The notes beneath the pieces were generated by a model. That model worked only from the letters and a program-made list of their open reading frames with translations. It had not been told where the DNA came from and did not search any database. The position numbers and the translations under genes are program-made. A DNA stretch of 64,000 bases from an uncultured Ignavibacteriales bacterium (lineage in GTDB: Bacteria; Bacteroidota; Ignavibacteria; Ignavibacteriales; Ignavibacteriaceae): NCBI GenBank assembly GCA_963751355.1, contig CAVVVS010000077.1, positions 1 to 64,000 on the forward strand, written 5' to 3'. Positions 1-64,000 of this stretch are shown piece by piece. How positions within the stretch are numbered: position 1 is the stretch's first letter; each line of letters opens with the position of its first letter.

Positions 1-117
1 AACAATTTCATCCTCAATCGATGATCGAATGAGTGTAGGAAATTTTTGCTGAGCTTGTGCAAGCCATGTGCATGATATACAGAAAAATAACAGGAATATT
101 AATTTAACTTTTAACAT
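1..117 (-). CDS. Hypothetical secreted protein, N-terminal fragment that continues beyond the window start
   Basis: The minus-strand ATG at 117-115 opens a frame MLKVKLIFLLFFCISCTWLAQAQQ, a typical signal peptide. The frame runs off the window edge. Confidence 0.3.
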   Translation of the reverse strand, partial: MLKVKLIFLLFFCISCTWLAQAQQKFPTLIRSSIEDEIV

Positions 118-354
118 TTTTTTCGGAATCCTAATGAAATAATAATTATTCGCTTATTACTTCGTTTTTTCATTTAATTCAAATTCGATGGCTACATATC
201 TTGCATATATTTCTGAGAATTTCCATTACTCTGCGGCACTATTGAAAAGTCTATCAGGATTAAGATTAATGAATCAGTTCATAAACCAATATTATTGCTC
301 GGAAGTAATTAATATGTAAAAAAATGATAAAGTCTATTCTCCGTTAAAGTACAA

Positions 355-381
355 AAGACCCGGAATATTTCCGGGCCTCGT
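355..381 (-). terminator. Rho-independent terminator downstream of the OmpA operon
   Basis: GC-rich hairpin GCCCGGAAATATTCCGGGTC on the minus strand followed by TTTTGT, about 30 nt after the stop of 409..1227. Confidence 0.55.
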
Positions 382-408
382 TTAAAAGAATATTTATTAA
401 CCTGCCGG

Positions 409-1227
409 CTATTTGGCAGTACGATCGATGACAATCTCTACACGTCTATTGTTAGCTCTACCTTCTGCGTTGGAATTGTCCGCAACCGGTCTATTTTCAC
501 CGATACCCTGCGCTAGTATCAAATTGCCCGGGTAGCCGCGCGAGATAAGGTACGACCGAACTGCATCAGCACGCCTCTGTGATAAATCCTGGTTATAACT
601 GGAAGAACCCTGTGAATCCGTATAACCCTCAACGGTTAATCTTCGTTCTTTAGTCTCTAAGAGCGCATCGGCAACACGATTCAGCCGATTCTGCGCCGCC
701 GGCAAGAGTTCCGATTTGCTAGAAGCAAAGAGGACACTGCCCGAAAGTGTAATTACCAGTCCGCGTTCTTCTTCCTTAACTGCTGCAAGTTTTGCAAGGT
801 CTGCTTGTGCCTTAGCTGCCCTATTTTCAGCTTCAAGCCGCGCTTTTTGTTCTGCGGCAAGCTGTTCCGAATTGTTCTTCATTATCTCGGTCTGGGTTGT
901 CTGGTATTCTTTGTTTGCCTTGATGACAATCCCTTTTTCAGCAACTGTTATAGCCAGCGCTTCAGCTGTTTTGGCTTTGCGATCTGCTATGTAAGATAGA
1001 TCTTTCGTACGGTATGATTCAGGTTCATCCATGAAAGACTTTTCAGCTATATCAAGTGCCACCTTAGCCTTGTGTACCTCTGCGGGCACTAATTGTGCAG
1101 CCTGCCCTGTGCTGGCTTGTTGATAAGCCTGACGTGCATCGAGAAGCTCTTTTGGAGGAGTACTTGCGGCGCAGCTAACAAGTAGTAAGGCAAATGCGCT
1201 TATAATAAAATATTTAAAAGTTTTCAC
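409..1227 (-). CDS. OmpA-family lipoprotein with an N-terminal coiled-coil and a C-terminal OmpA peptidoglycan-binding domain
   Basis: Lipobox LLLVSCAAS. The C-terminus carries the OmpA_C signature (EGYTDSQGSSSYNQDLSQRRADAVRSYL...NRRVEIVI). Confidence 0.85.
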   Translation of the reverse strand: MKTFKYFIISAFALLLVSCAASTPPKELLDARQAYQQASTGQAAQLVPAEVHKAKVALDIAEKSFMDEPESYRTKDLSYIADRKAKTAEALAITVAEKGIVIKANKEYQTTQTEIMKNNSEQLAAEQKARLEAENRAAKAQADLAKLAAVKEEERGLVITLSGSVLFASSKSELLPAAQNRLNRVADALLETKERRLTVEGYTDSQGSSSYNQDLSQRRADAVRSYLISRGYPGNLILAQGIGENRPVADNSNAEGRANNRRVEIVIDRTAK

Positions 1228-1230
1228 TGG

Positions 1231-1611
1231 TCACTTCCTTTCTTCCGATGACGGGTTTTCTTTTTGGAGATTTTTTACTTTCTCCAATGCTTTTGCGGCT
1301 TCTGTTTTGTCAACTTCACTATGTGAGAGTGCTACAGCAAGTTCGGCATCTGCCTGGGCTCGTAATAGCATTGACTCAGATTGTGCTTTTTCACCATTTG
1401 CCTCATGTGTCGTGGCTTTTACTAACTCCTCTTTTGCCAGTTGTAAATAGAGTGACGCGCTTGGAATATTTGCTGCACCAACCTCCTCGGCAGCACGAAT
1501 TGCCGATGTAGACGCCTCTTTATTAACTACTACCGGTGTGCTTCCGCAGCCTGCAATCACCGCCGCGAAAAGTAAAAAACCGGCTAACATCCCTATCTTC
1601 GTAAGCTTCAT
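1231..1611 (-). CDS. Small helical lipoprotein (DUF4398-like) co-transcribed with the OmpA gene
   Basis: Lipobox IAGCGST. It lies 4 nt upstream of the OmpA gene. The DUF4398 + OmpA pairing is a common arrangement. Confidence 0.55.
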   Translation of the reverse strand: MKLTKIGMLAGFLLFAAVIAGCGSTPVVVNKEASTSAIRAAEEVGAANIPSASLYLQLAKEELVKATTHEANGEKAQSESMLLRAQADAELAVALSHSEVDKTEAAKALEKVKNLQKENPSSEERK

Positions 1612-1660
1612 TGGAATCCTCCTTGTATTTTTTTTATGTAACTATAATTCCCAATTCATA

Positions 1661-1676
1661 TTATGCTATAGCATAA
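1661..1676. promoter_or_regulatory. Perfect 16-bp palindrome TTATGCTATAGCATAA, a candidate operator
   Basis: Read directly from the sequence. It sits between the conserved element at 1721-1765 and the start codon at 1611. Confidence 0.25.
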
Positions 1677-1720
1677 AATTTCTTTTTGAATTTAGTTTAA
1701 TGTATCGATGATTAACTCTG

Positions 1721-1765
1721 GAATCAATCGAGCAAAGGGATGAAAAAGGGACTACATCGTTTGGG
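1721..1765 (-). promoter_or_regulatory. Conserved upstream element, copy 1 (GAATCAATCGAGCAAAGGGATGAAAAAGGGACTACATCGTTTGGG)
   Basis: One of 9 near-identical copies. It lies 110 nt upstream of the start of 1231..1611 (minus strand). Confidence 0.5.
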
Positions 1766-2278
1766 TGAGCCGATACAAGAATTCGCCTATTAAATAGAGA
1801 GTAAAATCTGCGTGTAATAAATCGTTTTTATGCATAATTTAGGACTAAACAGCTAGCAATAAAATATCAGTCGGATGTGACTTTGGGTTCTAATTTTAGT
1901 ATTGCTGCATTACTTCTTAGATTGACTCAATTTGAATTGACATCGAAAGGTAAAAAGAAAATCTGCCCAAAGAATATCATCGTCTGTCATTCGATTTGCA
2001 TTTTTGTCAATCTATTTTTTTACCAATCTTTGGGCAGAAAAGCACCCTCTGTTGAAAGTCTTGACAGCATGGGGCTGGTTTTCTCTAAAAAGGATTAACT
2101 GCATGTATAGATTTCCGGAAAATATTCGGTTATATCTGTGTGTAATGTTATTCCTTCAATATCAGATATGTTTGTGAGAGGATATATATTCCACAATTAG
2201 TCATTTAAAATCAATAGTTCATTAGGATGAAAATAGAGTACATCTTTTGGATTAATTCTGTGCCCGTACTCAGCAATC

Positions 2279-3409
2279 CTATTTTTTCCGGCATTCCCAT
2301 CCTGAATGGTTCTGTTTGTATTTTGATCGGTCAAAATGTGCCGCTCGATAAAATACATCTAATCCAATACTCATCCCGGGCAGTAAGAATTCATGGATAT
2401 CGGCGCAATCGCAGTGCTCAATTGATACCGATGAAGTATGTATCTGTTCTTCCAAATTGGACAACGTATTATTATAAATTCCTATAACTGAATTTACATA
2501 TTTCTCTGTGCGGTTTACATTGTACACAACAACGCTAACAGTGGTTTGGATATTTCTTGTGAGCCGGTCAAATGATTTTTGTGCGAATCTTTTTGCAAAA
2601 GCATGCACATCTCCGTCCTGCAAACTAAGGTCCAGCCGCTGAAGCGAATTGATGTCTAAATAAGACAAATGAAGATTTTCGGGAGAGGCTATGATGGTTC
2701 GTGAAAATGATCCAAGTGTACCTATAGTGTAAGGTGTACCGCCAAAGCAAGTGGACAGTATAATGAGATCAAACTTTGAGGAATCAGTGGTGAAGCCGTG
2801 CAACCCGCTGGCAAGATCACTGACTGTGAATTTCCGATCCGGATACGATTCATCATAGTCCGCACCGCCGAACTCGGGTATTTCGTGGCCGCAGTAGATA
2901 AACATTCTTACCATTTTGTGCATATTAATTCCGTGGTAGCGCCGATACAACTCAACTTCGGGTTCTAATTTTGATAGCTTCTGATCGCGCCAGTACATTT
3001 CATGCACGATGAGCCGTCCGTTCCGGTAATAATAAAACTCTCCGTCTCGAAGAGGAAAAAAGAACAAGAAGTGTCGCAGTGGTTTTTGATGAAAGATGAA
3101 TACTTCGGCGCTGGGGTTTTGCTGTGCAACTCTTATTGCTCTTGCAAGTGCTTCCTCATCTGCCTGGTATTCTTTACCGGTGGTATCATGGAAGGAGTAG
3201 TCGCCGTCTCCGTGGAGGACGAATATCAATGAGTACTGCGGAGCGAAAACACTATCTTTAGCATGCTGAGATTCACTTTGAACAGTAAGATCGGCACTGC
3301 ATGAGGATAGAAAAACAATAAATGCCGCACAACCAAAACTAACCAGGAACTTTAAGTACCTGATGCCTCGTTCGGATTGGTTGTGCGAGTTTAGCATAAG
3401 ATTGTTCAT
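2279..3409 (-). CDS. Lipoprotein, possible clan CD (clostripain/gingipain-like) cysteine peptidase
   Basis: Lipobox FLSSCSA. The motifs hydrophobic-HG (LIFVLHGDGD) and hydrophobic-xC (LIILSTCFGG) resemble the His/Cys dyad of caspase-fold peptidases. The assignment is weak. Confidence 0.4.
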   Translation of the reverse strand: MNNLMLNSHNQSERGIRYLKFLVSFGCAAFIVFLSSCSADLTVQSESQHAKDSVFAPQYSLIFVLHGDGDYSFHDTTGKEYQADEEALARAIRVAQQNPSAEVFIFHQKPLRHFLFFFPLRDGEFYYYRNGRLIVHEMYWRDQKLSKLEPEVELYRRYHGINMHKMVRMFIYCGHEIPEFGGADYDESYPDRKFTVSDLASGLHGFTTDSSKFDLIILSTCFGGTPYTIGTLGSFSRTIIASPENLHLSYLDINSLQRLDLSLQDGDVHAFAKRFAQKSFDRLTRNIQTTVSVVVYNVNRTEKYVNSVIGIYNNTLSNLEEQIHTSSVSIEHCDCADIHEFLLPGMSIGLDVFYRAAHFDRSKYKQNHSGWECRKK

Positions 3410-3422
3410 TCCTAAAGAGATA

Positions 3423-3857
3423 TTATAATAAAAGTACTACCAGGATGATTATCAGAAGTAGAGCAACTAAACTGATAGTTATAGTTTGGGACGCCTGTTC
3501 CATATCCTGTACTACATAATTAGAAAAAGCATTCAGTTGTGCATCCGACACGCGCTCGTATCCATTTTTGCCTCCAAGTTCGTCTTTTTTCTCTTGAAGT
3601 GCGGTTTTGAAATGCTCAATACCTACGAGATCTTCTTTCGAAATCAGTCCTGAGCTTTCTACCTCGTCCAAAGCTCTGGACATGTTCTGAAATGCATCAT
3701 TTAGGATTTTACGCTTCTCGGATACATTCTCTGTTGCTTTTACTTTGTTTGCTGCATCGCTAAAGTATTTTTGAAGCTTATCTTTCCCGCCCGCATTTAC
3801 CGGGAGAGCTATAATAAACATCATAATGATAGATCCGATAACAATTCGTGCTTTCAT
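3423..3857 (-). CDS. Hypothetical secreted protein with a C-terminal hydrophobic anchor
   Basis: N-terminal signal peptide and C-terminal TM segment (LVALLLIIILVVLLL). It lies directly upstream of 2279..3409. Confidence 0.6.
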   Translation of the reverse strand: MKARIVIGSIIMMFIIALPVNAGGKDKLQKYFSDAANKVKATENVSEKRKILNDAFQNMSRALDEVESSGLISKEDLVGIEHFKTALQEKKDELGGKNGYERVSDAQLNAFSNYVVQDMEQASQTITISLVALLLIIILVVLLL

Positions 3858-4105
3858 TGTTGTTCCCTTTCATGGAGTTGAAACAAAATTGATTGATCAT
3901 CCGGTAGCATTGACATTTCGTTTACGATATAGTCTGTATCTCTCTGAACCAAAGTCAAAACATAAAGCATTATTATATGTCCTTCCTCTATAGCTGTTCG
4001 TAAACTATCACACTATTTGAGCAAAATATTTTTTTGCATTGGTGTTATCTTTTAGTTGTCGAGATAATTTATCCTATATAAGCTATCGAATAAATTGCAG
4101 CAAAG

Positions 4106-4148
4106 AAATCGACCAAAGGGATGAAAAAAGGATTACATCCTTTGGGGG
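4106..4148 (-). promoter_or_regulatory. Conserved upstream element, copy 2
   Basis: AAATCGACCAAAGGGATGAAAAAAGGATTACATCCTTTGGGGG, about 250 nt upstream of 3423..3857. Confidence 0.5.
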
Positions 4149-4358
4149 AGCACAACGGTAAAACTTAAGCAAAATGCAATCTTCATAAAGTTATTTAAGA
4201 AAAGCATGGGAAACCCACCACAGGATAATTTGTTTGGGGCGCTAAGCTTCTCAATTTTTCCGGAATGCATTTGTGCGGGATTAATAAAAAAATAATTTCT
4301 ACACACTTAAATTTTATTTAGTATAAAGAAGAGCTTAAGTATACAAAACTATCATAGC

Positions 4359-4967
4359 TTAAGTTTGTGTACGCACACGGCAAGTATAAACAAGAGCAGG
4401 GGGAATGTTGAAGAAAACGAATTCCAAATCGATGCTGATGAAATATTTTTTCAATATCGGTCGCAGAATCATGCCTTTTAAAATCGATAAGGTATGCATA
4501 TACTGGATAAAGATTCCGTCTTCTTTTAGCAAGGGTAAAACCTCATTCCTCAGCAGATCTTCAAATTTTAATGAAGACCAGGGAAGAGTGGAAATGATAC
4601 AATCAACACTCTCGGTTTGTAATCCGAAGCGGTTTAGAAGAACATTCCTGGAATTGAACACATTATTATTAAGAACAAAAACATTACTTTCATCTATATT
4701 TTTCTGAAGCGAATTGTAAAAGTTATTGTTTTTTTCAAAACAAATTAAAGTGCTATCCGGCTTCTTCCTTTTCAGAATCTCCCCGGTAACAGCCCCGCTG
4801 CCGGAACCATATTCTAGTATAATTTCTGCGGAATCGAAGGGGATAGTACTGACTAGACTTTTAATACAAGCAGGGGAATCCGGTGTAACGGATCCGATTT
4901 CTTTGAAGTACCGAACAGATTGATTTAAAAAATTGAAAGCACCAGTCTCTGTTCGTTGTTTTCTCAT
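4359..4967 (-). CDS. Class I SAM-dependent methyltransferase
   Basis: Glycine-rich SAM motif ILEYGSGSGAVTGEI. Confidence 0.6.
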   Translation of the reverse strand: MRKQRTETGAFNFLNQSVRYFKEIGSVTPDSPACIKSLVSTIPFDSAEIILEYGSGSGAVTGEILKRKKPDSTLICFEKNNNFYNSLQKNIDESNVFVLNNNVFNSRNVLLNRFGLQTESVDCIISTLPWSSLKFEDLLRNEVLPLLKEDGIFIQYMHTLSILKGMILRPILKKYFISIDLEFVFFNIPPALVYTCRVRTQT

Positions 4968-5229
4968 TCTTATCTTTCTTTATTATTTTTGACAGGCAAA
5001 TCAATATCACACAAGATCCGGTATAGATAATAATCTTTTATTTATGTATTAAAGGATTACCTGGCTTTTTCTTTAATCTATAAACTGAATATGTTTTCCG
5101 GATTACGCAACCTGTATTTTAATTCTTCAGCTTAATCCGGTATACTTGAAATGAACGCTATTATTGGATATGGTTGATTTGCAGATCCGCTTTTAATGTT
5201 TATTTTAACTTCTAAGCTATGAAGTTTAA

Positions 5230-5254
5230 TGATCAGTATCTTTGATACTGATCA
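5230..5254 (-). terminator. Perfect 11-bp-stem hairpin (TGATCAGTATC-TTT-GATACTGATCA), a probable terminator
   Basis: Lies 18 nt downstream of the stop of 5272..5493 on the minus strand. The U-tail is weak. Confidence 0.4.
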
Positions 5255-5271
5255 ATTCAGCAGCTATCTTG

Positions 5272-5493
5272 TCAAAAATCTTTTCTCTTTCCGGATAGAA
5301 AAATAATTCCACCGATTGCTACCATTGTTATGCCAAAAAACGGCGATCCAAATGCCGTATGCTCTTTAACATTTGTTACCCGAACATTGTCTATACTTAA
5401 TAATTTCCCTTTTGTTATATAATTAAATCCGGTATATAAGGTTATTAATAAACCCGTTATTAGTATGATGAAACCTATTGTTGTTGTTTTCAT
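5272..5493 (-). CDS. Small membrane protein (2 TM)
   Basis: Two hydrophobic helices. It sits in an operon position after 5537..6172. Confidence 0.5.
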   Translation of the reverse strand: MKTTTIGFIILITGLLITLYTGFNYITKGKLLSIDNVRVTNVKEHTAFGSPFFGITMVAIGGIIFLSGKRKDF

Positions 5494-5536
5494 GAATTCT
5501 CCTCTTTTTTCCCCCGTAATATCTTACGCTACATTT

Positions 5537-6172
5537 TTACTTCTTATCTTTAATAATATTATTTCGTACTAATTCATCGATTACAAGATCGGCAATATTT
5601 TTTTGAATATCTTTCCCGGAATTCCGGGCGGGAGTATTACTTATAGCGCCCCAAATTATTCGCCCTTTATTTCGTACGACCCAAACCTCTATTGAATGAC
5701 GGTTAACCATTTCAGAATCAATATATGCCGGGTGCTGAACTTCCTGATAATAAGTGGAATATGAATTCCTGAAGGGATTATATTTTAATTCCGCATCAGA
5801 GCTGATATAGCTCTCCACATAATGCGTTTGCGCTCCTTTATGAAGTACACGGATAACCAGGATTCCATCAAAATCGTTATTATGAATAGTTTGAATAATT
5901 TGATTAGTATCAGGTAATACATTTGGAAATAAAATGTAAGATGATGATGCTTCAACACCATGCTTTGAGAGATCGCCGGCAAAAGCATCCTCCCAAATTC
6001 TTCGTTGAACAGGATTTTTCCTTATCGCAATTACAAGTAGCTTTTTCAAGCGGTAATCATGATTTGATGGATCATTCCATACATCAACAAGTTCGGATGA
6101 AGAACAACTTTCGATCTGTATCATTAAGCAGCATAATGTCACTGCCATGATAAAGTTATTATAAAGTTTCAT
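5537..6172 (-). CDS. Hypothetical lipoprotein
   Basis: Signal peptide with lipobox IESCSSS. No recognisable domain. Confidence 0.6.
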   Translation of the reverse strand: MKLYNNFIMAVTLCCLMIQIESCSSSELVDVWNDPSNHDYRLKKLLVIAIRKNPVQRRIWEDAFAGDLSKHGVEASSSYILFPNVLPDTNQIIQTIHNNDFDGILVIRVLHKGAQTHYVESYISSDAELKYNPFRNSYSTYYQEVQHPAYIDSEMVNRHSIEVWVVRNKGRIIWGAISNTPARNSGKDIQKNIADLVIDELVRNNIIKDKK

Positions 6173-6473
6173 GATCTATCTTCTTTCCTGAACGGGGCAT
6201 ATTTAATTATTAGAACCTCTGCAGAATAAATATTTTACTCTATCGTCACTTCGACCAACGGGAGAAATCTTTCAATTCAAAAAGATTTGCAGCATTGGCC
6301 TACGAATTTCAGGCGATGACTCCTTCGAATCGTCGAATAAACTATTCTGCAGAGAATCTATTCTTTTCCTTATTATTTTAAGTAACACAAATTCATAATA
6401 TTTTAGGTGACATGAGTTAATAAGAAATCGGATATCACATAAACAATTTAAAACTCTCCAGAGATCTAAATTA

Positions 6474-6518
6474 ATTCAATGGAGCAAAGGGATGAAAAAG
6501 GGACTACATTTTATGGGG
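6474..6518 (-). promoter_or_regulatory. Conserved upstream element, copy 3
   Basis: AATTCAATGGAGCAAAGGGATGAAAAAGGGACTACATTTTATGGGG, about 300 nt upstream of 5537..6172. Confidence 0.5.
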
Positions 6519-6879
6519 AAATAGCTTTCTTGCAATGACCGGATTTTAGCAGAGGATTAAACAGAGAAAAAAAATATTTCCCTTGTTAGATTAAATACTC
6601 ACATTATTCTTACTTGTTCAAATATCGTCTTTTCTTCATAAATTTCCTTTTTCCTCTTTTTGTCGATCCCTTGAGAAAGACACTTCCGGAATAATTTAAG
6701 CAGGAACATAGTCTACGTAAAAAGATAGAACTACAATTTAGAAACAATACTTAATTTTCTTTTTTTACATTCACAATACTGTTGGAAAAATTCGGAATTA
6801 CATGACAAGTAGTTTTTATCGCTTTATGAAAAATGAGTTATATAACTTTTTATTTCCTTTAACATGATTAATAACTAAT

Positions 6880-6906
6880 AGAAGCGGCACGTTTAGTGCC
6901 GCTTCT
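6880..6906 (-). terminator. Rho-independent terminator for the OmpA-TSP3 operon
   Basis: Perfect 11-bp stem AGAAGCGGCAC-GTTTA-GTGCCGCTTCT, 30 nt downstream of the stop at 6935. Confidence 0.6.
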
Positions 6907-6934
6907 ACAAATGAGATTTATAACGATAAAAGAA

Positions 6935-8341
6935 TTACTTACCTTTTGAGATTAAATTTATCTCCACTCTTCTGTTCATAGCTCTTCCTTCAGATGTTGC
7001 GTTTGTAGCGATTGGATTTTCTTCACCATATGCTACTATTTTTAAACTACTTCTTTCAACGCCTTTGCGTGTAAGGTAGTCTACAACTGATTGAGCTCTT
7101 TCCCGTGAAAGATTCATATTATATCTTTTCGAACCTTTGCTATCTGTATAACCGGCGATTTCCCATTTGTAGTCAGGATGTGACTTCATAGTACTAATGA
7201 GATTATCAAGAGCGGTATAAGCACTGGGCAGCAGGGCTGACTTATTAAATTCAAAATTCGTATCGCCGCTAAGTACTAACGACTTTATTTCAACAGGTTT
7301 TGTGATTACAACAGTATCCTTCTTGATAGGACATCCTTCGGCATCTACCTGGGTTCCGGTTGGTGTATTAGGACATTTATCCAGATAGTCCGGAACACCA
7401 TCACCATCGGAATCAAGCGGACATCCGTTGGCATCTACCTTTACCCCTGCAGCCGTTTTAGAGCATTTATCGAGATAATCCGGGACACCGTCACCATCGG
7501 AATCAAGCGGACATCCGTTGGCATCTACTTTTACCCCTGCTGGTGTATTAAGGCATTTATCCAGATAATCCGGAACACCGTCACCGTCGGAATCAAGCGG
7601 ACATCCGTTATTATCTACTTTAACTCCTGTAGGAGTATTTGGGCAGTCATCTTTGGAATCTGGAATACCGTCACCGTCGGAATCCTTATCCCTGCCGAAG
7701 TAATAAGATATACCCGCAGTAATAGAGTACAGCATATCATTATTGGAACCGGACTTAATATCATCCCAATAATCTGTTTTCCCCATTATTATTCCACCAT
7801 TAACATTAATACTCATGTTTTTTGATATAATGAATCGTACGCCTACATCGCCATTAAAACCCATCGAATATTTGGTATAATTTCCGGCAACATTATTCGG
7901 CAACTGATTTCCGTCAGCGTCTTTTGGATCAAACCAAACATTGGAAAGTCCTACACCTATCCAGGGATATATATTATCATCTAACGAAAGAGCATAAAAA
8001 ATACCGCCGCCCCAAATATCAAATTTTGTTGAAAATTCATTTGTTGGATTCATAACAGTAGCTGGATTGCCTTTGCCTGCAATAAATCCCGTCTGTCCGA
8101 ATATTCTTAACCCAATATTTCCGGAACCGGTGGAGGGAAGATAGTATTCCAGGGATGCTTTACCGGTGTATTTAATTTTGGTATTTGAATAATCGGTAAG
8201 TCCGAATGTTATTCCACCTTCAGCTGTAAGGCCGAATACATTTGACATAGAATTTTGCTTTGGAATTTGAACCTCATCTTGCGCCATATTAAATTGAGTA
8301 AACCCCAAAAGTATTATCCAAATCAATGTAAATAGTTTCAT
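6935..8341 (-). CDS. OmpA-family outer membrane protein with an N-terminal beta-barrel, 4 thrombospondin type-3 (calcium-binding) repeats and a C-terminal OmpA domain
   Basis: Repeated DSDGDGVPDYLDKC units. C-terminal OmpA signature (AGYTDSKGSKRYNMNLSRERAQSV...NRRVEI). N-terminal signal peptide. Confidence 0.85.
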   Translation of the reverse strand: MKLFTLIWIILLGFTQFNMAQDEVQIPKQNSMSNVFGLTAEGGITFGLTDYSNTKIKYTGKASLEYYLPSTGSGNIGLRIFGQTGFIAGKGNPATVMNPTNEFSTKFDIWGGGIFYALSLDDNIYPWIGVGLSNVWFDPKDADGNQLPNNVAGNYTKYSMGFNGDVGVRFIISKNMSINVNGGIIMGKTDYWDDIKSGSNNDMLYSITAGISYYFGRDKDSDGDGIPDSKDDCPNTPTGVKVDNNGCPLDSDGDGVPDYLDKCLNTPAGVKVDANGCPLDSDGDGVPDYLDKCSKTAAGVKVDANGCPLDSDGDGVPDYLDKCPNTPTGTQVDAEGCPIKKDTVVITKPVEIKSLVLSGDTNFEFNKSALLPSAYTALDNLISTMKSHPDYKWEIAGYTDSKGSKRYNMNLSRERAQSVVDYLTRKGVERSSLKIVAYGEENPIATNATSEGRAMNRRVEINLISKGK

Positions 8342-8383
8342 TTAGATCTCCTTTTTTTTATAATTAAATACGATTATATCTTT

Positions 8384-8881
8384 TTATTGAAAGAAATATC
8401 TTATACCCAGACCGGCATCAAGCCCTAACCCTGTAAGCGGAGTAAGCTGAAATACCGGCACTAACTCGACGAATACATCTATCGGTGTTGAATGCGGAAA
8501 CCATGCTATGCCAAAAACACCTCTTATACCTATTGAAGCATCATAACCTCCGCCGCTGTTAAACCTTCCGCCTATTCCATAATAGAGAGGAAATCTTTCT
8601 GTTGCATTTATGGCATCGAATGAGTGCCAGAGATAATCCATGTGAAAATGGACTCGGTTTTGCCTATCGTAGTGACCTTCGTAATGGATACGATCTCCAC
8701 CAACGGACAAGCCAAGCCCGAAATCAAATGCATTTATCTTTGATGTCCAGAGTTTTGCACTCAACCCTGTCGGTTCTCCTAAAATAAGACCAAGCCCAAA
8801 TCCGTGATCCTGCGCCGCACTTGGTTTCGCAAATACAGCCATTATAACCAATACCATACAAAAAATAAGATTCTTATTCAT
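8384..8881 (-). CDS. Secreted glycine-rich protein, possible small outer-membrane beta-barrel
   Basis: Signal peptide, alternating Gly/aromatic pattern, C-terminal ...YFFQ. It lies 43 nt upstream of the OmpA-TSP3 gene. Confidence 0.55.
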   Translation of the reverse strand: MNKNLIFCMVLVIMAVFAKPSAAQDHGFGLGLILGEPTGLSAKLWTSKINAFDFGLGLSVGGDRIHYEGHYDRQNRVHFHMDYLWHSFDAINATERFPLYYGIGGRFNSGGGYDASIGIRGVFGIAWFPHSTPIDVFVELVPVFQLTPLTGLGLDAGLGIRYFFQ

Positions 8882-9027
8882 TAGTAAAATCCCTTTTATT
8901 AATTTCTATTTATTCCTATGTTGATTTGAGCATTCCTAAATCACTATGTCGTTTTCCAATAATGATTTTGCCAGCAATACAATCACTTTTTTCGTTCACA
9001 TAATAAGCTACATGAAGAAGCAAGGTA

Positions 9028-9070
9028 AATCAATCGGTCAAAAGGATGAAAAAGTAGTTAATCCTATAGA
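9028..9070 (-). promoter_or_regulatory. Conserved upstream element, copy 4 (diverged)
   Basis: AAATCAATCGGTCAAAAGGATGAAAAAGTAGTTAATCCTATAG, about 150 nt upstream of 8384..8881. Confidence 0.45.
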
Positions 9071-9289
9071 TCTATAACTACTTGTCTTTAACGAAAAAAT
9101 TTTGTGCCTTATGTATCCCTTTCTGTGGAAAAAATATTTAATAAAAGATTGATGGACGAGACTTCGCCCATGCGACAATGTCGCACCATGAATGCATGCG
9201 GTTTTACGCAATCATGATCCAAGAATATTTTGAATCATAAAATAAAATAAGATTGATGGTATTATACATTGCGTAAAAGGCTGCGATAA

Positions 9290-9415
9290 TTATTGATTGA
9301 GGATCCCCTGGTCTTTTTTCCCATATTTCTTTTCTCTTTTAGCTTCCTTTTTTTCTTTCATGGTTTTTGCCGGTTCTTTTTTAGAACCCTTTTTAGTATC
9401 ATGACTTTTGCTCAT
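9290..9415 (-). CDS. Small lysine-rich protein (41 aa), not present in the ORF track
   Basis: Minus-strand ORF MSKSHDTKKGSKKEPAKTMKEKKEAKREKKYGKKDQGILNQ. A GAGGT Shine-Dalgarno sits 8 nt upstream of the ATG. Confidence 0.35.
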   Translation of the reverse strand: MSKSHDTKKGSKKEPAKTMKEKKEAKREKKYGKKDQGILNQ

Positions 9416-9521
9416 TTTATTACCTCATTTGATGAATTATTAAATACACTTACCTGAACAGGAAATTAAACAACTCCGCAGATCCATTTCATAAATCGAC
9501 CATTAAGTTCACTTAAAATTT

Positions 9522-10208
9522 TCAATCTGCTATTGAAATATCTTTAGCAATCTTTTTCAGAGTTTCGTTTGAGTAAGAATAGTTTGCAACTTCCAAACGT
9601 GTATGCAATAGAAGCTTTTCCATTATATTATGAATATGGCTCTTAACCGTAAAAGTTGAAATGGACAGAGTTTGTGCAATCTCTTTGTTACTTAGTCCAT
9701 TGCCTATTAATCCGATAATCTCCCGCTCCCGTTTCGTCATACGAGTAGCTTCTTTCAACTTAACTCTACCGCCTTTAAGTGCATGCTCAACTATTTTTGA
9801 AAATAGCGATTCGGAAAAATTATTCGGAAGTACACTTTTACCTTCGGAAACTTCATGTATTGTGATAAGAAATTCATCGGGTGATGCATCTTTTAAAATA
9901 AAACCGGATGCACCGGCTTTGACAAATTGATTTATATCTTTCTGCACGGGTGCAAGATCCATCACAATTACCTTTGCATAGGGAAAATCCTTTTTTACGA
10001 CTTCTATCACGGTAAAACTATTTTGGTTGCGTAATCCCAAATCCAGAAGAATAATATCCGGCATTAATTTCTGTATTTTTAGAATGGTGTCCGCACTATT
10101 TCCGGATAACGAAATTACTTTTATATCTTTCTGCTTTTTAAGCATCGCAATAATTCCGTCGCGGAGCAGCCGGTTATCTTCGATTAAAAGCAATTTAATT
10201 TTTTTCAT
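9522..10208 (-). CDS. NarL/FixJ-family response regulator (REC + LuxR-type HTH), orphan
   Basis: REC domain with LLDLGL phospho-acceptor Asp. C-terminal LuxR HTH (REREIIGLIGNGLSNKEIAQTLSISTFTVKSHIHNIMEKL). No histidine kinase nearby. Confidence 0.85.
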   Translation of the reverse strand: MKKIKLLLIEDNRLLRDGIIAMLKKQKDIKVISLSGNSADTILKIQKLMPDIILLDLGLRNQNSFTVIEVVKKDFPYAKVIVMDLAPVQKDINQFVKAGASGFILKDASPDEFLITIHEVSEGKSVLPNNFSESLFSKIVEHALKGGRVKLKEATRMTKREREIIGLIGNGLSNKEIAQTLSISTFTVKSHIHNIMEKLLLHTRLEVANYSYSNETLKKIAKDISIAD

Positions 10209-10237
10209 AAAAAAAATCTATAGAATGATATACAAAA

Positions 10238-10280
10238 TTTCAATCGGGCAATAGAATGAAAAAGGATCTAGCTCTTTTGG
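10238..10280 (-). promoter_or_regulatory. Conserved upstream element, copy 5 (diverged), 30 nt upstream of the response regulator start
   Basis: TTTCAATCGGGCAATAGAATGAAAAAGGATCTAGCTCTTTTGG. Confidence 0.4.
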
Positions 10281-10577
10281 ACGAATAAATAATCAATCCC
10301 TAGTCACAATTTTGTTTATTCGCCAATTTTAAATGAATGAAACACTTTCCGAATTTATTTTAAGATTTAAGTAATTAGAACAAAAACGGACTAACCCGGG
10401 AGAGGCGGAAAGCCGTTTAATCAATCTCAGCGAGGCGCAGCCAATGGCAAAATAAAAGAATGAATGCATGCGGCTTCATGCAGTCAAATTTCAAGAATAT
10501 TTTGACAAAAAAACAATAATATGATTGCAGTTACTTTTTTATAAAATCTTTATTAAAAAAGATTTGAAAACCGCATT

Positions 10578-11480
10578 TCATTTGGTATCCAAAATAATAG
10601 GCAGCCCGTCTTTCCCGCTCCCAATAATTATAACCTTCGCATTGTTTGACTCCGCAATTTTCAAGGTTGCTTCAATCCCTTTCCAGCGAAGTAATTGTTC
10701 GCTGATGCCTGCAGCAACAATCGTCTGAAAATCGGCAATACCCTTTGCTTCAATTCGTTTCCGGTCAGCCTCTTGTTTTTCTTTAGTGAGGATGAATTCC
10801 ATCCTTTGGCTTTCCTGATCAGCTCGTTGCTTTTGCTCAATTGCCTCAGTTAGTTGTACCGGCAAAGCCACATTCCGTATGGGTGTATTCTCAATAGTAA
10901 CGCCCCGGGGAGCAACAGTTTTAGCCAGTTCTTCCTGAATAGCCGAGCCGAGCTGTTCCCTTTCGGTTGAATACAAAGCACTTGCCTGGAAACTTGCTGT
11001 TACTGAGCGGCTGATGGAACGAAACTGGGGAATGAGAATGATGGTTTCATAATCACCCCCGGCAACCGTTTTATAGACGCGAGCTGCGGAATCCGGGTTG
11101 AGCCTGTAAAGCGCACTTACTTCCAAACCGATTGTGAGACCTTCACGGGAAAGAACCTGCATAGTTTCTTTATGTTCTTTAGTCTGGATTGAATATTTTA
11201 TTACTCTTGCAAGCGGATTAACGATATTGATTCCCGAAGGTAGGGGCTTATCCGATACAATACCAAAAAAATCTACAACACCGACATGACCGGCGGGAAC
11301 CTGTGTGAAACACTGAAGCAACGCAATAATTCCGAAAAAACCCGCAACAAAAATGCTAACTTTACCAGCCGTATGAAATGCTATATTGTTTTGATTTATT
11401 TTCTTTTTTGTACCCATCCATACTAATATGGCAATTACGGCAATTAACAGTGATAAAATAAATATCATTCTAACCCCCAT
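10578..11480 (-). CDS. SPFH/band-7 (prohibitin/HflC-like) membrane protein
   Basis: N-terminal TM, SPFH core (QVPAGHVGVVDFFG...) and a C-terminal coiled-coil. Confidence 0.8.
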   Translation of the reverse strand: MGVRMIFILSLLIAVIAILVWMGTKKKINQNNIAFHTAGKVSIFVAGFFGIIALLQCFTQVPAGHVGVVDFFGIVSDKPLPSGINIVNPLARVIKYSIQTKEHKETMQVLSREGLTIGLEVSALYRLNPDSAARVYKTVAGGDYETIILIPQFRSISRSVTASFQASALYSTEREQLGSAIQEELAKTVAPRGVTIENTPIRNVALPVQLTEAIEQKQRADQESQRMEFILTKEKQEADRKRIEAKGIADFQTIVAAGISEQLLRWKGIEATLKIAESNNAKVIIIGSGKDGLPIILDTK

Positions 11481-11536
11481 TTAAAATTAATGTGCATTAT
11501 TAATTGCAATTTAAGATGCAACTAATTGGAATTGGT

Positions 11537-11582
11537 AATCAATCTATCAAAAGGATGAAAAATGGTCTAATGCTCAATTGGA
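11537..11582 (-). promoter_or_regulatory. Conserved upstream element, copy 6 (diverged)
   Basis: TAATCAATCTATCAAAAGGATGAAAAATGGTCTAATGCTCAATTGG, about 60 nt upstream of the SPFH gene. Confidence 0.4.
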
Positions 11583-11775
11583 ATAAAAAAACGATGCTTC
11601 CTATCTCGAGATTATTAGCTTTTCTGCAAAATAGTTTATTTATCATCTCGAAGAACTCATCGACTGAGATCTGCGCGCCTATGATGCAAATTTTTTAGAA
11701 TTGTGAAATTTCTCCCTTCGATAGAAATGACAATTAAGTAAAATATTTATTTCGCATAGATTCTAGTATAAATAT

Positions 11776-13257
11776 TTAATTAATGTTGTTTGAAACCTTC
11801 CGGAAATGATAACCATAGATAGAGAACATAATAGCGAGTGAAAAGAGTTTAGGCTTTATGAATAAAGACCAGAAGAAGAGTTTCCAGTAATAAAGTCTTT
11901 CCTTTCCGACGATACCTAATTTTAAAATTGATTTCATTAACGCTTGTATATAACTAGAATTTATATGGAATATTTTCTTTTTCTTAGGGTCAAAGTCTTT
12001 TAGAAAACTAGTAACGCGTTCATAATAATATTTGGGTGAATATATAGTATCCAGTATTTTTTTGTACCCTTCCATCAATAGTTCCGAGTTCATTTTTGGA
12101 ATAAAATTAATGGAAAAATCAGTATTGTTGCCTGTAAAATCGTTAAGCAGTCTTCCTTCCTTCTCCAATCGTTTATGAAGCTTGGTCCCTGCCGGGGCAT
12201 TTAACAGTCCTACCATTGCGGTAACTATTCCGCTTTTCTGAATAAATGCTGTAAGCTTTTCAAATATCGAAGCCGGATCATTGTCAAACCCAACAATAAA
12301 TCCTCCCTGAACTTCCAATCCGAATTGCTGAATCTTCTTTATGCTTAAGAGTAAATCGCGATTTCTGTTTTGTGTTTTGTTACATTCAAGTAAACTTTCT
12401 TCATTAGGTGATTCGATTCCGATGAATACAGCTTCAAACCCGGCTTTAACCATCAGCCGCATAAGCTCTTCATCATCGGCAAGATTAATTGAAGCCTCGG
12501 TGTTCAAGTAAAAAGGACTTTTCCTTTTTTCCATCCATTCTGCAATTGCCGGTAGAATTTCCTTTTTCAGCTTCGATTTATTCCCGATAAAATTATCATC
12601 TACAAAAAAGACAGGACCTTTCCACCCGCTAAAATACAATTGATCCAACTCGGCGATGACCTGCTCTTTGGTTTTGGTTCGTGGTTTTCTTCCGTAAAGA
12701 ACGGTTATATCGCAAAAATCACAGTCATAGGGACAGCCTCTTGAGTATTGAATATTCATTGACGAATAATCATTCATTGAAATTAGATCCCAGCTGGGCA
12801 GCGGGGTAGCGGCAATATCAGCCCATTGATCCGTAGTATAAATATGTTCCGGCTTTCCGGCATTCAAATCATTAATAAATTGTGGGAGAGTTATTTCGGC
12901 TTCTTTTAGTACCAAATAATCAACATTATCATAGTTTTCACTGAGGCTGGTAAAATGCGGTCCGCCTGCTACAATTTTTGTATTTAGTTCATTACATCTT
13001 CGTATCACCTCATTTGCCGATTGACTTTGAACGGACATGGCACTGATAAAAACATAATCAGCCCATAAGATATCATCATCTTTCAGTTCGGTTGTATTTA
13101 AATCAATAAGCTTTTTGTTAAAACCGGAAGGCAGTATAGATGCAATTGTTAATAATCCCAACGGCGGAAAACTTGCTTTTTTTGAAACAAATTTGAGCGC
13201 ATGTTTAAAGCTCCAAAAGGTGTCGGGGTAAACAGGGTATACTAAAAGGATATTCAT
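11776..13257 (-). CDS. B12-binding-domain radical SAM protein (DUF4070-type C-terminus)
   Basis: N-terminal B12-binding-like region (ILLVYPVYPDTFWSF...PPLGLLTIA). CxxxCxxC motif (CPYDCDFC). Confidence 0.8.
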   Translation of the reverse strand: MNILLVYPVYPDTFWSFKHALKFVSKKASFPPLGLLTIASILPSGFNKKLIDLNTTELKDDDILWADYVFISAMSVQSQSANEVIRRCNELNTKIVAGGPHFTSLSENYDNVDYLVLKEAEITLPQFINDLNAGKPEHIYTTDQWADIAATPLPSWDLISMNDYSSMNIQYSRGCPYDCDFCDITVLYGRKPRTKTKEQVIAELDQLYFSGWKGPVFFVDDNFIGNKSKLKKEILPAIAEWMEKRKSPFYLNTEASINLADDEELMRLMVKAGFEAVFIGIESPNEESLLECNKTQNRNRDLLLSIKKIQQFGLEVQGGFIVGFDNDPASIFEKLTAFIQKSGIVTAMVGLLNAPAGTKLHKRLEKEGRLLNDFTGNNTDFSINFIPKMNSELLMEGYKKILDTIYSPKYYYERVTSFLKDFDPKKKKIFHINSSYIQALMKSILKLGIVGKERLYYWKLFFWSLFIKPKLFSLAIMFSIYGYHFRKVSNNIN

Positions 13258-13290
13258 TAATTAACTCTTTAAGTCGTTATAAATATTTTC

Positions 13291-14835
13291 CTAAACAGCA
13301 ATTCGTTCGGCTATTGTTTTTAGATAAGCATTCTGATCATGGAATATTGCCCCTTCAGGAAGCCAATCCCACAGCGGTCCCAGTTCATTTTGAATAATGT
13401 CTTTATAGAATTGAGGAAGTTCGGTCGTTTGCTGTTCAAAATAGTCCCGGAATTTTGTATCTGAATTAAGCTGTGAAAGTATTTTTTTATTATATGCAAC
13501 TCTGCCGAAACCTTCCTCGGATATTGCGCGCACAACATTCATCCATCTAGGAATGAATGCTTTTGTTGCAATCAACCGTTTCATAATTGCGGCCCATGAA
13601 AAAGTATGTTCACCTAAGCTGATAGTATGAGCATAAAACTCCTGCCACGAATAATTTTTCGGTTTCACATTCATAGCATGATTATTATCCAGGAAATGAA
13701 ACGGGAACGGAAGTACCCGGTTTGATTCTTGATACTCGAGGTTTAGCGGCGCTGCCCTTCCGAATGCGGATAATAATGAATAGCCGGGAAATGCCCCGGG
13801 GGTCATATCTACGAATTTTTTAGTAAGTTCAAACGGCTCTTCGCCTTTGTCGGCGTCGAGTCCCAAAACAAAATTAGTTTGAACATACGGAATATATCGT
13901 AAGATCATGTTAACCTGTTCCGCGATCTGTTTAACCTTATCCATCCCGGTCGTACTTCCCGTTTTTGATTTGTTCCCGAGATCATACCACGATTCAATGC
14001 CCGGCAGCATGGCGCCGAACCCATTTCGTTTAAGCCGTTTTACATGAGGTTCGGACAGCAAGGATAAACTACTTTCTGCGATAAAATCTATGCTATTCAT
14101 GGGTACAACCTCCTCTATTGCATCCATGTATTCGTTAAACCGGATTCCAAAGTTCGGGTCATGCCATCCTACAAGAGGGCGTTTGAACTTTGTAAGCAGA
14201 AACGATAAGTCTTCCTTCAAAACATCAAAGTCAAGCGGCTGATACGCTACAGTTGAGTCAATACAGAAACTGCAGGTGTAAGGGCATCCTAAACTGCCGA
14301 GCATAGGGACCATTTTTATTAGCGGAGCCTTTTTGAGTGTCGGTTCAATAAATTTCCATCTCTCCTTAACCCCGGGAATTGATAAAGGGTGGTTTTGAGC
14401 CGTAAGATGCAGACCCGTGGGTCGGTGGGGTGAACAATCGTGCAAAATTTCATGAATAATATTTTTATCCGTAAACCCTGCAACATAATCGAAATATTTT
14501 ACCGAATCCTCCGGGTAGCAGCGTGCATGAGGTCCTCCCAACACAGTAACCGCACCGTGAGACCGAAGGAGATTACTTAAAGCATAAGCTGTTTGTGCTG
14601 CTTCGGTAAACGCACATATAAAAATTAAATCGGCATTCTGCGGCAGTTCTTTTATTAGATCCTCTTTGCCTGTATAACAAATATAGGTGACGTTATGACC
14701 CTCTTCTTCACACCACACTCCTACAACTTGCGGCATTATACTTGCAAAGTTCGCATTCATTATGCGCGCAAATAATTTTTTGTTAGGCTTTTTTGAAACA
14801 AGGTCTATTATTCCTACCTGAAGTTTGCGACTCAT
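13291..14835 (-). CDS. B12-binding-domain radical SAM protein
   Basis: CxxxCxxC motif (CPYTCSFC). Same architecture as its neighbour. The two are in tandem with a 33-nt gap. Confidence 0.8.
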   Translation of the reverse strand: MSRKLQVGIIDLVSKKPNKKLFARIMNANFASIMPQVVGVWCEEEGHNVTYICYTGKEDLIKELPQNADLIFICAFTEAAQTAYALSNLLRSHGAVTVLGGPHARCYPEDSVKYFDYVAGFTDKNIIHEILHDCSPHRPTGLHLTAQNHPLSIPGVKERWKFIEPTLKKAPLIKMVPMLGSLGCPYTCSFCIDSTVAYQPLDFDVLKEDLSFLLTKFKRPLVGWHDPNFGIRFNEYMDAIEEVVPMNSIDFIAESSLSLLSEPHVKRLKRNGFGAMLPGIESWYDLGNKSKTGSTTGMDKVKQIAEQVNMILRYIPYVQTNFVLGLDADKGEEPFELTKKFVDMTPGAFPGYSLLSAFGRAAPLNLEYQESNRVLPFPFHFLDNNHAMNVKPKNYSWQEFYAHTISLGEHTFSWAAIMKRLIATKAFIPRWMNVVRAISEEGFGRVAYNKKILSQLNSDTKFRDYFEQQTTELPQFYKDIIQNELGPLWDWLPEGAIFHDQNAYLKTIAERIAV

Positions 14836-15078
14836 GTAAAACCCTATTTTTACTCATCTATATATTAACGACTTTTACACCAAGTGTTATAAATTACTTT
14901 TTGTAATCCTGAATATTGCCGAAGGTATGCCCATGGGTAATCAAAATCACTTTTCATGAGTACAAGATTCAACAAGATTTTTGCAAAACATTGGTTATCA
15001 ATATAGATTATTTGAACGGATATTGTCCGTTGAACTATGCTGCTGTTATCAGTCAGCTTTAATTGTCAATAAGATATA

Positions 15079-15135
15079 AAAATCTCATTCGATATAAATG
15101 GTTCAAACGGATGAAAAAGGGATTAATCCTAAAGG
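15079..15135 (-). promoter_or_regulatory. Conserved upstream element, copy 7, about 270 nt upstream of the radical SAM pair
   Basis: AAATCTCATTCGAT..CAAACGGATGAAAAAGGGATTAATCCTAAAGG, with a 12-nt insertion in the 5' box. Confidence 0.45.
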
Positions 15136-15472
15136 ATGATAATTTTTGCTGCACCATTTTCCAAATCCTTTGTATAGATTGGTTTGATTATTGCGATAAT
15201 AGCGCCATATGTTGTACCGAATTTAATATTTTTCGTTTAAAATTATTAATTTATAACTCGGTGAAACCGGAACTGAATGAAAGAATAGAGTTTTGTTTTT
15301 ATGCAATTTCTATTACAATTTAAGCAGGTATACGTCCATGCCGCCGCAGCTTTCTCGATATCAAAAAAATATCCAACATTTTTCTAAGAATTTCAGTATA
15401 AAGAAGTTAATTGCATTTTACCGCTCTGTCTGTTCCATGTTTTCTGTTAAATATGTTATTAGACCTTCTAGA

Positions 15473-15850
15473 TTATTTTTTGTGATTCATTTTGTAGCCC
15501 GACATCTTCATTGGTTTTGTACTGTCACCCATCATGCTGAGGGCTTTTGGAGTCACATCGTTTATACTTGTTTTTTGATCTACCATACTCGAAACTATGG
15601 AATTCATCTCAGGATTATCCATTATTGATCTTCCGAGCTTAGTCATTTCTATTTTGTTGCCGGTTGTTTTATCCAACAACATTGCCATCATCATACTCCG
15701 CAATTCGGAATCTGACGATATTTTAGTCATCCATTCTTTAGTCTGAGCATTTATTTCTGTTTTGTCATTATTGCTTTTGACCTGTGCAATTAATGGTATA
15801 GACATTAATGCTAAGAATAATATTAAATATTTCATTTTTCTGCCTGTCAT
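15473..15850 (-). CDS. Secreted methionine-rich protein, possible metal-binding (copper?) periplasmic protein
   Basis: The likely true start is MKYLILFLALMSIPLIAQ at 15835. There are multiple Met clusters (MMMAML, SMMGDS, KPMKMSGYKMNH). Confidence 0.5.
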   Translation of the reverse strand: MTGRKMKYLILFLALMSIPLIAQVKSNNDKTEINAQTKEWMTKISSDSELRSMMMAMLLDKTTGNKIEMTKLGRSIMDNPEMNSIVSSMVDQKTSINDVTPKALSMMGDSTKPMKMSGYKMNHKK

Positions 15851-15950
15851 TTTTTATGGCTATATAAAATTCAAATTAATTTTGAGGGAATTTCGTAGGG
15901 ATCTGCATAAACTTTCAAATAATTATTTCCTGTTTATAATGAAGACGGAT

Positions 15951-16139
15951 CTATTCCAGTTTATCAATCATTGTAATAACTTCTGTTTTAGTTTTTGATA
16001 ATTTTTCCTGTAACTTCGTCAATAGGTCGCGTTCATCGCCGTTGTTTAATTTTAAATCGTCTGCCGTTATTGTTGGATATGCAAGTCTAATTTTTTCTTT
16101 AAGAGCAAGCCAATTCCCTTTATTATTTATCTGGTACAT
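15951..16139 (-). CDS. Small hypothetical protein (62 aa)
   Basis: ORF-track entry that lies 65 nt downstream of element copy 8. Confidence 0.4.
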   Translation of the reverse strand: MYQINNKGNWLALKEKIRLAYPTITADDLKLNNGDERDLLTKLQEKLSKTKTEVITMIDKLE

Positions 16140-16189
16140 ATTAGAGCCTCTTTTTGGTTATTAAGTATTAATATATTACGGAGAAAGGG

Positions 16190-16241
16190 AAAGTAAGTAA
16201 ATAGGGCAAAGGGATGAAAAAGGGACTAATCCTTTTATTGG
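16190..16241 (-). promoter_or_regulatory. Conserved upstream element, copy 8 (best consensus match)
   Basis: AAGTAAATAGGGCAAAGGGATGAAAAAGGGACTAATCCTTTTATTGG. Confidence 0.5.
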
Positions 16242-16379
16242 ATGTGTCATGTTACGCAGCAATGTTTATAATATTATTCTATTATCTCGATAACATCGCA
16301 GCACAGAATAGTTGCCTGTGCCGCGAAACTAAATTATGCCGGTCATTACTCAACATGACCGAGTAGATAAATATAATAG

Positions 16380-16850
16380 TTATTTCGATTGAATCTTTTT
16401 AGCCATTTTATCTTTTTCAAAAGATATTGCGATACAAACATTTCTTACGGATTCATTAGTTGAATTATTAGCCGCTTCATAAATTGCATGATCACCAATA
16501 TCTGAATGAAGTTCATCCAGTGCAATGGCTGCAGTTATGCGTAATTGGACACCTAATTTTTCATTTTTTACGATGTCCATCAAAGGTTTAACAAATGTAC
16601 TAAATGAGTTGTCGGGGAAAATCTGCTCAAGTTCCCAGAGTGTTTGCACTGATGATAATTTTACGTTTGTAGAACCATCCTGTAAATGTTGTAAAAGCAT
16701 TTTTTCTGTATTTTTCAAATTCTTCTTTAAAGTTTCAGAATTATGTTGTTCCGAAAAACGCGTTGGTCTATCCTGTGCAAAAGATAATGTACTCGCAAAG
16801 AAGAAAAGTAATGACATTGAAAGAACTAATGAGAATATGTGATTTTTCAT
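16380..16850 (-). CDS. Secreted HEAT/armadillo-like repeat protein
   Basis: Signal peptide and helical repeat-like segments (LRITAAIALDEL, VRNVCIAI). Confidence 0.5.
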   Translation of the reverse strand: MKNHIFSLVLSMSLLFFFASTLSFAQDRPTRFSEQHNSETLKKNLKNTEKMLLQHLQDGSTNVKLSSVQTLWELEQIFPDNSFSTFVKPLMDIVKNEKLGVQLRITAAIALDELHSDIGDHAIYEAANNSTNESVRNVCIAISFEKDKMAKKIQSK

Positions 16851-16985
16851 TTTAGTAACCCCTTATGTTTATTAATAATTAATTTGTTTTATTAGCCGGT
16901 CTAATTTTTTTTACAGAGATATGCAAACTGGCTGCATACTTATGGTTTTTAATTTAGGTGATTAATGTTAATAATAATGGAAAGT

Positions 16986-17036
16986 AAATGATTGATCAAT
17001 AGTACAAAGGGATGAAAAAGGGATTAATCCTCTTGC
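16986..17036 (-). promoter_or_regulatory. Conserved upstream element, copy 9, which overlaps the last 4 codons and the stop of response regulator 17024..17755
   Basis: AAGTAAATGATTGATCAATAGTACAAAGGGATGAAAAAGGGATTAATCCTCTTGC, about 150 nt upstream of 16380..16850. Confidence 0.5.
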
Positions 17037-17755
17037 TCTATGTTTGATGAAAAAGAGTGAGTAGTACCATTAAAATCTTTAGAAGAATGAGCATATTTAG
17101 CAATCTGTACCCTCGTGTGAAGCGCAAGTTTTTCAAGTATGTTATGGATATGACTTTTTATTGTGAATGTTGATAAATGCAGCTTTTGTGCAATTTCTTT
17201 ATTAGTTAAACCATCGGAAACTAAGTCTATCACTTGTCGTTCCCGTTTTGTCATCCTTACGGATCCAATTATCTTTGAAGTATTTGAATCATTTAATGCC
17301 TGAATAACTATCTGGGAAAAAAGTGATTCCGTTAAATTTGGCGGCAGCACCTTAGCTCCGCCTGCAACAGATCTAATTGTTCGAAGAAAATCATCTACAG
17401 TTGCATCTTTGAGGATGAAGCCGGAAACCCCGGCTTTTACAAACATCAATACATCTTCCTGTATAGGGACAAGATCCATCACTATAATTTTTGTGTTATG
17501 AAAATCTTTTTTTATTACTTTTACAAGTTGTAAACTATTTTGATTGCGTAGGCCGAGATCAAGAAGTACAATATGTGGTTCAAATTTACGGATGTATTCC
17601 TGTGCTTTTATACAATCACCAAAAGCAGCCACTGCTTTTAGATCATGTTGTTCCGCAATCATTGCCGATATGCCATCTCGTAAAAGCCGGTTATCTTCGA
17701 CAATTAGTATGGATATCTTTTTTGATTTATTCATTACCCCCTTAAGGAAATACAA
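17024..17755 (-). CDS. NarL/FixJ-family response regulator, a paralog of 9522..10208, orphan
   Basis: Roughly 55% identical to the other response regulator over the REC + LuxR HTH domains. The true start is probably MNKSKKISILIVEDN. Confidence 0.85.
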   Translation of the reverse strand: MYFLKGVMNKSKKISILIVEDNRLLRDGISAMIAEQHDLKAVAAFGDCIKAQEYIRKFEPHIVLLDLGLRNQNSLQLVKVIKKDFHNTKIIVMDLVPIQEDVLMFVKAGVSGFILKDATVDDFLRTIRSVAGGAKVLPPNLTESLFSQIVIQALNDSNTSKIIGSVRMTKRERQVIDLVSDGLTNKEIAQKLHLSTFTIKSHIHNILEKLALHTRVQIAKYAHSSKDFNGTTHSFSSNIEQED

Positions 17756-18416
17756 TTATTAATATATGTAATTTATTATGATGATTCAAATTATATTATG
17801 CAAGCTAATTGATTCAAATAATTATTTAAACGATCATTCATCCTAAATGATGCACGAATATTATGTAAAAGGTAAAAATTCTTAAATCACCTAATTGAAG
17901 AATATTAAAAGTTAGTTGAAAAAATACTGCGGATGAAAATAGAATATTTGCCAAAATAATAACCGAAATAAATTGTCGTTTTGCCTGTCCGGAATTAACC
18001 ATTTCTTTTATTATTGTAAGAATCAGTAGTAATATATAATCTATAATTGCTTAAGTAAGATAGTTTTAACATTAGATATTGTTTTACATGAGTTAACGGA
18101 ATAATTAAAAACATTAATTTAACCTAATTTTAAATTAACCATCTAAGGCTTTAAACCCAAATAAGTTCCGAATTCCACAGCAAGTCTCGACAAGTCGGGA
18201 AATTTTCACTAATTTTATTTATGCAAATTAATATCATTTGTCATGTTGACCTGCCCAGGGAGGGAAAATTTTCAAAATTGTTCGAATCATAAACCTTGAG
18301 ATTCTTCAACACCTAAGCCGGGTTAGAGGGACAAAAGTAAATCATTTCTCTTTTCACGAGTGACTTGAGTTATTAATCAAATAATCGAATTAAATAGATG
18401 AAATAAAATTAATAAC

Positions 18417-19100
18417 ATGGATTTGTATAACAAAAAAGATAAAAGTTTACCCCAGAAGATTCTTCTTATTAGTCTTGAAATATTAATCTTATGGATTAGT
18501 TACATGATCCTATTTTCGGATGTATATAACAAAATATTTACTTCACAAAATCATGTGCAGGGAAATCATGTAAGGCATATTATTTTATTTGTTCTTAATT
18601 TAGTAGTGTTTTTCCGGATAAGTATTACCATATTTTATCTAATTAAGAGACATATTCCATGGGAAGAAGCGTTTAGTGTTCCGTTTGCATTTGCAGTCTA
18701 TTATATAGGGTTTGCATTACTCGGGTATAAGACACAAAAGAGCATTGATTTTATAGATATTGTCGCGATTATTCTGTTCATCTGCGGCTCATTATTGAAT
18801 ACCGGATCCGAATTAATGCGTGACAAATGGAAGAAAAACCCCGAACATAAAGGGCAGTTATATACCGCCGGGCTTTTTAAATATTCGATGCATATTAATT
18901 TTTTCGGTGATATTATTTGGGTATTAGCTTATGCCGTTATAACAAGAAATTGGTATGCAGGCATTATTCCATTGCTCCTGTTTTTCTTCTTTGCATTTTA
19001 CAATATTCCCAAACTGGACAAATACTTGGCTGAAAAATACAAACAACAATTTGAAGAATACCGGGATAATACAAAAAAACTTGTCCCGTTTATTTATTAA
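18417..19100 (+). CDS. Membrane methyltransferase of the ICMT/DUF1295/NnrU family
   Basis: Multi-TM protein with the C-terminal motif GLFKYSMHINFFGD, which matches GLYxYSRHPNYFG. Confidence 0.6.
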   Translation: MDLYNKKDKSLPQKILLISLEILILWISYMILFSDVYNKIFTSQNHVQGNHVRHIILFVLNLVVFFRISITIFYLIKRHIPWEEAFSVPFAFAVYYIGFALLGYKTQKSIDFIDIVAIILFICGSLLNTGSELMRDKWKKNPEHKGQLYTAGLFKYSMHINFFGDIIWVLAYAVITRNWYAGIIPLLLFFFFAFYNIPKLDKYLAEKYKQQFEEYRDNTKKLVPFIY

Positions 19101-19188
19101 CTATTTTTACACACAAAATGGAAAGTAATACATATTGTCATTCCTTTCGTCCCGCTGAATGGTGACACTTTCAAAACCGAAATAAAAT

Positions 19189-19656
19189 ATGATTAAACTG
19201 ATAAAAACCAATTCTAAAAATAAAGATTTTGTAAAACTAGTAAATTATCTTGACAAAGAATTACAGAGGAGAGACGGAGATGAGCATGCGTTTTTCGCTC
19301 AGTTCAACAAGATTGATAAAATAAAAAATGTTTTAGTAGCATATGAAAATAAAAAACCGGTTGGATGCGGGGCAATAAAAAAATATAATAAAAATACTAT
19401 GGAGATAAAGAGAGTATTCGTACTGCCGGAATCCCGGGGGAAAGGTATTGCTACGAATATTTTATTTGAATTGGAAAATTGGACAAGAGAGCTGAATTTT
19501 AATCAGTGTATATTAGAAACCGGTGAAAATCAACCCGAAGCAATTGCTCTTTATAAAAAAAACGAGTATAAAATCATTCCAAACTATGGACAATATAAAG
19601 GCATAGAAAGAAGTGTCTGTTTTCAAAAGATAATTAAAAAAGAAAATAAAGATTAA
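19189..19656 (+). CDS. GNAT family N-acetyltransferase
   Basis: Acetyl-CoA binding motif RGKGIATNIL. Confidence 0.75.
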   Translation: MIKLIKTNSKNKDFVKLVNYLDKELQRRDGDEHAFFAQFNKIDKIKNVLVAYENKKPVGCGAIKKYNKNTMEIKRVFVLPESRGKGIATNILFELENWTRELNFNQCILETGENQPEAIALYKKNEYKIIPNYGQYKGIERSVCFQKIIKKENKD

Positions 19657-19703
19657 AGGATTCGGTAGATGATTTCTTCGAGCGGGGAGATTCAATTAGT
19701 TAA

Positions 19704-20486
19704 TTGAACATTGAAACAATAGTTGAAAAGAGAAAATTGGAAAATTATTTCGATAAACAATTTGAGTTAAGATATTTCGAGATGAATAAATCCGGAGAAG
19801 CTTCACCGACCACAATCTTAACTTTACTGGAAGAAACCGCAGCAGATCACTGCTATTCGATAAATAATAGTTTGTATGATCTTGAAAAACAAAATGCCGG
19901 ATGGATATTGCGATCCGGAGTTTTGCAAATGGACCGCTATCCCGTTTATAAAGAAAAGATTATTATTAGAACATGGCTGTCGGGTTATTCTGCTATTAAA
20001 GGATTTAGGGAAAACTTAATTTATGATGAACACGACAATATAATTGGCAAGGCTAAAGGCTTATGGGTTTTCTTCGATATTAACAGAAGGAGACCAATTC
20101 GAATATATGATGAAATAAGAGAGAAATGGTCGTCCTGTAATGAAGAAAGTATTCGTATTGATATTACAAAAAAGATAGAGGCAATTGACTCTGCAAATTA
20201 TATGCATGAATTTAATATAAAACGATTCGATACAGACATGAATAAACATGTGAACAATATTAGATATTTACAATGGGTAATCGAGTCAATTCCTGAAGAT
20301 ATAGTTAATAATTATTACTTGCATTCTATCAACGGACGTTTTATTGCAGAAGCACAATATGGGGACACAATCTTGTCCCTGACCAATGAGGACGATAATG
20401 ATAATTCTTTTATTCATACCATAAAGGTTAAAAGCAGTAATAAGGTTTGTGCTACCGCAAAAACCGTATGGAAGAAAATAGCATGA
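19704..20486 (+). CDS. Acyl-ACP thioesterase (double hotdog)
   Basis: Conserved DMNKHVNNIRYLQW motif of PF01643. The start is uncertain (TTG at 19704 or a downstream ATG). Confidence 0.7.
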   Translation: MNIETIVEKRKLENYFDKQFELRYFEMNKSGEASPTTILTLLEETAADHCYSINNSLYDLEKQNAGWILRSGVLQMDRYPVYKEKIIIRTWLSGYSAIKGFRENLIYDEHDNIIGKAKGLWVFFDINRRRPIRIYDEIREKWSSCNEESIRIDITKKIEAIDSANYMHEFNIKRFDTDMNKHVNNIRYLQWVIESIPEDIVNNYYLHSINGRFIAEAQYGDTILSLTNEDDNDNSFIHTIKVKSSNKVCATAKTVWKKIA

Positions 20487-20610
20487 ACATGCAATTTTGC
20501 TTGTAAAAATAATAGGCAAAACCGTAGTAAATTCAAAGGCTGCTGTCCGCATCAACATTAGTGTAAACTGATAGTAAAATGCAGCAGAGTTTCTTATTTT
20601 TCAAATATTA

Positions 20611-21189
20611 TTGTTGGGTGCAATAACAAAAAACGTCATGACAAAAATAATTGAACTAAAAACCGAAAGATTATCATTACAACCGATCAGAATTCGTAAT
20701 GCCAAAGATATTTTTGAGTATCGTTCGGATTCAATGACAAATAAATTTCAAGGCTGGATTCCGAAGACCTTAAGCGATGTAACTGAATTCATCGGGAAAG
20801 TATCATCAAATATTAACATCCCTGATACATGGTTTCAGTTTGTTATTATCCTTAATGAAAACAATAAATTGATTGGGGACATTGGAATTCATTTTTTAGA
20901 TATTGAAAATAAACAAGTTGAAATCGGATGTACATTAAACAAATTTTTTCAAGGAAAAGGATTTGCGACTGAAGCGTTGAAACGGATAATTACTTATTTG
21001 TTTAATGATTTAAATAAGCACAGAATTATAGCGTCAATTGACCCGCGAAATTTAAGTTCTATTAAATTGGTTGAAAGATTGGGATTCCGTAAAGAAGCTC
21101 ACTTTGAGGAAAGTCTCATGATAAACGGGAAATGGGTTGATGATTTAGTTTACGCTGTTCTAAAAAAGGAATGGGGAGAAATATCTTAA
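20611..21189 (+). CDS. GNAT family N-acetyltransferase (RimJ/RimL-like)
   Basis: FQGKGFATEALKRII motif. Length and layout are typical of RimL-type GNATs. Confidence 0.75.
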   Translation: MLGAITKNVMTKIIELKTERLSLQPIRIRNAKDIFEYRSDSMTNKFQGWIPKTLSDVTEFIGKVSSNINIPDTWFQFVIILNENNKLIGDIGIHFLDIENKQVEIGCTLNKFFQGKGFATEALKRIITYLFNDLNKHRIIASIDPRNLSSIKLVERLGFRKEAHFEESLMINGKWVDDLVYAVLKKEWGEIS

Positions 21190-21836
21190 AGAATTAACAG
21201 TGAAGAATTTTGACTACTCTAAAATGAAAATTAAAAGCCAAATGTTGGATCTGTTAAAATTAAATATTTATAGTAGATGACCAATAAAAATCGGCGGCGA
21301 ATAAAATATTGAATTTGTGTGGATTTATTTGTAATTAAAATATTTTTAGAACTATTTTTTATGATTAGTTGTTAATTCTATAACATGTACGGTTTTTTGC
21401 CAAAATTATGTATTGGACTTAAAAGTACCCAATTACAAATTATTTCCGTAAATTTATAAGAGCAGCTTTTAATAAAAAATATTAAATATACTTGCTTAAT
21501 GGTAATAATTTACGAATAGGTATATTTAATCGTTCTCAGGACTTATTGGAAAATCAGAAAAATCAGGGGAAATTTATGCCTTCAAAAAAATATAATTTCG
21601 GAATCATCCGTTAAAAACTTACCATCCGTTTCGAAATTATTTTCTATAACAATTTAATCTCTATCTTAAACAACGGAATTGAATCAGCTGTACTGAAATT
21701 TTAATAGTAGTTCTGTAGTAAAAAAGATGAGAATGATTTTTAATGTTAGCAGTAATAATTTTTATTTTCGGTGAAAATACCGAAAGAACATTTTTATAAC
21801 GTACCTTATAAATAGCTTAACTATAAAGTATGATAA

Positions 21837-23186
21837 ATGGGGATTGAAATGTTCAAAAAAAATCTAATTATAATTTTAATATGTCTTTTCACAAGTAGCA
21901 TTCCGGCACAGAGGGATAAAAAAATTATCTATTTAAGCTGGGAAAATGTTGTGGACATTTCTTTAAAAGATAATCTTGCTTTAAAATCCAAACTCCTTGA
22001 ATATAATTCACAGAATCTCGAAAAATGGAAATCAATTACTTCATTTCTGCCTACTTTAAGCTACCAGGGTGTAGCAGTAAGAAATCTTGAACTGCCCGTT
22101 TTTATTTTTATGGGGCAGCAGTTTGTTGTCGGTACAAATTATTCATTTCAACATTCTCTTAATTTAAGTTTACCCATTTTCGTGGGGGGAATGAGGTGGT
22201 TTAATTTAAGTGCACAAAGTAGCTTAAAAAAATCTTTGAGTGAAGAATTGAAAGGGCAGGAATCAAAGACCGTTTTAAACGCATTGCAGTCTTATTACGC
22301 CATAATGCTGACAGACGAATTAATGAAAACAGCAGATGAAGCGGTTTCGGTAGCAAGGGGAAATTTAGAGCAGGTTGAAAAACATTATAAGGCAGGAACG
22401 GCAACCGAGCTTGATCTTAAGCGGGCAAAAGCACAGTATTACTCAACCTTACCCCAATTGGCAGCAGCCGGCTCCAATCGGTTGTTATCATATCAAAGAT
22501 TAAAAACGATATTAACTATTCCTTTACAAGATTCATTAGTTGTTACCGATTCATTAACTTCAAGAAATTTTTTGGGTGACTATTCATCATACAAATTAGA
22601 GTCTTTAAAAAAATTAGCTTTTGAAAAAAGAAATGATTTAAAATCACTTTCACACAAACTTGATGCTACGGACGAAGGTGAAAAAATTGCACTCGCTCAA
22701 TTTTCTCCTGTAATCACCGTATCTGCAGATGTAATTCATCAAGCGCAAATGGATAGGTCAAATGTTTCGTGGAATGATTATATAAGATCAAAATCTATAG
22801 CGCTTTCCATTTACTGGCCGATTTTTGAAGGCGGAAGAAAAATAGTGGATTATCAACTTGCTAAAATAAAAACGGATCAAATGGAATTGGCGCTTGTACA
22901 GGCTAAAGACGGAGCTTCACTGGATGTGGAAGACAAATATTATACTTACAAAGAGGTAATAAAAAGTTTGAACAGCCTGCAGCAGGCAATGGAACAGTCA
23001 AAAGAAAGTATGAGGATTTCTACATTAATGTATAACAATGGAATGAGTACACAGCTTGATGTATTGAATGCGCAACTTCTTTACACCAAAAGCAAATCGG
23101 ATTATCTGATGGGAATTTTTAATTATAATATAAGTCAGTTGCAACTTCTCTATTCAATAGGGCTGATGAATAAAATTTGGAAATAA
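21837..23186 (+). CDS. TolC-family outer membrane efflux protein
   Basis: Signal peptide. Two-repeat helical/beta architecture. First gene of a TolC-MFP-RND operon. Confidence 0.8.
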   Translation: MGIEMFKKNLIIILICLFTSSIPAQRDKKIIYLSWENVVDISLKDNLALKSKLLEYNSQNLEKWKSITSFLPTLSYQGVAVRNLELPVFIFMGQQFVVGTNYSFQHSLNLSLPIFVGGMRWFNLSAQSSLKKSLSEELKGQESKTVLNALQSYYAIMLTDELMKTADEAVSVARGNLEQVEKHYKAGTATELDLKRAKAQYYSTLPQLAAAGSNRLLSYQRLKTILTIPLQDSLVVTDSLTSRNFLGDYSSYKLESLKKLAFEKRNDLKSLSHKLDATDEGEKIALAQFSPVITVSADVIHQAQMDRSNVSWNDYIRSKSIALSIYWPIFEGGRKIVDYQLAKIKTDQMELALVQAKDGASLDVEDKYYTYKEVIKSLNSLQQAMEQSKESMRISTLMYNNGMSTQLDVLNAQLLYTKSKSDYLMGIFNYNISQLQLLYSIGLMNKIWK

Positions 23187-23203
23187 GATTTTCGGGGGAG
23201 GAA

Positions 23204-24310
23204 ATGAGTAAAAATTTACCAGCATTATTAATAATAACTTTATTGTTTTTTTCCGCATGTACAAAGAATGAAGAAGTAAAGGAAGAAAAATTAATCCCTG
23301 TTAATATTTATAAAGTTCAGCCGGATAATATATCGAGCTATATTAAATTGACCGGAAGTGTAACAGGCGAAAACGATGTTGTAGTTTATAGTAAAATAAG
23401 TGAAAAGCTGGATAAGATTAACGTTAAACCGGGGCAGTATGTAAGTAGCGGAGAGGTACTTGCCGTTCAATATAATACTGTTTTCAAGCAGTCGGTTGAA
23501 TTAGCTAAAGCAGCCGTAAAAACGGCAAAAGCTCAATACGAACTAATTAGTCAGGATTATGAAAGAATGAATGAACTTTTTAAACAGAAAGCCGTAAGTC
23601 CCCAGCAGTACGATCAAATTAAAACACAAAAAGAAACTGCAGAAGCAGGCCTGGAACAGGCAGAACTGCAGCTGGAACAAGCAAATGAAAATTTCCAAAA
23701 TAGTTTTATAAAAGCCCCGTTTGCGGGTGTAGTAGGCGCTGTGTTTTTTGAACAGAACCAAATGATACCGGCAGGACAACCTGTGGTGCAGGTGGTAAGC
23801 CCGAATGATATGAAATCTAAATTGCAGGTTTCCAGTAAAGACGTCTCGTTTATCTCTGTCGGACAGCCGGTAGAAATTAATTTCCCGTCCATTAATGGGA
23901 AAAAATATAAAGGAAAAGTCGTAAACATAAATCATGCGATAAACCGGGTTTCTAATCTTCTTGAAATTGAAGTTCAAATAACTAATCCGGATAAAAATAT
24001 TAGATCAGGAATTTTCGGTGAGTTTTTAATTGAAACATCGACTAAAAAAGGAGTGATGGTTTTACCGGAAAATGCATTGATGCAGCAAACCGAAATTGTA
24101 GTGGACAAAAAGACGGGAATTCAAAAGACAGTTAAGAAACATTTTGTGTTTGCTGTTGAAAACGGAACTGCAAAATTAAAAGAAGTTAAAACCGGGATAA
24201 ACAGCGACGGCAGAATTGAGATAAAGAATGGATTAAAAAAATCAGACACGGTCATCGTTATCGGTCAAAATGTTGTCCGCGAAGGTCAAAAAGTTAAGAT
24301 AGTTGAGTAA
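23204..24310 (+). CDS. RND efflux periplasmic adaptor (membrane fusion protein)
   Basis: Lipobox FFSAC, coiled-coil hairpin and beta-barrel domains. GGAGG Shine-Dalgarno upstream of the ATG at 23204. The ORF-track start at 23177 is probably too early. Confidence 0.8.
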   Translation: MSKNLPALLIITLLFFSACTKNEEVKEEKLIPVNIYKVQPDNISSYIKLTGSVTGENDVVVYSKISEKLDKINVKPGQYVSSGEVLAVQYNTVFKQSVELAKAAVKTAKAQYELISQDYERMNELFKQKAVSPQQYDQIKTQKETAEAGLEQAELQLEQANENFQNSFIKAPFAGVVGAVFFEQNQMIPAGQPVVQVVSPNDMKSKLQVSSKDVSFISVGQPVEINFPSINGKKYKGKVVNINHAINRVSNLLEIEVQITNPDKNIRSGIFGEFLIETSTKKGVMVLPENALMQQTEIVVDKKTGIQKTVKKHFVFAVENGTAKLKEVKTGINSDGRIEIKNGLKKSDTVIVIGQNVVREGQKVKIVE

Positions 24311-24330
24311 GAGGGAATAAGGGGGCAAGT

Positions 24331-27300
24331 ATGATATTAACAAAATTTTCTCTAAGGCGGCAAATAACGCTGCTGATGATTTATAGTATCATTCTCGGAT
24401 TTAGTTTCTTTTCTGTTTCACAATTGAAGATAGATTTTTTCCCGGATATTCAATTCCCTTATGCAGGAATAATTACAAGTTACACCGGAGTAGGTCCCGA
24501 GGACATAGAGAATCTCATAACACGTCCTATGGAAGAAGCGGTATCTTCGGTGAAGAATATAGAAAAGGTAAATTCTCAATCATTTCAGGGCGCTTCTATA
24601 ATTACACTTGAGTTTAAATACGGTACGGATATGGAACAAGCCGATGCCGATATCAGAAAAAATATAGATTTTATTAGAGATTATTTACCACCGGACGCGA
24701 ACGAACCTTTGACTTTCATTTTCGATCCTTCTCTGCAGCCGATAATATTTTTGACTTTAAGCTCCCAGTATTTAGGTCCCGCAGAATTACGCAGGCTATC
24801 TGAAAAAACTATTGAACCATTGCTCGAAAGAGTGGAAGGTGTGGCATCTGTTCAAACACAAGGGGGTTTGCAGAGACAAATAAACGTAAACTTAAACCCG
24901 GTATTACTTGCCTCGTACGGATTGTCCCCGGCAGATGTTAACCGGGCTGTACAATCAGGGGGCGGTATTCAACCTGGAGGAACAATAGAAACCGGTATTA
25001 AAAATTATAACCTCCGGATCTTCAGCGAATATCACTCTCTTGAGCAAATTAAAAATACCATTGTTACAATGAAAGGATTGCAGCCTGTTTACGTAAAAGA
25101 CGTTGCCGATGTAATAGACGGTTACAAGGAATCTACTTCGGAAGTCAGAGCAGATTACGGAGAGGGTATTACCTTGATGATTTTCAAACAATCCGATGCA
25201 AATACTGTCTTGACCAGCCGCAATGTAAAAAAAACTTTTCCGTCCATCATGGATAGATTGCCGGAAGGAACTAAACTTGGTTTACTATGGGATCAATCGG
25301 ATTTTATTCTTAGGTCTATTAATAATCTTCGCAACACCGCATTAATCGCTTTTGTAATGGCATTCCTTGTTATCTATTTTTTTCTCAGGAATTGGCGCGG
25401 AAGTTTTATTGTCGGGATATCAATCCCTGTTGCGGTAGTTGCAACATTCGCAGCTTTATATGCAGCAGATTTAACATTAAATATTATTTCAATGGCAGGT
25501 CTCGCCCTTGCAGTGGGCATGCTTGTGGACAATTCAATAGTAGTGCTGGAAAATATCTATCGGCACAGGGAATTGGGTGAAGGTAAACTGGATGCAGCCG
25601 ATAAGGGCGCGTCCGAGGTTGGAATGGCAATTACTGCTTCGACGCTTACGACAATCAGCGTTTTTCTCCCGGTTCTCTTTGTTCCCGATATTACGGGACA
25701 ATTGTTTAAGGATATGGTTTTGACTATAACTTTCAGCCTGGTTGTTTCTTTACTTATTGCTTTAACGCTCGTTCCATTAATATCTTCTCATATTCTAAAA
25801 GTAACAAAAAATCAAAATATTGGTGGAACCGGAAATAAACCTAAAAAAACAGGCTGGTTTAATAACTTAAAAATGAAAGTGGGAGATGGACTGGATAAAT
25901 TTTCCGCCCGTTATTCAAAAATTCTGCATTGGTCATTATTCCATAAAAAAGTTGTATTGATTACCGTCTTTCTTTTATTTGTCGCATCGTTGTTTGTTGC
26001 ATCGTTTTTGGGCGGGGAGTTTCTGCCCAAAACTGATCAGGGTTTTATAAATCTTGTAATTGAATCACCCGCTGGTAATCCTATTGAAAGGACAAGAGTA
26101 TATGCTTATGAACTGGAGGACATTTTTAAAGATGTCATCAAGAAAGAAGAATTAGAATCGGTTTCTATATTTTTCGGTAACAGGGAGGGGATCGGTGCGT
26201 TTGGTACTAATGCCAGCACCATTGAAGTATTTTTGCGGTTAAAACCGATCGAACAAAGAAAACGGTCGCAATTTGAAATACAAAATTTACTTCGGCAGCG
26301 ACTGGATAATATTGCCGGTATTACTTATTTCTTCCAGGAAGGGGGATCTTTCACCAATGAAAAAGACATCGAGGTAAAAGTAGTCGGATTTGATATCGAT
26401 GGTGCCAAATCAATCGCAAATCAATTAAAAGAAAAAATGGAAAAAATTCCCGGTTTAGTCGACATCTCGATGAATGTAAAAGCAACTACGCCCGAACTTC
26501 AAATTCACTTAAATAAGGATGTAATGAATGATCTTAAGCTGTCCACGCTTCAAGTCGCGGCAAATATTTCAACTGCAATACAGGGACAGGTGGTTTCACA
26601 ATATCGTGAAAAAGAAGATGAATATGATGTGCGGGTGCAATTTGCCAAAGAATATCGAAATCAAAAGGAAGCATTAAGCCAGATGCAAATAGCCTTGCCG
26701 GCAGGCCAGATGGTCCGGTTAAATGATATCGCCCGGATTGAAGAAGAAGAATCGTCTCCTACAATTTTCAGGGAAAATCAGAGCCGGTTTATTTCTGTAG
26801 GATGCGGATTATCGGGTATAGATCTTTCCGCAGCAGTTGATAAAATTAATAGCATTATTGATGAAACTCCGATTCCTTCTGAATACCAGGTTATTATCGG
26901 GGGCACGGCTGAAGATCAGCAGGAAGCATTCTTTTATCTTACGCTCGCATTTATCGCGGCAATTCTGCTGGTATACATGATAATGGCTTCTCAATTTGAA
27001 TCCCTTGTTGATCCGTTGATAATTATGTTCACTGTCCCTCTTTCTATAATAGGTGTCTTCTTTTTCTTACTTATAACCGGAACATCATTAAGCGTTATGG
27101 CTTTGATCGGATTAGTAATGATGGTTGGTATTGCGGTCAATAACGGAATAGTTCTAGTAGATTTTATAAATCAACTGCGGGCTCGCGGATTAGGTCTTTA
27201 CGAAGCTGTGGAACAAGGAAGTAAAGCACGGCTCCGTCCCGTATTAATGACCGCCTTAACTACAATACTCGCAATGGTTCCTCTTGCAATTGAGCTCGGT

Positions 27301-27465
27301 TCCGGATCCGAAACATGGTCCCCGTTAGCACGTGCGGTTATCGGCGGACTTTCGGCAACAACGGTTTTAACTTTAATTATAATACCTATCCTTTATGTTT
27401 TGTTTGAAAGATTAAATGATAGAATTAAGAATTTTTACAGAAGAATATTCGTTAGGGAGGGTTGA
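24331..27465 (+). CDS. RND efflux permease (AcrB/CzcA-like, 12 TM)
   Basis: 1044 aa with typical AcrB TM and porter domain organisation. Confidence 0.9.
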   Translation: MILTKFSLRRQITLLMIYSIILGFSFFSVSQLKIDFFPDIQFPYAGIITSYTGVGPEDIENLITRPMEEAVSSVKNIEKVNSQSFQGASIITLEFKYGTDMEQADADIRKNIDFIRDYLPPDANEPLTFIFDPSLQPIIFLTLSSQYLGPAELRRLSEKTIEPLLERVEGVASVQTQGGLQRQINVNLNPVLLASYGLSPADVNRAVQSGGGIQPGGTIETGIKNYNLRIFSEYHSLEQIKNTIVTMKGLQPVYVKDVADVIDGYKESTSEVRADYGEGITLMIFKQSDANTVLTSRNVKKTFPSIMDRLPEGTKLGLLWDQSDFILRSINNLRNTALIAFVMAFLVIYFFLRNWRGSFIVGISIPVAVVATFAALYAADLTLNIISMAGLALAVGMLVDNSIVVLENIYRHRELGEGKLDAADKGASEVGMAITASTLTTISVFLPVLFVPDITGQLFKDMVLTITFSLVVSLLIALTLVPLISSHILKVTKNQNIGGTGNKPKKTGWFNNLKMKVGDGLDKFSARYSKILHWSLFHKKVVLITVFLLFVASLFVASFLGGEFLPKTDQGFINLVIESPAGNPIERTRVYAYELEDIFKDVIKKEELESVSIFFGNREGIGAFGTNASTIEVFLRLKPIEQRKRSQFEIQNLLRQRLDNIAGITYFFQEGGSFTNEKDIEVKVVGFDIDGAKSIANQLKEKMEKIPGLVDISMNVKATTPELQIHLNKDVMNDLKLSTLQVAANISTAIQGQVVSQYREKEDEYDVRVQFAKEYRNQKEALSQMQIALPAGQMVRLNDIARIEEEESSPTIFRENQSRFISVGCGLSGIDLSAAVDKINSIIDETPIPSEYQVIIGGTAEDQQEAFFYLTLAFIAAILLVYMIMASQFESLVDPLIIMFTVPLSIIGVFFFLLITGTSLSVMALIGLVMMVGIAVNNGIVLVDFINQLRARGLGLYEAVEQGSKARLRPVLMTALTTILAMVPLAIELGSGSETWSPLARAVIGGLSATTVLTLIIIPILYVLFERLNDRIKNFYRRIFVREG

Positions 27466-27695
27466 TTGACAGGTGTAAGGATTCTGTAAGAGTTTGAAAT
27501 TTATAATATAATATTCGCACACTAAATTAAAGATTAGAACATGAGAATAAATTTATTTTATTTTGTAATAATTTTTTACATACCGCCATTAATTTATCCG
27601 CAGGAATATTTACTTTACCTTGTTCGCAAACTTACCAATGTTAAATTAATCCTATTAGTCGGAGAATAATGAAAAATAAAAAGAGAATATGATAA

Positions 27696-28085
27696 ATGAA
27701 TGACGAAAAAAACCATGTGAAAAGAAAAGATAATGAACTACCATTTGCAGTAACAAAAAAAGGAATGCGTTATCATCATATAGGAATTCCTACCGAAGAG
27801 CGAAAACCAAACGAAAAATATTTGGACGGTTACAAATTTTATGTCTCGGGATTTGATACAAGCGAATACGGAATTGAATGGATGCGATTTGAACCTGATA
27901 GCCCGGTGGCGGAAATAATAAAAAGAATTCCGCATGTAGCATTTGAAGTAGATAATCTCGAAACGGCGATTGAAGGTAAAAAATTAATAGGGGAAATAAG
28001 TTCGCCGTCAAAAGGAGTTCGTGTTGCTATGATTTTGGAAAACGGTGTTCCGGTAGAGTTTTTGGAGTTTGATAAACCGTTGTAG
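27696..28085 (+). CDS. VOC (glyoxalase/bleomycin-resistance fold) family protein
   Basis: HHIGIPTEE start of the beta-alpha-beta-beta-beta module and a second module IPHVAFEVDNLE. Confidence 0.5.
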   Translation: MNDEKNHVKRKDNELPFAVTKKGMRYHHIGIPTEERKPNEKYLDGYKFYVSGFDTSEYGIEWMRFEPDSPVAEIIKRIPHVAFEVDNLETAIEGKKLIGEISSPSKGVRVAMILENGVPVEFLEFDKPL

Positions 28086-28136
28086 ACATGAGGGAATAAT
28101 TGCATTTTCTCAAATACAGATATGTTGATTAGGGAC

Positions 28137-28160
28137 ATCTGCGGGGACGCAGACTTGCGC
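28137..28160. repeat. Hairpin repeat element copy A (ATCTGCGGGGACGCAGACTTGCGC)
   Basis: 22/24 nt identical to 43164-43187. 6-7 bp GC stem with a 4-nt loop. Confidence 0.5.
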
Positions 28161-28264
28161 ATACGAAATCCTTTAGTAAATTAAAAATGAAATTCCGAAT
28201 GGTAAATAAATATTACATGAAGACTTCCGGAGAGAAACAGCACTAATAAAAAATTTGGGCAGTC

Positions 28265-28909
28265 ATGACATACGATAAAACTTATACCGAAGTAAAACAT
28301 GTATTCGGCACCGGACCTGAAAGGACGTTGGTAAGGTTTGTAAATAAAATTGATAAAACAAAACCGGTTTTGGATATTGGAGCCGGGCAGGGACGCAATG
28401 CAGTATATCTTGCCGCAGAAGGATTCTCTGTCGACGCCATTGATCCTTCAAGTATTGCGGTAAAAACAATCTCGAAAATATCAAAAGGAAAAAAATATAA
28501 TATTGCGGCTTATCAAGCTAGCTTCGATGATTTTACCCCACAGCAGCTGCCCTATTCCGCAATTTTTATTTATGGTTTAATACAGATATTGGATTGGAAG
28601 TCCATTGATTTACTTGTAAATAAAGTTAACGAATGGACAAAAAAAGACAGTTTAATTTTTGTAACGTCTTTTTCAACAAAAGACGCCACGTTTAAAAAAT
28701 ACAGCAAAGAATGGAATAAAACGGGGAAAAATTCATTTAGTGATGATGAGGGTGATTGCAGAACATTTTTAATGCAGAATGAAATAGTCACATTTTTTAA
28801 GAATCATCGTATCCTCTACCATTGGGAAGGACTAGGTTCGAAACACCGGCACGGTAACAGTCCGGTGCAGGAGCATGCAATGATAGAATTAGTCGCACAA
28901 AAAAATTAA
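28265..28909 (+). CDS. Class I SAM-dependent methyltransferase (TehB-like)
   Basis: LDIGAGQGRNAVYLAAEGFSVDAIDPS. Confidence 0.65.
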   Translation: MTYDKTYTEVKHVFGTGPERTLVRFVNKIDKTKPVLDIGAGQGRNAVYLAAEGFSVDAIDPSSIAVKTISKISKGKKYNIAAYQASFDDFTPQQLPYSAIFIYGLIQILDWKSIDLLVNKVNEWTKKDSLIFVTSFSTKDATFKKYSKEWNKTGKNSFSDDEGDCRTFLMQNEIVTFFKNHRILYHWEGLGSKHRHGNSPVQEHAMIELVAQKN

Positions 28910-28973
28910 CACGTGAATTTGAATCATAATCATGATTACTCCGCTTTTTATCTTACCCCAAAAACTTTCCTTA

Positions 28974-29272
28974 TTTAAAGAATTTCCCATTTTTTATTTG
29001 CTATAATCAATTAAAAAATATAGTTTTATAAATGTTTTGTATAATTGGGGTACGCCTATATGATTTTTGCATGTCGATATTTCTAATTATGCTTCATGCC
29101 CAAATTTGTATGATAACAATTTTAATTGATTACTAATACATCTCAAAATTCCCGACAGCTGAGTTTAGTGCTGAAGCAATTTAGAATTTTTCTCGTTTGA
29201 GGAATATTTCCTCTATATAAGTAATGATCTTAAAGGTAATTGAGAACTTAATACTATGTTAGGCATTAGCAA
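28974..29272 (+). repeat. Direct repeat copy 1 (about 300 bp including a 47-bp insertion), containing the promoter and ATG of 29256..30182
   Basis: About 95% identical to 32224-32478. It includes TTTTTATTTGCTATAATCAATTAAAAAATATAG...AATACTATGTTA. Confidence 0.85.
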
Positions 29273-30182
29273 AGAAAGAATATTAGTGAGTAAAAGAACT
29301 CATATTATATTAATTTCAATATTTATATCTTTATCGACTTTTTCTACTATTTACTCACAAAAAAAAGATTTTTTCCCATTATCAGTCGGCAATGAAGTAC
29401 ATTATTCATATTTTGTAGAGTATGCATCATATAAGAGCCCTCTTTATCCAGCAGAAAGTCATGATGATTTTAGTAAAGATAGCGGAGAAGTAGCTTATAA
29501 ATTTATAGATTCAACTCTTCTAAATGATACCACAGTAGTATGGACTATCCGTGAAATTCGCGATTTATTTTCATTTCAGTGGCATCTAGATTCTTTAGGT
29601 GTGAGGGATACAGTTACTTATAAAAAAATAGATAGTGCAGAATATCCATTGTATGAATATACTTCTGGATTACATGGTTTATATGCTTATATGCTTGTAT
29701 TCAATTTTTCTGGTAAAGTATATAGATATTCTGATACTGTTGCAGACAGTATTGTTTATAATTTACAATCAGTCCCTTATACTTTTGTAAAAAACATTGG
29801 GCTAACAAAAATATTGTATTCAAACTCTTTCGTAGGTAATTTTTCCTATGAAAATTATACTAAGAAAATTACACTTATAAGAGATATTACAAATATAGAT
29901 TCAAGAAACATTAAACAATATCGCTATTACTTGCGACAAAATTATCCTAATCCGTTTAATCCAACGACTACAATTGAATATTCAATTCCCAAAACAAGTT
30001 TTGTTAGCATAGAAGTATACGACTTCTTAGGAAAGAAGGTTGCCGCATTGGTAAATGAAGTAAAAAAAGAAGGAGATTATAAAGTAAAATTTAATGCATC
30101 ATTTCTTTCAAGTGGGATATATTTCTACAGAATGCAAGCTGGAAATTTTGTTGAGACTAAAAAATTAATTTTATTGAAATAG
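29256..30182 (+). CDS. Secreted protein with a T9SS (Por) C-terminal sorting domain
   Basis: The C-terminus YPNPFNPTTTIEYSIP...GIYFYRMQAG matches the TIGR04183 CTD. N-terminal signal peptide. Confidence 0.8.
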   Translation: MLGISKERILVSKRTHIILISIFISLSTFSTIYSQKKDFFPLSVGNEVHYSYFVEYASYKSPLYPAESHDDFSKDSGEVAYKFIDSTLLNDTTVVWTIREIRDLFSFQWHLDSLGVRDTVTYKKIDSAEYPLYEYTSGLHGLYAYMLVFNFSGKVYRYSDTVADSIVYNLQSVPYTFVKNIGLTKILYSNSFVGNFSYENYTKKITLIRDITNIDSRNIKQYRYYLRQNYPNPFNPTTTIEYSIPKTSFVSIEVYDFLGKKVAALVNEVKKEGDYKVKFNASFLSSGIYFYRMQAGNFVETKKLILLK

Positions 30183-30303
30183 TATCAAATGCATAACCAT
30201 CGGCTCGTGTGCCTTGAAGCAGCTATAGACAGCGCCAAAAATTTGTATGAAAAAAGAGGGGCAATGTTTCCGGAAATGAATATATAATGATATTTTCCCC
30301 TCT

Positions 30304-30654
30304 CTAATTCATCGGTTTTATTTTACCGGTCACATCAATTAAAACCGGGTAGCCTTCCAGTGTTTTGGGAATTTTTTTCTCCAGTGCCTTTGATTTTTTT
30401 TCAACCATTACTTTAATGCATGGTTTCCCGTCGTCTGTCTCGCCCTGGTAAATACCCACAACACCGGCTATTGACATTATTTCATTTGAGTGTTTTTCAA
30501 TAACTTCTTTTATTGAAGGTTTGGTCATTGGATTTTTTTCGTTATTATTTTTTGTTGAACTGCACTGCCAAGTATTTAGAGGGAGAAATAATATGAAAAA
30601 TATTAATAGGATACTTTTTAGCTTTTTGAACAGTATAAAATAATTTTTCCCCAT
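30304..30654 (-). CDS. Free-standing paralog of the protease N-terminal pro-region (lipoprotein)
   Basis: Residues about 50-126 align with residues about 50-125 of 30734..31960 (…GVVGI.QG.TDDGKPCIKV…GKIKPM versus …GVIGTAIGLDENGKPAILV…GEIKPM). The likely start is the ATG at 30654 (MGKNYF...), not the GTG at 30684. Confidence 0.6.
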   Translation of the reverse strand: MGKNYFILFKKLKSILLIFFILFLPLNTWQCSSTKNNNEKNPMTKPSIKEVIEKHSNEIMSIAGVVGIYQGETDDGKPCIKVMVEKKSKALEKKIPKTLEGYPVLIDVTGKIKPMN

Positions 30655-30684
30655 AAAGTTTTTAACAAATTCTAAAATAAACAC

Positions 30685-30709
30685 AACCCGCCTCTATCCG
30701 AAGCGGGTT
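30685..30709 (-). terminator. Rho-independent terminator after the protease gene
   Basis: Minus-strand hairpin AACCCGC-(11 nt)-GCGGGTT followed by GTGTTTATTTT, 25 nt after the stop at 30734. Confidence 0.55.
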
Positions 30710-30733
30710 ATATAAAATGATAAATCTTATTAT

Positions 30734-31960
30734 CTATTTACCGACCATTGTAAAAGTTCCGCCCAGGTGGCTGGAATAATAATTCAAAACATCATTAATA
30801 GGATTAGCAATTGCAGCGGTTTTGCTGCCTGCGAAAAGCAAACCAACTGCTTTAGGATTTGAACTGACATTTTCAACCATCAAAGAACCTGAATCACCGG
30901 AATTTAAGAATTTACTTCCTTTATTACCCACTACAATTTGACCGGTATAAGTTTGAGTAAAAGCAGTTGAACCACCGCACTCGTCTTCGTAGGAAACACT
31001 TACGGTAGCATTCAATCCAATTACCTTGCTGGTGCTTAATCCGGTTGTTCTTCCGCTTTTTTTAACCGGTTGGTTTATATAAGCAGCTGCGGTGGATTTG
31101 GAAATTGTACCTATCTCCAATATCGAACCGGAAGCATCAACCATACCCGGTATAATCTGAGCAATACCGGCATCAACATTTACAGAACTTCTTGTACTTG
31201 CGTTTGTAAGACTTCCGCCACCGGCAATTAAATTACCAACCTCTTGTGCATTCGTCGGATCACAATTTATATCTACTAAACCCGGCTGAATGACAGGATC
31301 ACCCGCAGTTGCTACTTTATTATTTCCGCCGGGTACAATGTCGCCGTATAAAACATGAAAATTACTTAAAATATAATCATTTGTTCCATCGGTAATTAAA
31401 GAACCTAGAGTTCCGCTGCAGCAATAACCGTTTGCAGCATCATATTCCCATCCACCCGATGTTCCTAATTGAATCGGCGGAGTTTGAATTGCGGTGTGGC
31501 TTACTGCAGGACCTGTATTTCCGCCGCCGCCTTTACCGCCGCCGCCGCCCGGTTTTCCTTTAGCGAGCTGCATCGGTTTTATTTCACCCGATACATAAAC
31601 TTTTACGGGCACATTTTCGAGTTGAGTCGGGATTGGTGCAGGCTGACCTTTAGCTAATGCTTGTGCTAAAATATCGGTTTTGGTTAAAACCAGAATTGCC
31701 GGTTTACCGTTTTCATCTAAGCCGATTGCAGTACCTATTACACCCTGTTTCTGCATTAATTCCGGTGTATACTTCTTCTGTACAGGTACTAAAGCTTTAA
31801 TTTGAGGATTATTCATCGACAATACAGCCTGCTGCTCGGAACTAACCGGATTATTGCTTTTTGTTGGATTGCCGCAGCTTACCCATATAATAGTAAAAAC
31901 GGCTATCAAAAAAGATGAGATTAAAATTTTTCTATAGCGGTAAAAAAACGAATGCTTCAT
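30734..31960 (-). CDS. Secreted S1-family (alpha-lytic/streptogrisin-like) serine protease with an N-terminal pro-region and a Gly-rich linker
   Basis: Lipobox VSCGN. Catalytic-triad-like motifs ILSNFHVL (His), GDSGS (Ser) and CCSGTLG. Poly-Gly linker (GKPGGGGGKGGGGN). Confidence 0.6.
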   Translation of the reverse strand: MKHSFFYRYRKILISSFLIAVFTIIWVSCGNPTKSNNPVSSEQQAVLSMNNPQIKALVPVQKKYTPELMQKQGVIGTAIGLDENGKPAILVLTKTDILAQALAKGQPAPIPTQLENVPVKVYVSGEIKPMQLAKGKPGGGGGKGGGGNTGPAVSHTAIQTPPIQLGTSGGWEYDAANGYCCSGTLGSLITDGTNDYILSNFHVLYGDIVPGGNNKVATAGDPVIQPGLVDINCDPTNAQEVGNLIAGGGSLTNASTRSSVNVDAGIAQIIPGMVDASGSILEIGTISKSTAAAYINQPVKKSGRTTGLSTSKVIGLNATVSVSYEDECGGSTAFTQTYTGQIVVGNKGSKFLNSGDSGSLMVENVSSNPKAVGLLFAGSKTAAIANPINDVLNYYSSHLGGTFTMVGK

Positions 31961-32223
31961 ATGTAGCCCCCGGAAAATTAGTTGATAAATTTTACAATTG
32001 TGTAGAATGAATAATAATTGTTCGATATTATTGAATTTTTTTTATTAAAGCAAGCATTTTATTTACTGGAGTGACGTGCATAATAATAGATGAGTTTTAA
32101 AAACTCTGCAGAAAAACTTTTACTTTCCGGGCGGCGGTTAATTTATAACAAAAATAATTATAAGAATTGTTTCAGAATTGATAGAATTTTTACATACCGG
32201 CATTTTTAAAGAGTTAATATATG

Positions 32224-32478
32224 CTTTAAAAATTCTCACTTTTTATTTGCTATAATCAATTAAAAAATATAGTTTTATAAATGTTTTGTATAATTGGGGT
32301 ACGCCTATATGATTTTTGCATGTCGATATTTCTAATTATGCTTTAAGCCCAAAATTCCCGACAGCTGAGTTTAGTGCTGAAGCAATTTAGAATTTTTCTT
32401 GTTTGAGAAATATTTCTTCTATATAAGGAATGATTTTAAAGGTAATTGAGAACTTAATACTATGTTATGTTTACTAAA
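32224..32478 (+). repeat. Direct repeat copy 2, located immediately upstream of 32491..34410
   Basis: See copy 1. It lacks the 47-bp segment and retains a vestigial ATGTTA start. Confidence 0.85.
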
Positions 32479-32490
32479 AGGTAACAGAAT

Positions 32491-34410
32491 ATGAAAAGAT
32501 TATTTTCTCCACCATATGAAGAATTAGAAAATCTGAGAACTAAGTTAGAACCTGGTGAAAAGGCTGTCATTAAATTTTTTCATAAACACTTACCTGATTC
32601 TTGGGAAATATATATCCAGCCCCATCTAAACGGATTACGTCCTGACTTAGTATTATTGAACCCTAAAATTGGTATTGCAGTATATGAAATAAAAGACTGG
32701 GATTTAAACTCTCTTAACTATTATATCAAAGAAAAAGATGATACTGCTCCAGAACTCTGGGCATCAAAAAATGGGAAACACTTCTCATTACAGAAAGAAA
32801 ATCCTATTGAAAAAATATTCAGATACAAACAAGAAATATTCGATTTATATTGTCCAAGGATTGATAACAAGGCTGGATATGCAGTAATAACAGCGGGTGT
32901 AATTTTTCCGTTTGCTGATGAAAAGAAGTTAAAAGGACTTTTTAATCTTTCTCGAGCCTACAGAAAAATGGATAAATTTGAAAATTATTATCCTTTGATA
33001 GGTCAACAAACTTTTGATGGAAATAATATTAAATCGGTTTTTTCTGCTTCTACATATTCATCCTCTAAATATATGAACATTAATCTGGCAAAAGATTTAA
33101 GAAATTGGCTCATTGAACCTGATTTTGCAGCAACACAAAGGATATCGGTTGAAAATGATTTAGATAAAGAACAAAGGAAATATGTAGTTGGAAATGATGC
33201 AAGAACTAAATCTGGTTTCAGACGAATTAAAGGACCTGCTGGCTCCGGAAAATCACTAGTACTAGGAGCTAGAGCATCTCAACTAATTTCAGAAGGTAAA
33301 AAGGTGCTTGTTGTAACCTTCAATATTACTTTGCTACATTATTTAATGGACATAGCAGTTCGCTACCCACACGGTAGTGCAAACACTCGTGAGGATATAA
33401 CTTGGTTAAATTTTCATTTCTTATGTAAAAGAATTTGCTTGGAAAGTGGTTTTGAAAAAGAATATAAAGAACTTTGGAAAAACAATTTTGATTTAGAAGA
33501 TGTATTTCTTGACCCTAGTTTTTCAAGTGATAATTTTACAAATAATACCTTGACAAATGAATTGCCTGTATTAGTTGACAGAATATTATCTAATCATCCT
33601 AACAATTTTTTGAATAAATATGACGCTATCCTTGTAGATGAGGGACAAGACTTTTTACCTCATTGGTGGGCAATTCTTCGAAAACTTTGTAAAACTGATG
33701 GTGAAAAGTTACTTGTAGCCGATTCAACACAAGATATTTATGGAACAGCAAAATCCTGGACGGATCAAGCAATGGATGGGGCTGGATTTCGTGGTGGTTT
33801 TGCTGAATTGAAAATAAGTTATAGAATGCCTCCTAAATTAATATTACTAGCAAGGGATTTTGCAGAAAAATTTCTTCCTAAAGATTCTATTGATTTGCCA
33901 TTAGCACCACAAATTGAATTGGAACTATACCCTTGCAAACTTAAGTGGATTCAAACAACAAAAGAATTGTCTGAAGAAATTTGCAAAGAAGAAATTCTAA
34001 AAATGGCACAATCGGCTGATCCTATTTTATTATCGATACCCGATATTACTTTTTTGACAAACAGTTTAACATTTGGGAAAAAGGTTTCAGAAAAATTAGA
34101 AAAATATAATGTGAATGTATTGCACACTTTTGGTGATGATAGCCAAGATACTAGAAGAAGAAAAATAGGTTTTTATATGGGTGATGCAAAAATCAAAGCT
34201 ACTACTCTTCATAGTTTTAAAGGTTGGGAAAGTAGAGCCATTGTTATTTATTTGGGTCACAAGTATGACATTAAATCTATGTTTCTTGCTTATACTGGTA
34301 TGACAAGATTAAAGAGACATTTAGAATCAAGTTTTTTAACTATAGTCTGTGCAATACCTGAATTAAAATCTTATGGAAATTTGTGGGATGAATTTGAAAT
34401 ACGAACGTAA
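32491..34410 (+). CDS. NERD-domain nuclease fused to a UvrD/SF1-like helicase-ATPase (standalone)
   Basis: N-terminal NERD (KAVIKFFHKHL...YIQPHLNGLRPDLVLLNPKIGIAVYEIKDW). Walker A (GPAGSGKS), Walker B (ILVDEGQDF) and UvrD_C-like (TLHSFKGWE). Confidence 0.7.
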   Translation: MKRLFSPPYEELENLRTKLEPGEKAVIKFFHKHLPDSWEIYIQPHLNGLRPDLVLLNPKIGIAVYEIKDWDLNSLNYYIKEKDDTAPELWASKNGKHFSLQKENPIEKIFRYKQEIFDLYCPRIDNKAGYAVITAGVIFPFADEKKLKGLFNLSRAYRKMDKFENYYPLIGQQTFDGNNIKSVFSASTYSSSKYMNINLAKDLRNWLIEPDFAATQRISVENDLDKEQRKYVVGNDARTKSGFRRIKGPAGSGKSLVLGARASQLISEGKKVLVVTFNITLLHYLMDIAVRYPHGSANTREDITWLNFHFLCKRICLESGFEKEYKELWKNNFDLEDVFLDPSFSSDNFTNNTLTNELPVLVDRILSNHPNNFLNKYDAILVDEGQDFLPHWWAILRKLCKTDGEKLLVADSTQDIYGTAKSWTDQAMDGAGFRGGFAELKISYRMPPKLILLARDFAEKFLPKDSIDLPLAPQIELELYPCKLKWIQTTKELSEEICKEEILKMAQSADPILLSIPDITFLTNSLTFGKKVSEKLEKYNVNVLHTFGDDSQDTRRRKIGFYMGDAKIKATTLHSFKGWESRAIVIYLGHKYDIKSMFLAYTGMTRLKRHLESSFLTIVCAIPELKSYGNLWDEFEIRT

Positions 34411-34633
34411 ACATAATAACCGGCTCAACCAACCGCACTTTCGAGCTCGGCGAATTTAGGGGGTGAGATAAGCCAAATAAAAATTGCACTAAGTTATATA
34501 TTTATTATTTAGAAATGGCAATGATATTAATTACTAGAATACCACCTAAATTTTTAGATTAGTCATTCTGTTAATAAATAAAATTAATTCATTTTTCAAT
34601 TTCCGAAATAAAATTATAAAAATAGGGGTAATC

Positions 34634-35185
34634 ATGAATCCAATAAACAAAATTTTTATTGCTTTGTATTTATTTTTGACTCTTGTTCCAATATTGCCGA
34701 CTAACGGAATTAGCTATGCACAAGAAGTAAAATCATCAACCGCAGAACGTGACACGCTATTATCTGTTGCCCGGCAGTATATTCATAATGTAAGATTTTG
34801 TGCATTGATCACTATCGATAGTTCCGGGTATCCTCATGCAAGAACAATGGATCCATTTCAGCCGGATGAAAACATGATCGTTTGGTTTGGTACAAATCGC
34901 AATAGCAGAAAAGTAAAGGAAATCCGAAATAATCCAAATGTAACTCTTTATTATACGGGCAATAAAGGAGAAGGCTATGTGTCAATCATTGGTACTGCCG
35001 GTCTAGTTGATGATCCAAAGATAAAAGATAGTCTATGGAAAGATGAATGGGCGAAGCTTTACAAGGATCAAAAACAAAACTATCTTCTTATTAAAGTAGT
35101 TCCTAAGAAACTTGAGATACTTAATTTAAGGCATGGTATCGCAGGTAATAAAGAAACATGGGAAACACCGTTTGTTAGTTTTTAA
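34634..35185 (+). CDS. Pyridoxamine 5'-phosphate oxidase-like FMN-binding split-barrel protein (GSP26-like) with a signal peptide
   Basis: FCALITIDSSGYPHARTMDPF...IVWFGTNRNSRKVKEIRNNPNVTLYY. Confidence 0.6.
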   Translation: MNPINKIFIALYLFLTLVPILPTNGISYAQEVKSSTAERDTLLSVARQYIHNVRFCALITIDSSGYPHARTMDPFQPDENMIVWFGTNRNSRKVKEIRNNPNVTLYYTGNKGEGYVSIIGTAGLVDDPKIKDSLWKDEWAKLYKDQKQNYLLIKVVPKKLEILNLRHGIAGNKETWETPFVSF

Positions 35186-35320
35186 ATATGAATATCCGCG
35201 AAAAATTATTTTAAGTTTCGTTTATAATTTTTTGTAATAATTATTTAATCGTCAGTTGCACATCATCTTAAACGAAATATTGTTGGACACTCAAAAATTA
35301 AGCAAATAACAGCATAAATT

Positions 35321-36052
35321 ATGGAATGGTTTAAAGACCTGTATGATGATTTTAGGATGAGCAACGGCTTCGGTGGCATCTCCGGTGAAGAGACACGGAA
35401 AGATGTTGACTTCATTTGTGATGTACTTGAATTAAAGGAAGGTGCTAAAGTGCTGGATCTGTTTTGCGGAACCGGAAGGCATTCTATAGAGCTTTCAAAA
35501 AGGGGACACCTGGTAACCGGGATTGAATTAAATCCGGACTATTTGAATTTAGGAAAGAAATTAAGCAAAGGAACAGGAACTATTCCAAAATTCGTTCAAG
35601 GTGATGTCCGTTATATAAACTTTGGCGAAGGATACGATGCGGTTATAATTATGTATAACAGTTTCGGATATTTTAGCGACAGCGAAGAAAAATTAATTTT
35701 AAAGAAAATTTTTAATTCCTTGAAACCGGGAGGAAGATTGCTGATTGAAATATTAAACAGGGATTGGATATTGAAAAATTATAAAGAAATTCAGGAAACG
35801 GTTATTCAAGGTATACGGGTGGTTGAGAAACGGGAGTTTGATATTTTAACCAGCAGGAACAATTTTGTTATTAAAAGATATGAGGAAGACGGAGTTGTTA
35901 CTAAAAAAGGTTCATGGAGATTATATTCCGCCCACGAAATAAAAAATATGCTTGAAGAAATCGGGTTTATGTTTATAGATGGGTATTCAAGCCTAGAAAA
36001 AGAACCCTTGATGAAAGATACAAGGTTAATGAAACTGGTTTTCGAGAAGTGA
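35321..36052 (+). CDS. Class I SAM-dependent methyltransferase
   Basis: VLDLFCGTGRHSIELSKRGHLVTGIELNPDY. Confidence 0.7.
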   Translation: MEWFKDLYDDFRMSNGFGGISGEETRKDVDFICDVLELKEGAKVLDLFCGTGRHSIELSKRGHLVTGIELNPDYLNLGKKLSKGTGTIPKFVQGDVRYINFGEGYDAVIIMYNSFGYFSDSEEKLILKKIFNSLKPGGRLLIEILNRDWILKNYKEIQETVIQGIRVVEKREFDILTSRNNFVIKRYEEDGVVTKKGSWRLYSAHEIKNMLEEIGFMFIDGYSSLEKEPLMKDTRLMKLVFEK

Positions 36053-36086
36053 AGATGTAAACTAAATTACCATCAAAGGATTTTGT

Positions 36087-36524
36087 GTGAATCTTAAGTC
36101 TTCATCAAAGGTAGGATATATTATCGCAGTTTTGTCACTGGTAGTTCTTGTCATCAGAAGATCAATTATTGCGAATGGAACTGCCGGAATATTAGCTCAA
36201 ATCCTTGCAGTTCTGCTTATGATTTGGGCAAGATTTACTTTTGGTCGCCGCAGTTTTTATGTGTCTGCAAATCCTACAGAAGGTAAATTGATGACATCCG
36301 GTCCCTACCATTACCTCCGTCATCCCATATACGCAGCCGTATTATATTTTATTTGGGCAGGCATACTTTCTCATATTTCATTAATAAATGTACTGATTGG
36401 TTTAGCAGTAACAGCCGGATTAATAATTCGAATTTTCGCTGAAGAGCATTTGGTAGCAGAAAAATATCCGGAATATGCCGAGTATAAAATTGGTACCAAA
36501 CGGATAATCCCGTTTTTGTGGTGA
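36087..36524 (+). CDS. ICMT-family membrane methyltransferase
   Basis: SGPYHYLRHPIYAAVLYFIWAG motif. GTG start. Confidence 0.6.
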   Translation: MNLKSSSKVGYIIAVLSLVVLVIRRSIIANGTAGILAQILAVLLMIWARFTFGRRSFYVSANPTEGKLMTSGPYHYLRHPIYAAVLYFIWAGILSHISLINVLIGLAVTAGLIIRIFAEEHLVAEKYPEYAEYKIGTKRIIPFLW

Positions 36525-36875
36525 GAGTATTAATTCGTTAAAGCAATATAATCCATCCAGGTAACTTTGAGTTTAACTTGCTATAATCGTTTAAATTATA
36601 TAATTTTAACATTGCTACGATAATTCGGGAATGAAAATCTACTTTATACCTATCGACAATTTTTTTATATAATCACTTAGAATATTAAAATAATATTAAT
36701 GGCTTCCGCCGTTTATGAGTACAAAAATAATTTGTTGCATTATTGAAAAAACTCAGATCGAAATTGAATGTATCTTTAAAATTATTGTCCAACTTTTCAC
36801 TTGACAAATGTTCTGAAGTGATTCTCTCAAACAAAACTATTTATCTTTGTAACCATTCAAAGTCCAGGGGCATTT

Positions 36876-37466
36876 ATGAATCGTAATTCTGTAAAAATTG
36901 TTTTATTTATTTGCATTCTTGTCTCACCAAATATTTTTTCACAAGCTATATTCCATCCTCTTACAGGAGGTTTTGGTTATAATTACAGCTACTCAGTTTT
37001 GAGTCAGTTTGAAATGCAAACACATACATTCGATGCTTCACTCGGGCAGCAGGAGTTTTTTGTGAGTTATGCAATCGGTCAGTCGGAAAAAACAAAGATT
37101 AATGGTTATGGCATCGGATTCACTTTTTATCATATGAATCTTAAGAAAAGAATCTATCCGTCTTTCTCTGTATTGTTTGTGGGCTCTGATGGATCTTTCG
37201 GATTAGGCTTTGGTATTTCGCTCGCAGCAACTATTTTTAAAGATAAAACCATGAGCATACTGCCTCAAATAGAGGGTAGTTTGGCGATGATAAATGTAAA
37301 AAACGGAGATGTCTTGGACGGCGGTTCAGGTTCTTTCGAAGGCGGGTTAAATTTTGGTTTTAATATTAGTGAGATTACAATCTTAACGGTATCCCCATCT
37401 TTAACATTTTCTTCACCGACATCGTTCTTTACAATGTCTTTTGGTCTGATAATTACACCGCCGTAG
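36876..37466 (+). CDS. Secreted Gly-rich protein, possible outer-membrane beta-barrel
   Basis: Signal peptide and alternating amphipathic beta pattern. Confidence 0.45.
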   Translation: MNRNSVKIVLFICILVSPNIFSQAIFHPLTGGFGYNYSYSVLSQFEMQTHTFDASLGQQEFFVSYAIGQSEKTKINGYGIGFTFYHMNLKKRIYPSFSVLFVGSDGSFGLGFGISLAATIFKDKTMSILPQIEGSLAMINVKNGDVLDGGSGSFEGGLNFGFNISEITILTVSPSLTFSSPTSFFTMSFGLIITPP

Positions 37467-37714
37467 AATGAAAAGGACGTTAGAAAGTGATTCCTTTTTT
37501 TGCGATCCTTCATACTCTAAAGAAAAGAGAAGCGTAGTTAATTTTATCGTCTTCAGAGGAATATGGGAGTTCGTATAACTGAATGATATAGATGAAGCAA
37601 AGCCTGATTAATAAACCTTAAATTTCTTATGATTTCATTATTCTGATTGTAGTTCTTTATATACACAATCTCTTTACTAAACATTTTTGTAGAAAGAGAA
37701 TTCCAATCATATTT

Positions 37715-38699
37715 TTACCAGTAATGATGAACAAGCTTGCGTATTTTTCCCAAGTATAATTTTTCAACTGCATTCATTGTTCCCTCGCTGAGCGGAGGCA
37801 ATTCTGCAGATTTAATGTTTTCTTCCACTTGAGATGAGCGCTTGCCTCCGGGGATTGCACATGTAACTTCCGGAAACATCAATATCCAGCGCAATGCAAA
37901 TTGAGCCAATGTCATTCCTTCCGGTACAAGTTTTTTAAGTCCTTCGACAGCTTCGAGTCCGGTTTGATAATCAACTCCCGAAAATGTCTCACCTTTATCA
38001 AAGGCTTCACCATGCCGGTTAAATTTCCGGTGATCATCATCTGTAAAAGTTGATTGCGAAGTAAATTTTCCTGTGAGCATTCCCGAAGAAAGCGGCACTC
38101 TTGCAAGTATACCGATATCTTTGCGGGCTGCTTCTTTTAAAGAATAATTCTTTTGGTCGCTGCCGGAATATGTTAAATATGATTTGAACTGTTTTCACAT
38201 TAGGAAATTCGATTGCTTTTAATGCTTCTTCTACCTTTTGTACGCTTACACCATAGTTAAGAAGCTTACCCTGTTTTACAAGATCATCCAGGACACCGAA
38301 TGTTTCCGGCATATAATACACTTCCGTCGGCGGACAGTGAAGCTGTAGCAAATCGATTGCTTCTGTTTCTAAATTTTTAAGACTTCTTTCCACGAATGTT
38401 GTGATGTTTTCGCGATTGTAGCCTTCTGCTGTGTGTGGATCAAGTCTTCTGCCTGCTTTAGTAGCAATATAAAAATTTTCTTTTCGTTCTTTGCGCAGTT
38501 TAGCTAAAAGGCGTTCGCTTCTCCCATCGCCGTAAACATCAGCGGTATCGAAAAAATTAACACCGTGGTCAAGCGCTGCATGAAGCGCATCCATCGATTC
38601 CTTATCTGAAACATTTCCCCAGCTTCCCCCAATTGCCCAGCTTCCGAAACTGACTGCCGATACTTTCCAGCCGGTTCGCCCTAATTTACGGTATTCCAT
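37715..38699 (-). pseudogene. Aldo/keto reductase interrupted by a frameshift (two overlapping ORFs, 38037..38699 and 37715..38098)
   Basis: The N-terminal ORF carries AKR motifs (GSWAIGG, DTADVYGDGRSE, LLQLHCPP). The C-terminal ORF carries the AKR C-terminus (PLSSGMLTGKF...AQFALRWIL). The frames shift around 38100-38190. Confidence 0.6.
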
Positions 38700-38889
38700 C
38701 CTTATCTCCTTGAAGAATTCGTTGAAATGATTTTTCGATTAAAAGTTTTTAAATTCAAAATTATGCAATAGATAATAAAATTGAATCTTTTAATCAACCT
38801 TCGGAATTACTATATCTTCTGCATCTTGCTTTAATTATTGAGAATGTATAGGTTGAATGAGTGTTATTATTTTATTCGATTAATTACTT

Positions 38890-40887
38890 TTGAGAAGAAC
38901 CATGAAATCAATAAAAAAATTTTTAATACTCTCTCTAATTTTAACTACCGGCTCAATTTATTCCCAGACACAAAGACGAACTTTTCATTTAAAAGATTTG
39001 CGCAGCTTAGTTAGGCTTTCAAGCCCCCGCATCAGCCCGGATGGAAATCATATCGCTGTTATTGTTTCACGTCCCGATTGGAAAAAAGACAAAAGCACGC
39101 AGGAAATCGATCTCGTAAACACTAAAGACGCAACGAAGCGAAGCTTAACTTATAAGAGAGAAGGTATTTCCGAATTACGATGGTCACCCAATGGCAATAG
39201 ACTAGCATTCATTTCAAAAGATACCGATTCTAAAAAAACACAAATTTATGTGATGCCTTTGAACGGCGGAGATGCTGTGAAGATTACGGATTCGAAGACA
39301 GGTGTAAAAGAATATTCGTGGAGTCCGGACGGAAAGAAAATAGCTTTTGTTGCACAGGATACCGTGCCAAATCCTAAAGCCATAAAGCATCACGAAGATG
39401 CATTTAAAGTGACCGATAATAATTATATGGTTCGTGCTGCCGTGCAGCCCTGGCATTTGTGGATTGTATCTTCTGAAGGCGGTAAAGCTAAAAAGCTTAC
39501 GAAAGGTACTAACAGTATTTGTACGGATCAAGAAACAATTTCACCGTTAGCCTGGAATCCTAACGGCAGTGCAATTACATTTCAGCGCTTTCCCGATGTT
39601 TGGGAAGGCAACTCATGGCATTCTACAATAGTTGAAGTTGATACTAACAATGGAAAGGTTAAAACGGTGATTAGCGACGAAGGATCGGGAAGACCTGATT
39701 ACGCACCTGAAAGCACTATCCTTGCGTTTATGCGTCCGCGAAATGGAGATCAGAATAACGGCAATGCAGTGTATGTTAAAATGAACGGGAAGATAACAGA
39801 CATAACCGATAACCTTGCGCGCAATATAAATAGCTACACATGGCTGCCTGATGGTAAATCTATGTTGCTGACCGGTGAAAAAGGAACAAAGACTGTAATC
39901 TGGCATCAGATGGTTGACGGCCATTCTGTGCTGATTGACCTTGAAAATGTAAACCCCGGCAACGGGAGTATTAGTATTTCGAAAAGCGGTATAATTGCAT
40001 TTACCGGAACTACTCCAACTTATCCATCTGAATTGTATGTATTGTCCTCGCTAAACGGCAAACCAAAACGACTCACAAATTATAATGAGTTCGTGGATAG
40101 TCTCAAATTAAGTAAAACCGAAAGTATTTCATGGAATGGTCCTGATGGATTTTATGAAGACGGTGTGCTGAATTATCCTGTTGACTACAAGCAAGGAGAA
40201 AAATATCCGCTGGTTTTAGTTATTCACGGAGGACCGGAAGGAGCTTCTACTGTGCACTTTTCTCCACTTCCTCAATTGTTAGCTGCACAGGGTTTCTTTG
40301 TCTTCCAGCCTAATTACAGGGGCAGTATAAATCTCGGCGATAAATATCAACATGCAATCTTCAGAAATACCGGTGAAGGACCGGGAAAAGATGTTATGGC
40401 AGGTCTGAAAAAGATAGAAGATCTTGGAGTAATTGATACAAACAGAATTGGTATATCGGGATGGTCATATGGCGGTTATATGACTTCGTGGCTTAACGGA
40501 TATTACCCAAATAAGTGGAAAGCTGCGGTTGAAGGGGCAGCGCTTAATGATTGGGTTATGGATTATACTATTGCTTATTATCAAACTGATGATCTTTACT
40601 TCTTCGGCGGTTCACCCTGGGTAAAAAAGTACTGGAAAATATGGCGAGAGCAGTCACCGATTATTTTCGCTCAAAATGTTAAAGCGCCCACTTTAATTAT
40701 GGGTGATGCCGGTGATCCTAATGTTCCTATTGTTAACAGCTACGAGATGTATCATGCCCTGCGCGATAACGGAGTTCATACAGAATTTTATGTTTATCCT
40801 GCAGATACACATTTCCCGCATGATATTGTTAGGACGACGGATATTTTTAAGAGATGGATCAATTGGATGGTTAAATATTTGAAGTGA
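38890..40887 (+). CDS. S9-family serine peptidase (prolyl oligopeptidase/dipeptidyl-peptidase-like) with an N-terminal beta-propeller
   Basis: GWSYGGYM nucleophile elbow in a C-terminal alpha/beta hydrolase. TolB-like propeller repeats. Signal peptide. Confidence 0.8.
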   Translation: MRRTMKSIKKFLILSLILTTGSIYSQTQRRTFHLKDLRSLVRLSSPRISPDGNHIAVIVSRPDWKKDKSTQEIDLVNTKDATKRSLTYKREGISELRWSPNGNRLAFISKDTDSKKTQIYVMPLNGGDAVKITDSKTGVKEYSWSPDGKKIAFVAQDTVPNPKAIKHHEDAFKVTDNNYMVRAAVQPWHLWIVSSEGGKAKKLTKGTNSICTDQETISPLAWNPNGSAITFQRFPDVWEGNSWHSTIVEVDTNNGKVKTVISDEGSGRPDYAPESTILAFMRPRNGDQNNGNAVYVKMNGKITDITDNLARNINSYTWLPDGKSMLLTGEKGTKTVIWHQMVDGHSVLIDLENVNPGNGSISISKSGIIAFTGTTPTYPSELYVLSSLNGKPKRLTNYNEFVDSLKLSKTESISWNGPDGFYEDGVLNYPVDYKQGEKYPLVLVIHGGPEGASTVHFSPLPQLLAAQGFFVFQPNYRGSINLGDKYQHAIFRNTGEGPGKDVMAGLKKIEDLGVIDTNRIGISGWSYGGYMTSWLNGYYPNKWKAAVEGAALNDWVMDYTIAYYQTDDLYFFGGSPWVKKYWKIWREQSPIIFAQNVKAPTLIMGDAGDPNVPIVNSYEMYHALRDNGVHTEFYVYPADTHFPHDIVRTTDIFKRWINWMVKYLK

Positions 40888-40896
40888 AGCATGTTT

Positions 40897-43047
40897 TTAT
40901 TTGTGAGTATAAAGTATTCTTAAAATGTGAAGATCATCATAAGAAACTTCTTGGTTTAATTTTTCGTATATCGGACTAAGTTTCATTGTGCCTTCTTCAT
41001 CAAGCTCTTTGAATACTTTATCCCATTGCTCTTTCGGCAGTGAAATATTTTCATATAAACCGTCAAGTCTAATGCTAAATCCTTCATTCGCATATCTTGC
41101 GATGTGACCTATTATCGTACCCTTTGTTACTTTATACTCCTCGGCTAATTTAGTGATAGAATTTCCATTATTGAATGATTCACTTACAATTACATAACGG
41201 CGCTTTGTTCCGTCATTCTTTCTTGTACTACCTTTGTTGGAGCTTATTCTGTGAATACTTTTCGTTGTGCAATATTTCCTTATTATATCGATGAATTTCT
41301 CTCCGTAAGTTTGATATTTTGCATGTCCAACGCCGCTGATGTTTAAAAAGCTTAATTTATCAGTCGGGTATTTTGCAGCCATTTCAGTTAATGTTCTATC
41401 GGAAAAAACAATGTAAGCCGGAATACTTTTAGCATCGGCAATTTCTTTTCTCTTTGCGCGCAGAATATCGAATAATTCATGATCATAAGATAGATCCTGA
41501 TGTTTGGCTTTCACAGTCGAGGCTTTATGTTCTTCTACAATCCCGAAGACTTTTGTATTATGCAACAAAACATCTATTGCCTTCGGTTTAAGTTTTAAAC
41601 TGCCGAACTCAATATCACGGAACAAAAGTTCTTTGCTTACTAACTGCCTTGAAAGCATCTGCCATTGTTTTTTATTGAACTCTTTTCCAACGTCATAAAC
41701 CGAAAGATTTTGATGACCGTTTGAAAAAATTCTATCGGAATTACTTCCCAGTAGAATATCGATGATATAATTAGCACCGAATATTTCACCGGTTCTTTTA
41801 ACGGTGGATAAAAATTTTTGTGCAGGAATTGTAATATCAATTTTATCTTCATTTTCTGTTGTGCAGTTATCGCACATTCCACAGTTATCGGTGTGGAACT
41901 TTTCTCCGAAATAATTAATCAGCGGTATACGCCGGCATAATTCTGATTCAGCATATTTTACCATTGCATCCAGGTGTACAATAGCTGATGTTCTTTCAAC
42001 TTCATCTTCTTTCTGAGCGATGAAGTAATTTATTTTTGAGATATCAGAATAACTAAATAGAAGAAGGCAATCGGCTCTCAAACCATCTCTGCCTGCTCTT
42101 CCGATTTCCTGATAATATGATTCAATATTTTTAGGTAAATCGTGATGTAGTACAAAACGTACATTTGATTTATTTATTCCCATTCCGAACGCGATTGTTG
42201 CAACAATAATGTCAACCTTATCCTTAATGAATAAATCCTGGTTGTCGTTTCTTTCCTGGTCCGAAAGTCCGGCGTGATAAGGCCTGGTTGAGAATCCAAG
42301 GTTTGAAAGATCTTCACTTAAATCATCAACCTGTCTTCGTGAGAAACAATAAATTATGCCGGATTGATTTTTATGCTCATTTAAGAAACCAACTGTTTGT
42401 TGAAAGGAATTTTGTTTTGGAAGTATTTGAAGAAAAAGACTCTTACGGTCAAAGCTTGCTACAAATCTCTTCGGGGATTCCATATTCAAATTTTTTATTA
42501 TGTCATCCTGAACCCGGGGTGTTGCAGTTGCGGTAAGACCGATACAAGCAGCCGAGGGAAATTTCTGTCTCAGTTTGCCGAGCAGCCTGTAATCTTTCCT
42601 AAAATCGTGTCCCCATTCGGATATGCAGTGAGCTTCATCGATAGTGATGCAATCGATACGAACTTTTGAGAATAGTTCTACAATATCTTCCCTGGCAGTA
42701 GATTCCGGTGCAAGGTAGAGAAGCTTAGCATCACCTTTAATTACACTCTCCAAGTTGTGCTGGTATTCTTCCGGGGATAGAGAACTGTTTAACAATGCCG
42801 CGCTCGCTCCATTTTGTTGAAGCTGCTCAACCTGATCTTTCATTAATGAAATTAAAGGAGAAATCACTAGCGTTAATCCATCAAAAATAAGAGCCGGAAT
42901 TTGATAACATAATGATTTACCTCCGCCTGTCGGCATCACAACCAGGGAATCCTTTTTGTTTAATACATTTTCAATTATTTCCTTTTGTAAAGGCCGAAAT
43001 GAATCATATCCGAAGACGCTTTTTAAAATTGTTTGAGCTTTGTTCAT
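40897..43047 (-). CDS. recQ: ATP-dependent DNA helicase RecQ
   Basis: DEAH box (TIDEAHCISEWGHDFR), RecQ zinc-binding and HRDC regions. 716 aa with a C-terminal extension. Confidence 0.85.
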   Translation of the reverse strand: MNKAQTILKSVFGYDSFRPLQKEIIENVLNKKDSLVVMPTGGGKSLCYQIPALIFDGLTLVISPLISLMKDQVEQLQQNGASAALLNSSLSPEEYQHNLESVIKGDAKLLYLAPESTAREDIVELFSKVRIDCITIDEAHCISEWGHDFRKDYRLLGKLRQKFPSAACIGLTATATPRVQDDIIKNLNMESPKRFVASFDRKSLFLQILPKQNSFQQTVGFLNEHKNQSGIIYCFSRRQVDDLSEDLSNLGFSTRPYHAGLSDQERNDNQDLFIKDKVDIIVATIAFGMGINKSNVRFVLHHDLPKNIESYYQEIGRAGRDGLRADCLLLFSYSDISKINYFIAQKEDEVERTSAIVHLDAMVKYAESELCRRIPLINYFGEKFHTDNCGMCDNCTTENEDKIDITIPAQKFLSTVKRTGEIFGANYIIDILLGSNSDRIFSNGHQNLSVYDVGKEFNKKQWQMLSRQLVSKELLFRDIEFGSLKLKPKAIDVLLHNTKVFGIVEEHKASTVKAKHQDLSYDHELFDILRAKRKEIADAKSIPAYIVFSDRTLTEMAAKYPTDKLSFLNISGVGHAKYQTYGEKFIDIIRKYCTTKSIHRISSNKGSTRKNDGTKRRYVIVSESFNNGNSITKLAEEYKVTKGTIIGHIARYANEGFSIRLDGLYENISLPKEQWDKVFKELDEEGTMKLSPIYEKLNQEVSYDDLHILRILYTHK

Positions 43048-43163
43048 GTTTAAGATGATTTTATCATATGGAATTTTTACTAATTTAAAATAAATATTTT
43101 ATTTGTAAAATATTTTTATAAAATCTTTGACAGCTAAAACTACATGGTTAAAACTAAGGAGAC

Positions 43164-43187
43164 GTCTGCGAGGACGCAGACTTGCGC
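43164..43187. repeat. Hairpin repeat element copy B (GTCTGCGAGGACGCAGACTTGCGC)
   Basis: Matches 28137-28160. Lies between a convergent/tandem gene pair, 117 nt upstream of the recQ start. Confidence 0.5.
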
Positions 43188-43485
43188 TGCTTTATTTTAT
43201 GATTAAAGAGGAAAATAAGGGATATTTGAATTGACTCAGTCTTTCACAATTTATTATATCTTTTATTCGTAACATTTTTATATAAAGATCGATGCTCACC
43301 CGGGCGTCCTCGTCGGAAGTTTGTGTATTATATATTCTAAAAACTTCAGGTTTTCATCCCATTGAAGGATTTGTTTTGATATTATTTGCCTTATGTTGGC
43401 AGGATTATTCAATAATATTCAACCGTAACATTATTCTTCAAATATTAATAAACCAATATTGTAACAATCCTAAATCTAGTAAGAT

Positions 43486-44496
43486 TTATTTCTTACTTAA
43501 TATCAGCACACCAAAAATTTTGAAATTATTACCTTTTGAATTAGTTTTATTTATCATTGTGCTTGTGTAAATATCATGGGTGTTTTCATTCAGCGTCATT
43601 GTCCTTGCACCCTGCATAGTTTCAACTTTATAAGCAACTCTAAAATTTTGCGGTGATTCCTCGCTGATGACCGTTAAGGTACCGTCCCAGCATGAGGCGA
43701 ATGCTAAATTATCGGACGGATCAAAACAGCAGCCGTCAACACCTTTACCGATAGGGAGGTGAGTAATTACCTTTCCCGTATTTGCATCAACGATTACCAT
43801 CATGTTATTTCTGCAGCCTGAGAAAAGTATATTGTTCTTGCGATCTATTGCCAGACCGGAAGGGTTTGTTCCGGGAGTTACAGACCATTTTGCAATTTCT
43901 TTAAGAGTTACCGGATTGAATTCTTCTATTGCATTTTTGTCTTCCAGGTTAACAAACATTTTTCCTTTTTCATTAGATACCGCAAATTCGGGACGTCCAT
44001 CAAGAGAAATGGTTCCTGCAACTTTGCCTGTTTTTGCTTCAATAGCAGTGGCATTGCCGCTTCCCCCGTTAAATGTGAAAATCCTTTTTGAGAAAGGATC
44101 ATAAACTATAGCATCGGGTCCTTTACCGGTAACCGGAACATCCTTAATTTTCTTTAGCGTTTTAAGATTAAAAATGGTAACAGTATTATTTCCCCCATTG
44201 CTAATAAATCCTTTTTCGAATTCATCAACAGTTGCAACTCCATGAGAATGATTGAGTCCCTTTATTTCACCAATTAAAATATTGGTTGAAAGATTGACTA
44301 CATTGACCATATTACTGTGAGATATAAATAATTTATTATTCAAAGTATCCACCGATAAATAATCCCATCTATGTCCTCCACCTATATCTATTTTCCCTTT
44401 AACATGATATTTGGATGATTGCGGAAATAAGATAATGGGCAAAAAGAGTATCACAATTAGAGAAATGAAAATAAGATATCTGGTGGTATGCTTCAT
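43486..44496 (-). CDS. YVTN-family (YncE-like) beta-propeller repeat protein, secreted
   Basis: Signal peptide and about 40-residue repeats characteristic of YVTN propellers. Confidence 0.6.
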   Translation of the reverse strand: MKHTTRYLIFISLIVILFLPIILFPQSSKYHVKGKIDIGGGHRWDYLSVDTLNNKLFISHSNMVNVVNLSTNILIGEIKGLNHSHGVATVDEFEKGFISNGGNNTVTIFNLKTLKKIKDVPVTGKGPDAIVYDPFSKRIFTFNGGSGNATAIEAKTGKVAGTISLDGRPEFAVSNEKGKMFVNLEDKNAIEEFNPVTLKEIAKWSVTPGTNPSGLAIDRKNNILFSGCRNNMMVIVDANTGKVITHLPIGKGVDGCCFDPSDNLAFASCWDGTLTVISEESPQNFRVAYKVETMQGARTMTLNENTHDIYTSTMINKTNSKGNNFKIFGVLILSKK

Positions 44497-44725
44497 AGTA
44501 ATTCTCCGGTTTAGGATGAATAATTTAGTACTGGTCTTTTAGAACGAAATGACTTTTACACCTACTTCTTAAAGGATAATAATTTTTTATCTTTCACTTA
44601 GTGATTTCCAATACTTCAAATCGATTGAAAGTCCAATCTGTCTTGTTTAACTTTATCATTCACTAAAAAATTGTTCCCCCTAATTATAATAATTAAATTG
44701 ATTATAAATTTAGAAATGAAATCAT

Positions 44726-45280
44726 ATGAAAATATCAAATATTAAACATCCCTGGCATTCAGTTGATGTAGGAGAAAATGCACCTAAATTCGTAAAAGGA
44801 ATAATTGAGATTCCGAAAGGTTCTAAAGCAAAATACGAACTGGATAAGGATAGTGGCTTGTTGAGGTTGGACAGAGTTCTCTTTTCGGCAGTCCATTATC
44901 CTGCAAATTATGGGTTTATTCCTCAAACATTAGCCGATGATAATGATCCTCTGGATATTCTTGTGATTTGTTCAATTGATGTTGATCCTCTATGTATAAT
45001 TGAATCAAAGGTAATCGGTGTAATGCACATGATTGATAATAATCAAAGGGACGAAAAAATAATTGCAGTTGCCAAAGATGATATGGCGGTCAATTATATC
45101 AATTCTCTTTCCGAGCTCCCGCCGCACACCATGGTGGAGCTGAAAAGATTTTTCCAGGATTACAAAAAATTAGAACACAAACATGTGGAAGTAAATGAAT
45201 TCCTGGAAAAAGAAAATGCTTATAAAATAATTGAAGAAAGTCTTAAGAGATACAATCAAAAATACATGGATAGTGTATAA
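44726..45280 (+). CDS. ppa: Inorganic pyrophosphatase (family I)
   Basis: HPWHSV...IEIPKGSKAKYELDKDSG...DPLDILV signature. Confidence 0.85.
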   Translation: MKISNIKHPWHSVDVGENAPKFVKGIIEIPKGSKAKYELDKDSGLLRLDRVLFSAVHYPANYGFIPQTLADDNDPLDILVICSIDVDPLCIIESKVIGVMHMIDNNQRDEKIIAVAKDDMAVNYINSLSELPPHTMVELKRFFQDYKKLEHKHVEVNEFLEKENAYKIIEESLKRYNQKYMDSV

Positions 45281-45565
45281 GGTTATAAAGGTATATGGGA
45301 TCATATTACATAAGATATTTAAAGTCTTTCTAAGTTGATAATATCATTGTCCAACTTCTAAAATCTGTAATCGTTGGTCTTCAATCTTAAATCCGCGTAA
45401 TCTCGCTAAACTTTTGATTACAGATTTCGAATTAACGAATTAAGATTTTCGATTTGTTAACACGCATACCTTTACCTTTATAACATTATATATATGTTTT
45501 TTTGCATTATCATTCAATTACCATGGATCTAAAATTTGTTGAATAAATTTCATACTCTCCATACC

Positions 45566-46978
45566 TTAATAATCAAGCTCTTTTCCATTACTTTCTGCCC
45601 TGGTGAGAATTTCCGGCGACTCATTGAAGGTTAATAATTTTACTTTTTCAGGTTGATTCTGAAGGGTTTTTACAATTATGTAGCTGGCAATCGACCAGGT
45701 CTGTCTGCTTCTAGCTTCTTTACCAACCAGTCTACTATGAATACCGTCATAATATTCGGGGTAATTATCCCTAGATAATCTTGCTTCCGCCAGTTGAATT
45801 ATTTTAGATAAATGATCGGTATTGTTCATTTTGATGGAAGCAGCCGACAGATACCACATCAAAAACGGCCAGCTTCCGCCGTTGTGATATGACCACGGTA
45901 CATTCTTGGGATCGTGTCCCGTAATAAGTTCCCAATCTCTATTCATCAATGCAGGATAACATAATTTTAACGGCATTTCACCGATTAATTCTTTTTCCCG
46001 GTTTAAAATTAATTTTAAAATAGCATTTGATTGTTTTTTATCTGCGAGTGAGTTAATTATCATTAATAAATTTCCTGCGGTGAAAAATCTGAAATCCATT
46101 CGCGAAGGACCGACATTACCCACAAAATAACCGTCGTCATCAGCTAGCCAGTTAAAAATCCAAAGGGGGATTGACTCGGGGAAAATATTAAATTGATTCA
46201 ATGCGTTCTCTTTGTACTGTTCTATCTTAAATCTGTAAATTTCATTCAGCTTATTAAAATCCAGCCAAAAGTATTTTCTTATATGATAGACCAAATGACC
46301 GAGCCTTCTATCTATATTTTCGAAATAAACATTATTATCATCGTTTTCAGCCAGTAATTCTTTAGCGCAAAGCAATGCCGTATAAAATAGAGCCTGGATT
46401 TCAAGCGGATAACCATAAACTCCCATTCGCCTGTCAATCATAAACGATCCGTCCGGCACGAGCAGGGTGGGAAACATATCAAATCTATTAGTTAAAGAAA
46501 GTTGAAGTATTGATTTTATTGCCTGCTGACATTTATCACTATGAGCATAATCCCAATCATTTGTTTTCTTAACATATACCCTTAAAATGTAAAGCCACCA
46601 GAAAACAGAATCGACCGGAGCAACTCTGGCAATTGCTTTTTCACCGTAATCCGGAACCAGCTTTTTCCCTTTGGGACCGGAACTTACTTTGAAACTCGCG
46701 GGCATCAATCCTTTTGCGGGTAAAAAACAATCCATTTCACTTACTGTGCTTTGCAGTGTTAATGTAACATCAAGAAAATTTTTAACGATATCATGATTCC
46801 CATTGAGCAAAAATGCAAAGGCTGAAACAGCAAAATCCCTCATAAATATTTGGTCATAATTTAAAGCTTTAGTCGATTTGTCAACTGCTGCCAAAGTACC
46901 AATCGGTTTACCCTGGTACTCTACAATTGAATTTTCCAATAATTGCTGAGCTTCTTTCAGTAATTTGGTGTTCTCCAT
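45566..46978 (-). CDS. GH100 alkaline/neutral invertase-like glycoside hydrolase
   Basis: IGTLAAVDKSTKALNYDQIFMRDFAVSAFAFLLNG matches the conserved GH100 N-terminal block. Confidence 0.65.
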   Translation of the reverse strand: MENTKLLKEAQQLLENSIVEYQGKPIGTLAAVDKSTKALNYDQIFMRDFAVSAFAFLLNGNHDIVKNFLDVTLTLQSTVSEMDCFLPAKGLMPASFKVSSGPKGKKLVPDYGEKAIARVAPVDSVFWWLYILRVYVKKTNDWDYAHSDKCQQAIKSILQLSLTNRFDMFPTLLVPDGSFMIDRRMGVYGYPLEIQALFYTALLCAKELLAENDDNNVYFENIDRRLGHLVYHIRKYFWLDFNKLNEIYRFKIEQYKENALNQFNIFPESIPLWIFNWLADDDGYFVGNVGPSRMDFRFFTAGNLLMIINSLADKKQSNAILKLILNREKELIGEMPLKLCYPALMNRDWELITGHDPKNVPWSYHNGGSWPFLMWYLSAASIKMNNTDHLSKIIQLAEARLSRDNYPEYYDGIHSRLVGKEARSRQTWSIASYIIVKTLQNQPEKVKLLTFNESPEILTRAESNGKELDY

Positions 46979-47088
46979 AGAATGTCTCTTCCATTTTATT
47001 TATTAAATTTATTATCCTTCCGCCGAACAAAAGAAATGAATTGATATTTGAATAAGTTTACATCAACGCCGAATTGATATTTGGTCGT

Positions 47089-47946
47089 TTAACCTCCGGT
47101 TGCAAAACCGGGATATAATGTCATCCCGCCGTCTACAAAAATACTGGTTCCGTTTATATAATCTGCTTGATCCGATGCGAGCCATGCGGCGGCTCTTCCA
47201 ATATCATCAACTTCACCGATTCTGCGATACGGGATTAATTCCATTAATTTATCGTATGCTTCTTGTGTACTCCAAACACTCGTGTTGATAGGGGTTCTAA
47301 TTGCACCCGGACAAATGCTGTTTACTCTAATTCTGTAAGGAGCTACTTCCTGGGCAATACTTTTCATCAGCATCATAACTCCGCCTTTCGATGCTGCATA
47401 GTTTGCATGTCCTGCCCAGGGGATAACTTCATGTACAGAACTAATGTGGATAATTTTTCCTGCCGCACAAGAGATCTCTTTTTTAACTCCTCTTCTTTTA
47501 AATTCTTTTACGGCTTCACGAGCACATAAAAATTGTCCGGTCAGATTAACACTAATAACTTTGTTCCATTTTTCTAATGTCATTTGCTCAAATGGGGAAT
47601 CTCTCTGCAAACCGGCATTATTTATTAAAATGTCAATTGTCCCGAACTCTTTAATGGTTTTTTCGAACATTTTAATAACTTCATCTTCGCTGCTAACGTC
47701 TGCTTTGTAAGCAAACGAATTAACTCCCTCTTTTTTTAATTCTTCAACAAGTCCATTAGCGGAGTCGGGATTAACAACATAATTAACAACTACATCCGCT
47801 CCCGCTTTTGCCAGTTCAATTGCTATTCCTTTTCCAATCCCGGAGTTTGCCCCTGTAACCAATGCTTTCTGACCGGGTAGAATTTTGGGGGTTCTACTAT
47901 CCGGAGATTCGACTTCGGGTAAATTATTATCCTTTTCACCTGACAT
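47089..47946 (-). CDS. SDR family oxidoreductase
   Basis: TGANSGIGKG cofactor motif and YAASK catalytic motif. Confidence 0.8.
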   Translation of the reverse strand: MSGEKDNNLPEVESPDSRTPKILPGQKALVTGANSGIGKGIAIELAKAGADVVVNYVVNPDSANGLVEELKKEGVNSFAYKADVSSEDEVIKMFEKTIKEFGTIDILINNAGLQRDSPFEQMTLEKWNKVISVNLTGQFLCAREAVKEFKRRGVKKEISCAAGKIIHISSVHEVIPWAGHANYAASKGGVMMLMKSIAQEVAPYRIRVNSICPGAIRTPINTSVWSTQEAYDKLMELIPYRRIGEVDDIGRAAAWLASDQADYINGTSIFVDGGMTLYPGFATGG

Positions 47947-48159
47947 AATAACCTCACAATATCTTTATACTTAGACCAAAATGATTTAATTTATTCAAAT
48001 TAAAAAAATATACTACTTTTGATGTAAACTACTTTACTAAACGAATTAAATGTTAAAGGAATCACAATATATAATTACCACTTTTCAAAAATGACTTATT
48101 GACAGAAAATTTGTATTCTTAAATTCCATTTTTTAATTGTAAAATTCAGCGGATGCAAA

Positions 48160-49377
48160 ATGAAAAAATTATTTATTATTTTAATTTTACTGATTTTTGT
48201 TGCCGGGTGTACCAACAGAAACGTTCCGGTTAATGAAGTAGAAAACTACATATCACAAGCAAAACAAAAATTTGCTCCCGATAAAAGAACTGCATTGTTC
48301 GACATAACAGCTTTATTAGATAACGGTAAAATGAACTTATCGGGCGAAACAAATTTACCAAAAGCAAAAGCCTGGCTATTGAAAAATTTAAAAGAAAAAA
48401 ACATCGAAGTTATTGATAATATTGAAATACTGCCTTCAAAGGATCTTGGTGATTCAACCTATGCTTTTATTCATAACTCCGTGGCAAATTTGAGGACTAT
48501 TCCACATGATTACGGTGAGATGGCAACGCAAGCTTTAATGGGAACACCGCTTCGTGTTCTGGAGCGAAATAAAAAAGGCGATTGGTACCGGGTTCAAACA
48601 CCGGATAATTATATCGCCTGGATAGAACATTCTTACATTACAAGAATTACCAAAGATAATTTGAACGAATGGAAAAAAAGTAATAAAGTTATTTACAATA
48701 ATGTATACGGTTTTGCTTACTCCAAACCGGATAAAAAATCGGATATATTTTCTGATTTAGTGGAAGGCGATATTTTTCATGTGTTATCAAAGGAAGGCAG
48801 ATTTTATAAGGCTAAATATCCCGACGGAAGAATTGCTTATGTTCCAACAGATGAATGCAGAAATTATGGCGATTGGTTAAACGATACTACAATTACTTTT
48901 AAGAGATTATTTTCCACGGCTAAAATGTTTACAGGAATTCCTTATTTGTGGGGAGGTACATCACCAAAAGCATTTGACTGCAGCGGATTTACAAAAACCG
49001 TTTATTTCCTCCACGGTATTCTTTTGGCAAGAGATGCTTCACAGCAGGTGAATACAGGTGAACCGGTAAATGCACAAAACGGATTTGATAATATGAAACC
49101 CGGGGATCTGTTGTTCTTCGGACGAAAAGCTACCGGCAGCACAAAAGAGCACATTACTCATGTCGGGATGTATATCGGTAATGAAGAATTTATCAATTCT
49201 GCGGCGCATTATGCCGGAAGAGTTTTAATAACCAGCCTTGATAAATCCAGTCCGTTGTTTAATCAATACAGGTACGATACATTCATTCGGGCAAAGAGAA
49301 TTTTAACATCGGTTGGAAAGAATGGAATTGAGCGAATCCGAGATGATTCGCTTTATAATAGAATTCCATTGAGGTAA
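48160..49377 (+). CDS. NlpC/P60 (C40) peptidoglycan peptidase lipoprotein with SH3-like domains
   Basis: Lipobox VAGCTN. Catalytic Cys in DCSGFTKTVY and His in HVGMYIG. Confidence 0.75.
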   Translation: MKKLFIILILLIFVAGCTNRNVPVNEVENYISQAKQKFAPDKRTALFDITALLDNGKMNLSGETNLPKAKAWLLKNLKEKNIEVIDNIEILPSKDLGDSTYAFIHNSVANLRTIPHDYGEMATQALMGTPLRVLERNKKGDWYRVQTPDNYIAWIEHSYITRITKDNLNEWKKSNKVIYNNVYGFAYSKPDKKSDIFSDLVEGDIFHVLSKEGRFYKAKYPDGRIAYVPTDECRNYGDWLNDTTITFKRLFSTAKMFTGIPYLWGGTSPKAFDCSGFTKTVYFLHGILLARDASQQVNTGEPVNAQNGFDNMKPGDLLFFGRKATGSTKEHITHVGMYIGNEEFINSAAHYAGRVLITSLDKSSPLFNQYRYDTFIRAKRILTSVGKNGIERIRDDSLYNRIPLR

Positions 49378-49570
49378 ACTATCTGTCATCTGAAAACTTT
49401 TAGTTAAACAAAATAATAAATTCCATGGAAGTTACGAACCATTTCGTGACTCGTTGAGGACTTGGTATAAGATAGAACCGGATGTCATGGAGTGGTCCTT
49501 GACATACTTGAATTCATATATTAAAAAACTAAATATATGGGCGTTGCAAATCTGAAGTCCCTATCATTAA

Positions 49571-49587
49571 GACGCATGCGATGCGTC
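49571..49587. terminator. Perfect hairpin GACGCAT-GCG-ATGCGTC between convergent genes
   Basis: Followed on the plus strand by TCTACGTTTTATT. It directly abuts the stop of 49589..50917. Confidence 0.4.
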
Positions 49588-49588
49588 T

Positions 49589-50917
49589 CTACGTTTTATT
49601 GTATCTCCCTGCTCGAGGCAGATTTTCTAATTTCAAAACACCGCGCGGACAAACAGCGGCACATACTCCGCAGCCCACACATGATGAACGAATAATATTT
49701 TGTTTTCTTTGTGCGTACCATTTTATATCAATTCCCATCTCACAATATGTGGAGCAATTACCGCATGAAATACACTGATCGCCGTTTGTGGTGATCCTGA
49801 AACGGGAAAAGAATTTCTGCTGCATTCCTAAAATGGCAGCCATGGGACAGCCGAACCGGCACCAAACCCTGTTTCCTAAAATCGGATAAAATCCCACTCC
49901 CACAATGCCGGAAAACACTGCACCAATTATAAATCCGTATGCCGATGCAAAAGCTGCTGAAAGAGAACCAAGTAAGGTACCGTGTGTGGCGGAATTTAAC
50001 CAGAGTAGAGCAGTTGTAATTATAACGAATACAAGAACGGAATGAATCGACCATCTTTCAAACTTCCAGACTTTTAATGATTTGTTCGAAAGGTGCCTGA
50101 AAGGATCACCTGCGGTTTCCGCTAAGCCTCCGCACCCGCAGACCCATGAGCAGTACCATCTTTTACCGAAGAAATAAGTGAGAATGGGAGTGGCAATGAA
50201 CGTCATTGCGGCACCCCAAAATACCATGAAATATCCGAGAGCTGCGAAGTTGGACGTTAAAGTACTAATATGACTCGGAAATAAATAATTATATTTCAAA
50301 GGCCAGAAATATGTAAAATAATATTCGGGCTTATTTAATCTTTCCAGGAAAGCCGGTATTAAAAATGCAAAACCCAATTGAAAAAACATTACGGAAAAGG
50401 TTCTTATTAAATGATACTTGTTGTGCCTGTATTTGATCAACATTTTGACGCCCATTATTAAAATAGCCGTCGTATAAAAAGAACCGTACAAAAACCATTT
50501 GTCTGCAGGTTTATTTCTCAACAAGTGACTAACCGGATCAACCATTTTAATCCAGTTTTGAATAAGTCCGGGAAACCAATATAAAATTATATAAAATCCT
50601 GTGATTATTATTCCGAAGAACCAGGCAGGCATGCCGCGTGAAGTAAGGGTATTAAAAAATAATTTATCATTCTTTATTCCGGGTGGTGCTTCTTTTAATT
50701 GCTGAATGAAATAGGTAAGTGCTCCGGCGGTTATTAAACCAAAACTTAGTAGAAGAAGCAGAATGGGAAATTGTCCGGAAACACCGGTCAGACCAATCAA
50801 AAGGAAGAGTACACCGACAGCAAATATTCCCAATCCCACTTTTTTTATAAATGTTATTTTATCATTATGTTGATAAACTTGAAATGGTTGAAGTTGTATT
50901 GTATTCATATAAATCAA
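49589..50917 (-). CDS. Polytopic membrane protein with multiple 4Fe-4S ferredoxin motifs (NapH/MauN/NosR-like polyferredoxin)
   Basis: Multiple TM helices, followed by the cysteine clusters CSWVCGCGG, CISCGNCSTYC and CVGCGVCAAVCP. Confidence 0.6.
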   Translation of the reverse strand: MIYMNTIQLQPFQVYQHNDKITFIKKVGLGIFAVGVLFLLIGLTGVSGQFPILLLLLSFGLITAGALTYFIQQLKEAPPGIKNDKLFFNTLTSRGMPAWFFGIIITGFYIILYWFPGLIQNWIKMVDPVSHLLRNKPADKWFLYGSFYTTAILIMGVKMLIKYRHNKYHLIRTFSVMFFQLGFAFLIPAFLERLNKPEYYFTYFWPLKYNYLFPSHISTLTSNFAALGYFMVFWGAAMTFIATPILTYFFGKRWYCSWVCGCGGLAETAGDPFRHLSNKSLKVWKFERWSIHSVLVFVIITTALLWLNSATHGTLLGSLSAAFASAYGFIIGAVFSGIVGVGFYPILGNRVWCRFGCPMAAILGMQQKFFSRFRITTNGDQCISCGNCSTYCEMGIDIKWYAQRKQNIIRSSCVGCGVCAAVCPRGVLKLENLPRAGRYNKT

Positions 50918-51017
50918 TATTTTTTAATTTGCGTTAATCAGTTTAATCCGTGCCTGCCCGCCTAAGGCGATGTCATCTGTGTGCTATTTCTTGTCAAATA
51001 ATTTTCATATCATTAAC

Positions 51018-52346
51018 TCACGAAAACATTTTCAGTAAATTAGACCTTCGCTTCAAGACAATATTCTTCCCGGGATTTTCATTATTATACTTTTCCACGA
51101 TTTCTACTTCATGCTTAGTATAAAATTCGGGATCGAAATTTGCCTCTCTTAAATTTTCCATTACATAATCGATTGACTTTTTCTGCAAAATCCATCTTTC
51201 GCAAACTTTATGACGCAGTCTCATTCCAAAGACATTAAATCCTTTAACATGCCGGCTTAATGAATCAAAAACTATCCGGATGCATTTTTTCCCGCCTGGA
51301 TGTTCCCAGTAAAATGATTCTTCACCTTCCCGCGGAACGTTACTAACAAATCCGTAGGTTTGATACTCGATATCGAGAAACTTTGCCGAGTTGTACCACA
51401 CACCGCGTTCGTATTTTGTTTTGTTACCGAGAATATTCTGTGCTAAAACTTCGCCCTGCATTTTTCCTGTGTACCAGAGTTGTTCTATTGCATGTCTTTC
51501 GCGTTCGGGATAGATAATTTCCGCACAATCTCCTGCAGAGTAAACATCCGGAATATTCGTTTCCAGATACTCATTAACCAATATACCGCGGTTGATTTTT
51601 ATATTTGTATTTTTAACCAGATCAATATTTGGATGAACACCGGGTGTAAGTCCCACAAACTGACAGGGAATTTCTTCACCGTTTTCAGTAATTACGGATT
51701 TTACCCTGCCGTTTTCTCCGGGAAGAATTTCCTTTAATTGGGTATTTAATTTTAAATCGAAGCCGTGTTCCAGTATATGTCTGCTAACAATTACAGCTTC
51801 TTCCTGCGGCAGAATATTATTCCAATAATAATTTTCTCTGACCAAAAATGTAATATGTATGTTGCGCGAGTGGAGCATTTCTGCCAATTCAATTCCAATT
51901 AAACCGCCGCCCACGATTACTGCATGAGTAATGTTTTTAGTATTATCCTCCAGCAAATCCAGATCCGGTTTTGAATATAAACCTTGAACACCCGGCAGAT
52001 CCTGTCCTTTCCATCCGAATTTATTTGTTTGTGAACCCGTTGCAACCACAAGTTTATCGTAAGTAATTGAAGTGTTGTTATCCAGATTTATTTTTTTTGA
52101 ACCGGTATCTATTGAAGTAACAAATGCGTGTACAAGTTTAATTCTATTCTTTTGCCAGAACCAGTCTTCATACGGTTTAATGTTTTCAAATTTCATGTGC
52201 CCCATGTAAACATACATTAGAGCAGTTCTCGAAAAAAAGTGTTCTGTTTCAGAAGAGATAACGGTAATTTTCATATCGCTTTTTTTTCGGACGTGGCGGG
52301 CACAGGTTATCCCTGTTATCCCGTTCCCGATTATTACAAGATGCAT
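51018..52346 (-). CDS. FAD/NAD(P)-dependent pyridine nucleotide-disulfide family oxidoreductase
   Basis: N-terminal GxGxxG (VIIGNGITG), a second Rossmann motif (VIVGGGLIGIE) and an extra C-terminal domain. Confidence 0.7.
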   Translation of the reverse strand: MHLVIIGNGITGITCARHVRKKSDMKITVISSETEHFFSRTALMYVYMGHMKFENIKPYEDWFWQKNRIKLVHAFVTSIDTGSKKINLDNNTSITYDKLVVATGSQTNKFGWKGQDLPGVQGLYSKPDLDLLEDNTKNITHAVIVGGGLIGIELAEMLHSRNIHITFLVRENYYWNNILPQEEAVIVSRHILEHGFDLKLNTQLKEILPGENGRVKSVITENGEEIPCQFVGLTPGVHPNIDLVKNTNIKINRGILVNEYLETNIPDVYSAGDCAEIIYPERERHAIEQLWYTGKMQGEVLAQNILGNKTKYERGVWYNSAKFLDIEYQTYGFVSNVPREGEESFYWEHPGGKKCIRIVFDSLSRHVKGFNVFGMRLRHKVCERWILQKKSIDYVMENLREANFDPEFYTKHEVEIVEKYNNENPGKNIVLKRRSNLLKMFS

Positions 52347-52803
52347 AAAGATTCTCCGGCAAAATTGTGGGAAGAAAATTACATTACAAACTTCAGGTAA
52401 AAAAGTAAGAAATCAATTTAAAAATGAATGTCGCCTAAATGACATAACCATAAAAAATAAAGTATTGTATCAGTAATGTAAATTAAAAAATTGAAAGATT
52501 ACAAATTAAAAGATTGAACATTGAGAGATCATATATCATTTTAATTTTTGTCTCTTATTTTAGTTCATTCCTCAGCTGGAAAAATAAAGTTGATAAAAGA
52601 ATTGATAAGTAAATCTATGTTGAAGATTAAGAATATACAATCATTCAATTAAATACTCATTGTAATTGCATACTGTATATTGCCAATTACCTGTTTAGTG
52701 TAATACTTTTATTGGAATAACAATCCTTCAAACCTGTTGCCTATTCCCAAATGAATGGATAAATTAATTAGAGGGATATAAAAAATTTCCAACATATAAA
52801 AGG

Positions 52804-54888
52804 GTGCGGCAATTGACTTTCAAACGCATAGTTCCCTGGTTCCTTTTCATAATTGTTTTTATCCTGCTGTACTACACTTCTTATCCTTCATTGGGGTGGT
52901 GGGACAGCGGCGCTTATGCTTCCAACGCATTCAATTTTAGTATTCCTTCTCCTGGCGGATCGATTCTTTATGTTTTACTGGGAAGAGTCTTTACAATGCT
53001 TTTCTTTTTTTTACCTGCAATTAAGGCGATAACACTTGTTAGTATTATTTCGACAGCCTTGGCATCTGTTTTCATGTACTACACATTTCTGATGATTTTT
53101 GATAATTTACAATTGAAAACTTCTGATTCGCTAAAGGTTATTTCATCATTTTTCACTGCTCTTGCACTCCCTTTTTTATACAGTATTTGGATTGAGTCGA
53201 ACGTATCTAGAGTTTATGTTCTAGGATTATTAATAACGAGTATTCTAGTTTACTGTTCAATAAAGATCTGGTTCTCTGAAAATGAAAAAGAGAAAGTAAG
53301 ACTAATCTTTTTAACAGCATTTTTAATCGGCATTGATTTTTCAGCTCACCGTTTAAATACTCCGTTTATTCCGGTTGTTTTACTTCTTTTAATTTTTTCT
53401 CTAAGAAAAGAATTAACAAGCATTAGATTTTGGATTATTCTTGCGGGCATGTATTTGGCAGGTTTATCGCTTAATCTATTTATACTGATTCGCTCTCCGC
53501 TACATCCGCCGGTTTCAATGGACGATGTACAAAATTTTTCGCAGTTGTTTGCTTGGATAAATATGAAACGTTTCGGGCAGTCCAACTTCTCTATACTATT
53601 TGATCGAAGGGCTCCGTTTTGGAGTTACCAGATTGATTATATGTACCTTCGTTATTTCGGTTGGAATTTTTTGGGTACCAACGGGGGCGGAATATTTGGT
53701 TCATTGTACCTATCATATCTTCCGTTTCTTTTGGGAATAATCGGGTTTGTATACAGCTTAATAAAAAGATTTAAACTCTGGATTTTAATTTTTATCACTT
53801 TTTTCTTCTTTTCATTCGGATTAGTTTTCTATTCCAATATTCAAGAGGGATTTCATCATATAAGAGAAATTGACCGTTTGTTTATCCCATCGTTTTTTGT
53901 TTTTATGCTCTGGGTGGGATTAGGACTTTACTTTTTGTTTATAATGATTAAAGTCGTATTACAGAAAGTAAATTTTAAAAGAAGTACAGCTTTCATAATT
54001 ACAATTGTATTCGGATTTACTATTCTTCCTTTAAATCTTATTTCAACAAATTGGTGGAAATGTAACAGACACGGCTATTATTTCCCTTATGATTTTGCAT
54101 ATAACCTTTTGATTAGCTGCAAAAAAAATGCGGTTCTTTTTACAAACGGAGATAACGATACTTTTCCTTTGTGGTGCCTTCAAAGCGTTGATGATGTTCG
54201 TACCGATATAGCCGTAATTAACGTAGGATTAATGAATACAAATTTTTATGTCGAACAGCTGCAAAGGAAATACAAACTGTTTCCGGAAAATTCTGATATA
54301 TTAAATCCTGAAGAATTTAGACCCTCACTTCTCGATTCAGCTATGGAAATTAAAATTTATGGGAAAGATTCAGTTGGACAAAAAAAATATCGGGATACTT
54401 TAAGAGTTCAATTTAACGGAAGGAGTTTCGGGAAAAAGCATGGATTACTTCCGCAGGATAAAGCTTTAATTACTTTTCTGGAAAATAACGGCTGGAAGAA
54501 ACCTGTTTATTTCGCATCGACGGTGTACCAGGGAAATCTGGTTGGTTTATCGAATTACATTGGGACGGCCGGGATGGTCGGAAAATTAACACCTGTTAAA
54601 GGAGATTCAATTTTAGCAGTGCAATTGGAAGACAATCTGCTAAAAAAATATCAATATAGAAATTTCAATAATCCTAATGTTTATGTTGATAGAGTGACGA
54701 AATCTTTATTTAATAATTATAGAAATGAATTTGTGCTTTTAGCAAGATATTATTTACAAAAAGGTAACAAAGAAGATGCATTAAAAGTACTTGATATAAT
54801 GCAAGCTAAACTGCCTGATTGGATATTTACTAAAGAGCAAAATCGATATATAGATAATTTTAAGAAATCATTTATCAATAAAAAATAA
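52804..54888 (+). CDS. DUF2723-family GT-C-like membrane protein (PMT/ArnT-like)
   Basis: N-terminal WWDSGAYASNAF...PSPGGSILY block, which resembles the DUF2723 WD.GE...HPPGYPL motif. About 11 TM helices plus a soluble C-terminus. Confidence 0.5.
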   Translation: MRQLTFKRIVPWFLFIIVFILLYYTSYPSLGWWDSGAYASNAFNFSIPSPGGSILYVLLGRVFTMLFFFLPAIKAITLVSIISTALASVFMYYTFLMIFDNLQLKTSDSLKVISSFFTALALPFLYSIWIESNVSRVYVLGLLITSILVYCSIKIWFSENEKEKVRLIFLTAFLIGIDFSAHRLNTPFIPVVLLLLIFSLRKELTSIRFWIILAGMYLAGLSLNLFILIRSPLHPPVSMDDVQNFSQLFAWINMKRFGQSNFSILFDRRAPFWSYQIDYMYLRYFGWNFLGTNGGGIFGSLYLSYLPFLLGIIGFVYSLIKRFKLWILIFITFFFFSFGLVFYSNIQEGFHHIREIDRLFIPSFFVFMLWVGLGLYFLFIMIKVVLQKVNFKRSTAFIITIVFGFTILPLNLISTNWWKCNRHGYYFPYDFAYNLLISCKKNAVLFTNGDNDTFPLWCLQSVDDVRTDIAVINVGLMNTNFYVEQLQRKYKLFPENSDILNPEEFRPSLLDSAMEIKIYGKDSVGQKKYRDTLRVQFNGRSFGKKHGLLPQDKALITFLENNGWKKPVYFASTVYQGNLVGLSNYIGTAGMVGKLTPVKGDSILAVQLEDNLLKKYQYRNFNNPNVYVDRVTKSLFNNYRNEFVLLARYYLQKGNKEDALKVLDIMQAKLPDWIFTKEQNRYIDNFKKSFINKK

Positions 54889-54890
54889 TC

Positions 54891-56075
54891 TCATTTTCTT
54901 ATAATTCGATACCTTAACCTTTGCATCCAAACAGGCGGTTCTTTAGAAGCAATATCAATTCCTACTGCAATGACTAAAACCGCACCGCGAACAACCAATT
55001 GTATCCAATTAGGTAAACTCGTATAATCCATTCCCTGTATTACGGTAGCCATCACCAGTCCGCCAAGAAAAGTACCTAGAATAGTTCCTCTTCCGCCCAT
55101 CAGACTTGTCCCGCCGATTACAACTGCAGCTATCGCATAAAGCTCATAAAACTCGCCGGCATTTTTTGTTGAGCCCTGATTCTGCGCCATCCAGAGAACG
55201 CCTGCGATGCCTGCCAATAAACCCATTATAGCAAATGATGCAACGATGTTTCTTTCTACTTTTATTCCGGATAATCTTGCAGCTTCCGTATTTCCGCCTA
55301 TTGCATAAATGCGCCTTCCGAGTTTTGTGTACTTTGCAGCAATGAAAAGCAAAACAAACACGATAACCATTATTAATGTTTGATAAGGAATTCCTCTGTA
55401 TTGTCCGACTTTATAGACAAAGCCCAAAATTATCAAAGAAAGAAGAGCAATTTTTAATAAGGTAACCGGCTGGGAATCGGTTGGAAGATTTAAACTTTTC
55501 TTTTTTATTTTTCCCCTGATGATAAATACAGCCACAACAGCACACGAAACAATTCCAATTATCCATCCCCAGGAAGGGGAGATATAATTAAAACCTAAAG
55601 AAGTTACCCAGCTTTTATCGGGTATCCGAGGATCGTATGCACTTACCTGCTGCGTGATTCCGCGGAATATAAATAAACCGCCAAGTGTAACTATGAATGA
55701 GGGAATTCGGAAATAAGCAGTAAGTATTCCCTGGAAAAATCCTAGAAACGTTCCGATTGCAAGAGCAATTGGAACAGCAATATAACCGGGCAGTCCTAGA
55801 CCGAAATCAGTATTCATCATTAATGCGCATGAAGCAGCAACCAGTCCAAGTAATGAGCCGACCGAAAGGTCAATATTCCCGGATATTATAATCAATGTCA
55901 TTCCGCCGGCAAGAATAGTCCAGCTGACCATATCCCTGCTGAGTTTGGCGATGCTTTCACCGCTGAAATAAAAACCGCCTACTTCCAGGCGGAAGAATAT
56001 CCACATTACAATTAATATCATGAACATGGAAAGCATACGGAAATTAATTTTAACACCTTTATTTATTTGCTTCAT
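54891..56075 (-). CDS. xylH: Sugar ABC transporter permease (XylH/RbsC family)
   Basis: About 10 TM helices in operon with the ATPase. The stop and the ATPase start overlap (ATGA). Confidence 0.6.
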   Translation of the reverse strand: MKQINKGVKINFRMLSMFMILIVMWIFFRLEVGGFYFSGESIAKLSRDMVSWTILAGGMTLIIISGNIDLSVGSLLGLVAASCALMMNTDFGLGLPGYIAVPIALAIGTFLGFFQGILTAYFRIPSFIVTLGGLFIFRGITQQVSAYDPRIPDKSWVTSLGFNYISPSWGWIIGIVSCAVVAVFIIRGKIKKKSLNLPTDSQPVTLLKIALLSLIILGFVYKVGQYRGIPYQTLIMVIVFVLLFIAAKYTKLGRRIYAIGGNTEAARLSGIKVERNIVASFAIMGLLAGIAGVLWMAQNQGSTKNAGEFYELYAIAAVVIGGTSLMGGRGTILGTFLGGLVMATVIQGMDYTSLPNWIQLVVRGAVLVIAVGIDIASKEPPVWMQRLRYRIIRK

Positions 56076-57598
56076 GTAGCAATCTCCATAATTTTTTCCT
56101 GTGTTGCTTCTTCCCCGGAAAATTCTCCGCTGATTTTTCCTCGTCTCAGTACAATTATTCTGTCACAAATTCCCAGTATTTCCGGTAATTCGCTGGAAAC
56201 AGCAATGATACATACTCCTTGTTTTTTCAATTCGTTAATTAGCTGATAAATCTCAACTTTAGCCCCGACGTCAATTCCCCTGGTCGGTTCATCAAGAAAT
56301 AAAATTTTTGGTTTGTTCAACAGCCATTTACCCAAAACTATCTTTTGCTGATTACCGCCGGATAAAGTTTCCGAAAGTACATTTAAGGAAACCGCGCGAA
56401 TTGAAAGTTGATCGAATATTTCTTTGCACTCCTTATATTCTTTATGTGTATCGATGAAACCTTTATTTTCGAAATAATCGAGTTTAACCATTGACAAATT
56501 TTCTAAAATAGGCAGACCAAGTACCAGACCCATGTTTTTGCGGTCTTCCGGTACAAGCGCAATACCGGACCTAATCGCATCCGGAGGATACTTCAACTTG
56601 CTCTTTTTATTCTCTAAAAAAATTTCACCCGATTTCATCATCCCCGGCGGATCACCAAAAATAGATAATAACAATTCCGATCTGCCTGCTCCCATTAATC
56701 CTGAAATACCAAGTACTTCGCCTTCTTTTGCAGAAAATGAAACATCATCCAGAATCAATCGACCTTTAATGACGGGATCTTCAACAGTTAAATTTTTTAC
56801 CTCTAAAACGACTTTACCGGGAGAGGATTTGATACGGGGGTACATATCTGTTAATTCTCTGCCGACCATATATTTAATTAAATCATGTTTGTTTAAATTA
56901 TTAACGTCATCGGTCGCAATACTTTTACCATCGCGTAATACGGTTACTCTATCCGCAATTTGAAAAACTTCATCCAGTTTGTGAGAGATGTATATCATAG
57001 CAGTGCCGCTGTCACGAAGCTTTTTCATTATGGAAAATAAAAGTTCTGTCTCCGTTTCCGAAAGGGCAGCAGTTGGTTCATCAAGGACGAGTATGCTGCT
57101 TTTTTTTCGAAGTGCTTTGGCAATTTCCACAAGCTGCTGCTCGCCAATCCCCAGGTTACTTACTTCTTCTTTTACATCAATATTAAATCCATACTTATCA
57201 ACAAGTGACTGCGACGAGCCGTAAATAAAATTCCAATCGATTAAACCAAACTGAGATGGCTCATCTCCCAAATAAATATTTTCGGCTGCTGATAAATAGT
57301 TAACCAACGCCAATTCCTGGTGGATTACAGAAATACCGGCTTTTTCCGAATCAAGAACATTTTTAAAAACAGATTCTTCTCCGTTTTGAAATATTTTTCC
57401 TGAATATTGACCGTGCGGATAAACGCCTCCGAGAATTTTCATAAGAGTCGATTTGCCTGCACCGTTTTCTCCAACCAGTGCGTGTATCTCATTAGGTAAA
57501 ACAGAGAAAGATACTTTATCAAGTGCTCGAACCCCGGGGAATTCTTTAGAGATATCCTTCATTTCAAGAAGGGGAAGATTTGAGGGAGACTCTAACAT
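56072..57598 (-). CDS. xylG: Sugar ABC transporter ATP-binding protein (duplicated ABC domains, XylG/RbsA family)
   Basis: Two sets of Walker A/LSGG motifs (GENGAGKST / LSGGNQQK). Confidence 0.7.
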   Translation of the reverse strand: MLESPSNLPLLEMKDISKEFPGVRALDKVSFSVLPNEIHALVGENGAGKSTLMKILGGVYPHGQYSGKIFQNGEESVFKNVLDSEKAGISVIHQELALVNYLSAAENIYLGDEPSQFGLIDWNFIYGSSQSLVDKYGFNIDVKEEVSNLGIGEQQLVEIAKALRKKSSILVLDEPTAALSETETELLFSIMKKLRDSGTAMIYISHKLDEVFQIADRVTVLRDGKSIATDDVNNLNKHDLIKYMVGRELTDMYPRIKSSPGKVVLEVKNLTVEDPVIKGRLILDDVSFSAKEGEVLGISGLMGAGRSELLLSIFGDPPGMMKSGEIFLENKKSKLKYPPDAIRSGIALVPEDRKNMGLVLGLPILENLSMVKLDYFENKGFIDTHKEYKECKEIFDQLSIRAVSLNVLSETLSGGNQQKIVLGKWLLNKPKILFLDEPTRGIDVGAKVEIYQLINELKKQGVCIIAVSSELPEILGICDRIIVLRRGKISGEFSGEEATQEKIMEIAT

Positions 57599-57627
57599 TT
57601 ATAATTCCAGTTCATATTAGTTATGGC

Positions 57628-58755
57628 TCAATGGTTTGTACTATCCGGATTAACCTCCGGCCACTGATCTTTGGGAATATTTGCATACACGTTTTTTAAC
57701 TTATGCCAACCATCTATAACAACAGTATTAATCAGGTTTTCTTTATTCACCAAAATTGGGGTAAGAAAGATTGAGGGCACTTCCTTGTAACCGTTATTTA
57801 TGTGCTGTACTTTATAACCAAGAGATTTTATAATTTCTTCCGGCTTTTCACCCTTTGCCATTCTTACAATGATTTCGGCAGAAGTTTCGGCAAGTTTTTT
57901 GATTGGTTTATAAACCGTAACAGTTTGAGTCCCTTCGGCAATTCTTTGACAAGCAGTTAACTCGGCATCCTGTCCGGATACCGCAACTTTTCCCTGAAGA
58001 TTTTCAGCCATGAGTGCGGCTACAACACCGCCTGCGGTTGCATCATTTGAGGCTACAATTGCATCAACTCTTTTTCCTTCGGCTTTAAATTTTGTAAGAA
58101 GATTACTTATTTTTCGCCGTGCTTCTTCTCTATCCCAATTATCCAAGAAAGGATCTGCTAAAATATTAATCTTTTTACCAGTTTTTTGTTCGTACTCTTT
58201 TATCGCTCGCAATTGACCTTGCCTCAAAAGTTTTGCATTGTTATCCGAGGAAGCACCTCCCAACAAAATATAATTTCCTTGCGGAACCTTTTGCAGAATT
58301 CCTTCTGCCTGTAGATAACCAACTTTTTCATTGTCGAAAGTAACATATACATCTAAGTCACAATCTACTATCAGGCGATCGTATGCAAGAACCGGTACTT
58401 TATTTTCGTGTGCGATTTTAATAATTCGTGCGGCTGTTTTGAGATTTTTCGGAATTACTACAAGTCCGTTTACACCCTGCGTTATAAAGTTGCTTGCCTG
58501 GTCGTTTTGCCGGTTTTGATCGCCGTCTGCAACAGCTCTCAATACTTCCGCATCTAAAGAGTTAGCTTTATTGGTAAAGTACGTTTCATCCCTTTTCCAT
58601 CTATCCAGGTTAAAGGTTTCCATTAAAAGACCGATTTTAACAGAATACTTTTTCTTAGTTTGCTCTTTTGAATTTTTATTACTGCAGTGGAAATTTACGA
58701 GTCCGATAATACCGGTTAATACAACCAGGATTAAACTTATTTTGAGTTTACGCAA
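57628..58755 (-). CDS. xylF: D-xylose-type ABC transporter substrate-binding lipoprotein
   Basis: Strong block similarity to XylF (YDRLI.D.D.D.YV.FDNEKVG, DAIVASNDATAGG, SGQDAEL, GTQTVTVYKPI). Confidence 0.65.
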   Translation of the reverse strand: MRKLKISLILVVLTGIIGLVNFHCSNKNSKEQTKKKYSVKIGLLMETFNLDRWKRDETYFTNKANSLDAEVLRAVADGDQNRQNDQASNFITQGVNGLVVIPKNLKTAARIIKIAHENKVPVLAYDRLIVDCDLDVYVTFDNEKVGYLQAEGILQKVPQGNYILLGGASSDNNAKLLRQGQLRAIKEYEQKTGKKINILADPFLDNWDREEARRKISNLLTKFKAEGKRVDAIVASNDATAGGVVAALMAENLQGKVAVSGQDAELTACQRIAEGTQTVTVYKPIKKLAETSAEIIVRMAKGEKPEEIIKSLGYKVQHINNGYKEVPSIFLTPILVNKENLINTVVIDGWHKLKNVYANIPKDQWPEVNPDSTNH

Positions 58756-58915
58756 AACATACCTCCGGTGCGGGTGCTTAAATAATATTGGTTACAAATT
58801 TATAAAAAAGTGTATAAAATACAATATTTAATTTAGGAACCTGTGTTTGCAGCACTTTGGATATAATATGTGATGATTAAGGACTCAAGATTAAAAATCA
58901 TTTACTCTAAAAAGC

Positions 58916-60076
58916 TTAGTAAACACAAGAACGTGCCTGATCCGCAAAAGCTTTAACCAGTTCAACATCGGCATCAAAAAAATGATCCGAAGGAGAAAGA
59001 ATAAAACCCCCTCCTTCACCGGCTTCCTCAAAATATTTGTTCACGGCTTTTCGTGTTTCATCCGGCGTACAATCATTAAAGAAGTGATATTGATCGAATC
59101 CGCCGATCATGCATACCCGGTCTCCGATTCTTTTTTTTGCCTCCTTCAGATTCGTGTCGCCACCCATTTCTGGCGGTGTGAATGTTTCCATTGCATCGGG
59201 CCCCATATCAGCGAGCTTTTCAAGAATCGGCATCATTCCGCCGCATGTATGATAAACAACTTTTTGTCCGGCTTCGTGAGCAATATTAATTAATTCGGAA
59301 TCATAAGGAGCAACAAACTCTTCGAAAATAGCGGGTGAGATAACTGTTGTAGAAGCATCGCCGCCTCCATGTTCAATTATATCGTATTTAGCTCCTTTAA
59401 GCGATTGTATAAAAATTTTTTTCTTTTCAAAAAGAATTTTTAATAATGAGTGAACCCATTCCGGATCTTCAAAAGTCGCCATTATTAAATTTTCAATTCC
59501 ATAAAGCACTGCGGCATCCTGCCAGCAGCCCGACTGTCCGTAAACATCAAAGAAACTAATAAAGCCGCGAATTAAACCTCTATCACCATATGCTTCAGCC
59601 TGTTTGTTGATTTCTTGTACATCACATTTCGGAGATATAGCGTATTCGGCAATTATATCAATGTCAGTTTTGTTCTTAATTAATCTTTCCGAAACCCAGG
59701 ATGTGTATTCATTACTTTGCAGACTCATGTTAAGAGTTTTTTTCGGAGTGATAAAATTATAACGAATGGTTTCATAAGTATCGCTCGGAACTTGTTCGGA
59801 TTTTATTCTCCAGTTGTCCGATGATATTCTCCTGGCTTCAAGGTATCCTGGTACATGATCGGGATCATAATATTCACCTTTACTTTCATCCGGTTTATAA
59901 GCCTGTATCCAGTTGATGGGATCCAAACCAAAGTAATCAAAAAATTCCTGGTTGGAAATTCCGTTCATATATTTTTTTAGAAAGTAGGGCATAACATGAT
60001 GTGTTGTGACAGGAAGCCTGTCGGGAATTTCGTTGTTTAAAACTGCTAAAAATCTTTGCTTTGATGTCATTGACAT
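58916..60076 (-). CDS. Uroporphyrinogen-decarboxylase (URO-D) family protein, a putative corrinoid-dependent methyltransferase (MtaA/MtvB-like)
   Basis: N-terminal block TSKQRFLAVLNNEIPDRLPV. Length of about 385 aa. Confidence 0.55.
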   Translation of the reverse strand: MSMTSKQRFLAVLNNEIPDRLPVTTHHVMPYFLKKYMNGISNQEFFDYFGLDPINWIQAYKPDESKGEYYDPDHVPGYLEARRISSDNWRIKSEQVPSDTYETIRYNFITPKKTLNMSLQSNEYTSWVSERLIKNKTDIDIIAEYAISPKCDVQEINKQAEAYGDRGLIRGFISFFDVYGQSGCWQDAAVLYGIENLIMATFEDPEWVHSLLKILFEKKKIFIQSLKGAKYDIIEHGGGDASTTVISPAIFEEFVAPYDSELINIAHEAGQKVVYHTCGGMMPILEKLADMGPDAMETFTPPEMGGDTNLKEAKKRIGDRVCMIGGFDQYHFFNDCTPDETRKAVNKYFEEAGEGGGFILSPSDHFFDADVELVKAFADQARSCVY

Positions 60077-60091
60077 TTGATTCTCTCTGTT

Positions 60092-60634
60092 TTAGTCTAT
60101 AACCGGGATTCGTTTTATATTCGGATCTGTCCAGATATCTTTTTCATCGATACTTTTCGAAGAAAATTCAGAAACAACCGCACCGTTGTCGCCTGCTTGA
60201 AACCAGTGTAATGTGTTGGGGGGAATAGTAAACTGCTCACCCGGTTTCAGTATTTTTTCATTCCACACAGTGAAGTAATTCTTGTACTTTGGCGGAATTT
60301 CGGCTTTGGGATTATCACATGGTTTTCCTTGTATATAAAGATAAACTTCCCCCCACCTGCATCTGAATGTTTCTTGTTTACCAATGTTTGTACTATTAAT
60401 AGGAGGATGTCTATGCTCGGGACATGTTTGCCGCGGAAAGAGCACTAATTCCTTTGCGCAGTATTTATCATTATTTTCATATATAACAAGCTGCAATCCC
60501 ATTGTTTCTATATCATCTAAACCGAAATCGGCAACCTCCAAATTTTCTTTTTCTTTGGCGGTTAAAATAATATTAGCTTTCTTCAAGTACTCTGCCGTTC
60601 GTTCTCTAATTTTTTTAACATCTTCTAATTTCAT
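60092..60634 (-). CDS. Cupin-fold D-lyxose/D-mannose-type sugar isomerase
   Basis: Motifs KELVLFPRQTCPEHRHPP, GEVYLYIQG and FTIPPNTLHWFQAG are typical of D-lyxose ketol-isomerase. Confidence 0.55.
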   Translation of the reverse strand: MKLEDVKKIRERTAEYLKKANIILTAKEKENLEVADFGLDDIETMGLQLVIYENNDKYCAKELVLFPRQTCPEHRHPPINSTNIGKQETFRCRWGEVYLYIQGKPCDNPKAEIPPKYKNYFTVWNEKILKPGEQFTIPPNTLHWFQAGDNGAVVSEFSSKSIDEKDIWTDPNIKRIPVID

Positions 60635-60659
60635 TTTATCCTCCTTAAAATCTCTATAC

Positions 60660-61079
60660 TTAAAAAATAACTCCGGATTGAAGAATTACATTACAAAAAG
60701 GTGTAGCTTCACCAGTTCTTAAAAACATCATGTTATTGCTTTCTCTAGTCAGTATTTTAAAATCATCGTGAGGAATTTTTTTTAATTCCAAATCCGGGAA
60801 TAATTCTCTTACCTTTAAAAAAATAAAGTTACTCTTTTCTTCGAGCTCATTCGCAACGGTTACCTCTTCTATTTCCAGTTCATTAATCAGGGCTTTTAAT
60901 GTATCAATCAGTTTAGGAATTCCGGGCACAAGAGAAATGTCGACAACCTCAGAACCGAAAGGGAGGGGAAAACCACAATCGCATACTACAAGTTTATCAG
61001 TATGTCCGAGCCTTGCAAGCATGCCAGATAATTTATGATTTAATATACCGTTCTTTTTCATAACACTTCCTTTTTCCAA
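60660..61079 (-). CDS. rbsD: D-ribose pyranase (RbsD/FucU family)
   Basis: ILNHKLSGMLARLGHTDKLVVCDCGFPLP matches the RbsD N-terminal block. Confidence 0.7.
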   Translation of the reverse strand: MEKGSVMKKNGILNHKLSGMLARLGHTDKLVVCDCGFPLPFGSEVVDISLVPGIPKLIDTLKALINELEIEEVTVANELEEKSNFIFLKVRELFPDLELKKIPHDDFKILTRESNNMMFLRTGEATPFCNVILQSGVIF

Positions 61080-62002
61080 TTAGTGTTAGTATTAAATAAA
61101 TTATTAATCTCTTCTCTGAACGGAGCGGAAGATTGTGCTCCTAATTTTCTAACTGAGATTGCAGCCGCAGCATTAGCAAATTTTACAGCCTTTATGATAT
61201 CCATTCCCTCCGAAAGTCCAACTGCAAGTGCTCCGTTGAAAACGTCTCCTGCAGCGGTAGTATCAACCGCTTCCGTTTTATACGAAGGAATAAAATTAGA
61301 AAAATTTCGATTTGCTACATAAGCTCCTTTTTCGCCCAATGTAATAATTACAGAGTCTATCCCTTTCTCTAATAAAAAATGAGCAGCTTCTATAATTGAA
61401 TTGTCATTCGTTATTTTTAATCCCGTTAAAATTTCAGTTTCTGTTTCATTTGGGGTAATAACGGAAATGTTTTTTAAAAAATCGTCGCTTAGTTTTTGAG
61501 CAGGTGCCGGGTTGAAAATGATTTTAACATTTGCTTGATTCGCAATCTTTGCTGCATACTCAACCGTTGCAACCGGTATTTCCAATTGCATTAAAAGTAT
61601 TTCGGAACTTAAAATATCTGCCTTAGTATTTTCAATATGTTGGGGCATCAATTGATAATTAGCACCTGGAGCTACTGCTATACTATTTTCACCGGAAGAT
61701 CCGACAAAAATTAATGCAACTCCGGAAGGAGCAGAATCGTTTTTTACAATATTGTCAATATTGATTTCTTCATCGAGAAAATTTTTTAATGCTTTCTCAC
61801 CGAACATATCATTCCCGACACAAGTTATAAAATTTACACTACCTCCCGCTCTGGCAGCGGCTACTGCCTGGTTAGCACCCTTGCCGCCCGCGGCAGAAAA
61901 AAATTCTCCCCCGATAATTGTTTCGCCCGGTTTCGGGATTTTTAATGTTTTAACTACCATATCGGTATTTGAACTACCGATAACCGTAATTTTTTTCGAC
62001 AT
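61058..62002 (-). CDS. rbsK: Ribokinase (PfkB family)
   Basis: GGKGANQAVAAARAG and DTTAAGDVFNGALAV motifs. Confidence 0.75.
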   Translation of the reverse strand: MSKKITVIGSSNTDMVVKTLKIPKPGETIIGGEFFSAAGGKGANQAVAAARAGGSVNFITCVGNDMFGEKALKNFLDEEINIDNIVKNDSAPSGVALIFVGSSGENSIAVAPGANYQLMPQHIENTKADILSSEILLMQLEIPVATVEYAAKIANQANVKIIFNPAPAQKLSDDFLKNISVITPNETETEILTGLKITNDNSIIEAAHFLLEKGIDSVIITLGEKGAYVANRNFSNFIPSYKTEAVDTTAAGDVFNGALAVGLSEGMDIIKAVKFANAAAAISVRKLGAQSSAPFREEINNLFNTNTNWKKEVL

Positions 62003-62017
62003 AATAAACTTGTGCTG

Positions 62018-62737
62018 TTATTTTACTTTTTTGCGTTTGTAACAAAATTCTATATCACACAAAGAGCATTCATAATCTTCTTTTTTCACATCCGGTCCCA
62101 ATCCTATAAAGCCGCTGATTGATTTTATCGGTATCATCAGTGCACTTTCGGTTAGTTTTATCCCGCAAAAATTTTCCGGTAAAAAAGAAAAAAGTTTGTG
62201 CTGTTCTTTAACCGACCATCCGCAATACCCCGGGCTGTATCTGTTGGTAATATTCCATTTTTTATCTTTTACTTCTTCAAGCAAGTAATTTTCAAGAATA
62301 TCACCGGCTCGTTCCACTATCTCCGAACCAATGGTATCAATTACATATCCCTTCAGCATTTCTCCCTGGGTCATTAATTGGCTAGACCATTCCGTAATTT
62401 TAGGTCCGGCTGTCGCAGTAAAAATTGCAATTGTAATTGATTTTCGAAGTCTTCTTGTAATTATAGGAGCAGTTTCAAAGTTGGTGGAACAACATGATAA
62501 AAACCGTTTTTCTGCTTTGAAATTTTCCGGGGGGAGAATAGTAAATCCTGCATGGATATCGGCATAATCAGGAATAAAATCTATTATCGAATCAATCTCT
62601 TCATAAACAGGCATTGGAGCCTGATCCGGTTTATATCCCATTGCCTTAACAACATCTTCAGGTGTAAGCGAGATTTCATTTAAACTAATATTGTATTCGT
62701 AGGTATTTTTTTTCACTGAATCTTTCCCGGTTAACAT
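62018..62737 (-). CDS. Stand-alone MetH-activation-domain-like protein (PF02965-like), a putative corrinoid reactivation/SAM-binding component
   Basis: NRYSPGYCGW...LFSFL...GIKLTESALMIPIKSISGFIGLG resembles the RYSFGYPACP...LTESFAMWPAASVSG block of the methionine synthase reactivation domain. Confidence 0.45.
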   Translation of the reverse strand: MLTGKDSVKKNTYEYNISLNEISLTPEDVVKAMGYKPDQAPMPVYEEIDSIIDFIPDYADIHAGFTILPPENFKAEKRFLSCCSTNFETAPIITRRLRKSITIAIFTATAGPKITEWSSQLMTQGEMLKGYVIDTIGSEIVERAGDILENYLLEEVKDKKWNITNRYSPGYCGWSVKEQHKLFSFLPENFCGIKLTESALMIPIKSISGFIGLGPDVKKEDYECSLCDIEFCYKRKKVK

Positions 62738-62873
62738 TTTACTCCCGGATTAATATGTATCATTTAGCTAATGACCGATATTACAAAAATAATCTTTATC
62801 TTATTCTTAATCATATTAAACTCAAGTAAGATTTGGATTAAGAGCAAGTTTAAGATTGTCTATTCAAGATGTC

Positions 62874-63545
62874 TTAAGAAGCATACACAGAGTTAATATA
62901 TTCCAAAGCACCCTGAGGATTGGATGAGTATGCATTCGCTCCTATCTTTTCAGCAAAATCCTGGCTTATCGGCGCACCCCCAATAATTATATTTACTTCA
63001 GGATGCACTTCCTTTATTCGTTTCACGATTGCCGCCATATTCTGCATTGTGGTGGTTAGCAGGGCACTCATACCTATAAACTTAAGTGAATTTTCTTCAA
63101 TTGCTTTTATGAATTTATCTGCGCTAACATCCACTCCGAGATCAATAACATTCCATCCGCCTCCTTCAATTACCATACCTACTAACTTTTTACCTATGTC
63201 GTGAAGATCCCCGGTGACGGTACCCAAGGCGATGGATTCTTTATGTTTTATATTGCCGGACTGAAAATGCGGTCTCAGCAGAATCATTGCACTGCTCATT
63301 GCTTTTGCTGAAATAAGTACGTCGGGCACAAATATTATATTATCTCTAAACTTTTCACCGACTACCTTCATTCCTTTCATCAACCCGTTATTTAAAATCT
63401 CATTTGGCATGATTCCGATATCAAGAGCTTTTTGAGTCAATTCCACTGCACCATCCTGCCCTTTCATGTCCGGAGGGAAAGGGGATTGCAGGTTTACCTT
63501 ACCGCGCTCTATACATTCTGCTAATTTTGATAATAATTCTTCCAT
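62874..63545 (-). CDS. Corrinoid (cobalamin-binding) protein, MtaC/MtbC-like
   Basis: B12-binding cap followed by a Rossmann-like domain with the DxHxxG motif (GDLHDIGKKLV). Confidence 0.8.
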   Translation of the reverse strand: MEELLSKLAECIERGKVNLQSPFPPDMKGQDGAVELTQKALDIGIMPNEILNNGLMKGMKVVGEKFRDNIIFVPDVLISAKAMSSAMILLRPHFQSGNIKHKESIALGTVTGDLHDIGKKLVGMVIEGGGWNVIDLGVDVSADKFIKAIEENSLKFIGMSALLTTTMQNMAAIVKRIKEVHPEVNIIIGGAPISQDFAEKIGANAYSSNPQGALEYINSVYAS

Positions 63546-63809
63546 TAAATATTAACCTTTATTACCCGAGTTTAAATTAAAGAATTTTGCATCGTTTTAT
63601 GTTAACGTTAACATAAAAATAGCTCCAAAAAATAATTTGTGCAAATTAATTGTAAAAAGTTTTCATTAAATCTGCATACACTAACTTCAATTAAGCCGGT
63701 AATTTTAATTTTGCCCCAAAAATAAATGTAAATAACATTCAATTTTGGAAACATTTAGAAGATTTTTATAAAAGATTAATTATTTAAAAAAATAAGTTTG
63801 AAACTTATT

Positions 63810-64000
63810 TTAAATTTTTGCTTGGGTATTTTTTCTTTTCCAATATAAATAAACCGGAACTCCGATTCCAAGTAAAATGATTCCTGCAATTGCTTGTTCA
63901 GGTTTCTCTATGAGTGTGTTTATTACAAACCAAACAGCTGTTAGAATAAAAAATAATGGGACAAAAGGATATCCTGGAGTTTTATATTTGCGATCAGCTC
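63810..64000 (-). CDS. C-terminal fragment of a membrane protein (possibly a transporter) that extends beyond the window end
   Basis: Open minus-strand frame ending ...ILLGIGVPVYLYWKRKNTQAKI* at 63810. Confidence 0.3.
   Translation of the reverse strand, partial: ADRKYKTPGYPFVPLFFILTAVWFVINTLIEKPEQAIAGIILLGIGVPVYLYWKRKNTQAKI

Follow-up and report, generated by a model that had tools for sequence, protein, structure and literature searches.

A conserved element of about 48 bp is present in nine copies in the window, i.e. in the whole stretch of 64,000 nucleotides of contig CAVVVS010000077.1 that was analysed, and from its sequence context it is probably the upstream part of an activator-dependent promoter/operator, bound by response regulators, of a phylum-wide stress and envelope regulon. 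We give this reading a probability of about 0.6. No description of the regulon was found.

Repeat finding and a profile search both recovered exactly nine copies, all in the minus-strand (gene) orientation, as the initial annotation had claimed, with profile E-values from 4e-15 to 1e-6, copy 6 being the most degenerate (E = 1e-6) (Table 1). The profile search gave nothing comparable in the other 47 kb of the window, and the best further match had an E-value of 0.023. The 15-mer core, with at most 3 mismatches, was matched 12 times compared to 2.98 times expected, a number reached in 0 of 100 shuffles. Six of the start coordinates first reported were correct to within 3 nt, while 15079, 16190 and 16986 were too low by 6-14 nt. 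A degenerate tenth match, with no obvious gene downstream, is possibly a decayed copy. The element had been described as lying upstream of every minus-strand unit of the region, which is not the case: RR2 and the methyltransferase gene 4359-4967 are without a copy, and the profile search found none in the 305-nt gap before the latter. Nor is the 17-kb region set apart by its composition, as had been suggested, its GC content being 0.32-0.41 compared to 0.29-0.40 elsewhere. The identities given to the downstream genes agreed with the Pfam calls; after copy 8, a CsbD-like ORF and not the Met-rich protein comes first. The units of the window are closed by terminator-like hairpins in the terminator scan, with a strong one at 6908-6878 at the end of the copy 4 unit. 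A small ORF was looked for in the long 5'UTR predicted for copy 2, and no convincing one was found.

Table 1 Copies of the element and response regulator genes in the window, with promoter boxes, predicted transcription start (+1) and downstream genes (all on the minus strand)
Feature	Element	Whole	Strand	Promoter boxes and predicted +1	Genes downstream	Remarks
Copy 1	1722-1770	1692..1770	-	-35 TTGATT, 17-nt spacer, -10 TACATT, +1 1692	DUF4398 lipoprotein 1231-1611; OmpA-DUF4398 protein 409-1227	predicted 5'UTR 81 nt
Copy 2	4103-4151	4073..4151	-	-35 region CGATTTC, -10 TAGCTT, +1 4073	secreted 144-aa protein 3423-3857; C11-like protein 2279-3409	predicted 5'UTR 216 nt
Copy 3	6474-6522	6444..6522	-	-35 TTGAAT, -10 poor at expected register (GAGTTT)	lipoprotein 5537-6172; 73-aa membrane protein 5272-5493	predicted 5'UTR 272 nt
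Copy 4	9028-9076	8998..9076	-	-35 TTGATT, -10 TAGCTT, +1 8998	Gly-rich barrel candidate 8384-8881; OmpA-TSP3 protein 6935-8341	
Copy 5	10238-10286	10208..10286	-	-35 TTGAAA, 17-nt spacer, -10 TAGATT, +1 10208	RR1	
Copy 6	11537-11587	11507..11585	-	-35 TTGATT, -10 poor at expected register	SPFH/Band-7 protein 10578-11480	
Copy 7	15093-15141	15063..15141	-	-35 region CCATTTA, spacer 1 nt shorter, -10 TATCTT	tandem B12-binding radical SAM genes 13291-14835 and 11776-13257	predicted 5'UTR ~228 nt
Copy 8	16196-16244	16166..16244	-	-10 TAATAT, +1 16166	CsbD-like 62-aa ORF 15951-16139; then Met-rich secreted protein 15473-15850	
Copy 9	16994-17041	16964..17042	-	-35 TTGATC, 17-nt spacer, -10 TATTAT, +1 16964	HEAT-like secreted protein 16380-16850	
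Degenerate tenth copy		2209..2254	-			AATCAATAGTTCATTAGGATGAAAATAGAG... on the plus strand; E = 2.4, not significant
RR1		9522..10208	-			NarL/FixJ-family response regulator, REC + GerE HTH; candidate binder of the element
RR2		17024..17755	-			paralogous NarL-family response regulator; probable start ATG 17734

In gene orientation the consensus reads cTCAcCCAAAAGATG-TAGTCCCTTTTTCATCCyTTTG-nnCGATTGA; a 17-nt spacer, TAnnnT and then a purine come after it at constant distance. With position 0 set at the T of TAGTCCC, the half-site AAAGGGAT occurs three times within positions -15 to +21, H1 forward at -8 to -1, and H2 (2 to 9) and H3 (13 to 20) both reverse and 11 bp apart. The direct repeat noted earlier on the plus strand, AAAGGGA-N4-AAAGGGA, is present and corresponds to TCCCTTT-N4-TCCCTTT in gene orientation, and the inverted arm is present as well. 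H1 and H2 together make up a perfect 7-2-7 palindrome (AAGGGAT-TA-ATCCCTT, centred 61.5 bp upstream of the predicted start) in some of the copies; since H1 is imperfect (AAAAGATG) in most copies, the palindrome is clear only in this subclass. The -35 TTG lies within CGATTGA (positions 24 to 30); beyond the 17-nt spacer, TAnnnT at positions 50 to 55 is a weak -10 box, and the purine at position 62 is the putative +1. The near-invariance of A26-T27 together with the lower conservation of G29 is unlike a plain -35 hexamer. The information content of ~52 bits over 56 nt, a figure inflated by how the copies were found, is far above the need of one NarL-type dimer, and thus other proteins or constraints must be involved, such as a higher-order response regulator oligomer, contacts with alpha-CTD or sigma region 4, or another factor.

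At least 119 genomic stretches with the element were located by an exact 22-mer scan; they come from ~91 species-level genomes, almost all belonging to Ignavibacteriota, and the 8-kb stretches around these matches formed the survey set. The profile search found 241 copies in them, of which 221 (92 %) were intergenic, and the next gene was co-oriented in 200 of 220 cases (91 %), with a median of 84 nt from the predicted start site to the start codon. In these stretches the orientation and the distance to start codons, the tabulation of which had been proposed earlier, were promoter-like. In 237 distinct copies a -35/-10 pair follows the element in constant register. Among the 130 copies with an exact core, the flanks of which were unselected, A26 was found in 129 and T27 in 128, T50 in 109, A51 in 121 and T55 in 119, with a purine at position 62 in 96; the 107 non-exact copies gave the same logo. 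The search profile does not include the -10 box, the signal of which therefore does not depend on the way in which the copies were retrieved. In the window TAnnnT is in the exact register in six of the nine copies and shifted by 1 nt in a seventh, and copies 3 and 6 have no good -10 there. The sites of copy 5 (TTGAAA-17-TAGATT, 10243-10215) and copy 9 (TTGATC-17-TATTAT, 16999-16971) were also called independently by the promoter scan. In a sigma-70-type promoter the element would thus occupy approximately positions -77 to -33.

The response regulator family is the only DNA-binding family enriched beside the element. It formed the largest protein cluster of the survey set, with 95 members in 57 of the 119 stretches, and full-length homologues (43 to 75 % identity) were present in 44 of the 119. 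The recognition helix T-x-K-S-H-x-H-N-I-x-E-K-L is near-invariant in both paralogue groups. Many genomes have RR1-type genes that are driven directly by the element, often with the ATG precisely on the predicted +1; the start codon is at most 1 nt from this +1 in the window and in loci L002, L043, L077, L087, L104 and L021/L046. The RR1 mRNA would be leaderless, because its predicted start, 10208, coincides with the first base (A) of the RR1 start codon. RR2 has no element upstream in the window profile search and has a near-consensus sigma-70 promoter of its own, TTGAAT-N16-TATAAT, at 17817-17790. An element comes after its stop codon, as in orthologous loci. No histidine kinase is linked to the response regulator genes, and RR1 has no adjacent one. 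From the linkage of the regulator genes to the element and from the helix, the regulator pair probably binds the element. The promoter/operator of a dedicated regulator proposed in the initial annotation is favoured by the fixed register in 237 copies and by the enrichment of the regulators, and the suggested autoregulation of RR1 through copy 5 is supported by the element-driven RR1-type genes of other genomes, with binding by the regulators a prediction in both cases.

The genes that recur downstream of the element encode CsbD, YtxH, sll1863-family proteins, bacterioferritin, rubrerythrin, HPF and KaiC, and further OmpA/TSP3 proteins, MlaFED, SPFH proteins and B12-radical-SAM enzymes. The output genes of the window are those for OmpA/DUF4398/TSP3 proteins, lipoproteins, the SPFH protein, the CsbD-like protein and the B12-radical-SAM enzymes; an RpoS-like sigma factor also belongs to the element-linked sets of other genomes. 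The KaiC homologue is bona fide (728 bits compared to a cut-off of 408) and, although absent from this window, adjoins the response regulator genes and is element-driven in several genomes.

In the mechanism that we propose, each copy would contribute the upstream half to a composite promoter that is activator-dependent and of sigma-70 type. RR1 and RR2 would occupy the array of half-sites as dimers or larger oligomers and bring RNA polymerase to promoters that are weak by themselves. RR2 would be produced from its own strong promoter and RR1 from the element promoter, in this organism and its closer relatives as a leaderless mRNA, which would result in positive feedback. General-stress and envelope genes would form the output, as a clustered regulon. 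The start site, the activation and the identity of the binding protein are all inferred here from sequence.

It is less probable, but deserves consideration, that the operator is read by a factor other than the linked regulators, the genes of which would then be mere conserved members of the regulon. Such a factor might be an unlinked global regulator, or an RpoS-like group-2 sigma factor reading CGATTGA...TAnnnT together with an extended upstream element. The information content in excess of the need of one response regulator dimer is in line with this, as is the unusual CGATTG pattern (A26 and T27 ~99 %, G29 ~72 %), which hints that the -35 region is recognised specifically. The gene for an RpoS/RpoD-like sigma factor of 286 aa belongs to an element-driven operon in L002 and L104, and in L021/L046 it is a neighbour of RR1. 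However, the sigma gene is found in only 4 of the 119 stretches compared to 57 for the regulator family, the -35/-10 spacing and sequence are of ordinary sigma-70 type, and the element-less promoter of RR2 shows that TTGAAT-N16-TATAAT is used in this genome. The half-site array with its 7-2-7 palindrome also fits dimers of LuxR-type HTH proteins.

It is improbable that the element also serves the gene before it at its 3' end, where H1/H2 and the T-tract would make a weak intrinsic terminator, or an insulator that separates tandem units. Such a role would explain the tight placement of the element behind the RR2 stop codon: the element begins 25 to 130 nt after RR2-type stop codons in 16 loci, and in the window copy 9 overlaps the final codons of RR2. 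The palindromic subclass AAAGGGAT-TA-ATCCCTTTTT could also fold as a short hairpin followed by T residues. On the other hand, the sense strand of the consensus folds at only -2.2 kcal/mol, RNAalifold gave no consensus structure, the H1 arm is imperfect in most copies, and separate, better terminator-like hairpins are present in the window.

The structured 5' leader RNA of the initial annotation, which would be co-transcribed with the downstream genes, is more improbable still. The conserved sequence and orientation upstream of genes and the imperfect inverted repeat would suit such an RNA. No Rfam family was matched at the gathering score, however, and RNAalifold found no consensus structure on either strand. 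At the sole variable position of the stem (pair -5/17) the commonest state is an A-C mismatch, and the search for compensatory changes gave no covariation. The -35/-10 pair is conserved downstream of the element, and RR1-type start codons coincide with the predicted +1, ~40 nt beyond the core, which leaves no room for the element in the leader of those units. The least credible reading is that of a MITE/REP-like mobile or selfish repeat, or of an integron attC-like recombination site between gene cassettes, suggested by the many one-orientation copies that separate short one- or two-gene units in the 17-kb array. The MITE, disfavoured from the start, was rejected. Most copies are intergenic and co-oriented with the next gene across the survey, and the element is conserved over ~91 species-level genomes in fixed register to the promoter boxes and has no fold of its own. 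Elsewhere single loci contain it in both orientations, the families of downstream genes come back from genome to genome and are not variable, and there is no transposase or integrase among the island genes of the window.

As an operator for the linked response regulators, the element has its nearest relatives among the operators of the NarL/FixJ family, such as the 7-2-7 heptamer sites of Escherichia coli NarL and the RcsB box just upstream of the -35. The element-linked regulators have the REC and GerE domains, and their best matches among solved and curated proteins are NarL, VraR and DevR. The subclass with the perfect 7-2-7 inverted repeat resembles NarL sites, the element abuts the -35 as RcsB boxes do, and a paralogous pair with a common recognition helix recalls RcsB and its auxiliary partners. 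In contrast to NarL, the half-site (AAAGGGAT) and the helix residues K-S-H-x-H-N are different, there is a third, directly repeated half-site, the spacers are strongly conserved, and the 48-bp module is almost invariant phylum-wide. The regulators fall far short of all NCBIfam equivalog cut-offs (141 compared to 250 bits for NarL), lack a linked kinase, and have an Asp in the receiver domain at the position where Thr/Ser is normally conserved.

The output of cyanobacterial KaiC passes through SasA/RpaA. The element-driven KaiC homologue beside the regulator genes is reminiscent of this, but KaiA, KaiB and SasA were not seen here, and RpaA is an OmpR-type regulator fed by the kinase SasA; a functional link of KaiC to the regulators is speculative. 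The general stress regulons of sigma-B in Bacillus, RpoS in E. coli and PhyR-NepR-EcfG in Alphaproteobacteria are set by the -35/-10 of the alternative sigma factor itself. The element-linked genes for CsbD, YtxH, HPF, ferritin-like proteins, rubrerythrin and OmpA-like envelope proteins resemble their content, whereas the core promoter looks like sigma-70 type, with the specificity in the upstream operator, and the RpoS-like sigma factor is only an occasional member. In the DosR/DevR dormancy regulon of Mycobacterium tuberculosis, the NarL-family regulator is autoregulated and has DosS and DosT as its cognate kinases. It acts on dozens of clustered stress or dormancy genes through a conserved motif, a 20-bp palindrome, upstream of weak promoters. 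The phylum, the motif, the kinases and the gene content differ, but a NarL-family regulator with DevR among its best PDB matches, predicted autoregulation, clustered stress genes and a conserved motif upstream of weak promoters are likenesses between the two systems.

We infer that the element, a conserved DNA module of about 48 bp, is an operator fused to an activator-dependent promoter of sigma-70 type, with a response regulator of the NarL/FixJ family as its candidate binder; this reading was reached from sequence. Nine copies in one orientation had been claimed for the first 17 kb of the window in the initial annotation, and the same nine-member family was recovered both by a repeat search and by a profile search, all on the minus strand (E = 4e-15 to 1e-6 with the element profile). 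The remaining 47 kb of the window held no profile match better than E = 0.023. When the 15-mer core was searched with up to three mismatches, 12 matches were obtained against 2.98 expected, and none of 100 shuffles got to 12. Two weak matches were taken as chance or decayed copies, as the one at 43351-43371 (+) points towards the 3' terminus of a gene convergent to it and the one at 2209-2254 has no downstream gene.

The starts first assigned to the copies hold approximately, three of them being off by 6 to 14 nt. It was too strong to say that a copy precedes every minus-strand unit of the region, since RR2, one of two paralogous NarL-type response regulators, has none and a methyltransferase gene probably also lacks one. 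Nor did a composition check bear out the 17-kb region as compositionally distinct. Pfam supported the calls of the OmpA and DUF4398 proteins, the C11-like protein, the OmpA-TSP3 protein, the SPFH protein, the two B12-radical-SAM enzymes and the two response regulators with REC and GerE domains, but the gene placed first after copy 8 turned out to be a CsbD-like ORF of 62 aa. The thrombospondin type-3 repeats of the OmpA-TSP3 protein are encoded by three 90-nt repeats in tandem within its gene (78 to 84% identity).

When species-representative genomes were scanned with TARTCCYTTTTTCATCCNTTTG, at least 119 stretches of 8 kb (L001-L119) from at least about 91 assemblies were found. Among the matches listed, almost all carry labels of Ignavibacteriota MAGs (Ignavibacteriales, Ignavibacteriaceae, Melioribacteraceae or generic 'Bacteroidetes'), the two exceptions being a KSB1 MAG with the full architecture and Membranihabitans. 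In the candidate division KSB1 MAG (L083, JAFGEC010000273.1) the complete element and promoter drive KaiC, and a 48%-identical response regulator is encoded nearby; either this contig has been mis-binned or the system is not confined to Ignavibacteriota. The match in Membranihabitans maritimus (L108) is without CGATTG and without flanking conservation and is likely due to chance. A profile search of the listed stretches gave at least 241 copies, one to six per 8 kb. Among these matches 221 of 241 were intergenic and the next gene was co-oriented in 200 of 220 cases, in agreement with the orientation and placement first described for the window, and the inferred start site lay a median of 84 nt from the start codon. 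On the long contigs among the matches listed, separate matches were only 8 to 56 kb apart, indicating that the clustering into an island is conserved too.

In gene orientation, with the T of TAGTCCC as position 0, the minus-strand consensus reads cTCAcCCAAAAGATG TAGTCCCTTTTTCATCCyTTTG nnCGATTGA. The core contains three AAAGGGAT-like half-sites, H1 (forward), H2 (reverse) and H3 (reverse), H3 standing 11 bp past H2. In most copies H1 is imperfect or shifted, AAAAGATG, and only in one subclass, e.g. in L020, L054, L057, L067, L076 and L105, do H1 and H2 form a perfect 7-2-7 palindrome AAAGGGAT-TA-ATCCCTTT (AAGGGAT-TA-ATCCCTT), centred at -61.5. This palindrome was also seen in L024, L026, L068 and L089, and the promoters of the subclass keep the -35 region and spacer as well (GGCTATTCCC...AATCATCrGTAT). 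Probably these promoters are orthologous and belong to a single small gene of a separate lineage, several MAGs of which are labelled Chitinophagaceae.

In six of the nine window copies the core is followed by TAnnnT at positions 50 to 55, at a 17-nt spacer after TTG at 27 to 29; copy 7 has the TAnnnT with a spacer 1 nt shorter, and the -10 boxes of copies 3 and 6 are poor. Among the matches listed, this register, with a purine at position 62, holds across 130 distinct copies containing the exact 22-mer (exact-core copies), for which the flanks outside the search pattern were tabulated, and across 107 non-exact copies, which gave an identical logo including the -10 box, itself outside the search profile. 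The -10 is weak and does not favour A at its fourth or fifth position, and this fits activator dependence of the element promoters. A Bacteroidota-type sigma-A promoter (-33 TTTG / -7 TAnnTTTG) was rejected, because the -10 is TAnnnT and only 12 of 130 copies carry G at position 57; with the canonical 17-nt spacing to TTG, this indicates a core promoter of the ordinary sigma-70 type. The -35 and -10 resemble that type. CGATTG is unusually constrained, and the information content of about 52 bits, inflated by the way the copies were found, is more than one dimer site requires.

A consensus promoter scan of the window was not discriminating (65 sites compared to 67.8 expected from shuffles) and, of the element copies, independently recovered 5 and 9 alone, together with the RR2 promoter. 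No tRNA genes were present in the window as a housekeeping-promoter reference. The inferred start site at position 62 is the A of the start codon of RR1, at 10208, and the inferred 5'UTRs of the other window units are 27 to 272 nt long; a search for small ORFs in the three long ones (copies 2, 3 and 7) gave no convincing case. As terminator-like hairpins close several units, the array is a series of units of promoter, gene(s) and terminator.

Features of the element, its promoter and its linked genes. Copy coordinates are on the plus strand; position numbers are those of the element; counts from L001-L119 hold among the matches listed.
Feature	Coordinates or position	Position 0 (plus strand)	Observation
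Copy 1	1724	1754
Copy 2	4105	4135
Copy 3	6476	6506
Copy 4	9030	9060
Copy 5	10240	10270
Copy 6	11539	11569
Copy 7	15095	15125
Copy 8	16198	16228
Copy 9	16996	17026
RR1	9522-10208 (minus)
RR2	17024-17755 (minus)
RR2 promoters	17761-17817 (minus)
Repeats in OmpA-TSP3 gene	7329-7684
Lys-rich ORF	9290-9415 (minus)
Paralogous segment, RR1 3' region	9188-9255
Paralogous segment, SPFH 3' region	10460-10527
Terminator-like hairpin	379-355
Terminator-like hairpin	6908-6878
Terminator-like hairpin	9171-9152
Terminator-like hairpin	10482-10465
H1	-8 to -1
H2	2 to 9
H3	13 to 20
G	-4		119/130 exact-core copies
A	26		129/130 exact-core copies
T	27		128/130 exact-core copies
T	50		109/130 exact-core copies
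A	51		121/130 exact-core copies
T	55		119/130 exact-core copies
Purine	62		96/130 exact-core copies
CsbD	first downstream ORF		8 of 115 copies
KaiC	first downstream ORF		5 of 115 copies
B12-radical-SAM with DUF4070	first downstream ORF		4 to 5 of 115 copies
MlaE	first downstream ORF		4 of 115 copies
OmpA/TSP3	first downstream ORF		4 of 115 copies
Response regulators	first downstream ORF		3 to 4 of 115 copies
Ice-binding-like	first downstream ORF		3 of 115 copies
PAS	first downstream ORF		3 of 115 copies
DUF6600	first downstream ORF		3 of 115 copies
YtxH	first downstream ORF		3 of 115 copies
Rubrerythrin	first downstream ORF		3 of 115 copies
Metallophosphoesterase with T9SS tail	neighbourhood cluster		26 stretches
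AI-2E transporter	neighbourhood cluster		18 stretches
MlaFED	neighbourhood cluster
Hibernation-promoting factor	neighbourhood cluster
Bacterioferritin	neighbourhood cluster
sll1863-family stress protein	neighbourhood cluster

It had been suggested that the element could form an imperfect hairpin, and a structured leader RNA was one of the readings offered. With gathering thresholds, an Rfam cmscan covering the whole window gave no match, and RNAalifold of 120 copies recovered no shared structure for either strand (E = 0), the consensus folding energies being -2.2 kcal/mol for the sense and -6.1 kcal/mol for the antisense strand. The sole variable stem position, the pair -5/17, showed no covariation, and the A-C mismatch was its commonest state (A-C in 61, A-T in 27, G-T in 15 and G-C in 10 copies among the matches listed). 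Since the ATG of RR1-type genes is at the inferred +1 and the element is upstream of the -35 and -10, the element cannot belong to that mRNA, and the leader RNA reading was abandoned. A MITE-like repeat, disfavoured from the outset, is excluded by the position relative to genes together with the conservation in at least about 91 species-level genomes among the matches listed. The irregular spacing of 798 to 3556 nt agrees with the earlier statement that this is not a CRISPR array, and an integron attC or CRISPR-type array was rejected as the element has no fold and there is no integrase or Cas protein among the island ORFs.

The operator reading directs attention to RR1, which is downstream of copy 5, and its paralogue RR2. 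Both contain Response_reg and GerE domains according to Pfam, and NarL is their top NCBIfam and PDB match, the nearest solved structures being NarL, VraR and DevR, yet both score far under every equivalog cut-off. Among the matches listed, full-length homologues with 43 to 75% identity were found in 44 of the 119 stretches, and in an all-against-all clustering of 924 ORFs this family was the largest cluster (95 members in 57 of 119 stretches) and the only DNA-binding family enriched near the element. Two paralogue groups are kept across the phylum (19 RR1-type and 21 RR2-type full-length sequences among the matches listed), and the recognition helix T-x-K-S-H-x-H-N-I-x-E-K-L is near-invariant in both.

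The RR1-type genes are element-driven, and their ATG is at most 1 nt from the inferred +1, at positions 61 to 62, in L002, L043, L077, L087, L104, L021/L046 and the window; the more distant genomes have it 64 to 137 nt downstream. The RR2-type genes have no upstream element; the element stands 25 to 130 nt after the gene in 16 loci among the matches listed, and likewise in the window. RR2 is preceded by overlapping near-consensus sigma-70 promoters, TTGAAT-N16-TATAAT and TTGAAT-N17-TATATT, and the first of these, being element-less, indicates that the ordinary sigma-70 consensus is in use in this genome. The probable start codon of RR2 is the ATG at 17734 and not the TTG at 17755. The receivers retain their acidic pocket along with the phospho-acceptor Asp and the conserved Lys, and Asp replaces the conserved Thr/Ser switch residue (S87 of NarL), with at least 80% conservation in the family (RR1, RR2 and 40 homologues from L001-L119). 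No histidine kinase was found linked to the response regulator genes.

Downstream of RR1 there is a Lys-rich ORF of 41 aa (MSKSHDTKKGSKKEPAKTMKEKKEAKREKKYGKKDQGILNQ) in a 440-nt stretch otherwise free of ORFs. The 3' regions of RR1 and the SPFH gene share a paralogous segment of about 70 nt, 76% identical, which contains a 14-nt identical TCAAAATATTCTTG and a hairpin-forming ...CCGCATGCATTCAT and overlaps or adjoins the terminator-like hairpins; it could be a shared terminator, a 3'UTR module or a small RNA.

Pfam matches were counted for the first ORFs downstream of 115 copies among the matches listed. Hallmark stress proteins are present among the element-linked genes, and as judged from these annotations the regulon looks like a programme for general stress and envelope remodelling. 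In the closest relatives of the window among the matches listed (L002:4972-7232 and L104:3571-5794), the element drives an operon that begins with rubrerythrin, continues with an unknown protein of 124 aa and ends with an RpoS/RpoD-like group-2 sigma factor of 286 aa; a gene for such a sigma factor is also convergent to RR1 in L021/L046 and is an occasional member of the island. A KaiC homologue of about 578 aa (PRK09302 score 728 compared to the equivalog cut-off of 408 bits) is element-driven and adjoins RR2-type genes in L009:1027-2763, L010:4095-5834, L013:1863-3596, L022:6402-8000, L083 and L115. It is often followed by mlaEFD, and no KaiB or KaiA was noticed there. KaiC, the RpoS-like sigma factor and MlaE/D were sought in the window and none was found.

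The architecture of the element, its conservation, orientation and position, its linkage to the response regulators and the gene content were observed directly. In the mechanism we propose, RR2 would be made constitutively and, on a signal, the regulators would occupy the half-site array at about -70 to -41. Bound there, the regulators would interact with RNA polymerase at the neighbouring -35 and activate a set of weak promoters, among them that of RR1 itself, which would give positive feedback. The parts that we infer are where transcription starts, that it is activated rather than repressed, which protein binds and which signal acts.

A bolder extension, which we consider unlikely, is that the element, RR1/RR2 and the linked KaiC would constitute the master switch of a general stress/dormancy response of Ignavibacteriota, possibly also of neighbouring FCB lineages such as KSB1. 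The two atypical kinase-less NarL-type regulators, with Asp for the receiver Thr/Ser, would then answer to a KaiC-family ATPase/autokinase that senses energy or time, and not to a histidine kinase, and the regulators would form a higher-order complex on the 48-bp composite module. If true, general stress would here be controlled in a new way that differs from sigma-B, RpoS and PhyR-EcfG, and the KaiC link would provide an experimentally tractable non-cyanobacterial KaiC output pathway.

Ignavibacteriota are common in sediments, soils, wastewater and the subsurface, and their gene regulation is almost unstudied. By its sequence alone the element marks the proposed regulon, and it allows stress and envelope genes under common control to be annotated in hundreds of MAGs, among them many whose products have no known function, for example those for the B12-radical-SAM pair, for the Met-rich protein and for the DUF4398 lipoproteins. 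Two specific candidate regulators are nominated, and the element promoter is a candidate for a strong, portable and inducible genetic tool for the group.

No description of the motif or of a stress regulon of the phylum came up when the literature was searched for the motif strings or for Ignavibacteria in combination with regulon, KaiC or response regulator. The element regulon is probably not a sigma-defined stress regulon, and it would work like the regulons of the NarL/RcsB/DosR type. It is nevertheless distinct from the NarL, RcsB and DosR systems proper, since its motif differs and its regulators score below the equivalog cut-offs. Three things are unusual here: the element is very rich in information, it is conserved across the phylum, and the two paralogous response regulators, at times linked to KaiC, are kinase-less.

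Follow-up and report, generated by a model that had tools for sequence, protein, structure and literature searches.

Two paralogous response regulators in an element-rich island

An earlier note on this DNA had placed two response regulator genes, here called RR1 and RR2, in the window (the whole 64-kb stretch analysed), and both open reading frames are present on the minus strand. RR1 occupies 9522..10208 and encodes 228 aa. The RR2 frame reaches a TTG at 17755; its true start is probably the ATG at 17734, which gives a gene at 17024..17734 and a 236-aa product identical to database protein P0001. The two genes are monocistronic units 6.8 kb apart. Their products are paralogues with 57% identity over 215 aa by BLASTP (E = 2e-87), in good agreement with the approximately 55% claimed previously. 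In both, Pfam recognises an N-terminal receiver (Response_reg, PF00072; E = 1e-12 for RR1 and 3e-14 for RR2) and a C-terminal GerE/LuxR-type helix-turn-helix (PF00196; E = 2e-16 and 5e-18, respectively), and both align over their full length to NarL (1a04) and VraR (5hev), the first and second ranking solved structures (E = 2e-29 and 1.3e-28). The best NCBIfam match, NarL, reaches 138-141 bits against a cut-off of 250, and no orthology to NarL, NarP, UhpA, FixJ or another named member was found. RR1 and RR2 are thus members of the NarL/FixJ family rather than orthologues of a characterised regulator. Their recognition helix, T[VI]KSH[IV]HNI[LM]EKL, is invariant across the RR1-type and RR2-type groups, and this lack of variation means that protein-DNA covariation cannot be demonstrated.

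Both genes lie in an island of about 17 kb that carries nine good copies and one weak copy of a conserved element, all in one orientation and all in 1718-17035. A position weight matrix (PWM) scan revealed no comparable element in the remaining 47 kb of the window. All ten copies are on the minus strand and stand ahead of minus-strand units. Starting from RR2, the first copy (16971..17035) precedes a 156-aa gene (16380..16850), the second (16173..16237) a 62-aa gene (15951..16139) and a gene for a Met-rich secreted protein of 125 aa (15473..15850), and the third (15070..15134) two B12-binding radical-SAM genes (13291..14835 and 11776..13257). The copy at 11514..11578 belongs to an SPFH/band-7 gene (10578..11480), and its spacer and -10 box, GCATCT, are like those of RR1-type promoters elsewhere. 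Next comes the copy ahead of RR1 (10215..10279), followed by those for a 165-aa DUF3996-like gene (8384..8881) with an OmpA-TSP3 gene (6935..8341), at 9005..9069; for a 211-aa gene (5537..6172) and the genes downstream of it, at 6451..6515 with a leader of 272 nt; and for a 144-aa gene (3423..3857) with a 376-aa gene (2279..3409), at 4080..4144. The weak tenth copy (2186..2250; PWM score 35) has no clear downstream ORF, and the last copy (1699..1763) serves a DUF4398 lipoprotein gene (1231..1611) and a DUF4398-OmpA gene (409..1227). A terminator-like hairpin with a T-run, a member of repeat family D10, follows the SPFH gene on the minus strand (10465..10482) and stands between that unit and the promoter of RR1; downstream of RR1, at 9152-9171, there is a related copy of the hairpin.

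The element resembles a composite promoter

A sequence logo built from 204 copies in 80 related genomes describes the element as a module of about 65 bp, in which a 36-bp upstream site (UAS) is fused in fixed register to a sigma-70-type promoter of the form TTGAnn, 17 nt, TAnnnT. Positions 6-40 are highly conserved, and T60, A61 and T65 occur at 70, 82 and 91%, respectively; in the window, TAnnnT stands exactly at positions 60-65 in 6 of the 10 copies. The UAS extends from about -71 to -36 and contains three half-sites of about 7 bp of the TCCyTTT(G) type, 11-13 bp apart, one inverted (positions 0-6) and two direct. Between the direct 7-mers at positions 13 and 24, which are 11 bp apart, the correlation is r = 0.94. 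Start codons are absent from element positions 40-70, with 13 clustered at positions 70-75, a distribution that fits a predicted +1 near position 72. Relative to the regulator strand, 239 copies have the same orientation and 8 the opposite one. In dozens of species the element occupies orthologous promoters, and in independent metagenomes it stands before the same gene families. Since the -35 and -10 regions look like ordinary sigma-70 boxes, the additional 36 bp call for an activator, and the element is predicted from these sequence features to be an activator-dependent sigma-70 promoter.

RR1 follows the element and RR2 precedes it

The conserved block of the copy ahead of RR1 ends at 10240, 31 nt before the ATG at 10208, as the earlier note had observed with its figure of about 30 nt. 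The module itself runs on past this block. Its UAS (10244-10279) is followed by the -35 box TTGAAA (10238-10243) and the -10 box TAGATT (10215-10220), a combination also picked up by a generic promoter scan, and the predicted +1 coincides with the A of the RR1 start codon, at 10208. The mRNA would consequently be leaderless. The same placement of an RR1-type ATG, at element position 71-72, was found in seven genomes besides the window, and 33 of the 49 RR1-type genes have the element upstream. The proposal that one of the two regulators is under control of the element is therefore borne out, in that RR1 stands directly behind a complete predicted activator-dependent promoter.

The arrangement at RR2 is the reverse. 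The RR2 stop codon had been reported to lie inside an element copy, and this location is correct: GGGATTAATCC spans 17020-17030, the TAA occupies 17024-17026, and the last RR2 codons, CAA GAG GAT, form element positions 1-9. It is not a regulatory feature of RR2, since this copy (UAS 17000-17035, -35 box TTGATC at 16994-16999, -10 box TATTAT at 16971-16976) is the predicted promoter of the gene that follows. In other genomes the element usually begins 10-43 nt past the RR2-type stop; it is present within 400 nt after the RR2-type gene in 62 of 86 cases, and ahead of that gene in only 2 of the 86. Upstream of RR2, overlapping sigma-70-like promoter candidates without a UAS (17761..17817, minus strand; e.g. 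TTGAAT-16-TATAAT) lie in a region that is conserved in RR2 orthologues, which likewise have their own sigma-70 promoter without the upstream site and head the island. This placement fits the further suggestion that the other regulator acts as the upstream activator; the binding to the element that such a role entails we infer.

Distribution across Ignavibacteria

The layout of paired regulators and element copies recurs across Ignavibacteria. The 80 related loci compared here were retrieved via the regulator itself, so that its presence in them is by construction. At least two regulator paralogues were found in 50 of them, and the remaining 30, some of which are short, have a single regulator, an RR2-type gene followed by the element. 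Related islands hold Mla, OmpA, KaiC and radical-SAM genes, and the association with Mla, OmpA and AI-2E transporter genes is kept in relatives of only 46-50% identity. RR2-type genes keep their place beside the element, while the gene downstream varies. Response regulators are the only DNA-binding family that recurs in the islands, a sigma factor being encoded in just 8 of the 80.

In the reverse test, a regulator of the RR1/RR2 family was present in 5 of 38 element-bearing metagenome stretches (median length 3.7 kb), against an expectation of about 0.25%. The other 33, including stretches of 10-14 kb with two or three copies, contain no such regulator, and the element thus needs none nearby. 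In a genome of 64% GC that encodes a 48%-identical relative, matches to the core motif were found only in the 100 nt past the stop codon of the regulator gene. Among more remote relatives there are several in which the recognition helix is the same and the element was not detectable.

Input and the receiver switch position

Pfam searches of 50 window ORFs, including all those of at least 200 aa, detected no HisKA, HisKA_2, HisKA_3 or HATPase_c domain, in keeping with the earlier statement that the window encodes no sensor kinase. As the regulator genes are also monocistronic, the window has no kinase-regulator operon of the LiaSR, VraSR or CpxAR type. This "orphan" status of RR1 and RR2 holds for the window only. 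A histidine kinase lies inside the island in 13 of the 80 related loci, and in 7 loci a PAS-HisKA-HATPase kinase gene directly precedes the RR2-type gene (gaps of 38-147 nt), such a kinase occurring in 9 loci overall. A CheB-CheR-PAS protein occurs in 7 loci, often beside the kinase, and next to a 46%-identical relative the kinase and CheB-CheR-PAS domains are fused in a single protein. The earlier description of the locus as a self-contained envelope-stress regulon consequently stands in part: the gene content is envelope- and stress-like, but the system is not self-contained, given the window without a sensor, the 10-14 kb element stretches without a regulator, and the kinase and CheB-CheR-PAS neighbours elsewhere.

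The phospho-acceptor Asp, the acidic pair and the conserved Lys are invariant in alignment A1, and among 128 island regulators the E of the pair is retained in 126, the D in 123, the D59-equivalent in 127 and the K in 127. Conversely, the conserved Thr/Ser switch residue (CheY T87, NarL S87) is Asp in both RR1 and RR2, at a position that alignments to PDB structures match with NarL S87 and the VraR Thr. The same Asp is found in 119 of the 128 island regulators and in 111 of the 120 top homologues. At T+1, both proteins have Leu instead of the usual small residue. A receiver is classed as a pseudo-receiver, and its protein as an atypical response regulator, if any one of five active-site residues (DD, D, T, K) is missing (PMC12632262); with Asp in place of Thr/Ser, RR1 and RR2, and with them both paralogue groups, count as such. 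The combination of Asp at the switch and Leu at T+1 suggests that phosphorylation may be inefficient or dispensable. In the wider clade, sampled as 136 representative clusters, Thr/Ser is essentially absent from the switch position (D in 62, G in 37, N in 25 and Ser in only 2), and distant members also lose the phospho-acceptor Asp (38/136) and the Lys (41/136). In one lineage a regulator without Asp and Lys has as its neighbouring "kinase" a PAS-only protein of 188 aa, beside a CheB-CheR-PAS gene.

A far-reaching interpretation of these observations, which we regard as rather unlikely, is that RR1 and RR2 come from a large and as yet uncharacterised clade of pseudo-receiver regulators of the NarL type, in the FCB group of phyla, that has abandoned the classical phospho-switch. 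The Asp and the bulky Leu at T+1 would then hold the receiver in or near its active state, and output would depend on how much regulator is present, with RR2 made constitutively and RR1, from its leaderless mRNA, amplifying itself, or on phosphorylation-independent contact with the CheB-CheR-PAS sensor protein or KaiC.

A proposed two-tier circuit and its alternatives

Recurrence of the layout across Ignavibacteria points most likely to a circuit of an ordinary kind, a two-tier outer-membrane/stress regulon, although its regulators are without a switch residue that is normally invariant. With modest confidence, and building on the observed anatomy, register, conservation and gene associations of the element, we favour a two-tier regulon conserved across Ignavibacteria, in which constitutive RR2 activates the element promoters, including that of RR1 as amplifier. 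RR2 would be transcribed from its own UAS-less promoter at the upstream edge of the island, bind the upstream site as a multimer and recruit RNA polymerase. About ten units would be its targets; they code for OmpA-family proteins, DUF4398 lipoproteins, the SPFH protein, radical-SAM enzymes and small secreted or stress proteins, and in other genomes also MlaFED and KaiC. RR1 would be one such target, made from the leaderless mRNA. Being element-driven and sharing the recognition helix of RR2, induced RR1 would strengthen the response or make it last longer, acting as an amplifier or a feed-forward tier and possibly as a heterodimer with RR2. The signal would come from outside the window, its likeliest source being a PAS histidine kinase with a CheB-CheR-PAS partner.

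Alternatively, the upstream site could be read by a different factor, either an unlinked transcription factor or a group-2-like sigma factor encoded near RR2-type genes in some genomes. The regulators would then only belong to its regulon or adjoin it, with RR1 being a target and RR2 standing beside the island by chance or for co-inheritance. Most element-bearing metagenome stretches indeed lack the regulator, the distant relatives share its recognition helix without the element, and in most of the eight loci with a sigma gene a sigma-70-family gene and a 123-aa gene lie directly upstream of the RR2-type gene. Still, we consider this improbable: that sigma gene is confined to those eight loci and absent from the window, the ordinary -35 and -10 boxes leave the 36-bp site to an activator, the islands have no second recurrent DNA-binding family, and RR2-type genes remain adjacent to the element whatever gene follows.

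It is a shade less likely again that RR1 is the real activator, autoregulated from the element, and that RR2 has another role, whether competing or repressing at these sites, altering specificity as a heterodimer partner, or controlling a separate set of genes. The identical recognition helices and the element-driven RR1-type genes would be compatible with this, and there are precedents for paired regulators of which one controls the other or which heterodimerise, namely BldM/WhiI (PMC4125116) and CmrR/CmrT (discussed in PMC12632262). However, a self-activating RR1 on an activator-dependent promoter needs a starter, and RR2, which has a promoter to itself, is the natural candidate; the loci with a single regulator have the RR2 type followed by the element, some of these loci being short. 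Finally, a selfish or structural repeat (REP- or MITE-like), non-regulatory and incidental near the regulators, would account for short, multi-copy, intergenic sequences limited to one region of the window, but is highly improbable, as it is already contradicted by the strict single orientation relative to genes, the fixed promoter register and the conservation at orthologous promoters and in independent metagenomes, and neither terminal inverted repeats nor a matching Rfam family were found.

Relation to known systems

The nearest precedent for a circuit of paired atypical regulators is BldM/WhiI of Streptomyces, orphan atypical NarL/FixJ-family regulators that form a hierarchy and whose heterodimer widens the target set (PMC4125116). 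That pair belongs to another phylum and controls development rather than an envelope/stress island; RR1 and RR2 retain the phospho-acceptor Asp, acidic pair and Lys and lack only the Thr/Ser, and their heterodimer is putative. For CmrR/CmrT of Clostridioides difficile, the model is that signalling alters the amount of pseudo-receiver via positive autoregulation (PMC12548384; discussed in PMC12632262), which matches the role proposed for element-driven RR1. CmrR/CmrT are, however, OmpR-family proteins whose genes form an operon with that of a kinase, and just one of them is a pseudo-receiver.

The systems of the LiaR/VraR type, within the NarL family, are similar in their envelope-related regulon and autoregulated regulator gene, and VraR is among the structural matches. 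In LiaRS and VraSR, by contrast, kinase and regulator form an operon, the receivers are canonical and the sites palindromic, whereas the present locus has no adjacent kinase, three half-sites and two paralogous regulators.

NarL and NarP of E. coli are likewise paralogous NarL/FixJ-family regulators reading the same heptamer sites. RR1 and RR2 have the same domain architecture and, with their common DNA-reading residues, would be expected to share promoters with sites upstream of -35. The E. coli proteins differ in having canonical receivers and the dedicated kinases NarX and NarQ, where RR1 and RR2 have the switch Asp and no kinase nearby, and neither NarL nor NarP is known to be transcribed from the shared site, unlike element-driven RR1.

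At BvgA promoters of Bordetella, multiple NarL-family half-sites extending from far upstream to -35 are cooperatively filled and recruit RNA polymerase. BvgA, a canonical regulator, is phosphorylated by BvgS, and its half-site sequence differs from that of the element. In its anatomy the element resembles the BvgA type, with half-sites between about -71 and -42 that run up to the -35 box.

Two paralogous response regulators

RR1 (9522..10208) and RR2 (17024..17755), both encoded on the minus strand, each combine a receiver domain with a GerE/LuxR helix-turn-helix (Pfam), and their closest solved structures are NarL, VraR, DesR and DevR. For RR2 the more likely start is the ATG at 17734, which gives the 236-residue database protein P0001. 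The two proteins are 57% identical across 215 residues, in good agreement with the paralogy at about 55% identity described in the earlier note, and both fall below the NCBIfam cut-off of every named regulator. The accompanying claim that the window lacks a sensor kinase was likewise borne out, as no histidine-kinase domain was found with Pfam in the 50 window ORFs scanned, which include all those of at least 200 residues. The closest locus among species representatives, which do not include the window's own genome, is 78% identical. From its homologues, the source is an Ignavibacteriaceae-like MAG.

In kind, the system is probably an activator-dependent regulon under NarL-family regulators. 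Its new features are a conserved pair of pseudo-receivers, a putative two-tier wiring whose regulators have identical recognition helices, and a predicted leaderless second tier. To our knowledge, almost nothing is known of transcriptional control in Ignavibacteria, and a literature search turned up no work on their regulators, promoters or KaiC.

Architecture of the repeated element

The element, a module of about 65 bp (CCAAAAGGATTAGTCCCTTTTTCATCCCTTTGnnCGATTGA on the gene strand), was recovered by a repeat finder as nine copies and one weaker copy in the window. A position weight matrix gave ten matches, all on the minus strand and all within 1718-17035, with scores of 35-56 as compared with 19.9 for the next best position in the 64 kb, and a minus-strand transcription unit lies downstream of each copy. 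When 80 loci from other genomes, fetched as encoding RR2 relatives, were scanned, 239 matches were found on the strand of the regulator gene versus 8 on the opposite strand.

In the logo of 204 distinct copies, conservation is strong across positions 6-40, and positions 60-65 unexpectedly form a TAnnnT box (T 70%, A 82%, T 91%). TTGAnn at positions 37-42 and this box, separated by a spacer of 17 nt, make up a -35/-10 pair of the sigma-70 type, for which a transcription start near position 72 is predicted. The promoter reading is independently supported by the start codons of the downstream genes, none of which fall at positions 40-70 and 13 of which fall at positions 70-75. Thus, the fixed -35/-10 pair and the start-codon distribution describe a promoter with a 36-bp site joined to its upstream end. 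Within this site, two 7-mers that start 11 bp from each other, at positions 13 and 24, are the most similar (r=0.94), and an inverted copy of the 7-mer occupies positions 0-6; the two direct 7-mers and the inverted copy consequently give three half-sites on one helix face, at about -71 to -42. We consider it highly probable that the element is an activator-site-plus-promoter module. Together, a delimited activator site, a promoter consensus and a predicted start would permit annotation of the regulon in hundreds of MAGs.

Other promoter classes were rejected: the GG/GC -24/-12 pattern of sigma-54 promoters and ECF-like boxes are both absent, the logo being an ordinary TTGAnn-17-TAnnnT. A reading of the element as the start of a small ORF (MKKGLIL...) was likewise rejected: just two copies reach ORFs of at least 50 residues, on the strand opposite to all genes. 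A known RNA family is dismissed by Rfam, which gives no match in the window. In a generic promoter/terminator scan of the window the counts were not above those of shuffled sequence (42 vs 39 and 7 vs 6.4), and the scan served as a cross-check of individual sites only.

The weak tenth copy (2186-2250) is located just 3' of the stop codon of gene 2279..3409 and no ORF longer than 33 residues separates it from the copy that follows at 1763. It may be a promoter that has decayed, or one that serves a small RNA or peptide.

Placement of the element relative to the regulator genes

The 80 fetched loci and the window together hold 135 genes of the regulator family, with at least two such genes in 50 of the 80. 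An element lies directly upstream of 33 of the 49 RR1-type genes and 2 of the 86 RR2-type genes; within 400 nt after the stop codon it is found for 7 and 62 genes, respectively. The order RR2, element, RR1 recurs in many genomes, and RR1 in the window also has an element directly upstream. The proposed placement of RR1 under the element is supported.

The earlier note further attached regulatory meaning to the RR2 stop codon lying inside an element copy. Across genomes, the element usually starts 10-43 nt past the end of the RR2-type gene; three cases, the window included, have it at -11. The overlap is thus attributable to compaction, without regulatory meaning, the copy being the promoter of 16380..16850. 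RR2 is plausible as the upstream tier, since RR2 orthologues have in common a promoter-like region of their own that lacks the upstream site (candidate promoters in the window at 17761-17817).

The ATG of the RR1-type gene coincides with the predicted +1, at element position 71-72, both in the window and in seven relatives, and a longer RR1 ORF is precluded by an in-frame TAG inside the -10 box. The RR1 mRNA, the second tier, is hence predicted to be leaderless. In more distant genomes the RR1-type genes have a leader of about 40-80 nt, with CATCTT as -10 and an 18-nt spacer. Such long-leader promoters (e.g. L074:5310 and L079:10722, in loci from other genomes) and the SPFH promoter of the window (11514-11578) have in common the conserved spacer ttACATCCcaATTAGTT and a -10 that reads GCATCT. 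This spacer holds an additional CATCC half-site-like word, through which feedback control might be exerted.

Probable recognition of the upstream site by the regulators

The regulator family is the only DNA-binding family recurring in the islands, the gene regions that hold the element copies, and its genes are both targets of the element and genes flanking it. The recognition helix T[VI]KSH[IV]HNI[LM]EKL is invariant in the RR1-type and RR2-type groups, which fits one conserved DNA site. The 80 loci were ascertained through the regulator itself. A reverse search in metagenomes, starting from the DNA motif, yielded 38 stretches with the full element, five of which (median length 3.7 kb) encode a regulator of the RR1/RR2 family, far exceeding the ~0.25% expected assuming about two such genes per genome. 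Moreover, 37 of 50 ORFs downstream of the element in these stretches have homologues in the regulator-anchored islands. Still, most of the stretches, some of 10-14 kb among them, are devoid of the regulator.

A 48%-identical relative in a 64% GC genome has its sole core-motif matches within 100 nt after the stop codon. This is suggestive only, since of the two patterns used one was composed with that sequence in view, which inflates the significance. Among the distant relatives inspected, including those with a His-to-Arg exchange in the helix, this lineage alone gave an element-like match; the element was not found at other distant relatives having the same helix, and no analogous motif emerged when the surroundings of a 58%-identical relative were searched for repeats de novo. 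Covariation between helix and site is not demonstrable within Ignavibacteria, where the helix is invariant. We consider it somewhat more likely than not that the regulator family reads the element, and the odds of the full RR2-to-RR1 cascade appear close to even. Should binding of the regulators to the element fail, both the promoter module and the clade of pseudo-receivers would stand, but as unconnected findings.

Atypical receiver domains

Alignment to NarL and VraR places an Asp at the conserved Thr/Ser switch position (NarL S87) of both RR1 and RR2. The same residue is found in 119 of 128 island regulators and 111 of 120 top homologues, and >96% of the island regulators retain the phospho-acceptor Asp, the Lys and the acidic pair (key residue correspondences to NarL were checked against the PDB alignment). 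Judged from these residues, the RR1/RR2 family consists of pseudo-receivers under the definition of PMC12632262. A search of 1.84 billion representative proteins gave 136 representative clusters, with D in 62, G in 37, N in 25 and only 2 Ser at the switch position, and a bulky residue at the next position. Loss of the switch residue thus defines the whole clade. Among its more distant members the acceptor Asp is lost in 38 and the Lys in 41 of the 136 clusters. Receivers that keep the Asp, acidic pair and Lys but carry Asp at the switch position form a large natural set, and a clean test case for how pseudo-receivers are switched, which is an open question (PMC12632262).

In two further loci (L212:1204-5445 and L213), a distant clade member has Gly for the phospho-acceptor Asp and Glu for the Lys. 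Its gene is downstream of a CheB-CheR-PAS gene and one for a 188-residue PAS-only protein, which takes the place of the full PAS kinase of Ignavibacteria. The chemistry of kinase and receiver appears to have been lost in parallel.

Regulon content and likely input module

The element-driven families comprise the RR1-type genes, B12-binding radical-SAM proteins, KaiC, MlaE-F-D, DUF4398 and OmpA proteins, OmpA-TSP3, YtxH-like proteins, a 62-residue protein and a Met-rich secreted protein of 125 residues often co-transcribed with RR1. The predicted envelope-stress character agrees with this gene content. Regulator relatives of 46-50% identity in high-GC genomes have MlaEFD, AI-2E transporter and OmpA-like genes as neighbours, alongside a single CheB-CheR-PAS-HisKA-HATPase protein; with such neighbours kept, the envelope reading is well founded. 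RR1 and RR2 are candidates for a pair of master regulators that would govern an outer-membrane/stress response, with OmpA proteins, MlaFED, SPFH, radical-SAM enzymes and KaiC among the targets.

The description of the system as self-contained has to be abandoned, as a likely input module can be identified in other loci, outside the window. A kinase gene is present in 13 of 80 loci. PAS-HisKA-HATPase kinases occur in nine loci, in seven of these directly upstream of the RR2-type gene; a CheB-CheR-PAS protein is found in seven loci, and a PAS-HisKA_2 kinase downstream of RR2 in about six.

The KaiC homologue, with two RecA-like domains (e.g. L026:11835-13574, Pfam E=3e-108), was found in 17 loci, the window not among them; 16 of these genes are preceded by an element, often right after the RR2-type gene. 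The 125-residue protein (15473-15850 in the window) has no Pfam match. Its family is immediately upstream of RR1-type genes, six of the nine adjacent pairs being separated by -4 to 66 nt, and a periplasmic accessory or feedback function in the system is conceivable. Within the OmpA gene, three tandem 90-nt repeats at 7329-7684 encode its thrombospondin type-3 repeats. No island protein reaches an NCBIfam cut-off, the 62-residue protein weakly resembling PRK10428 (25 bits).

Other repeats in the window

A 68-nt repeat, 76% identical between 9188-9255 and 10460-10527, contains a TGCATG...CATGCA hairpin and a T-run. It resembles a terminator used twice, once behind the SPFH gene and once some 350 nt past RR1. 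No convincing ORF was found in the 350 nt from the RR1 stop codon to this hairpin.

A sequence of ~160 nt occurs twice in opposite orientations, at 6205-6365 (+) and 11610-11770 (-), about 78% identical and bounded by the terminal inverted repeats CTCTGCAGAATA...TATTCTGCAGAG. One copy, within the 272-nt leader of gene 5537..6172, has a closed multi-branch fold (-50.9 kcal/mol, z=-5.5), and the other does not fold so (z=-0.2). An insertion of MITE type and a structured leader RNA are both conceivable.

Two stretches of about 250-280 nt, at 28981-29261 and 32230-32467, are 95-96% identical and lie upstream of plus-strand genes, one for a T9SS-tail protein (29256) and one for a NERD-UvrD helicase (32491). 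They may have arisen by recent duplication or be a promoter region that is mobile. Finally, the motif CTATAATnnnTTAAnnnATATAGTTTTA at 18041-18073, 29001-29033, 32250-32282 and 36581-36613, ahead of four plus-strand genes, may represent a further family of promoters or operators that has no relation to the element.

Follow-up and report, generated by a model that had tools for sequence, protein, structure and literature searches.

The locus and its direct repeat

The 64,000-nt stretch analyzed here (the window) contains a direct repeat, R, whose two copies, R1 and R2, lie on the forward strand immediately upstream of a T9SS-CTD protein gene and of a NERD-UvrD helicase gene, respectively. Between them, downstream of the T9SS-CTD gene, lie two genes read from the opposite strand, orf126 and a serine-protease-like gene; orf126 is a paralogue of this protease's pro-region, and the protease gene is transcribed away from R2. 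The features of the locus are collected in Table 1.

Table 1. Coordinates of the repeat copies, cassettes and associated features in the window
Feature	Position	Strand	Description
Repeat copy R1	28974..29258	+	285 nt, GC 0.26; last base is the G of ATG, followed by TTAGGC
Extended -10-like box TGCTATAAT, R1	28999..29007	+	Within the 105-nt invariant block; 257 nt upstream of ATG 29256
43-bp R1-only segment	29101..29143	+	MAFFT gap columns 162-204
T9SS-CTD gene cassette	29259..30246	+	Starts TTAGGC; ORF 29256/29286-30182; Pfam Por_Secre_tail
T9SS cassette truncated attC	R'' box GCATAAC at 30191	+	~55 nt kept
orf126, protease pro-region paralogue	30304..30684	-	BLASTP 33% identity over 126 aa, E 1e-13
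Serine-protease-like gene	30734..31960	-	Nal1_C (Pfam)
Repeat copy R2	32224..32464	+	241 nt, GC 0.26; last base is the G of ATG, followed by TTATGT
Extended -10-like box TGCTATAAT, R2	32248..32256	+	243 nt upstream of the helicase ATG
uORF MLCLLKGNRI*	32462..32494	+	10 codons; starts at the R2 ATG; created by the junction
NERD-UvrD helicase gene cassette	32465..34458	+	Starts TTATGTTTAC; ORF 32491-34410; Pfam NERD and UvrD
Helicase attC, 5' part	34407-34458	+	GTAAACATAAtAACCGGCTC...; attC profile match 34411-34460, E 1e-3
Arm of palindromic insert M, TTTAGGGGGTGAGATAAG	34455..34472	+	Interrupts the helicase attC
Partial diverged third copy of R	36572..36660	+	First ~90 nt of R; blastn E 3.6e-4, nhmmer E 0.6

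Both copies of the repeat, which spans about 240-285 bp, are in the same orientation, and their alignment runs from about 28974 to 29261 and from about 32224 to 32467. Outside a single indel they differ at 7 of 229 aligned positions (96.9% identity), and the 5' 105 nt are 100% identical. The two-copy direct repeat described in an earlier, sequence-only reading of this DNA is thus real, and an independent assembly agrees. That reading had given the indel as 47 bp (29103-29150); alignment and the spacing of the copies on its two sides (3249 and 3206 in the repeat search) both yield 43 bp, a segment flanked by CAAA microhomology, so that its placement may shift by a few bases. Searches with blastn and nhmmer found no further full copy in the 64-kb window, and R had no homologue in any public collection searched. 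The partial third copy, which carries an identical TTGCTATAATC, is situated 297 nt upstream of the ATG of orf196, a host-like gene.

Analysis of base composition separated the genes of the locus into two groups. Against a window GC of 0.358 and a GC3 of 0.324 +/- 0.047, the T9SS-CTD gene (GC 0.283, GC3 0.178, z -3.1) and the helicase gene (GC3 0.200, z -2.7) are compositionally foreign, whereas orf126 (GC3 0.331) and the protease gene (GC 0.416, GC3 0.313) are host-like. The latter two look native, and orf126 lies between the repeats, outside any cassette.

Two genes with the organization of integron cassettes

A homologue of the T9SS-CTD protein with 60% identity, P0122, is encoded by a cassette in two other loci, L089 and L090, where it stands behind two different attCs. 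Homology to these cassettes opens at GTTAGGCA, exactly at the end of R1; the TTAGGCA start follows a different attC in each of the two loci and R1 in the window. On the other side, the attC start located 3' of the T9SS stop codon aligns with the attC starts of L089 and L090, and the cassette start is complementary to its own R'' at 10 of 12 bases. Beyond this truncated attC comes the terminator region of orf126, not the continuation of an interrupted target.

The helicase, recognized by PADLOC as PDLC01087 'NERD+UvrD' (E 7.6e-145), makes its unit a candidate defence cassette. Homologues at 84-95% identity are found in L084, L085, L093 and L095, preceded by a different attC-type site in each of these four loci, and the homology always opens at the same cassette start, 26 nt 5' of the ATG, which is the end of R2. 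At the stop codon, GTAAACATAA (34407-34416) is the reverse complement of the helicase cassette start and is followed by a 3-nt insertion. The attC profile match at this place covers positions 3-53 of ~189, and only one truncated attC in the window reached significance with the profile. The M arm matches, at 18 of 18 positions, an arm of a ~90-nt insert located at the same attC position in cassette 8 of L084; beyond it, the 3' half of the helicase attC is absent.

In both cases, therefore, a TTRRRY start after a G keeps a constant boundary while the upstream neighbour changes, and the start of R'' is complementary to the first bases of its own cassette. These comparisons demonstrate that the T9SS-CTD gene is an integron cassette, and the same holds for the NERD-UvrD gene. 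A complete foldable attC (R''-L''...L'-R') is absent from both: the first ~50 nt are left and no 3' arm was found. Both units are accordingly classed here as apparent immobilized cassette remnants, not as mobile cassettes.

The related loci are true integrons, and complete integrons are known in Ignavibacteriae (PMC9024848). L084 contains at least 17 cassettes on the same strand, separated by attC repeats of 174-318 nt with AT-rich centres. Of 16 cassettes tested there, 12 begin with 12 nt that agree, at 10-12 of these 12 positions, with the reverse-complemented start of their own attC; the control comparison with other attCs gave about 6 of 12. L089 carries an integron integrase (TIGR02249, 424 bits versus a cutoff of 265), then an AT-rich attI region of ~250 nt, then cassettes, which is the order of a complete integron. 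In L093, the helicase cassette belongs to a CALIN of three cassettes.

Both repeat copies end at the cassette crossover

The T9SS cassette begins at the nucleotide directly after R1, and the helicase cassette at the one directly after R2. In either copy the last base is the G of G|TT, the canonical crossover of integrons, and TTAGGC and TTATGT are joined to the same base of R. The cassette crossover found at the repeat ends was defined independently in six other loci. Since both copies end where a cassette begins, R looks like a docking arm used twice and not like the two ends of one insert.

On balance, we lean towards reading R as the upstream, non-attC arm of an integron-type junction, present twice and fused at G|TT to two different horizontally acquired cassettes. 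As to its nature, an attI-like or attG-like, promoter-bearing recombination arm is the best reading. Both cassettes would have been joined to R by an integron integrase whose gene lies elsewhere or has since disappeared; R may have served either as an attI-like site or as one of the genomic 'attG' hotspots reported by Loot et al. The invariant 5' block with TGCTATAAT would then provide a promoter for the promoterless cassettes through a leader of ~240-290 nt, and loss of the attC 3' halves would have frozen both cassettes in place. Possible routes to the duplication of R include the integrase- or RecA-mediated insertion of an R-carrying circle, or the formation and resolution of a cointegrate. 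As both cassettes have truncated attCs, additional deletion or rearrangement steps are required.

Alternative origins of the repeat

R might instead belong to a host family of promoter-leader sequences, duplicated by homologous recombination or gene conversion, its contact with cassettes being meaningless. The partial third copy upstream of host-like orf196 fits such a family, as do the GC of R (0.26), which resembles that of other non-coding DNA in the window (0.29), and the perfectly identical 105-nt block, which suggests gene conversion. We nevertheless regard this origin as unlikely: in front of two unrelated cassettes, R breaks off in both copies at one and the same base, the G of G|TT, and the cassette boundaries were set by comparison with other genomes. 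An ordinary duplication would not predict such precision.

The sequence-only reading had proposed a single AT-rich insert of 3.2 kb, a unit inserted or duplicated by promoter capture or by site-specific integration with target duplication, for which the coincidence with cassette boundaries would be incidental. Campbell-type integration does give a direct repeat, here around 3.2 kb, and the T9SS-CTD gene within the bracket is AT-rich. However, the interval 29259-32223 has a GC typical of the window (0.346 versus 0.358), and the T9SS-CTD gene is the only outlier among intervening genes said to be more AT-rich than their flanks. Because orf126 and the protease gene are host-like, down to their GC3, the AT-rich insert fails as a description: the bracket holds one foreign cassette and two host-like genes, and the helicase, the second compositionally foreign gene, lies outside it. 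Nor would a generic insertion predict that both repeat ends fall on an exact cassette crossover. A search of the 64 kb with the L089 integrase (tblastn, best E 3.3) revealed no integron integrase or remnant, no Phage_integrase domain was present in the 30 ORFs scanned with Pfam, and the window has no tRNA. The placement of R upstream of both genes and the appeal to site-specific recombination survive from this proposal, while the integration of one insert with a duplicated target does not, and we consider the latter quite improbable. We also rejected R1 and R2 as attL and attR of an integrative element, given that the interval consists of the T9SS cargo, the pro-region paralogue and the protease, has no integrase, and lies in a window with no tRNA.

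A further possibility is an attC of unusual length with R as its 3' half, the locus being an array fragment or a set of circularly permuted cassettes. The inter-cassette repeats of L084 are indeed long (174-318 nt) with AT-rich centres, the order R, cassette, 5' attC part is that of a cassette circle opened within its attC, and an 11/13 match to the other M arm lies 14 nt to the left of R1. The pairing capacity of R argues against it. The best duplexes between its 3' arm and upstream sequence reached -12.0 and -15.1 kcal/mol, compared with -27 to -39 kcal/mol for real attC arms and -17.1 +/- 4.0 kcal/mol for random GTTA sites of the window. With the cassettes' own 5' attC parts (R''-L''), values of -13.6 and -7.6 kcal/mol were obtained, while the controls stood at about -31 kcal/mol (real sites) and about -10 to -11 kcal/mol (random sequence); in either direction the terminal arm thus pairs no better than random. 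The attC profile had no match in R, and R used as nhmmer query against the integron loci revealed nothing resembling the attC family. The inverted-repeat score of the flanks was not significant, being reached by 18 of 500 shuffles and by 9% of window 66-mers. We therefore consider a long attC very unlikely. R as an attC in its own right was likewise rejected, having neither a hairpin partner nor an attC profile match.

That the repeat is a repeat-induced loop or chimeric join is extremely improbable, even though the source is a metagenome-assembled contig and repeats of this size confuse short-read assemblers, since 7 substitutions and the 43-bp indel separate R1 from R2 and an independent short-read assembly (Logan, run ERR11523667) backs three edges and the R2-helicase junction. 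In that assembly, contigs L001, L002 and L003 break off at three of the repeat's four edges, in each case exactly 30 nt (k-1) inside shared sequence; L003 ends and L001 starts 30 nt inside R2, and L001 spans the junction with the helicase cassette. The R1-T9SS junction was also recovered, at ~98-99% identity, in L091, a contig assembled from another sample. An assembly artefact can thus be dismissed as the source of the repeat.

In the collections scanned, the neighbouring genes, including the protease gene, are singletons at 90% identity, and there was no relative close enough to show the empty site. Synteny with the nearest species stops at the efflux operon.

Comparison with known recombination sites

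Integron integrases are known to place cassettes outside att sites as well, in genomic DNA at positions with the consensus GWT (Loot et al., bioRxiv 10.1101/2022.09.11.507474). Such off-site cassettes are expressed when they land near a resident promoter, and their natural form is represented by SALINs and small CALINs (bioRxiv 10.1101/2022.09.11.507474). The present locus resembles this attG/SALIN situation in several respects: its cassettes reside in the chromosome with no nearby integrase, ordinary AT-rich, non-att genomic DNA is joined to them at a GWT-type G|TT triplet, and a promoter-like sequence upstream could express them. It differs in that the same arm of ~250 bp occurs twice and the same base serves two cassettes, in that both attCs are cut to ~50 nt, leaving neither unit detectable as a SALIN or CALIN, and in that the rest of the presumed target was not found after either cassette. 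Where an attG insertion should show a complete attC and then the interrupted target, we found the orf126 terminator region or the M-type palindrome arm. The same applies to a simple attI insertion, after which a full attC and then the remainder of the target would also be expected.

Compared with an attI site and its Pc promoter, R is similarly a non-hairpin, double-stranded site; on its 3' side it terminates in the G of G|TTRRRY, different cassettes are fused to that end, and its candidate promoter is likewise upstream of the junction. The attI region of L089 (~250 nt), the sole attI compared, is alike in size and AT-richness; it shows no sequence similarity to R. Unlike attI, R occurs in two copies instead of one, and the 64-kb window holds no adjoining integrase gene or remnant; an attI assignment thus lacks its defining neighbour. 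No homologue of R was detected beside any integrase.

A CALIN, as defined with IntegronFinder (PMC9024848), likewise consists of grouped cassettes in a chromosome and lacks an integrase. It comprises at least two recognizable attCs, whereas a single truncated attC is significant here, and native genes plus R, rather than attCs, separate the cassettes. Nor does the window, having no intI, contain a complete integron with intI, attI and array in one locus.

A single insertion site leaves the two copies of R unexplained. Cointegrates driven by the integrase were found to generate duplications in a study of veb1 (PMC3518468). This is a known way to duplicate segments that include att sites and may be considered a candidate route here; it was seen on multicopy plasmids with intI1 overexpressed.

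More speculatively, R could be an attI-like, promoter-bearing site that exists apart from the integrase gene, can be duplicated or moved, and recruits cassettes in trans, an 'orphan landing pad'. We hold this to be a long shot. If it were true, the cassette pool of an integron would be expressed from several satellite sites around the chromosome.

Promoter-like box, leader and start codons

Within the block that R1 and R2 share without a mismatch, both have a perfect extended -10 box (TGnTATAAT). The diverged third copy has kept this box too, about equally far from a start codon. The window holds 11 such -10-like boxes, versus 6.0 expected. The repeat had been read as a duplicated promoter, which the box in each copy supports; on the other hand, a sigma-70 scan detected no full plus-strand promoter in R, and it is not established which kind of promoter Ignavibacteria use. 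The related suggestion that both genes are under equivalent promoters is plausible to the extent that they share the same upstream promoter-like region. As for a structured RNA or leader, R had no Rfam match either at gathering thresholds or at E<=1, and it folds no better than shuffled sequence (z -0.17 and -0.50).

The ATG provided by R1 had been taken as the start of the T9SS-CTD gene. This ATG (29256) is in frame and would add 10 residues to the protein, but alignment with P0122 places the native start probably at GTG 29286.

In R2, the corresponding ATGTTA had been described as a vestige running into a stop codon. It does open a short reading frame, the 10-codon uORF. Since both copies end at the G|TT crossover, however, ATGTTA is the cassette junction itself and not a vestige, its ATG coming from R and its TTA being the first three bases of the TTRRRY cassette start. 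The TGA stop of the uORF overlaps the helicase ATG (ATGA).

Two cassette junctions at a direct repeat

The direct repeat R is present on the plus strand in two full copies, R1 ahead of a T9SS-CTD protein gene (the T9SS gene) and R2 ahead of a NERD-UvrD helicase gene. Alignment with MAFFT resolved R, from 5′ to 3′, into a ragged first ~15 nt, a 105-nt block in which R1 equals R2 throughout, a 43-bp segment exclusive to R1 (29101-29143) with CAAA on its flanks, and a last 124 nt with seven substitutions, none being found in the 5′ block. The R1-R2 spacings of 3249 and 3206, like the alignment, set the indel at 43 bp rather than the 47 bp given by the sequence-only reading. A mutation-free block beside a substituted 3′ half suggests either gene conversion or a constraint acting on the promoter block.

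The similarity between R1 and R2 ends directly after ATGTTA. This string had been taken for a vestige of a start codon, and actually consists of the repeat's ATG plus a TTA common to both TTRRRY cassette starts. R1|TTAGGC and R2|TTATGT are both junctions at G|TT, the integron crossover point, since cassette homology starts where R1 and R2 stop. Each unit runs from R through G|TT and a cassette ORF into ~50 nt of attC, the cassette recombination site; no recognisable attC 3′ half follows either cassette in the window.

Codon composition separates the cassettes from the genes they enclose. Compared with 53 ORFs of the window, GC3 is 0.178 for the T9SS gene (z -3.1) and 0.200 for the helicase gene (z -2.7), and the values for orf126 (0.331) and the protease gene (0.313) are window-typical. 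The single AT-rich 3.2-kb insert proposed earlier was not borne out, the bracketed interval as a whole having a GC content of 0.346 vs 0.358 for the window. GC3 and interval GC together show two separate foreign cassettes, each with a copy of R before it and with native-looking genes between them.

Features of the repeat locus and its surroundings
Feature	Position	Strand	Evidence	Context
RND efflux operon	ends 27465		Pfam	
129-aa ORF			Pfam gene order	between efflux operon and TehB-like methyltransferase
TehB-like methyltransferase	28265-28909		Pfam	upstream of R1
R1	~28974-29261	+	MAFFT alignment, repeat search	
T9SS gene (308 aa, C-terminal sorting domain)	29256-30182	+	Pfam	after R1
orf126 (126 aa)	30304-30684	-		between T9SS gene and protease
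Nal1_C serine-protease-like protein (408 aa)	30734-31960	-	Pfam	before R2
R2	~32224-32467	+	MAFFT alignment, repeat search	
NERD-UvrD helicase	32491-34410	+	Pfam	after R2
PNPOx-like protein, methyltransferases	34634-35185 (PNPOx-like)		Pfam gene order	after helicase

An assembly artefact was ruled out as the source of the repeat, given that R1 and R2 differ in sequence and other assemblies agree. For run ERR11523667, an independent Logan assembly has three contigs with a terminus exactly 30 nt (k-1, k=31) inside the shared sequence, at 29020, 32269 and 32438. The junction of R with the same T9SS gene recurs in L091, a 1,049-nt contig of a different sample, which includes the final 34 nt of R and is 98-99% identical. 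One of the Logan contigs, L003, also breaks at window position 29939, in the coding region of the T9SS sorting domain near the NYPNPFNP motif, a break probably caused by 31-mers common to other T9SS-CTD genes of the sample.

The helicase cassette

Helicase homologues with 83-95% identity were fetched with their surroundings, and these contexts differ completely from locus to locus, the gene standing after four different attC-type sites in L084, L085, L093 and L095. In every case, the match between the window and these homologues starts 26 nt ahead of the ATG with TTATGTTTAC, exactly the point where R2 stops (...ACTATG|TTATGTTTAC). At the stop codon of the window helicase gene lies GTAAACATAA, the inverse of the cassette start, and the ~50 nt that follow match an attC profile built from L084 (34411-34460, E 1e-3). 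This attC is cut by TTTAGGGGGTGAGATAAG, which agrees at 18/18 positions with one arm of a palindrome of ~90 nt inserted into the attC of another cassette, in L084, at the corresponding position. In R2 the terminal ATG begins a uORF of 10 codons, the end of which overlaps the helicase start in ATGA; this uORF is a junction by-product.

The contig that supplied the profile, L084 (L084:1-21920, ENA ERZ25039495 contig_18262), is Ignavibacteria-like and carries a long array of the sedentary integron type, in which at least 17 same-strand ORFs are separated by repeats of 174-318 nt that start with ...TAAC-CCGCGGCTCAAGG and end with ...GCCG|TTAKRY. As attC sites, these repeats are unusually long and highly conserved. 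When the 12-nt starts of 16 L084 cassettes were compared with the reverse complements of the repeat starts, 12 cassettes agreed with their own downstream repeat at 10-12/12 positions, vs ~6/12 for the repeats of other cassettes; the four lower-scoring cassettes look like cases of boundaries mis-registered in the automated extraction. Such complementarity between a start and its own repeat is the hallmark of cassettes and attCs in integrons.

With the PADLOC model 'NERD+UvrD' (PDLC01087) the helicase gives E 7.6e-145, making it a candidate anti-phage gene. NERD-UvrD travels alone, as the only gene of its integron cassette. Its 90% cluster comprises 10 members on varied contigs, and it was seen in five contexts besides the window. 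In L093 it belongs, like a BrnT toxin cassette, to a CALIN of three cassettes amid housekeeping genes; in L088, where IS elements surround it, the attC that usually precedes it is absent.

The T9SS cassette

P0122, a 60% homologue of the T9SS gene product, was found in two loci. In L089 a gene 1.4 kb upstream of it passes the integron-integrase model TIGR02249 (424 bits, cutoff 265); in L090, which the Logan assembly of the window's own run supplied, it stands behind an attC different from that in L089. The window, L089 and L090 are homologous from GTTAGGCA onward; what precedes it is unrelated in the three loci, being two different attCs and, in the window, R1. All three loci show the start of an attC after the T9SS stop codon (AAATGCATAACCATCGGCTC in the window, AATTGCCTAACCAG... 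in L089 and L090). In the window, this remnant leads into a hairpin, apparently the terminator of orf126, which is convergent. Alignment with P0122 places the native start of the T9SS gene probably at the GTG at 29286 and not at the terminal ATG of R, the presence of which in this ORF is likewise a junction by-product. The L084 cassettes include one for a T9SS-CTD/BNR protein, so cassettes with T9SS cargo appear to be common in this group.

Nature of the repeat

R behaves like attI, the integron platform site: it is not a hairpin, its last base is the crossover G, and different cassettes are joined to it. It could equally well be attG, a genomic secondary site. Insertion at attG outside integrons, with a GWT consensus, was described by Loot et al., who found that cassettes are expressed when near a resident promoter (bioRxiv 10.1101/2022.09.11.507474). 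Neither an integron integrase nor a remnant of one was detected in the 64-kb window or beside R.

Regarding expression, each copy of R holds a perfect extended -10 box, TGCTATAAT, within the invariant 105-nt block and 243-257 nt upstream of the first ATG. No third full copy was found within 64 kb by blastn or nhmmer, which returned only one further hit, partial and diverged and covering the first ~90 nt, at 36572-36660. The 11-mer TTGCTATAATC is identical in this partial copy and is its best-conserved element; the copy lies 297 nt upstream of orf196, an ORF of host-like composition without a Pfam match. A canonical sigma-70 promoter was rejected: the plus strand of R gave no match, the extended -10 box alone being found, and its -35 region is poor in a sigma-70 scan, the rules of which may not be those of Ignavibacteria. 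From this arrangement we infer that R would give transcription to two otherwise promoterless cassettes. That R is, beyond this, an integrase-independent, promoter-bearing landing pad seems to us rather improbable.

To account for two copies, a circle carrying R could have integrated to give R-X-R-Y, by RecA within R or by integrase at ATG|TT. Alternatively, the copies could stem from integrase-driven cointegrate formation and subsequent resolution, a process known to create duplications (PMC3518468). Every such route would need extra steps to yield truncated attCs and native genes between the copies.

R itself as an attC was discarded, as its terminal 30 nt plus core have no partner within 450 nt upstream, the duplexes reaching -12.0 and -15.1 kcal/mol compared with -27 to -39 for 14 true attC arms and -17.1 ± 4.0 kcal/mol for 223 random GTTA sites of the window. 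The attC profile had no match on R, and a half attC with circularly permuted cassettes was set aside because R does not pair with R''-L'' of either cassette. An attC 3′-like string, GGGCGGCGGTTA (~32125), pairs by chance with poly-Gly codons of the protease gene and its profile match is non-significant (E 32). A structured RNA or riboswitch-like leader (no Rfam hit at gathering thresholds or at E ≤ 1, and folding no better than that of shuffled sequence, z -0.17 and -0.50) and a tRNA-linked att site (the window is without tRNA) were likewise rejected.

R was not found in plasmids and phages (blastn, distant mode) or in the fetched loci (blastn against 83, nhmmer against nine of these). Exact searches with three of its 21-22-mers, which miss copies below ~95% identity, found none among GTDB species genomes (one of the three), JGI metagenomes (two) and IMG/VR (two).

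Relation to known systems

Integron cassettes have mostly been studied within arrays. Complete integrons are known in Ignavibacteriae (PMC9024848), stranded cassettes (SALINs, CALINs) and attG insertion have already been described (PMC9024848; bioRxiv 10.1101/2022.09.11.507474), and defence genes are known as cassettes; experimental proof of cassette escape to ordinary chromosomal sites is recent and comes from E. coli. The locus offers a natural example of cassettes outside arrays in a distant phylum, Ignavibacteriota. The same promoter-like leader precedes both cassette genes, one for a protein secreted by the T9SS and one for a candidate anti-phage helicase, and both cassettes lack the attC half needed for leaving again. 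Two traits of the locus are unusual: one ~250-bp non-att arm is duplicated, with the same base used by two unrelated cassettes, and the distal attC half has been lost in both, so that attC-based tools would not flag either unit.

If R is a preferred docking site, the domestication of cassettes can be directed to a site and coupled to a promoter, events of this sort escape annotation pipelines needing an intact attC, and fossil cassettes could be sought by means of similar repeats. If it is a mere duplicated host promoter, the locus reflects an ordinary rearrangement beside two stranded cassettes.

Neighbouring genes and host lineage

AcrB assigns the window to Ignavibacteriaceae. In the search for an empty site in relatives, the nearest genomes of other species, in which this protein is 83-86% identical, had only the efflux operon in common with the window, and the genes around R all remained singletons in the clustering of 15 billion proteins at 90% identity. 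In the nearest species, homologues of the PNPOx-like protein (43-47% identity) are encoded upstream of the efflux operon, at ~0.7 kb in L005 and L013 and at 4 kb in L018, which indicates that the region downstream of AcrB was rearranged in the window's lineage. The suggested paralogy of orf126 with the protease pro-region held (33% identity, E 1e-13): orf126 exists as a gene of its own, paralogous to the N-terminal pro-region of its protease neighbour. The short DNA repeats D3 and D5 still link both, indicating that an old local partial duplication made the pair.

Inserts in attC sites and mobile elements in arrays

The ~90-nt palindromic insert (AGGGGGTGAGATAA...TTATCTCACCCCCT) is found in two different attCs at corresponding positions, at L084:8896-8985 and, as one arm, at window 34455-34472, and may be an attC-targeting MITE. 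An 11/13 match to its opposite arm, 14 nt left of R1, is suggestive; the gapped inverted-repeat test was not significant. An inverted repeat around the whole 28930-34637 segment (pair I9 plus the M-arm match, M being this insert) was accordingly rejected. Weak matches to the other arm and the interior of the insert occur at the left edges of R1 (28945-28984) and R2 (32203-32219).

The complete integron at L089:7587-10000 has its integrase and cassettes on the same strand and an AT-rich attI region of ~250 nt, directly followed by a non-coding cassette of ~590 nt in two tandem copies and then the T9SS cassette. Its array also includes an IS110-family transposase. Group II intron reverse transcriptases (RVT_1 + GIIM) lie in or beside the cassette arrays of L085 (6531-8021) and L089 (13603-14910), and can be likened to those of group IIC introns, which are known to target attC.

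Follow-up and report, generated by a model that had tools for sequence, protein, structure and literature searches.

A NERD nuclease and UvrD-like helicase fusion moving as an integron cassette: a candidate single-gene defence protein and its stranded copy in an Ignavibacteriales genome

Among the described systems closest to the protein considered here is Nhi of Staphylococcus epidermidis, a single polypeptide in which an N-terminal nuclease is followed by an SF1 helicase and which has no partner. Nhi responds to the SSB or replication complexes of phages and breaks down their DNA (PMC10732053), and a NERD domain is listed (PMC10952713) for the "Nhi-like" proteins that Millman et al. (2022) described. 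Gabija carries UvrD-type SF1A motifs in GajB, and its nuclease, GajA, is of the OLD/TOPRIM kind and is supplied in trans. NERD effectors are found in HEC-02, a validated anti-phage system composed of an ABC ATPase and a NERD protein (Payne et al., 2024, 10.1101/2024.01.29.577857), and in ZwsA, an anti-phage VHS-DUF647-NERD-S4 RNA endonuclease whose defence is abolished by mutation of the (D/E)xK lysine (2026 preprint, 10.64898/2026.04.06.716636). The PADLOC candidate family C3a187 was defined from three genes next to type III-A/B cassettes, with Dole_0738 as the representative and an association score of 39 (Shah et al., 2018, RNA Biol, PMC6546367); the literature searched yielded no experimental work on it. 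That integron cassettes serve as a reservoir of defence genes is well established (Darracq et al., 10.1101/2024.07.02.601686; Kieffer et al., 10.1101/2024.07.02.601719). Many of the anti-phage cassettes are single-gene defences, and none of the three reports on them mentions a cassette coding for a NERD protein or a helicase (Darracq et al., 2025; Kieffer et al., 2025; Getz et al., 2025).

We analysed a 64-kb stretch of DNA from an uncultured Ignavibacteriales bacterium, referred to below as the window. It holds an intact gene on the + strand (32491..34410, ATG start) that encodes a protein of 639 aa, a length and position that the initial annotation had given exactly. A NERD domain of the PD-(D/E)xK type occupies aa 21-116 (32551..32838, +) and scores 29.1 bits against Pfam PF08378, above the cut-off of 22.1 bits, with D52 (nt 32644-32646), E66 (nt 32686-32688) and K68 (nt 32692-32694) as predicted catalytic residues. 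It is followed by an SF1A UvrD-like helicase core at approximately aa 220-620 (33148..34350, +), which contains Walker A (GPAGSGKS, aa 248-255, 33232-33255), the DEGQD motif (33637-33651, within VDEGQDF, aa 382-388) and motifs III, IV, V and VI. The helicase N-terminal domain is matched by PF00580 (UvrD-helicase, E 2.1e-11), in agreement with the nuclease-helicase fusion originally proposed. The UvrD_C-like C-terminus proposed along with it gives only a sub-threshold Pfam match (PF13538, E 0.16), although the predicted fold of the 639-aa protein does support a complete SF1A core. The structures closest to this core are UvrD, Rep, PcrA, HelD and AdnB, and the comparison with solved structures returned generic SF1 helicases only. 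Pfam detected neither CARF nor SAVED nor any other sensor domain for cyclic oligoadenylates in the protein. Judged by its domain content, the product is a single-polypeptide enzyme in which a predicted NERD nuclease at the N-terminus is joined to a compact SF1A helicase of the UvrD type.

D52, E66 and K68 are invariant in all 20 sequences aligned and 91-96% conserved across 225 sequences; the catalytic residues of both parts taken together are either invariant or 91-100% conserved in this larger set, which spans 35-93% identity, and Walker A, DEGQD and motifs III-VI are likewise conserved in the family alignments. An Fe-S or zinc cluster built from five invariant cysteines was considered and rejected, as C400 and C482 are conserved in only 58% and 72% of the 225 sequences, respectively. 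Against the orthologues at the relatives' loci L005, L012 and L010, dN/dS is 0.079-0.112, and the gene is under strong purifying selection (dN/dS ~0.08-0.12). Its description as very AT-rich was right in direction and overstated in degree: the GC content of 31.9% compares with 37.3 +/- 3.9% for window genes (z = -1.4) and is the 6th lowest of 53.

The Pfam UvrD-helicase match, together with marginal structure matches to PcrA, HelD and UvrD (E 5e-5 to 2e-3), raises the question of whether the protein is an ordinary housekeeping helicase, that is, an orthologue of UvrD, PcrA, Rep or HelD with an extra N-terminal domain, an orthology that the initial annotation had itself named as grounds for refutation. 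However, no NCBIfam equivalog comes near its cut-off, the best scores being 13-19 bits against cut-offs of 543-1144 bits (UvrD, PcrA, Rep, helicase IV, HelR). Synteny with any relative ends at the gene itself, its neighbours differ among relatives that are 84-93% identical, and the family is scattered over more than 10 phyla at ~55% identity. The NCBIfam scores, the distribution and the lack of synteny effectively refute housekeeping orthology, which we consider hardly credible.

The protein had been called Nhi-like and a possible unclassified variant, and neither label is supported. It is a full-length member of C3a187, the PADLOC model named "NERD+UvrD" (E 7.6e-145, 481.9 bits, aa 2-635 against profile positions 2-556 of 559), and it has the architecture of that family, a D...ExK NERD domain and UvrD-type SF1 motifs in one polypeptide; the NCBI product name is "NERD domain-containing protein/DEAD/DEAH box helicase". 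The PADLOC Nhi model, PDLC02372, aligns only to aa 164-275, around Walker A (profile positions 122-232 of 470, E 3.1e-7), and the AbiO model behaves in the same way. Since the Nhi profile matches only in part and the helicase core here is SF1A, closest to UvrD, Rep and HelD, the protein shares the design of Nhi and belongs to a different family, so that the likeness is an architectural analogy only. Bacillus relatives were considered as a bridge to the Nhi-like proteins and ruled out: the Bacillus homologue (29% identity), like the Acinetobacter homologue (40% identity), matches the C3a187 model too, and Nhi is absent from the PADLOC matches listed for either. Partial matches to many GajB models reflect shared UvrD-type SF1A motifs, but they span motif II-III segments only, the best (E 1.7e-9) covering aa 364-458, and do not amount to family membership. 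Moreover, the window encodes nothing resembling a GajA partner, none is conserved across 84 loci, and the nuclease here is NERD-type and fused in cis, unlike the OLD/TOPRIM nuclease of Gabija. A NERD effector, still a candidate one in the present protein, is shared with HEC-02 and ZwsA; the former has its ABC ATPase in trans instead of a fused SF1A helicase, and the latter cleaves RNA and has no ATPase.

The family comprises 939 clusters at 50% identity and is patchy, occurring in 414 of ~185,000 species from more than 10 phyla in a distribution that conflicts with phylogeny. Most copies are chromosomal, 16 plasmids carry homologues, and no homologue was found on phages. The origin of the C3a187 model, in genes beside type III-A/B cassettes, implies an accessory effector of type III CRISPR-Cas. 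That association stems from only three genomes, however, and no CRISPR-like array was found within +/-10 kb at any of 91 loci, the window included. No cas families occur in the window or among the neighbour families listed (25 of 80), and the protein lacks the sensor domains sought above. A type III role is thus very improbable, and the same profile that was named for a CRISPR neighbourhood here describes genes outside one; the PADLOC name hints at an accessory function that none of the 91 loci backs, which calls for a correction of the annotation.

The gene directly follows a duplicated repeat, as had been reported, and the promoter label first given to this repeat is putative. Copy A (28974..29261, +) precedes a second cassette-like gene, copy B (32225..32467, +) ends 24 nt before the ATG of the NERD-UvrD gene, and the two are ~95% identical apart from a 43-nt indel. 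Both contain an extended -10-like TGcTATAAT (28999-29007 and 32248-32256); a sigma-70 scan called no promoter inside the repeat, and no Bacteroidetes-type TAnnTTTG motif was found there. The ~240-nt repeat is absent from all loci retrieved for comparison and from JGI metagenome contigs searched with two exact 23/24-mers. As a guess by analogy, prompted by a duplicated attI-like 18-mer at the relatives' locus L014, it might be an attI/Pc-like region. A putative leader ORF of 10 codons (MLCLLKGNRI*, 32462..32494, +), read from the sequence, arises at the junction of repeat and cassette, and its TGA overlaps the ATG of the gene (ATGA).

What the initial annotation took for a repeat junction is, by its sequence, the crossover point of an integron cassette, which that annotation had overlooked. 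Copy B ends at a G|TT crossover, and the R' core site GTTATGT(TTACT) at 32464..32475 (+) forms the 5' boundary of the cassette. This is where similarity to four other genomes sets in: in blastn comparisons with L005, L027, L012 and L010, the start lies at 32463/32464 in all four and the match is confined to 32463/4-34416/43, and the rest of the 64 kb matches no relative's locus. At the other end, the cassette start GTTATGTTTAC pairs with GTAAACATAAC behind the stop codon. At L005, this 11-nt complement of GTTATGTTTAC and GTAAACATAAC is perfect and was equalled by 1 of 2000 shuffles, and perfect complements of 9-11 nt are present at both L005 and L027. The window copy retains an attC 5' half (R''-L'') that begins ACATAA(TAA)CCGGCTCAACCAACCGC (34411..34458, +), whose inverse core, ACATAA(TAA)C at 34411-34420, is complementary to the cassette start and contains a 3-nt insertion relative to L005.

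The rest of this attC is disrupted (34459..34633, +). Aligned to the attCs of L005, it consists of an ~85-nt insertion starting GGGGGTGAGATAA, followed by an AT-decayed stretch, and has no L'-R' half. The GGGGGTGAGATAA motif also occurs in an insertion within an L005 attC; the sole candidate for an inverted-repeat partner in the window, at 28948, has 2 mismatches and is within chance expectation. No attC 3' half of this type exists on the strand of the gene anywhere in the window, where a loose pattern for such a half finds one isolated match on the opposite strand, 22 kb from the gene. There is accordingly no complete, foldable attC in the window, only a surviving 5' half. Neither an IntI-like integron integrase nor any Rfam match was found in the 64 kb. 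Because the attC 3' half is lost and no integrase was detected within the window, the copy is a stranded ex-cassette that keeps its 5' core and attC 5' half and has a disrupted 3' half; as it lacks a functional attC and a nearby integrase, its mobility at this site is historical. Exact look-ups of the neighbouring proteins, made with presence/absence polymorphism in mind, returned no record.

A second decayed cassette is apparent upstream (29256..30230, +), where a gene for a Por_Secre_tail protein, ending at 30182, begins within GTTAGGC (29258-29264) and is followed by an R''-like GCATAAC-CATCGGCTC from 30191 onward. Its GC content, 28.3%, is the lowest among window genes. The two cassette-like genes of the window (29256-30182 and 32491-34410) are parted by two opposite-strand genes.

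Evidence of cassette mobility comes mainly from the relatives. A 22-kb stretch of L005 contains at least 15 attC-like elements as a same-orientation array, and 13 of 15 delimited units have their first 9-12 nt complementary to a site just after the gene of the unit. Within the attC stem, compared among L005, L012 and L027, 10 of 15 pairs covary, and pairing reaches 94.4% against 78% in shuffles, with none of 500 shuffles as high. L014 is a canonical integron, in which a divergent intI fragment (TIGR02249, E 2.9e-14) is present and short attCs flank the gene, and L040 has a degraded integrase remnant. End complementarity was positive at 23 of 84 loci against 4.8 expected, and all 23 belong to Ignavibacteriales/Bacteroidota, Campylobacterota or Gammaproteobacteria. 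Cassette calls rest on these tests of end complementarity, flank repeats and covariation; a home-made attC detector (complementary 7-mers, 45-230 nt spacing, MFE stem) was discarded, as it gave 416 matches against 332 in shuffled sequence and overlooked most of the obvious L005 sites. The NERD-UvrD cassette measures ~1.95 kb plus an attC of 190-230 nt. Compared with typical integron cassettes, it is large and its attC is unusually long. Taken together, these sequence signatures identify the NERD-UvrD gene as accessory and as transferred horizontally in the form of an integron gene cassette.

With the anti-phage integron cassettes (Darracq et al., 2025; Kieffer et al., 2025; Getz et al., 2025), the loci examined here share GTTRRRY / RYYYAAC cores and, in the relatives, structured attCs, same-orientation arrays and, in one case, a position next to intI; the candidate is also a single-gene one, as many of those defences are. 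On the other hand, the integron hosts here are Ignavibacteriales/Bacteroidota-like, Campylobacterota and environmental Gammaproteobacteria rather than Vibrio or clinical class 1 integrons, and the window copy, unlike those cassettes, now sits outside any functional integron.

Gene neighbourhoods bear on what the protein may do. That it has no operon partners, as first noted, holds in the window and across 84 loci, where no neighbour family is common to more than 8. In the window, methyltransferases, a PNPOx-like protein, a T9SS cargo protein and an RND pump lie nearby, and no recognisable defence island is present. Elsewhere, the homologue on an Acinetobacter pittii plasmid is embedded among the genes of a type I R-M operon (hsdM-hsdS-[homologue]-hsdR), after which comes a Gabija-like pair, the Bacillus cereus homologue adjoins an R-M-like pair, and the neighbours of other homologues include PtuA/PtuB-like (Septu-like) genes, a type II R-M pair, SoFic, antitoxins, resolvases and RadC. 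Defence genes are a small minority, ~5%, of the 150 nearest neighbours, a rough estimate based on 25 of 80 families listed, and most nearest neighbours are without annotation.

Carriage on mobile elements could also mean that the protein serves those elements by helping plasmids or cassettes to persist, to compete or to counter defence; it might, for instance, degrade rival plasmids or the intermediates of host restriction. Copies on conjugative or mobilizable plasmids near genes for ParB-N, an ArdC-like zincin, a strawberry-notch helicase and recombinases, the recurrence of large serine recombinases and RadC among neighbours, and mobility as an integron cassette are consistent with such service. 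Most copies, however, are chromosomal, phages lack the gene, and embedding in a type I R-M operon beside a Gabija-like pair is a classic signature of host or mobile-element defence, not of anti-defence. We consider this explanation unlikely, and it overlaps heavily with a defence role because defence borne by a mobile element also benefits the element.

An accessory enzyme of DNA repair or recombination, processing ends in the manner of RecB, AddA or AdnB after damage to host DNA and not attacking invaders, has about the same small chance. RecB, AddA and AdnB likewise couple a nuclease to an SF1A motor, the structures nearest to the helicase core are UvrD, Rep, PcrA, HelD and AdnB, and RmuC and exonuclease VII are occasionally among the neighbours. 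RecB-type nucleases are C-terminal, however, whereas the nuclease here is N-terminal and of the NERD type. Nor does any NCBIfam repair-helicase model come near its cut-off, and a sparse distribution at odds with phylogeny, a genomic context that varies even at 84-93% identity and carriage as an integron cassette and on plasmids all speak against a repair function.

Defence against phages or plasmids is a reasonable and, from the sequence evidence, likely hypothesis, for which the gene is a good single-gene candidate. As a whole, a NERD-SF1A fusion that is an integron-cassette accessory gene and functions as a stand-alone nucleic-acid-targeting defence is the best explanation, to which we assign a probability of roughly 0.55. 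The NERD-UvrD protein would act alone against phages, plasmids or both: driven by ATP, its SF1A motor would engage invading DNA at ssDNA, at ends or at replication intermediates and move along it, presumably 3'->5', the direction in which SF1A motors run, so that the substrate would reach the NERD active site (D52/E66/K68) and be cut. As in Nhi and Hna, the cue that tells non-self from self might be a phage replication complex or ssDNA coated with SSB. We infer helicase polarity, nuclease substrate and trigger from the families involved. Integron cassettes bear many non-defence functions as well. A more far-reaching proposal, which we advance tentatively and at somewhat less than even odds, is that C3a187 NERD-UvrD may be an autonomous single-protein immune system whose mechanism differs from those of Nhi and Gabija, spread by integrons over at least 3 phyla as an unusually large cassette, with stranded copies illustrating chromosomal fixing after attC decay.

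The nuclease and motor residues of the NERD-UvrD protein are easily mutated, which makes it an obvious target for a test. If defence is confirmed, a widespread single-gene system, with the 939 clusters and more than 10 phyla noted above, would be added to those known. Such confirmation would also carry the idea of integrons as defence libraries beyond Vibrio and clinical integrons, to those with long attCs in Ignavibacteriales/Bacteroidota-like hosts, Campylobacterota and environmental Gammaproteobacteria. The window itself offers a worked example of cassette stranding in which the gene is still under selection.

The gene at 32491..34410 (+) starts with ATG and encodes a 639-aa protein in which a NERD nuclease domain is fused to an SF1 helicase, as the initial annotation had proposed. 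Pfam recognizes NERD (PF08378) at aa 21–116 (29.1 bits against a 22.1-bit cut-off) and UvrD-helicase (PF00580) with E 2.1e-11, and the motifs noticed earlier, Walker A GPAGSGKS and motif II VDEGQDF, lie at aa 248–255 and 382–388; of the proposed UvrD_C-like C-terminus, only a weak UvrD_C_2 match (E 0.16) is left. Both active sites are conserved: an alignment of 20 sequences shows no variation in D52, E66 and K68 of NERD or in GxxGxGKS, DEGQD, TQDxY, YR, HSFKGWE and GxTR, and the NERD triad and helicase motifs are 91–100% conserved among 225 sequences of 35–93% identity. Strong purifying selection still acts on the window's gene, with dN/dS of 0.079 against the orthologue on contig L005 and 0.10–0.11 against those on L012 and L010. 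Close relatives all keep the cysteines at aa 121, 312, 316, 400 and 482; of these, only C121 and C312 are more than 90% conserved across 225 family members, which makes a metal cluster throughout the family unlikely. The description of the gene as very AT-rich was overstated: its GC content is 31.9%, and the 53 ORFs in the window that reach 120 aa have 37.3 ± 3.9% (z = −1.4). Orthologues elsewhere, at 32–33%, agree with the gene's value.

Rather than the unclassified variant once suggested, the protein is a member of a family already catalogued and no new kind of system, matching the PADLOC candidate model C3a187, "NERD+UvrD", over its full length (aa 2–635, E 7.6e-145). C3a187, represented by Dole_0738, goes back to Shah et al. 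(2018; PMC6546367), who described it as a cluster of three members near type III-A/B CRISPR cassettes, and is a candidate through guilt by association. The "Nhi-like" label holds for the design shared with Nhi but not for family membership, as the Nhi model matches only aa 164–275, weakly (E 3.1e-7). The AbiO and GajB models also give short, weak matches, and identity with GajB was rejected on that ground. Despite its UvrD-like core, the protein is very improbable as a housekeeping helicase, orthology to which had been named as counting against a defence role: its scores against the NCBIfam helicase equivalogs all fall far short of their cut-offs, and this identity was likewise rejected. The family is broad. 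At 90% identity, over 1,600 clusters have words in common with the query, the best 120 of them being 53–93% identical over the full length; an exhaustive profile search (E ≤ 1e-30) yielded 939 clusters at 50% identity, and relatives are encoded in 414 of 185,579 species genomes from more than 10 phyla.

When the window was compared by blastn with four orthologue contigs, homology was confined to a segment running from 32463/32464 to 34416–34443, with nucleotide identities of 91% (L005), 88% (L027), 81% (L012) and 75% (L010), and the rest of the 64 kb matched none of the fetched loci. The shared segment starts with GTTATGTTTAC, the reverse complement of which, GTAAACATAAC, overlaps the stop codon; the 11-nt end complement of L005 was matched in 1 of 2000 shuffles. 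The two sites are an integron cassette's R' (GTTRRRY) and R'' (RYYYAAC) cores.

The arrays of relatives are consistent with this assignment. L005 carries at least 15 same-strand cassettes within 22 kb, with spacer elements of 181–278 nt that open with xxxTAAC-CCGCGGCTCAAGGCGACAGCG and close with GGGCTGCGCCTTAGCCGC...GTTRRRY, and in 13 of the 15 units delimited by script the first 9–12 nt are complementary to a site just 3' of the unit's gene. Thirteen elements from L005, L012 and L027 have in common a long-range L'/L'' stem with a bulged position, showing compensatory changes in 10 of 15 pairs and 94.4% of cells paired, compared with 78% in shuffles (0 of 500 reaching the observed value); pairing drops to 26–44% when partners are slid by 1–3 columns. 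L014, a contig from a gammaproteobacterial MAG, is a canonical integron: at its edge lies a divergent intI (integron integrase) fragment (TIGR02249, E 2.9e-14), its attC sites are short and classical (GCCTAAC...GTTAGCT and GCCTAAC...GTTAGGC), and the NERD-helicase is one of its cassettes. L040 retains a degraded intI remnant, 1.5 kb upstream and on the other strand. Start/end core complementarity occurs at 23 of 84 loci (4.8 expected), and the perfect cases all fall in the closer clade of Ignavibacteriales/Bacteroidota-like, Campylobacterota and Gammaproteobacteria members; none was found in alphaproteobacterial and cyanobacterial homologues (43–50% identity). The gene is horizontally mobile as an integron cassette. 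In L002/L012, from an Ignavibacteriales MAG, the attC-flanked NERD cassette is preceded, at a distance of about 2 kb, by a reverse transcriptase of the group II intron type (RVT_1 + GIIM; 6531–8021); some group II introns target attC sites.

The window copy retains the R' core (32464) and the R''-L'' half of attC (34411–34458, with a 3-nt insertion). The remainder of its attC is broken by an insertion of about 85 nt (34459–34546) beginning GGGGGTGAGATAA, followed by an AT-decayed stretch that reaches the next gene. One L005 attC carries, at the same position (8897–8985), a small insertion that also starts GGGGGTGAGATAA and is bounded by inverted TTATCTCACCCCC; this may be an attC-targeting MITE-like element, which perhaps helped inactivate the window's attC. 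No attC 3' half of this type was found on the gene's strand across the 64 kb, and a loose 3'-half pattern gave one isolated match, on the opposite strand and 22 kb from the gene. Nor did the 64 kb contain any IntI-like sequence, as probed with an IntI1 sequence, which did pick up the L014 and L040 fragments, independently confirmed by NCBIfam. The window copy has the sequence boundaries of an integron cassette and lacks the complete attC and nearby IntI of a functional one; instead of an array like that of L005, the window shows two cassette-like genes (29256–30182 and 32491–34410) with two opposite-strand genes between them. We read the copy as a stranded ex-cassette, still functional.

The duplicated repeat claimed to precede the gene is present. 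Copy B (32225–32467) ends 24 nt 5' of the start codon and, setting aside a 43-nt indel, is about 95% identical to copy A (28974–29261), which precedes the Por_Secre_tail protein gene (29256–30182), lowest in GC in the window. The latter gene begins within a perfect GTTAGGC, and an R''-like GCATAAC-CATCGGCTC comes after it; therefore, both cassette-like genes follow a repeat copy. The 240–280-nt repeat stops exactly at the G|TT crossover and contains an extended −10-like TGcTATAAT (a similar TTGCTATAATC lies near 36580), and the copy B junction creates a 10-codon leader ORF, the stop of which overlaps the ATG. The repeat is absent from all other fetched loci and, by two exact 23/24-mers, from JGI metagenome contigs. 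In L014, an 18-mer, GCTAATATACTGTTAGGC, occurs at ~755–778, near the intI side, and at ~4003–4027, directly upstream of the NERD cassette, which parallels the window's duplicated upstream sequence. Because this attI-like 18-mer is repeated directly before the cassette, an attI/Pc-like origin of the window repeat is possible.

Elsewhere in the window, an intergenic motif of ~45 nt occurs in seven copies within 1726–17049 (at 1726, 4107, 6478, 9032, 15097, 16200 and 16998), each of them preceding a gene on the minus strand. Read on that strand, it consists of a palindrome (GGATTAATCC) followed by CTTTTTCATCCCTTTG..C.ATT; it has no Rfam match and may act as a common regulatory element or as a terminator/promoter module. 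Overlapping 220-aa and 127-aa ORFs at 37715–38699 (−) resemble the N- and C-terminal parts of one aldo/keto reductase and probably result from a frameshift in the gene or an error in sequencing, and three tandem 90-nt units, 78–84% identical (7329–7684), indicate a repeat-containing protein in the 468-aa ORF 6935–8341 (−).

The gene had been described as having no operon partners, and among 820 clustered neighbour ORFs from 84 loci no family occurs in more than 8; the protein is therefore stand-alone. In eight alphaproteobacterial loci forming a subclade (L044, L047–L050, L053, L055 and L081), a same-strand ORF of ~171–217 aa, with no significant Pfam match, lies 200–330 nt upstream and may be a lineage-specific partner. 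Defence and mobile-element neighbourhoods recur, with large serine recombinases, RadC, a PtuA-like AAA_15/21+DUF3696 ATPase and a C-5 methylase as recurrent neighbours; the 150 nearest neighbours are mostly without a Pfam match, with resolvases, antitoxins, a type II R-M pair, PtuB, SoFic or PDC-S19 making up a minority. An accessory DNA repair function, which the helicase core might serve, is improbable. Sixteen plasmids carry homologues, and no phage does. On Acinetobacter pittii pAR3651_1 (L091; 40% identity, C3a187 E 6.2e-110), a defence island at 3945–15857 has the order hsdM, hsdS, NERD-helicase, a 1146-aa DEAD/DEAH hsdR-like gene, and an AAA ATPase plus ATP-dependent helicase, the last pair resembling Gabija. 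A 29%-identical member on a Bacillus cereus plasmid (C3a187 E 1.4e-77) adjoins a methyltransferase and DEAD-helicase pair, and the homologue on a Sphingobium plasmid has ParB-N, ArdC-like and recombinase genes around it. That the protein serves the mobile elements themselves fits such recombinase-rich settings, and is about as unlikely as the repair function. A type III CRISPR accessory role, suggested by the founding C3a187 cluster, is far less probable still: the family is the same, but the CRISPR context is missing around the window's gene, and none of 91 loci has a CRISPR array within 10 kb.

We favor a role in defence, with a probability of roughly 55%. SF1A helicases as a rule translocate 3'→5' (UvrD, Rep, PcrA); the SF1A motor would translocate on ssDNA and present the NERD nuclease with its substrate, and invading DNA is the presumed target. 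Precedents include Nhi and Hna, both triggered via phage SSB (PMC10732053), HEC-02, an ABC ATPase plus NERD protein (10.1101/2024.01.29.577857), ZwsA, a NERD RNA endonuclease (10.64898/2026.04.06.716636), and integron cassettes as defence reservoirs (10.1101/2024.07.02.601686; 10.1101/2024.07.02.601719). The C3a187 family is not reported in these papers or the other literature searched, in which its cassette nature and lack of a CRISPR link also appear undescribed. As a candidate for defence, the NERD-UvrD gene is real and well conserved; it is also mobile, amenable to experiments and clear in its evolutionary history.
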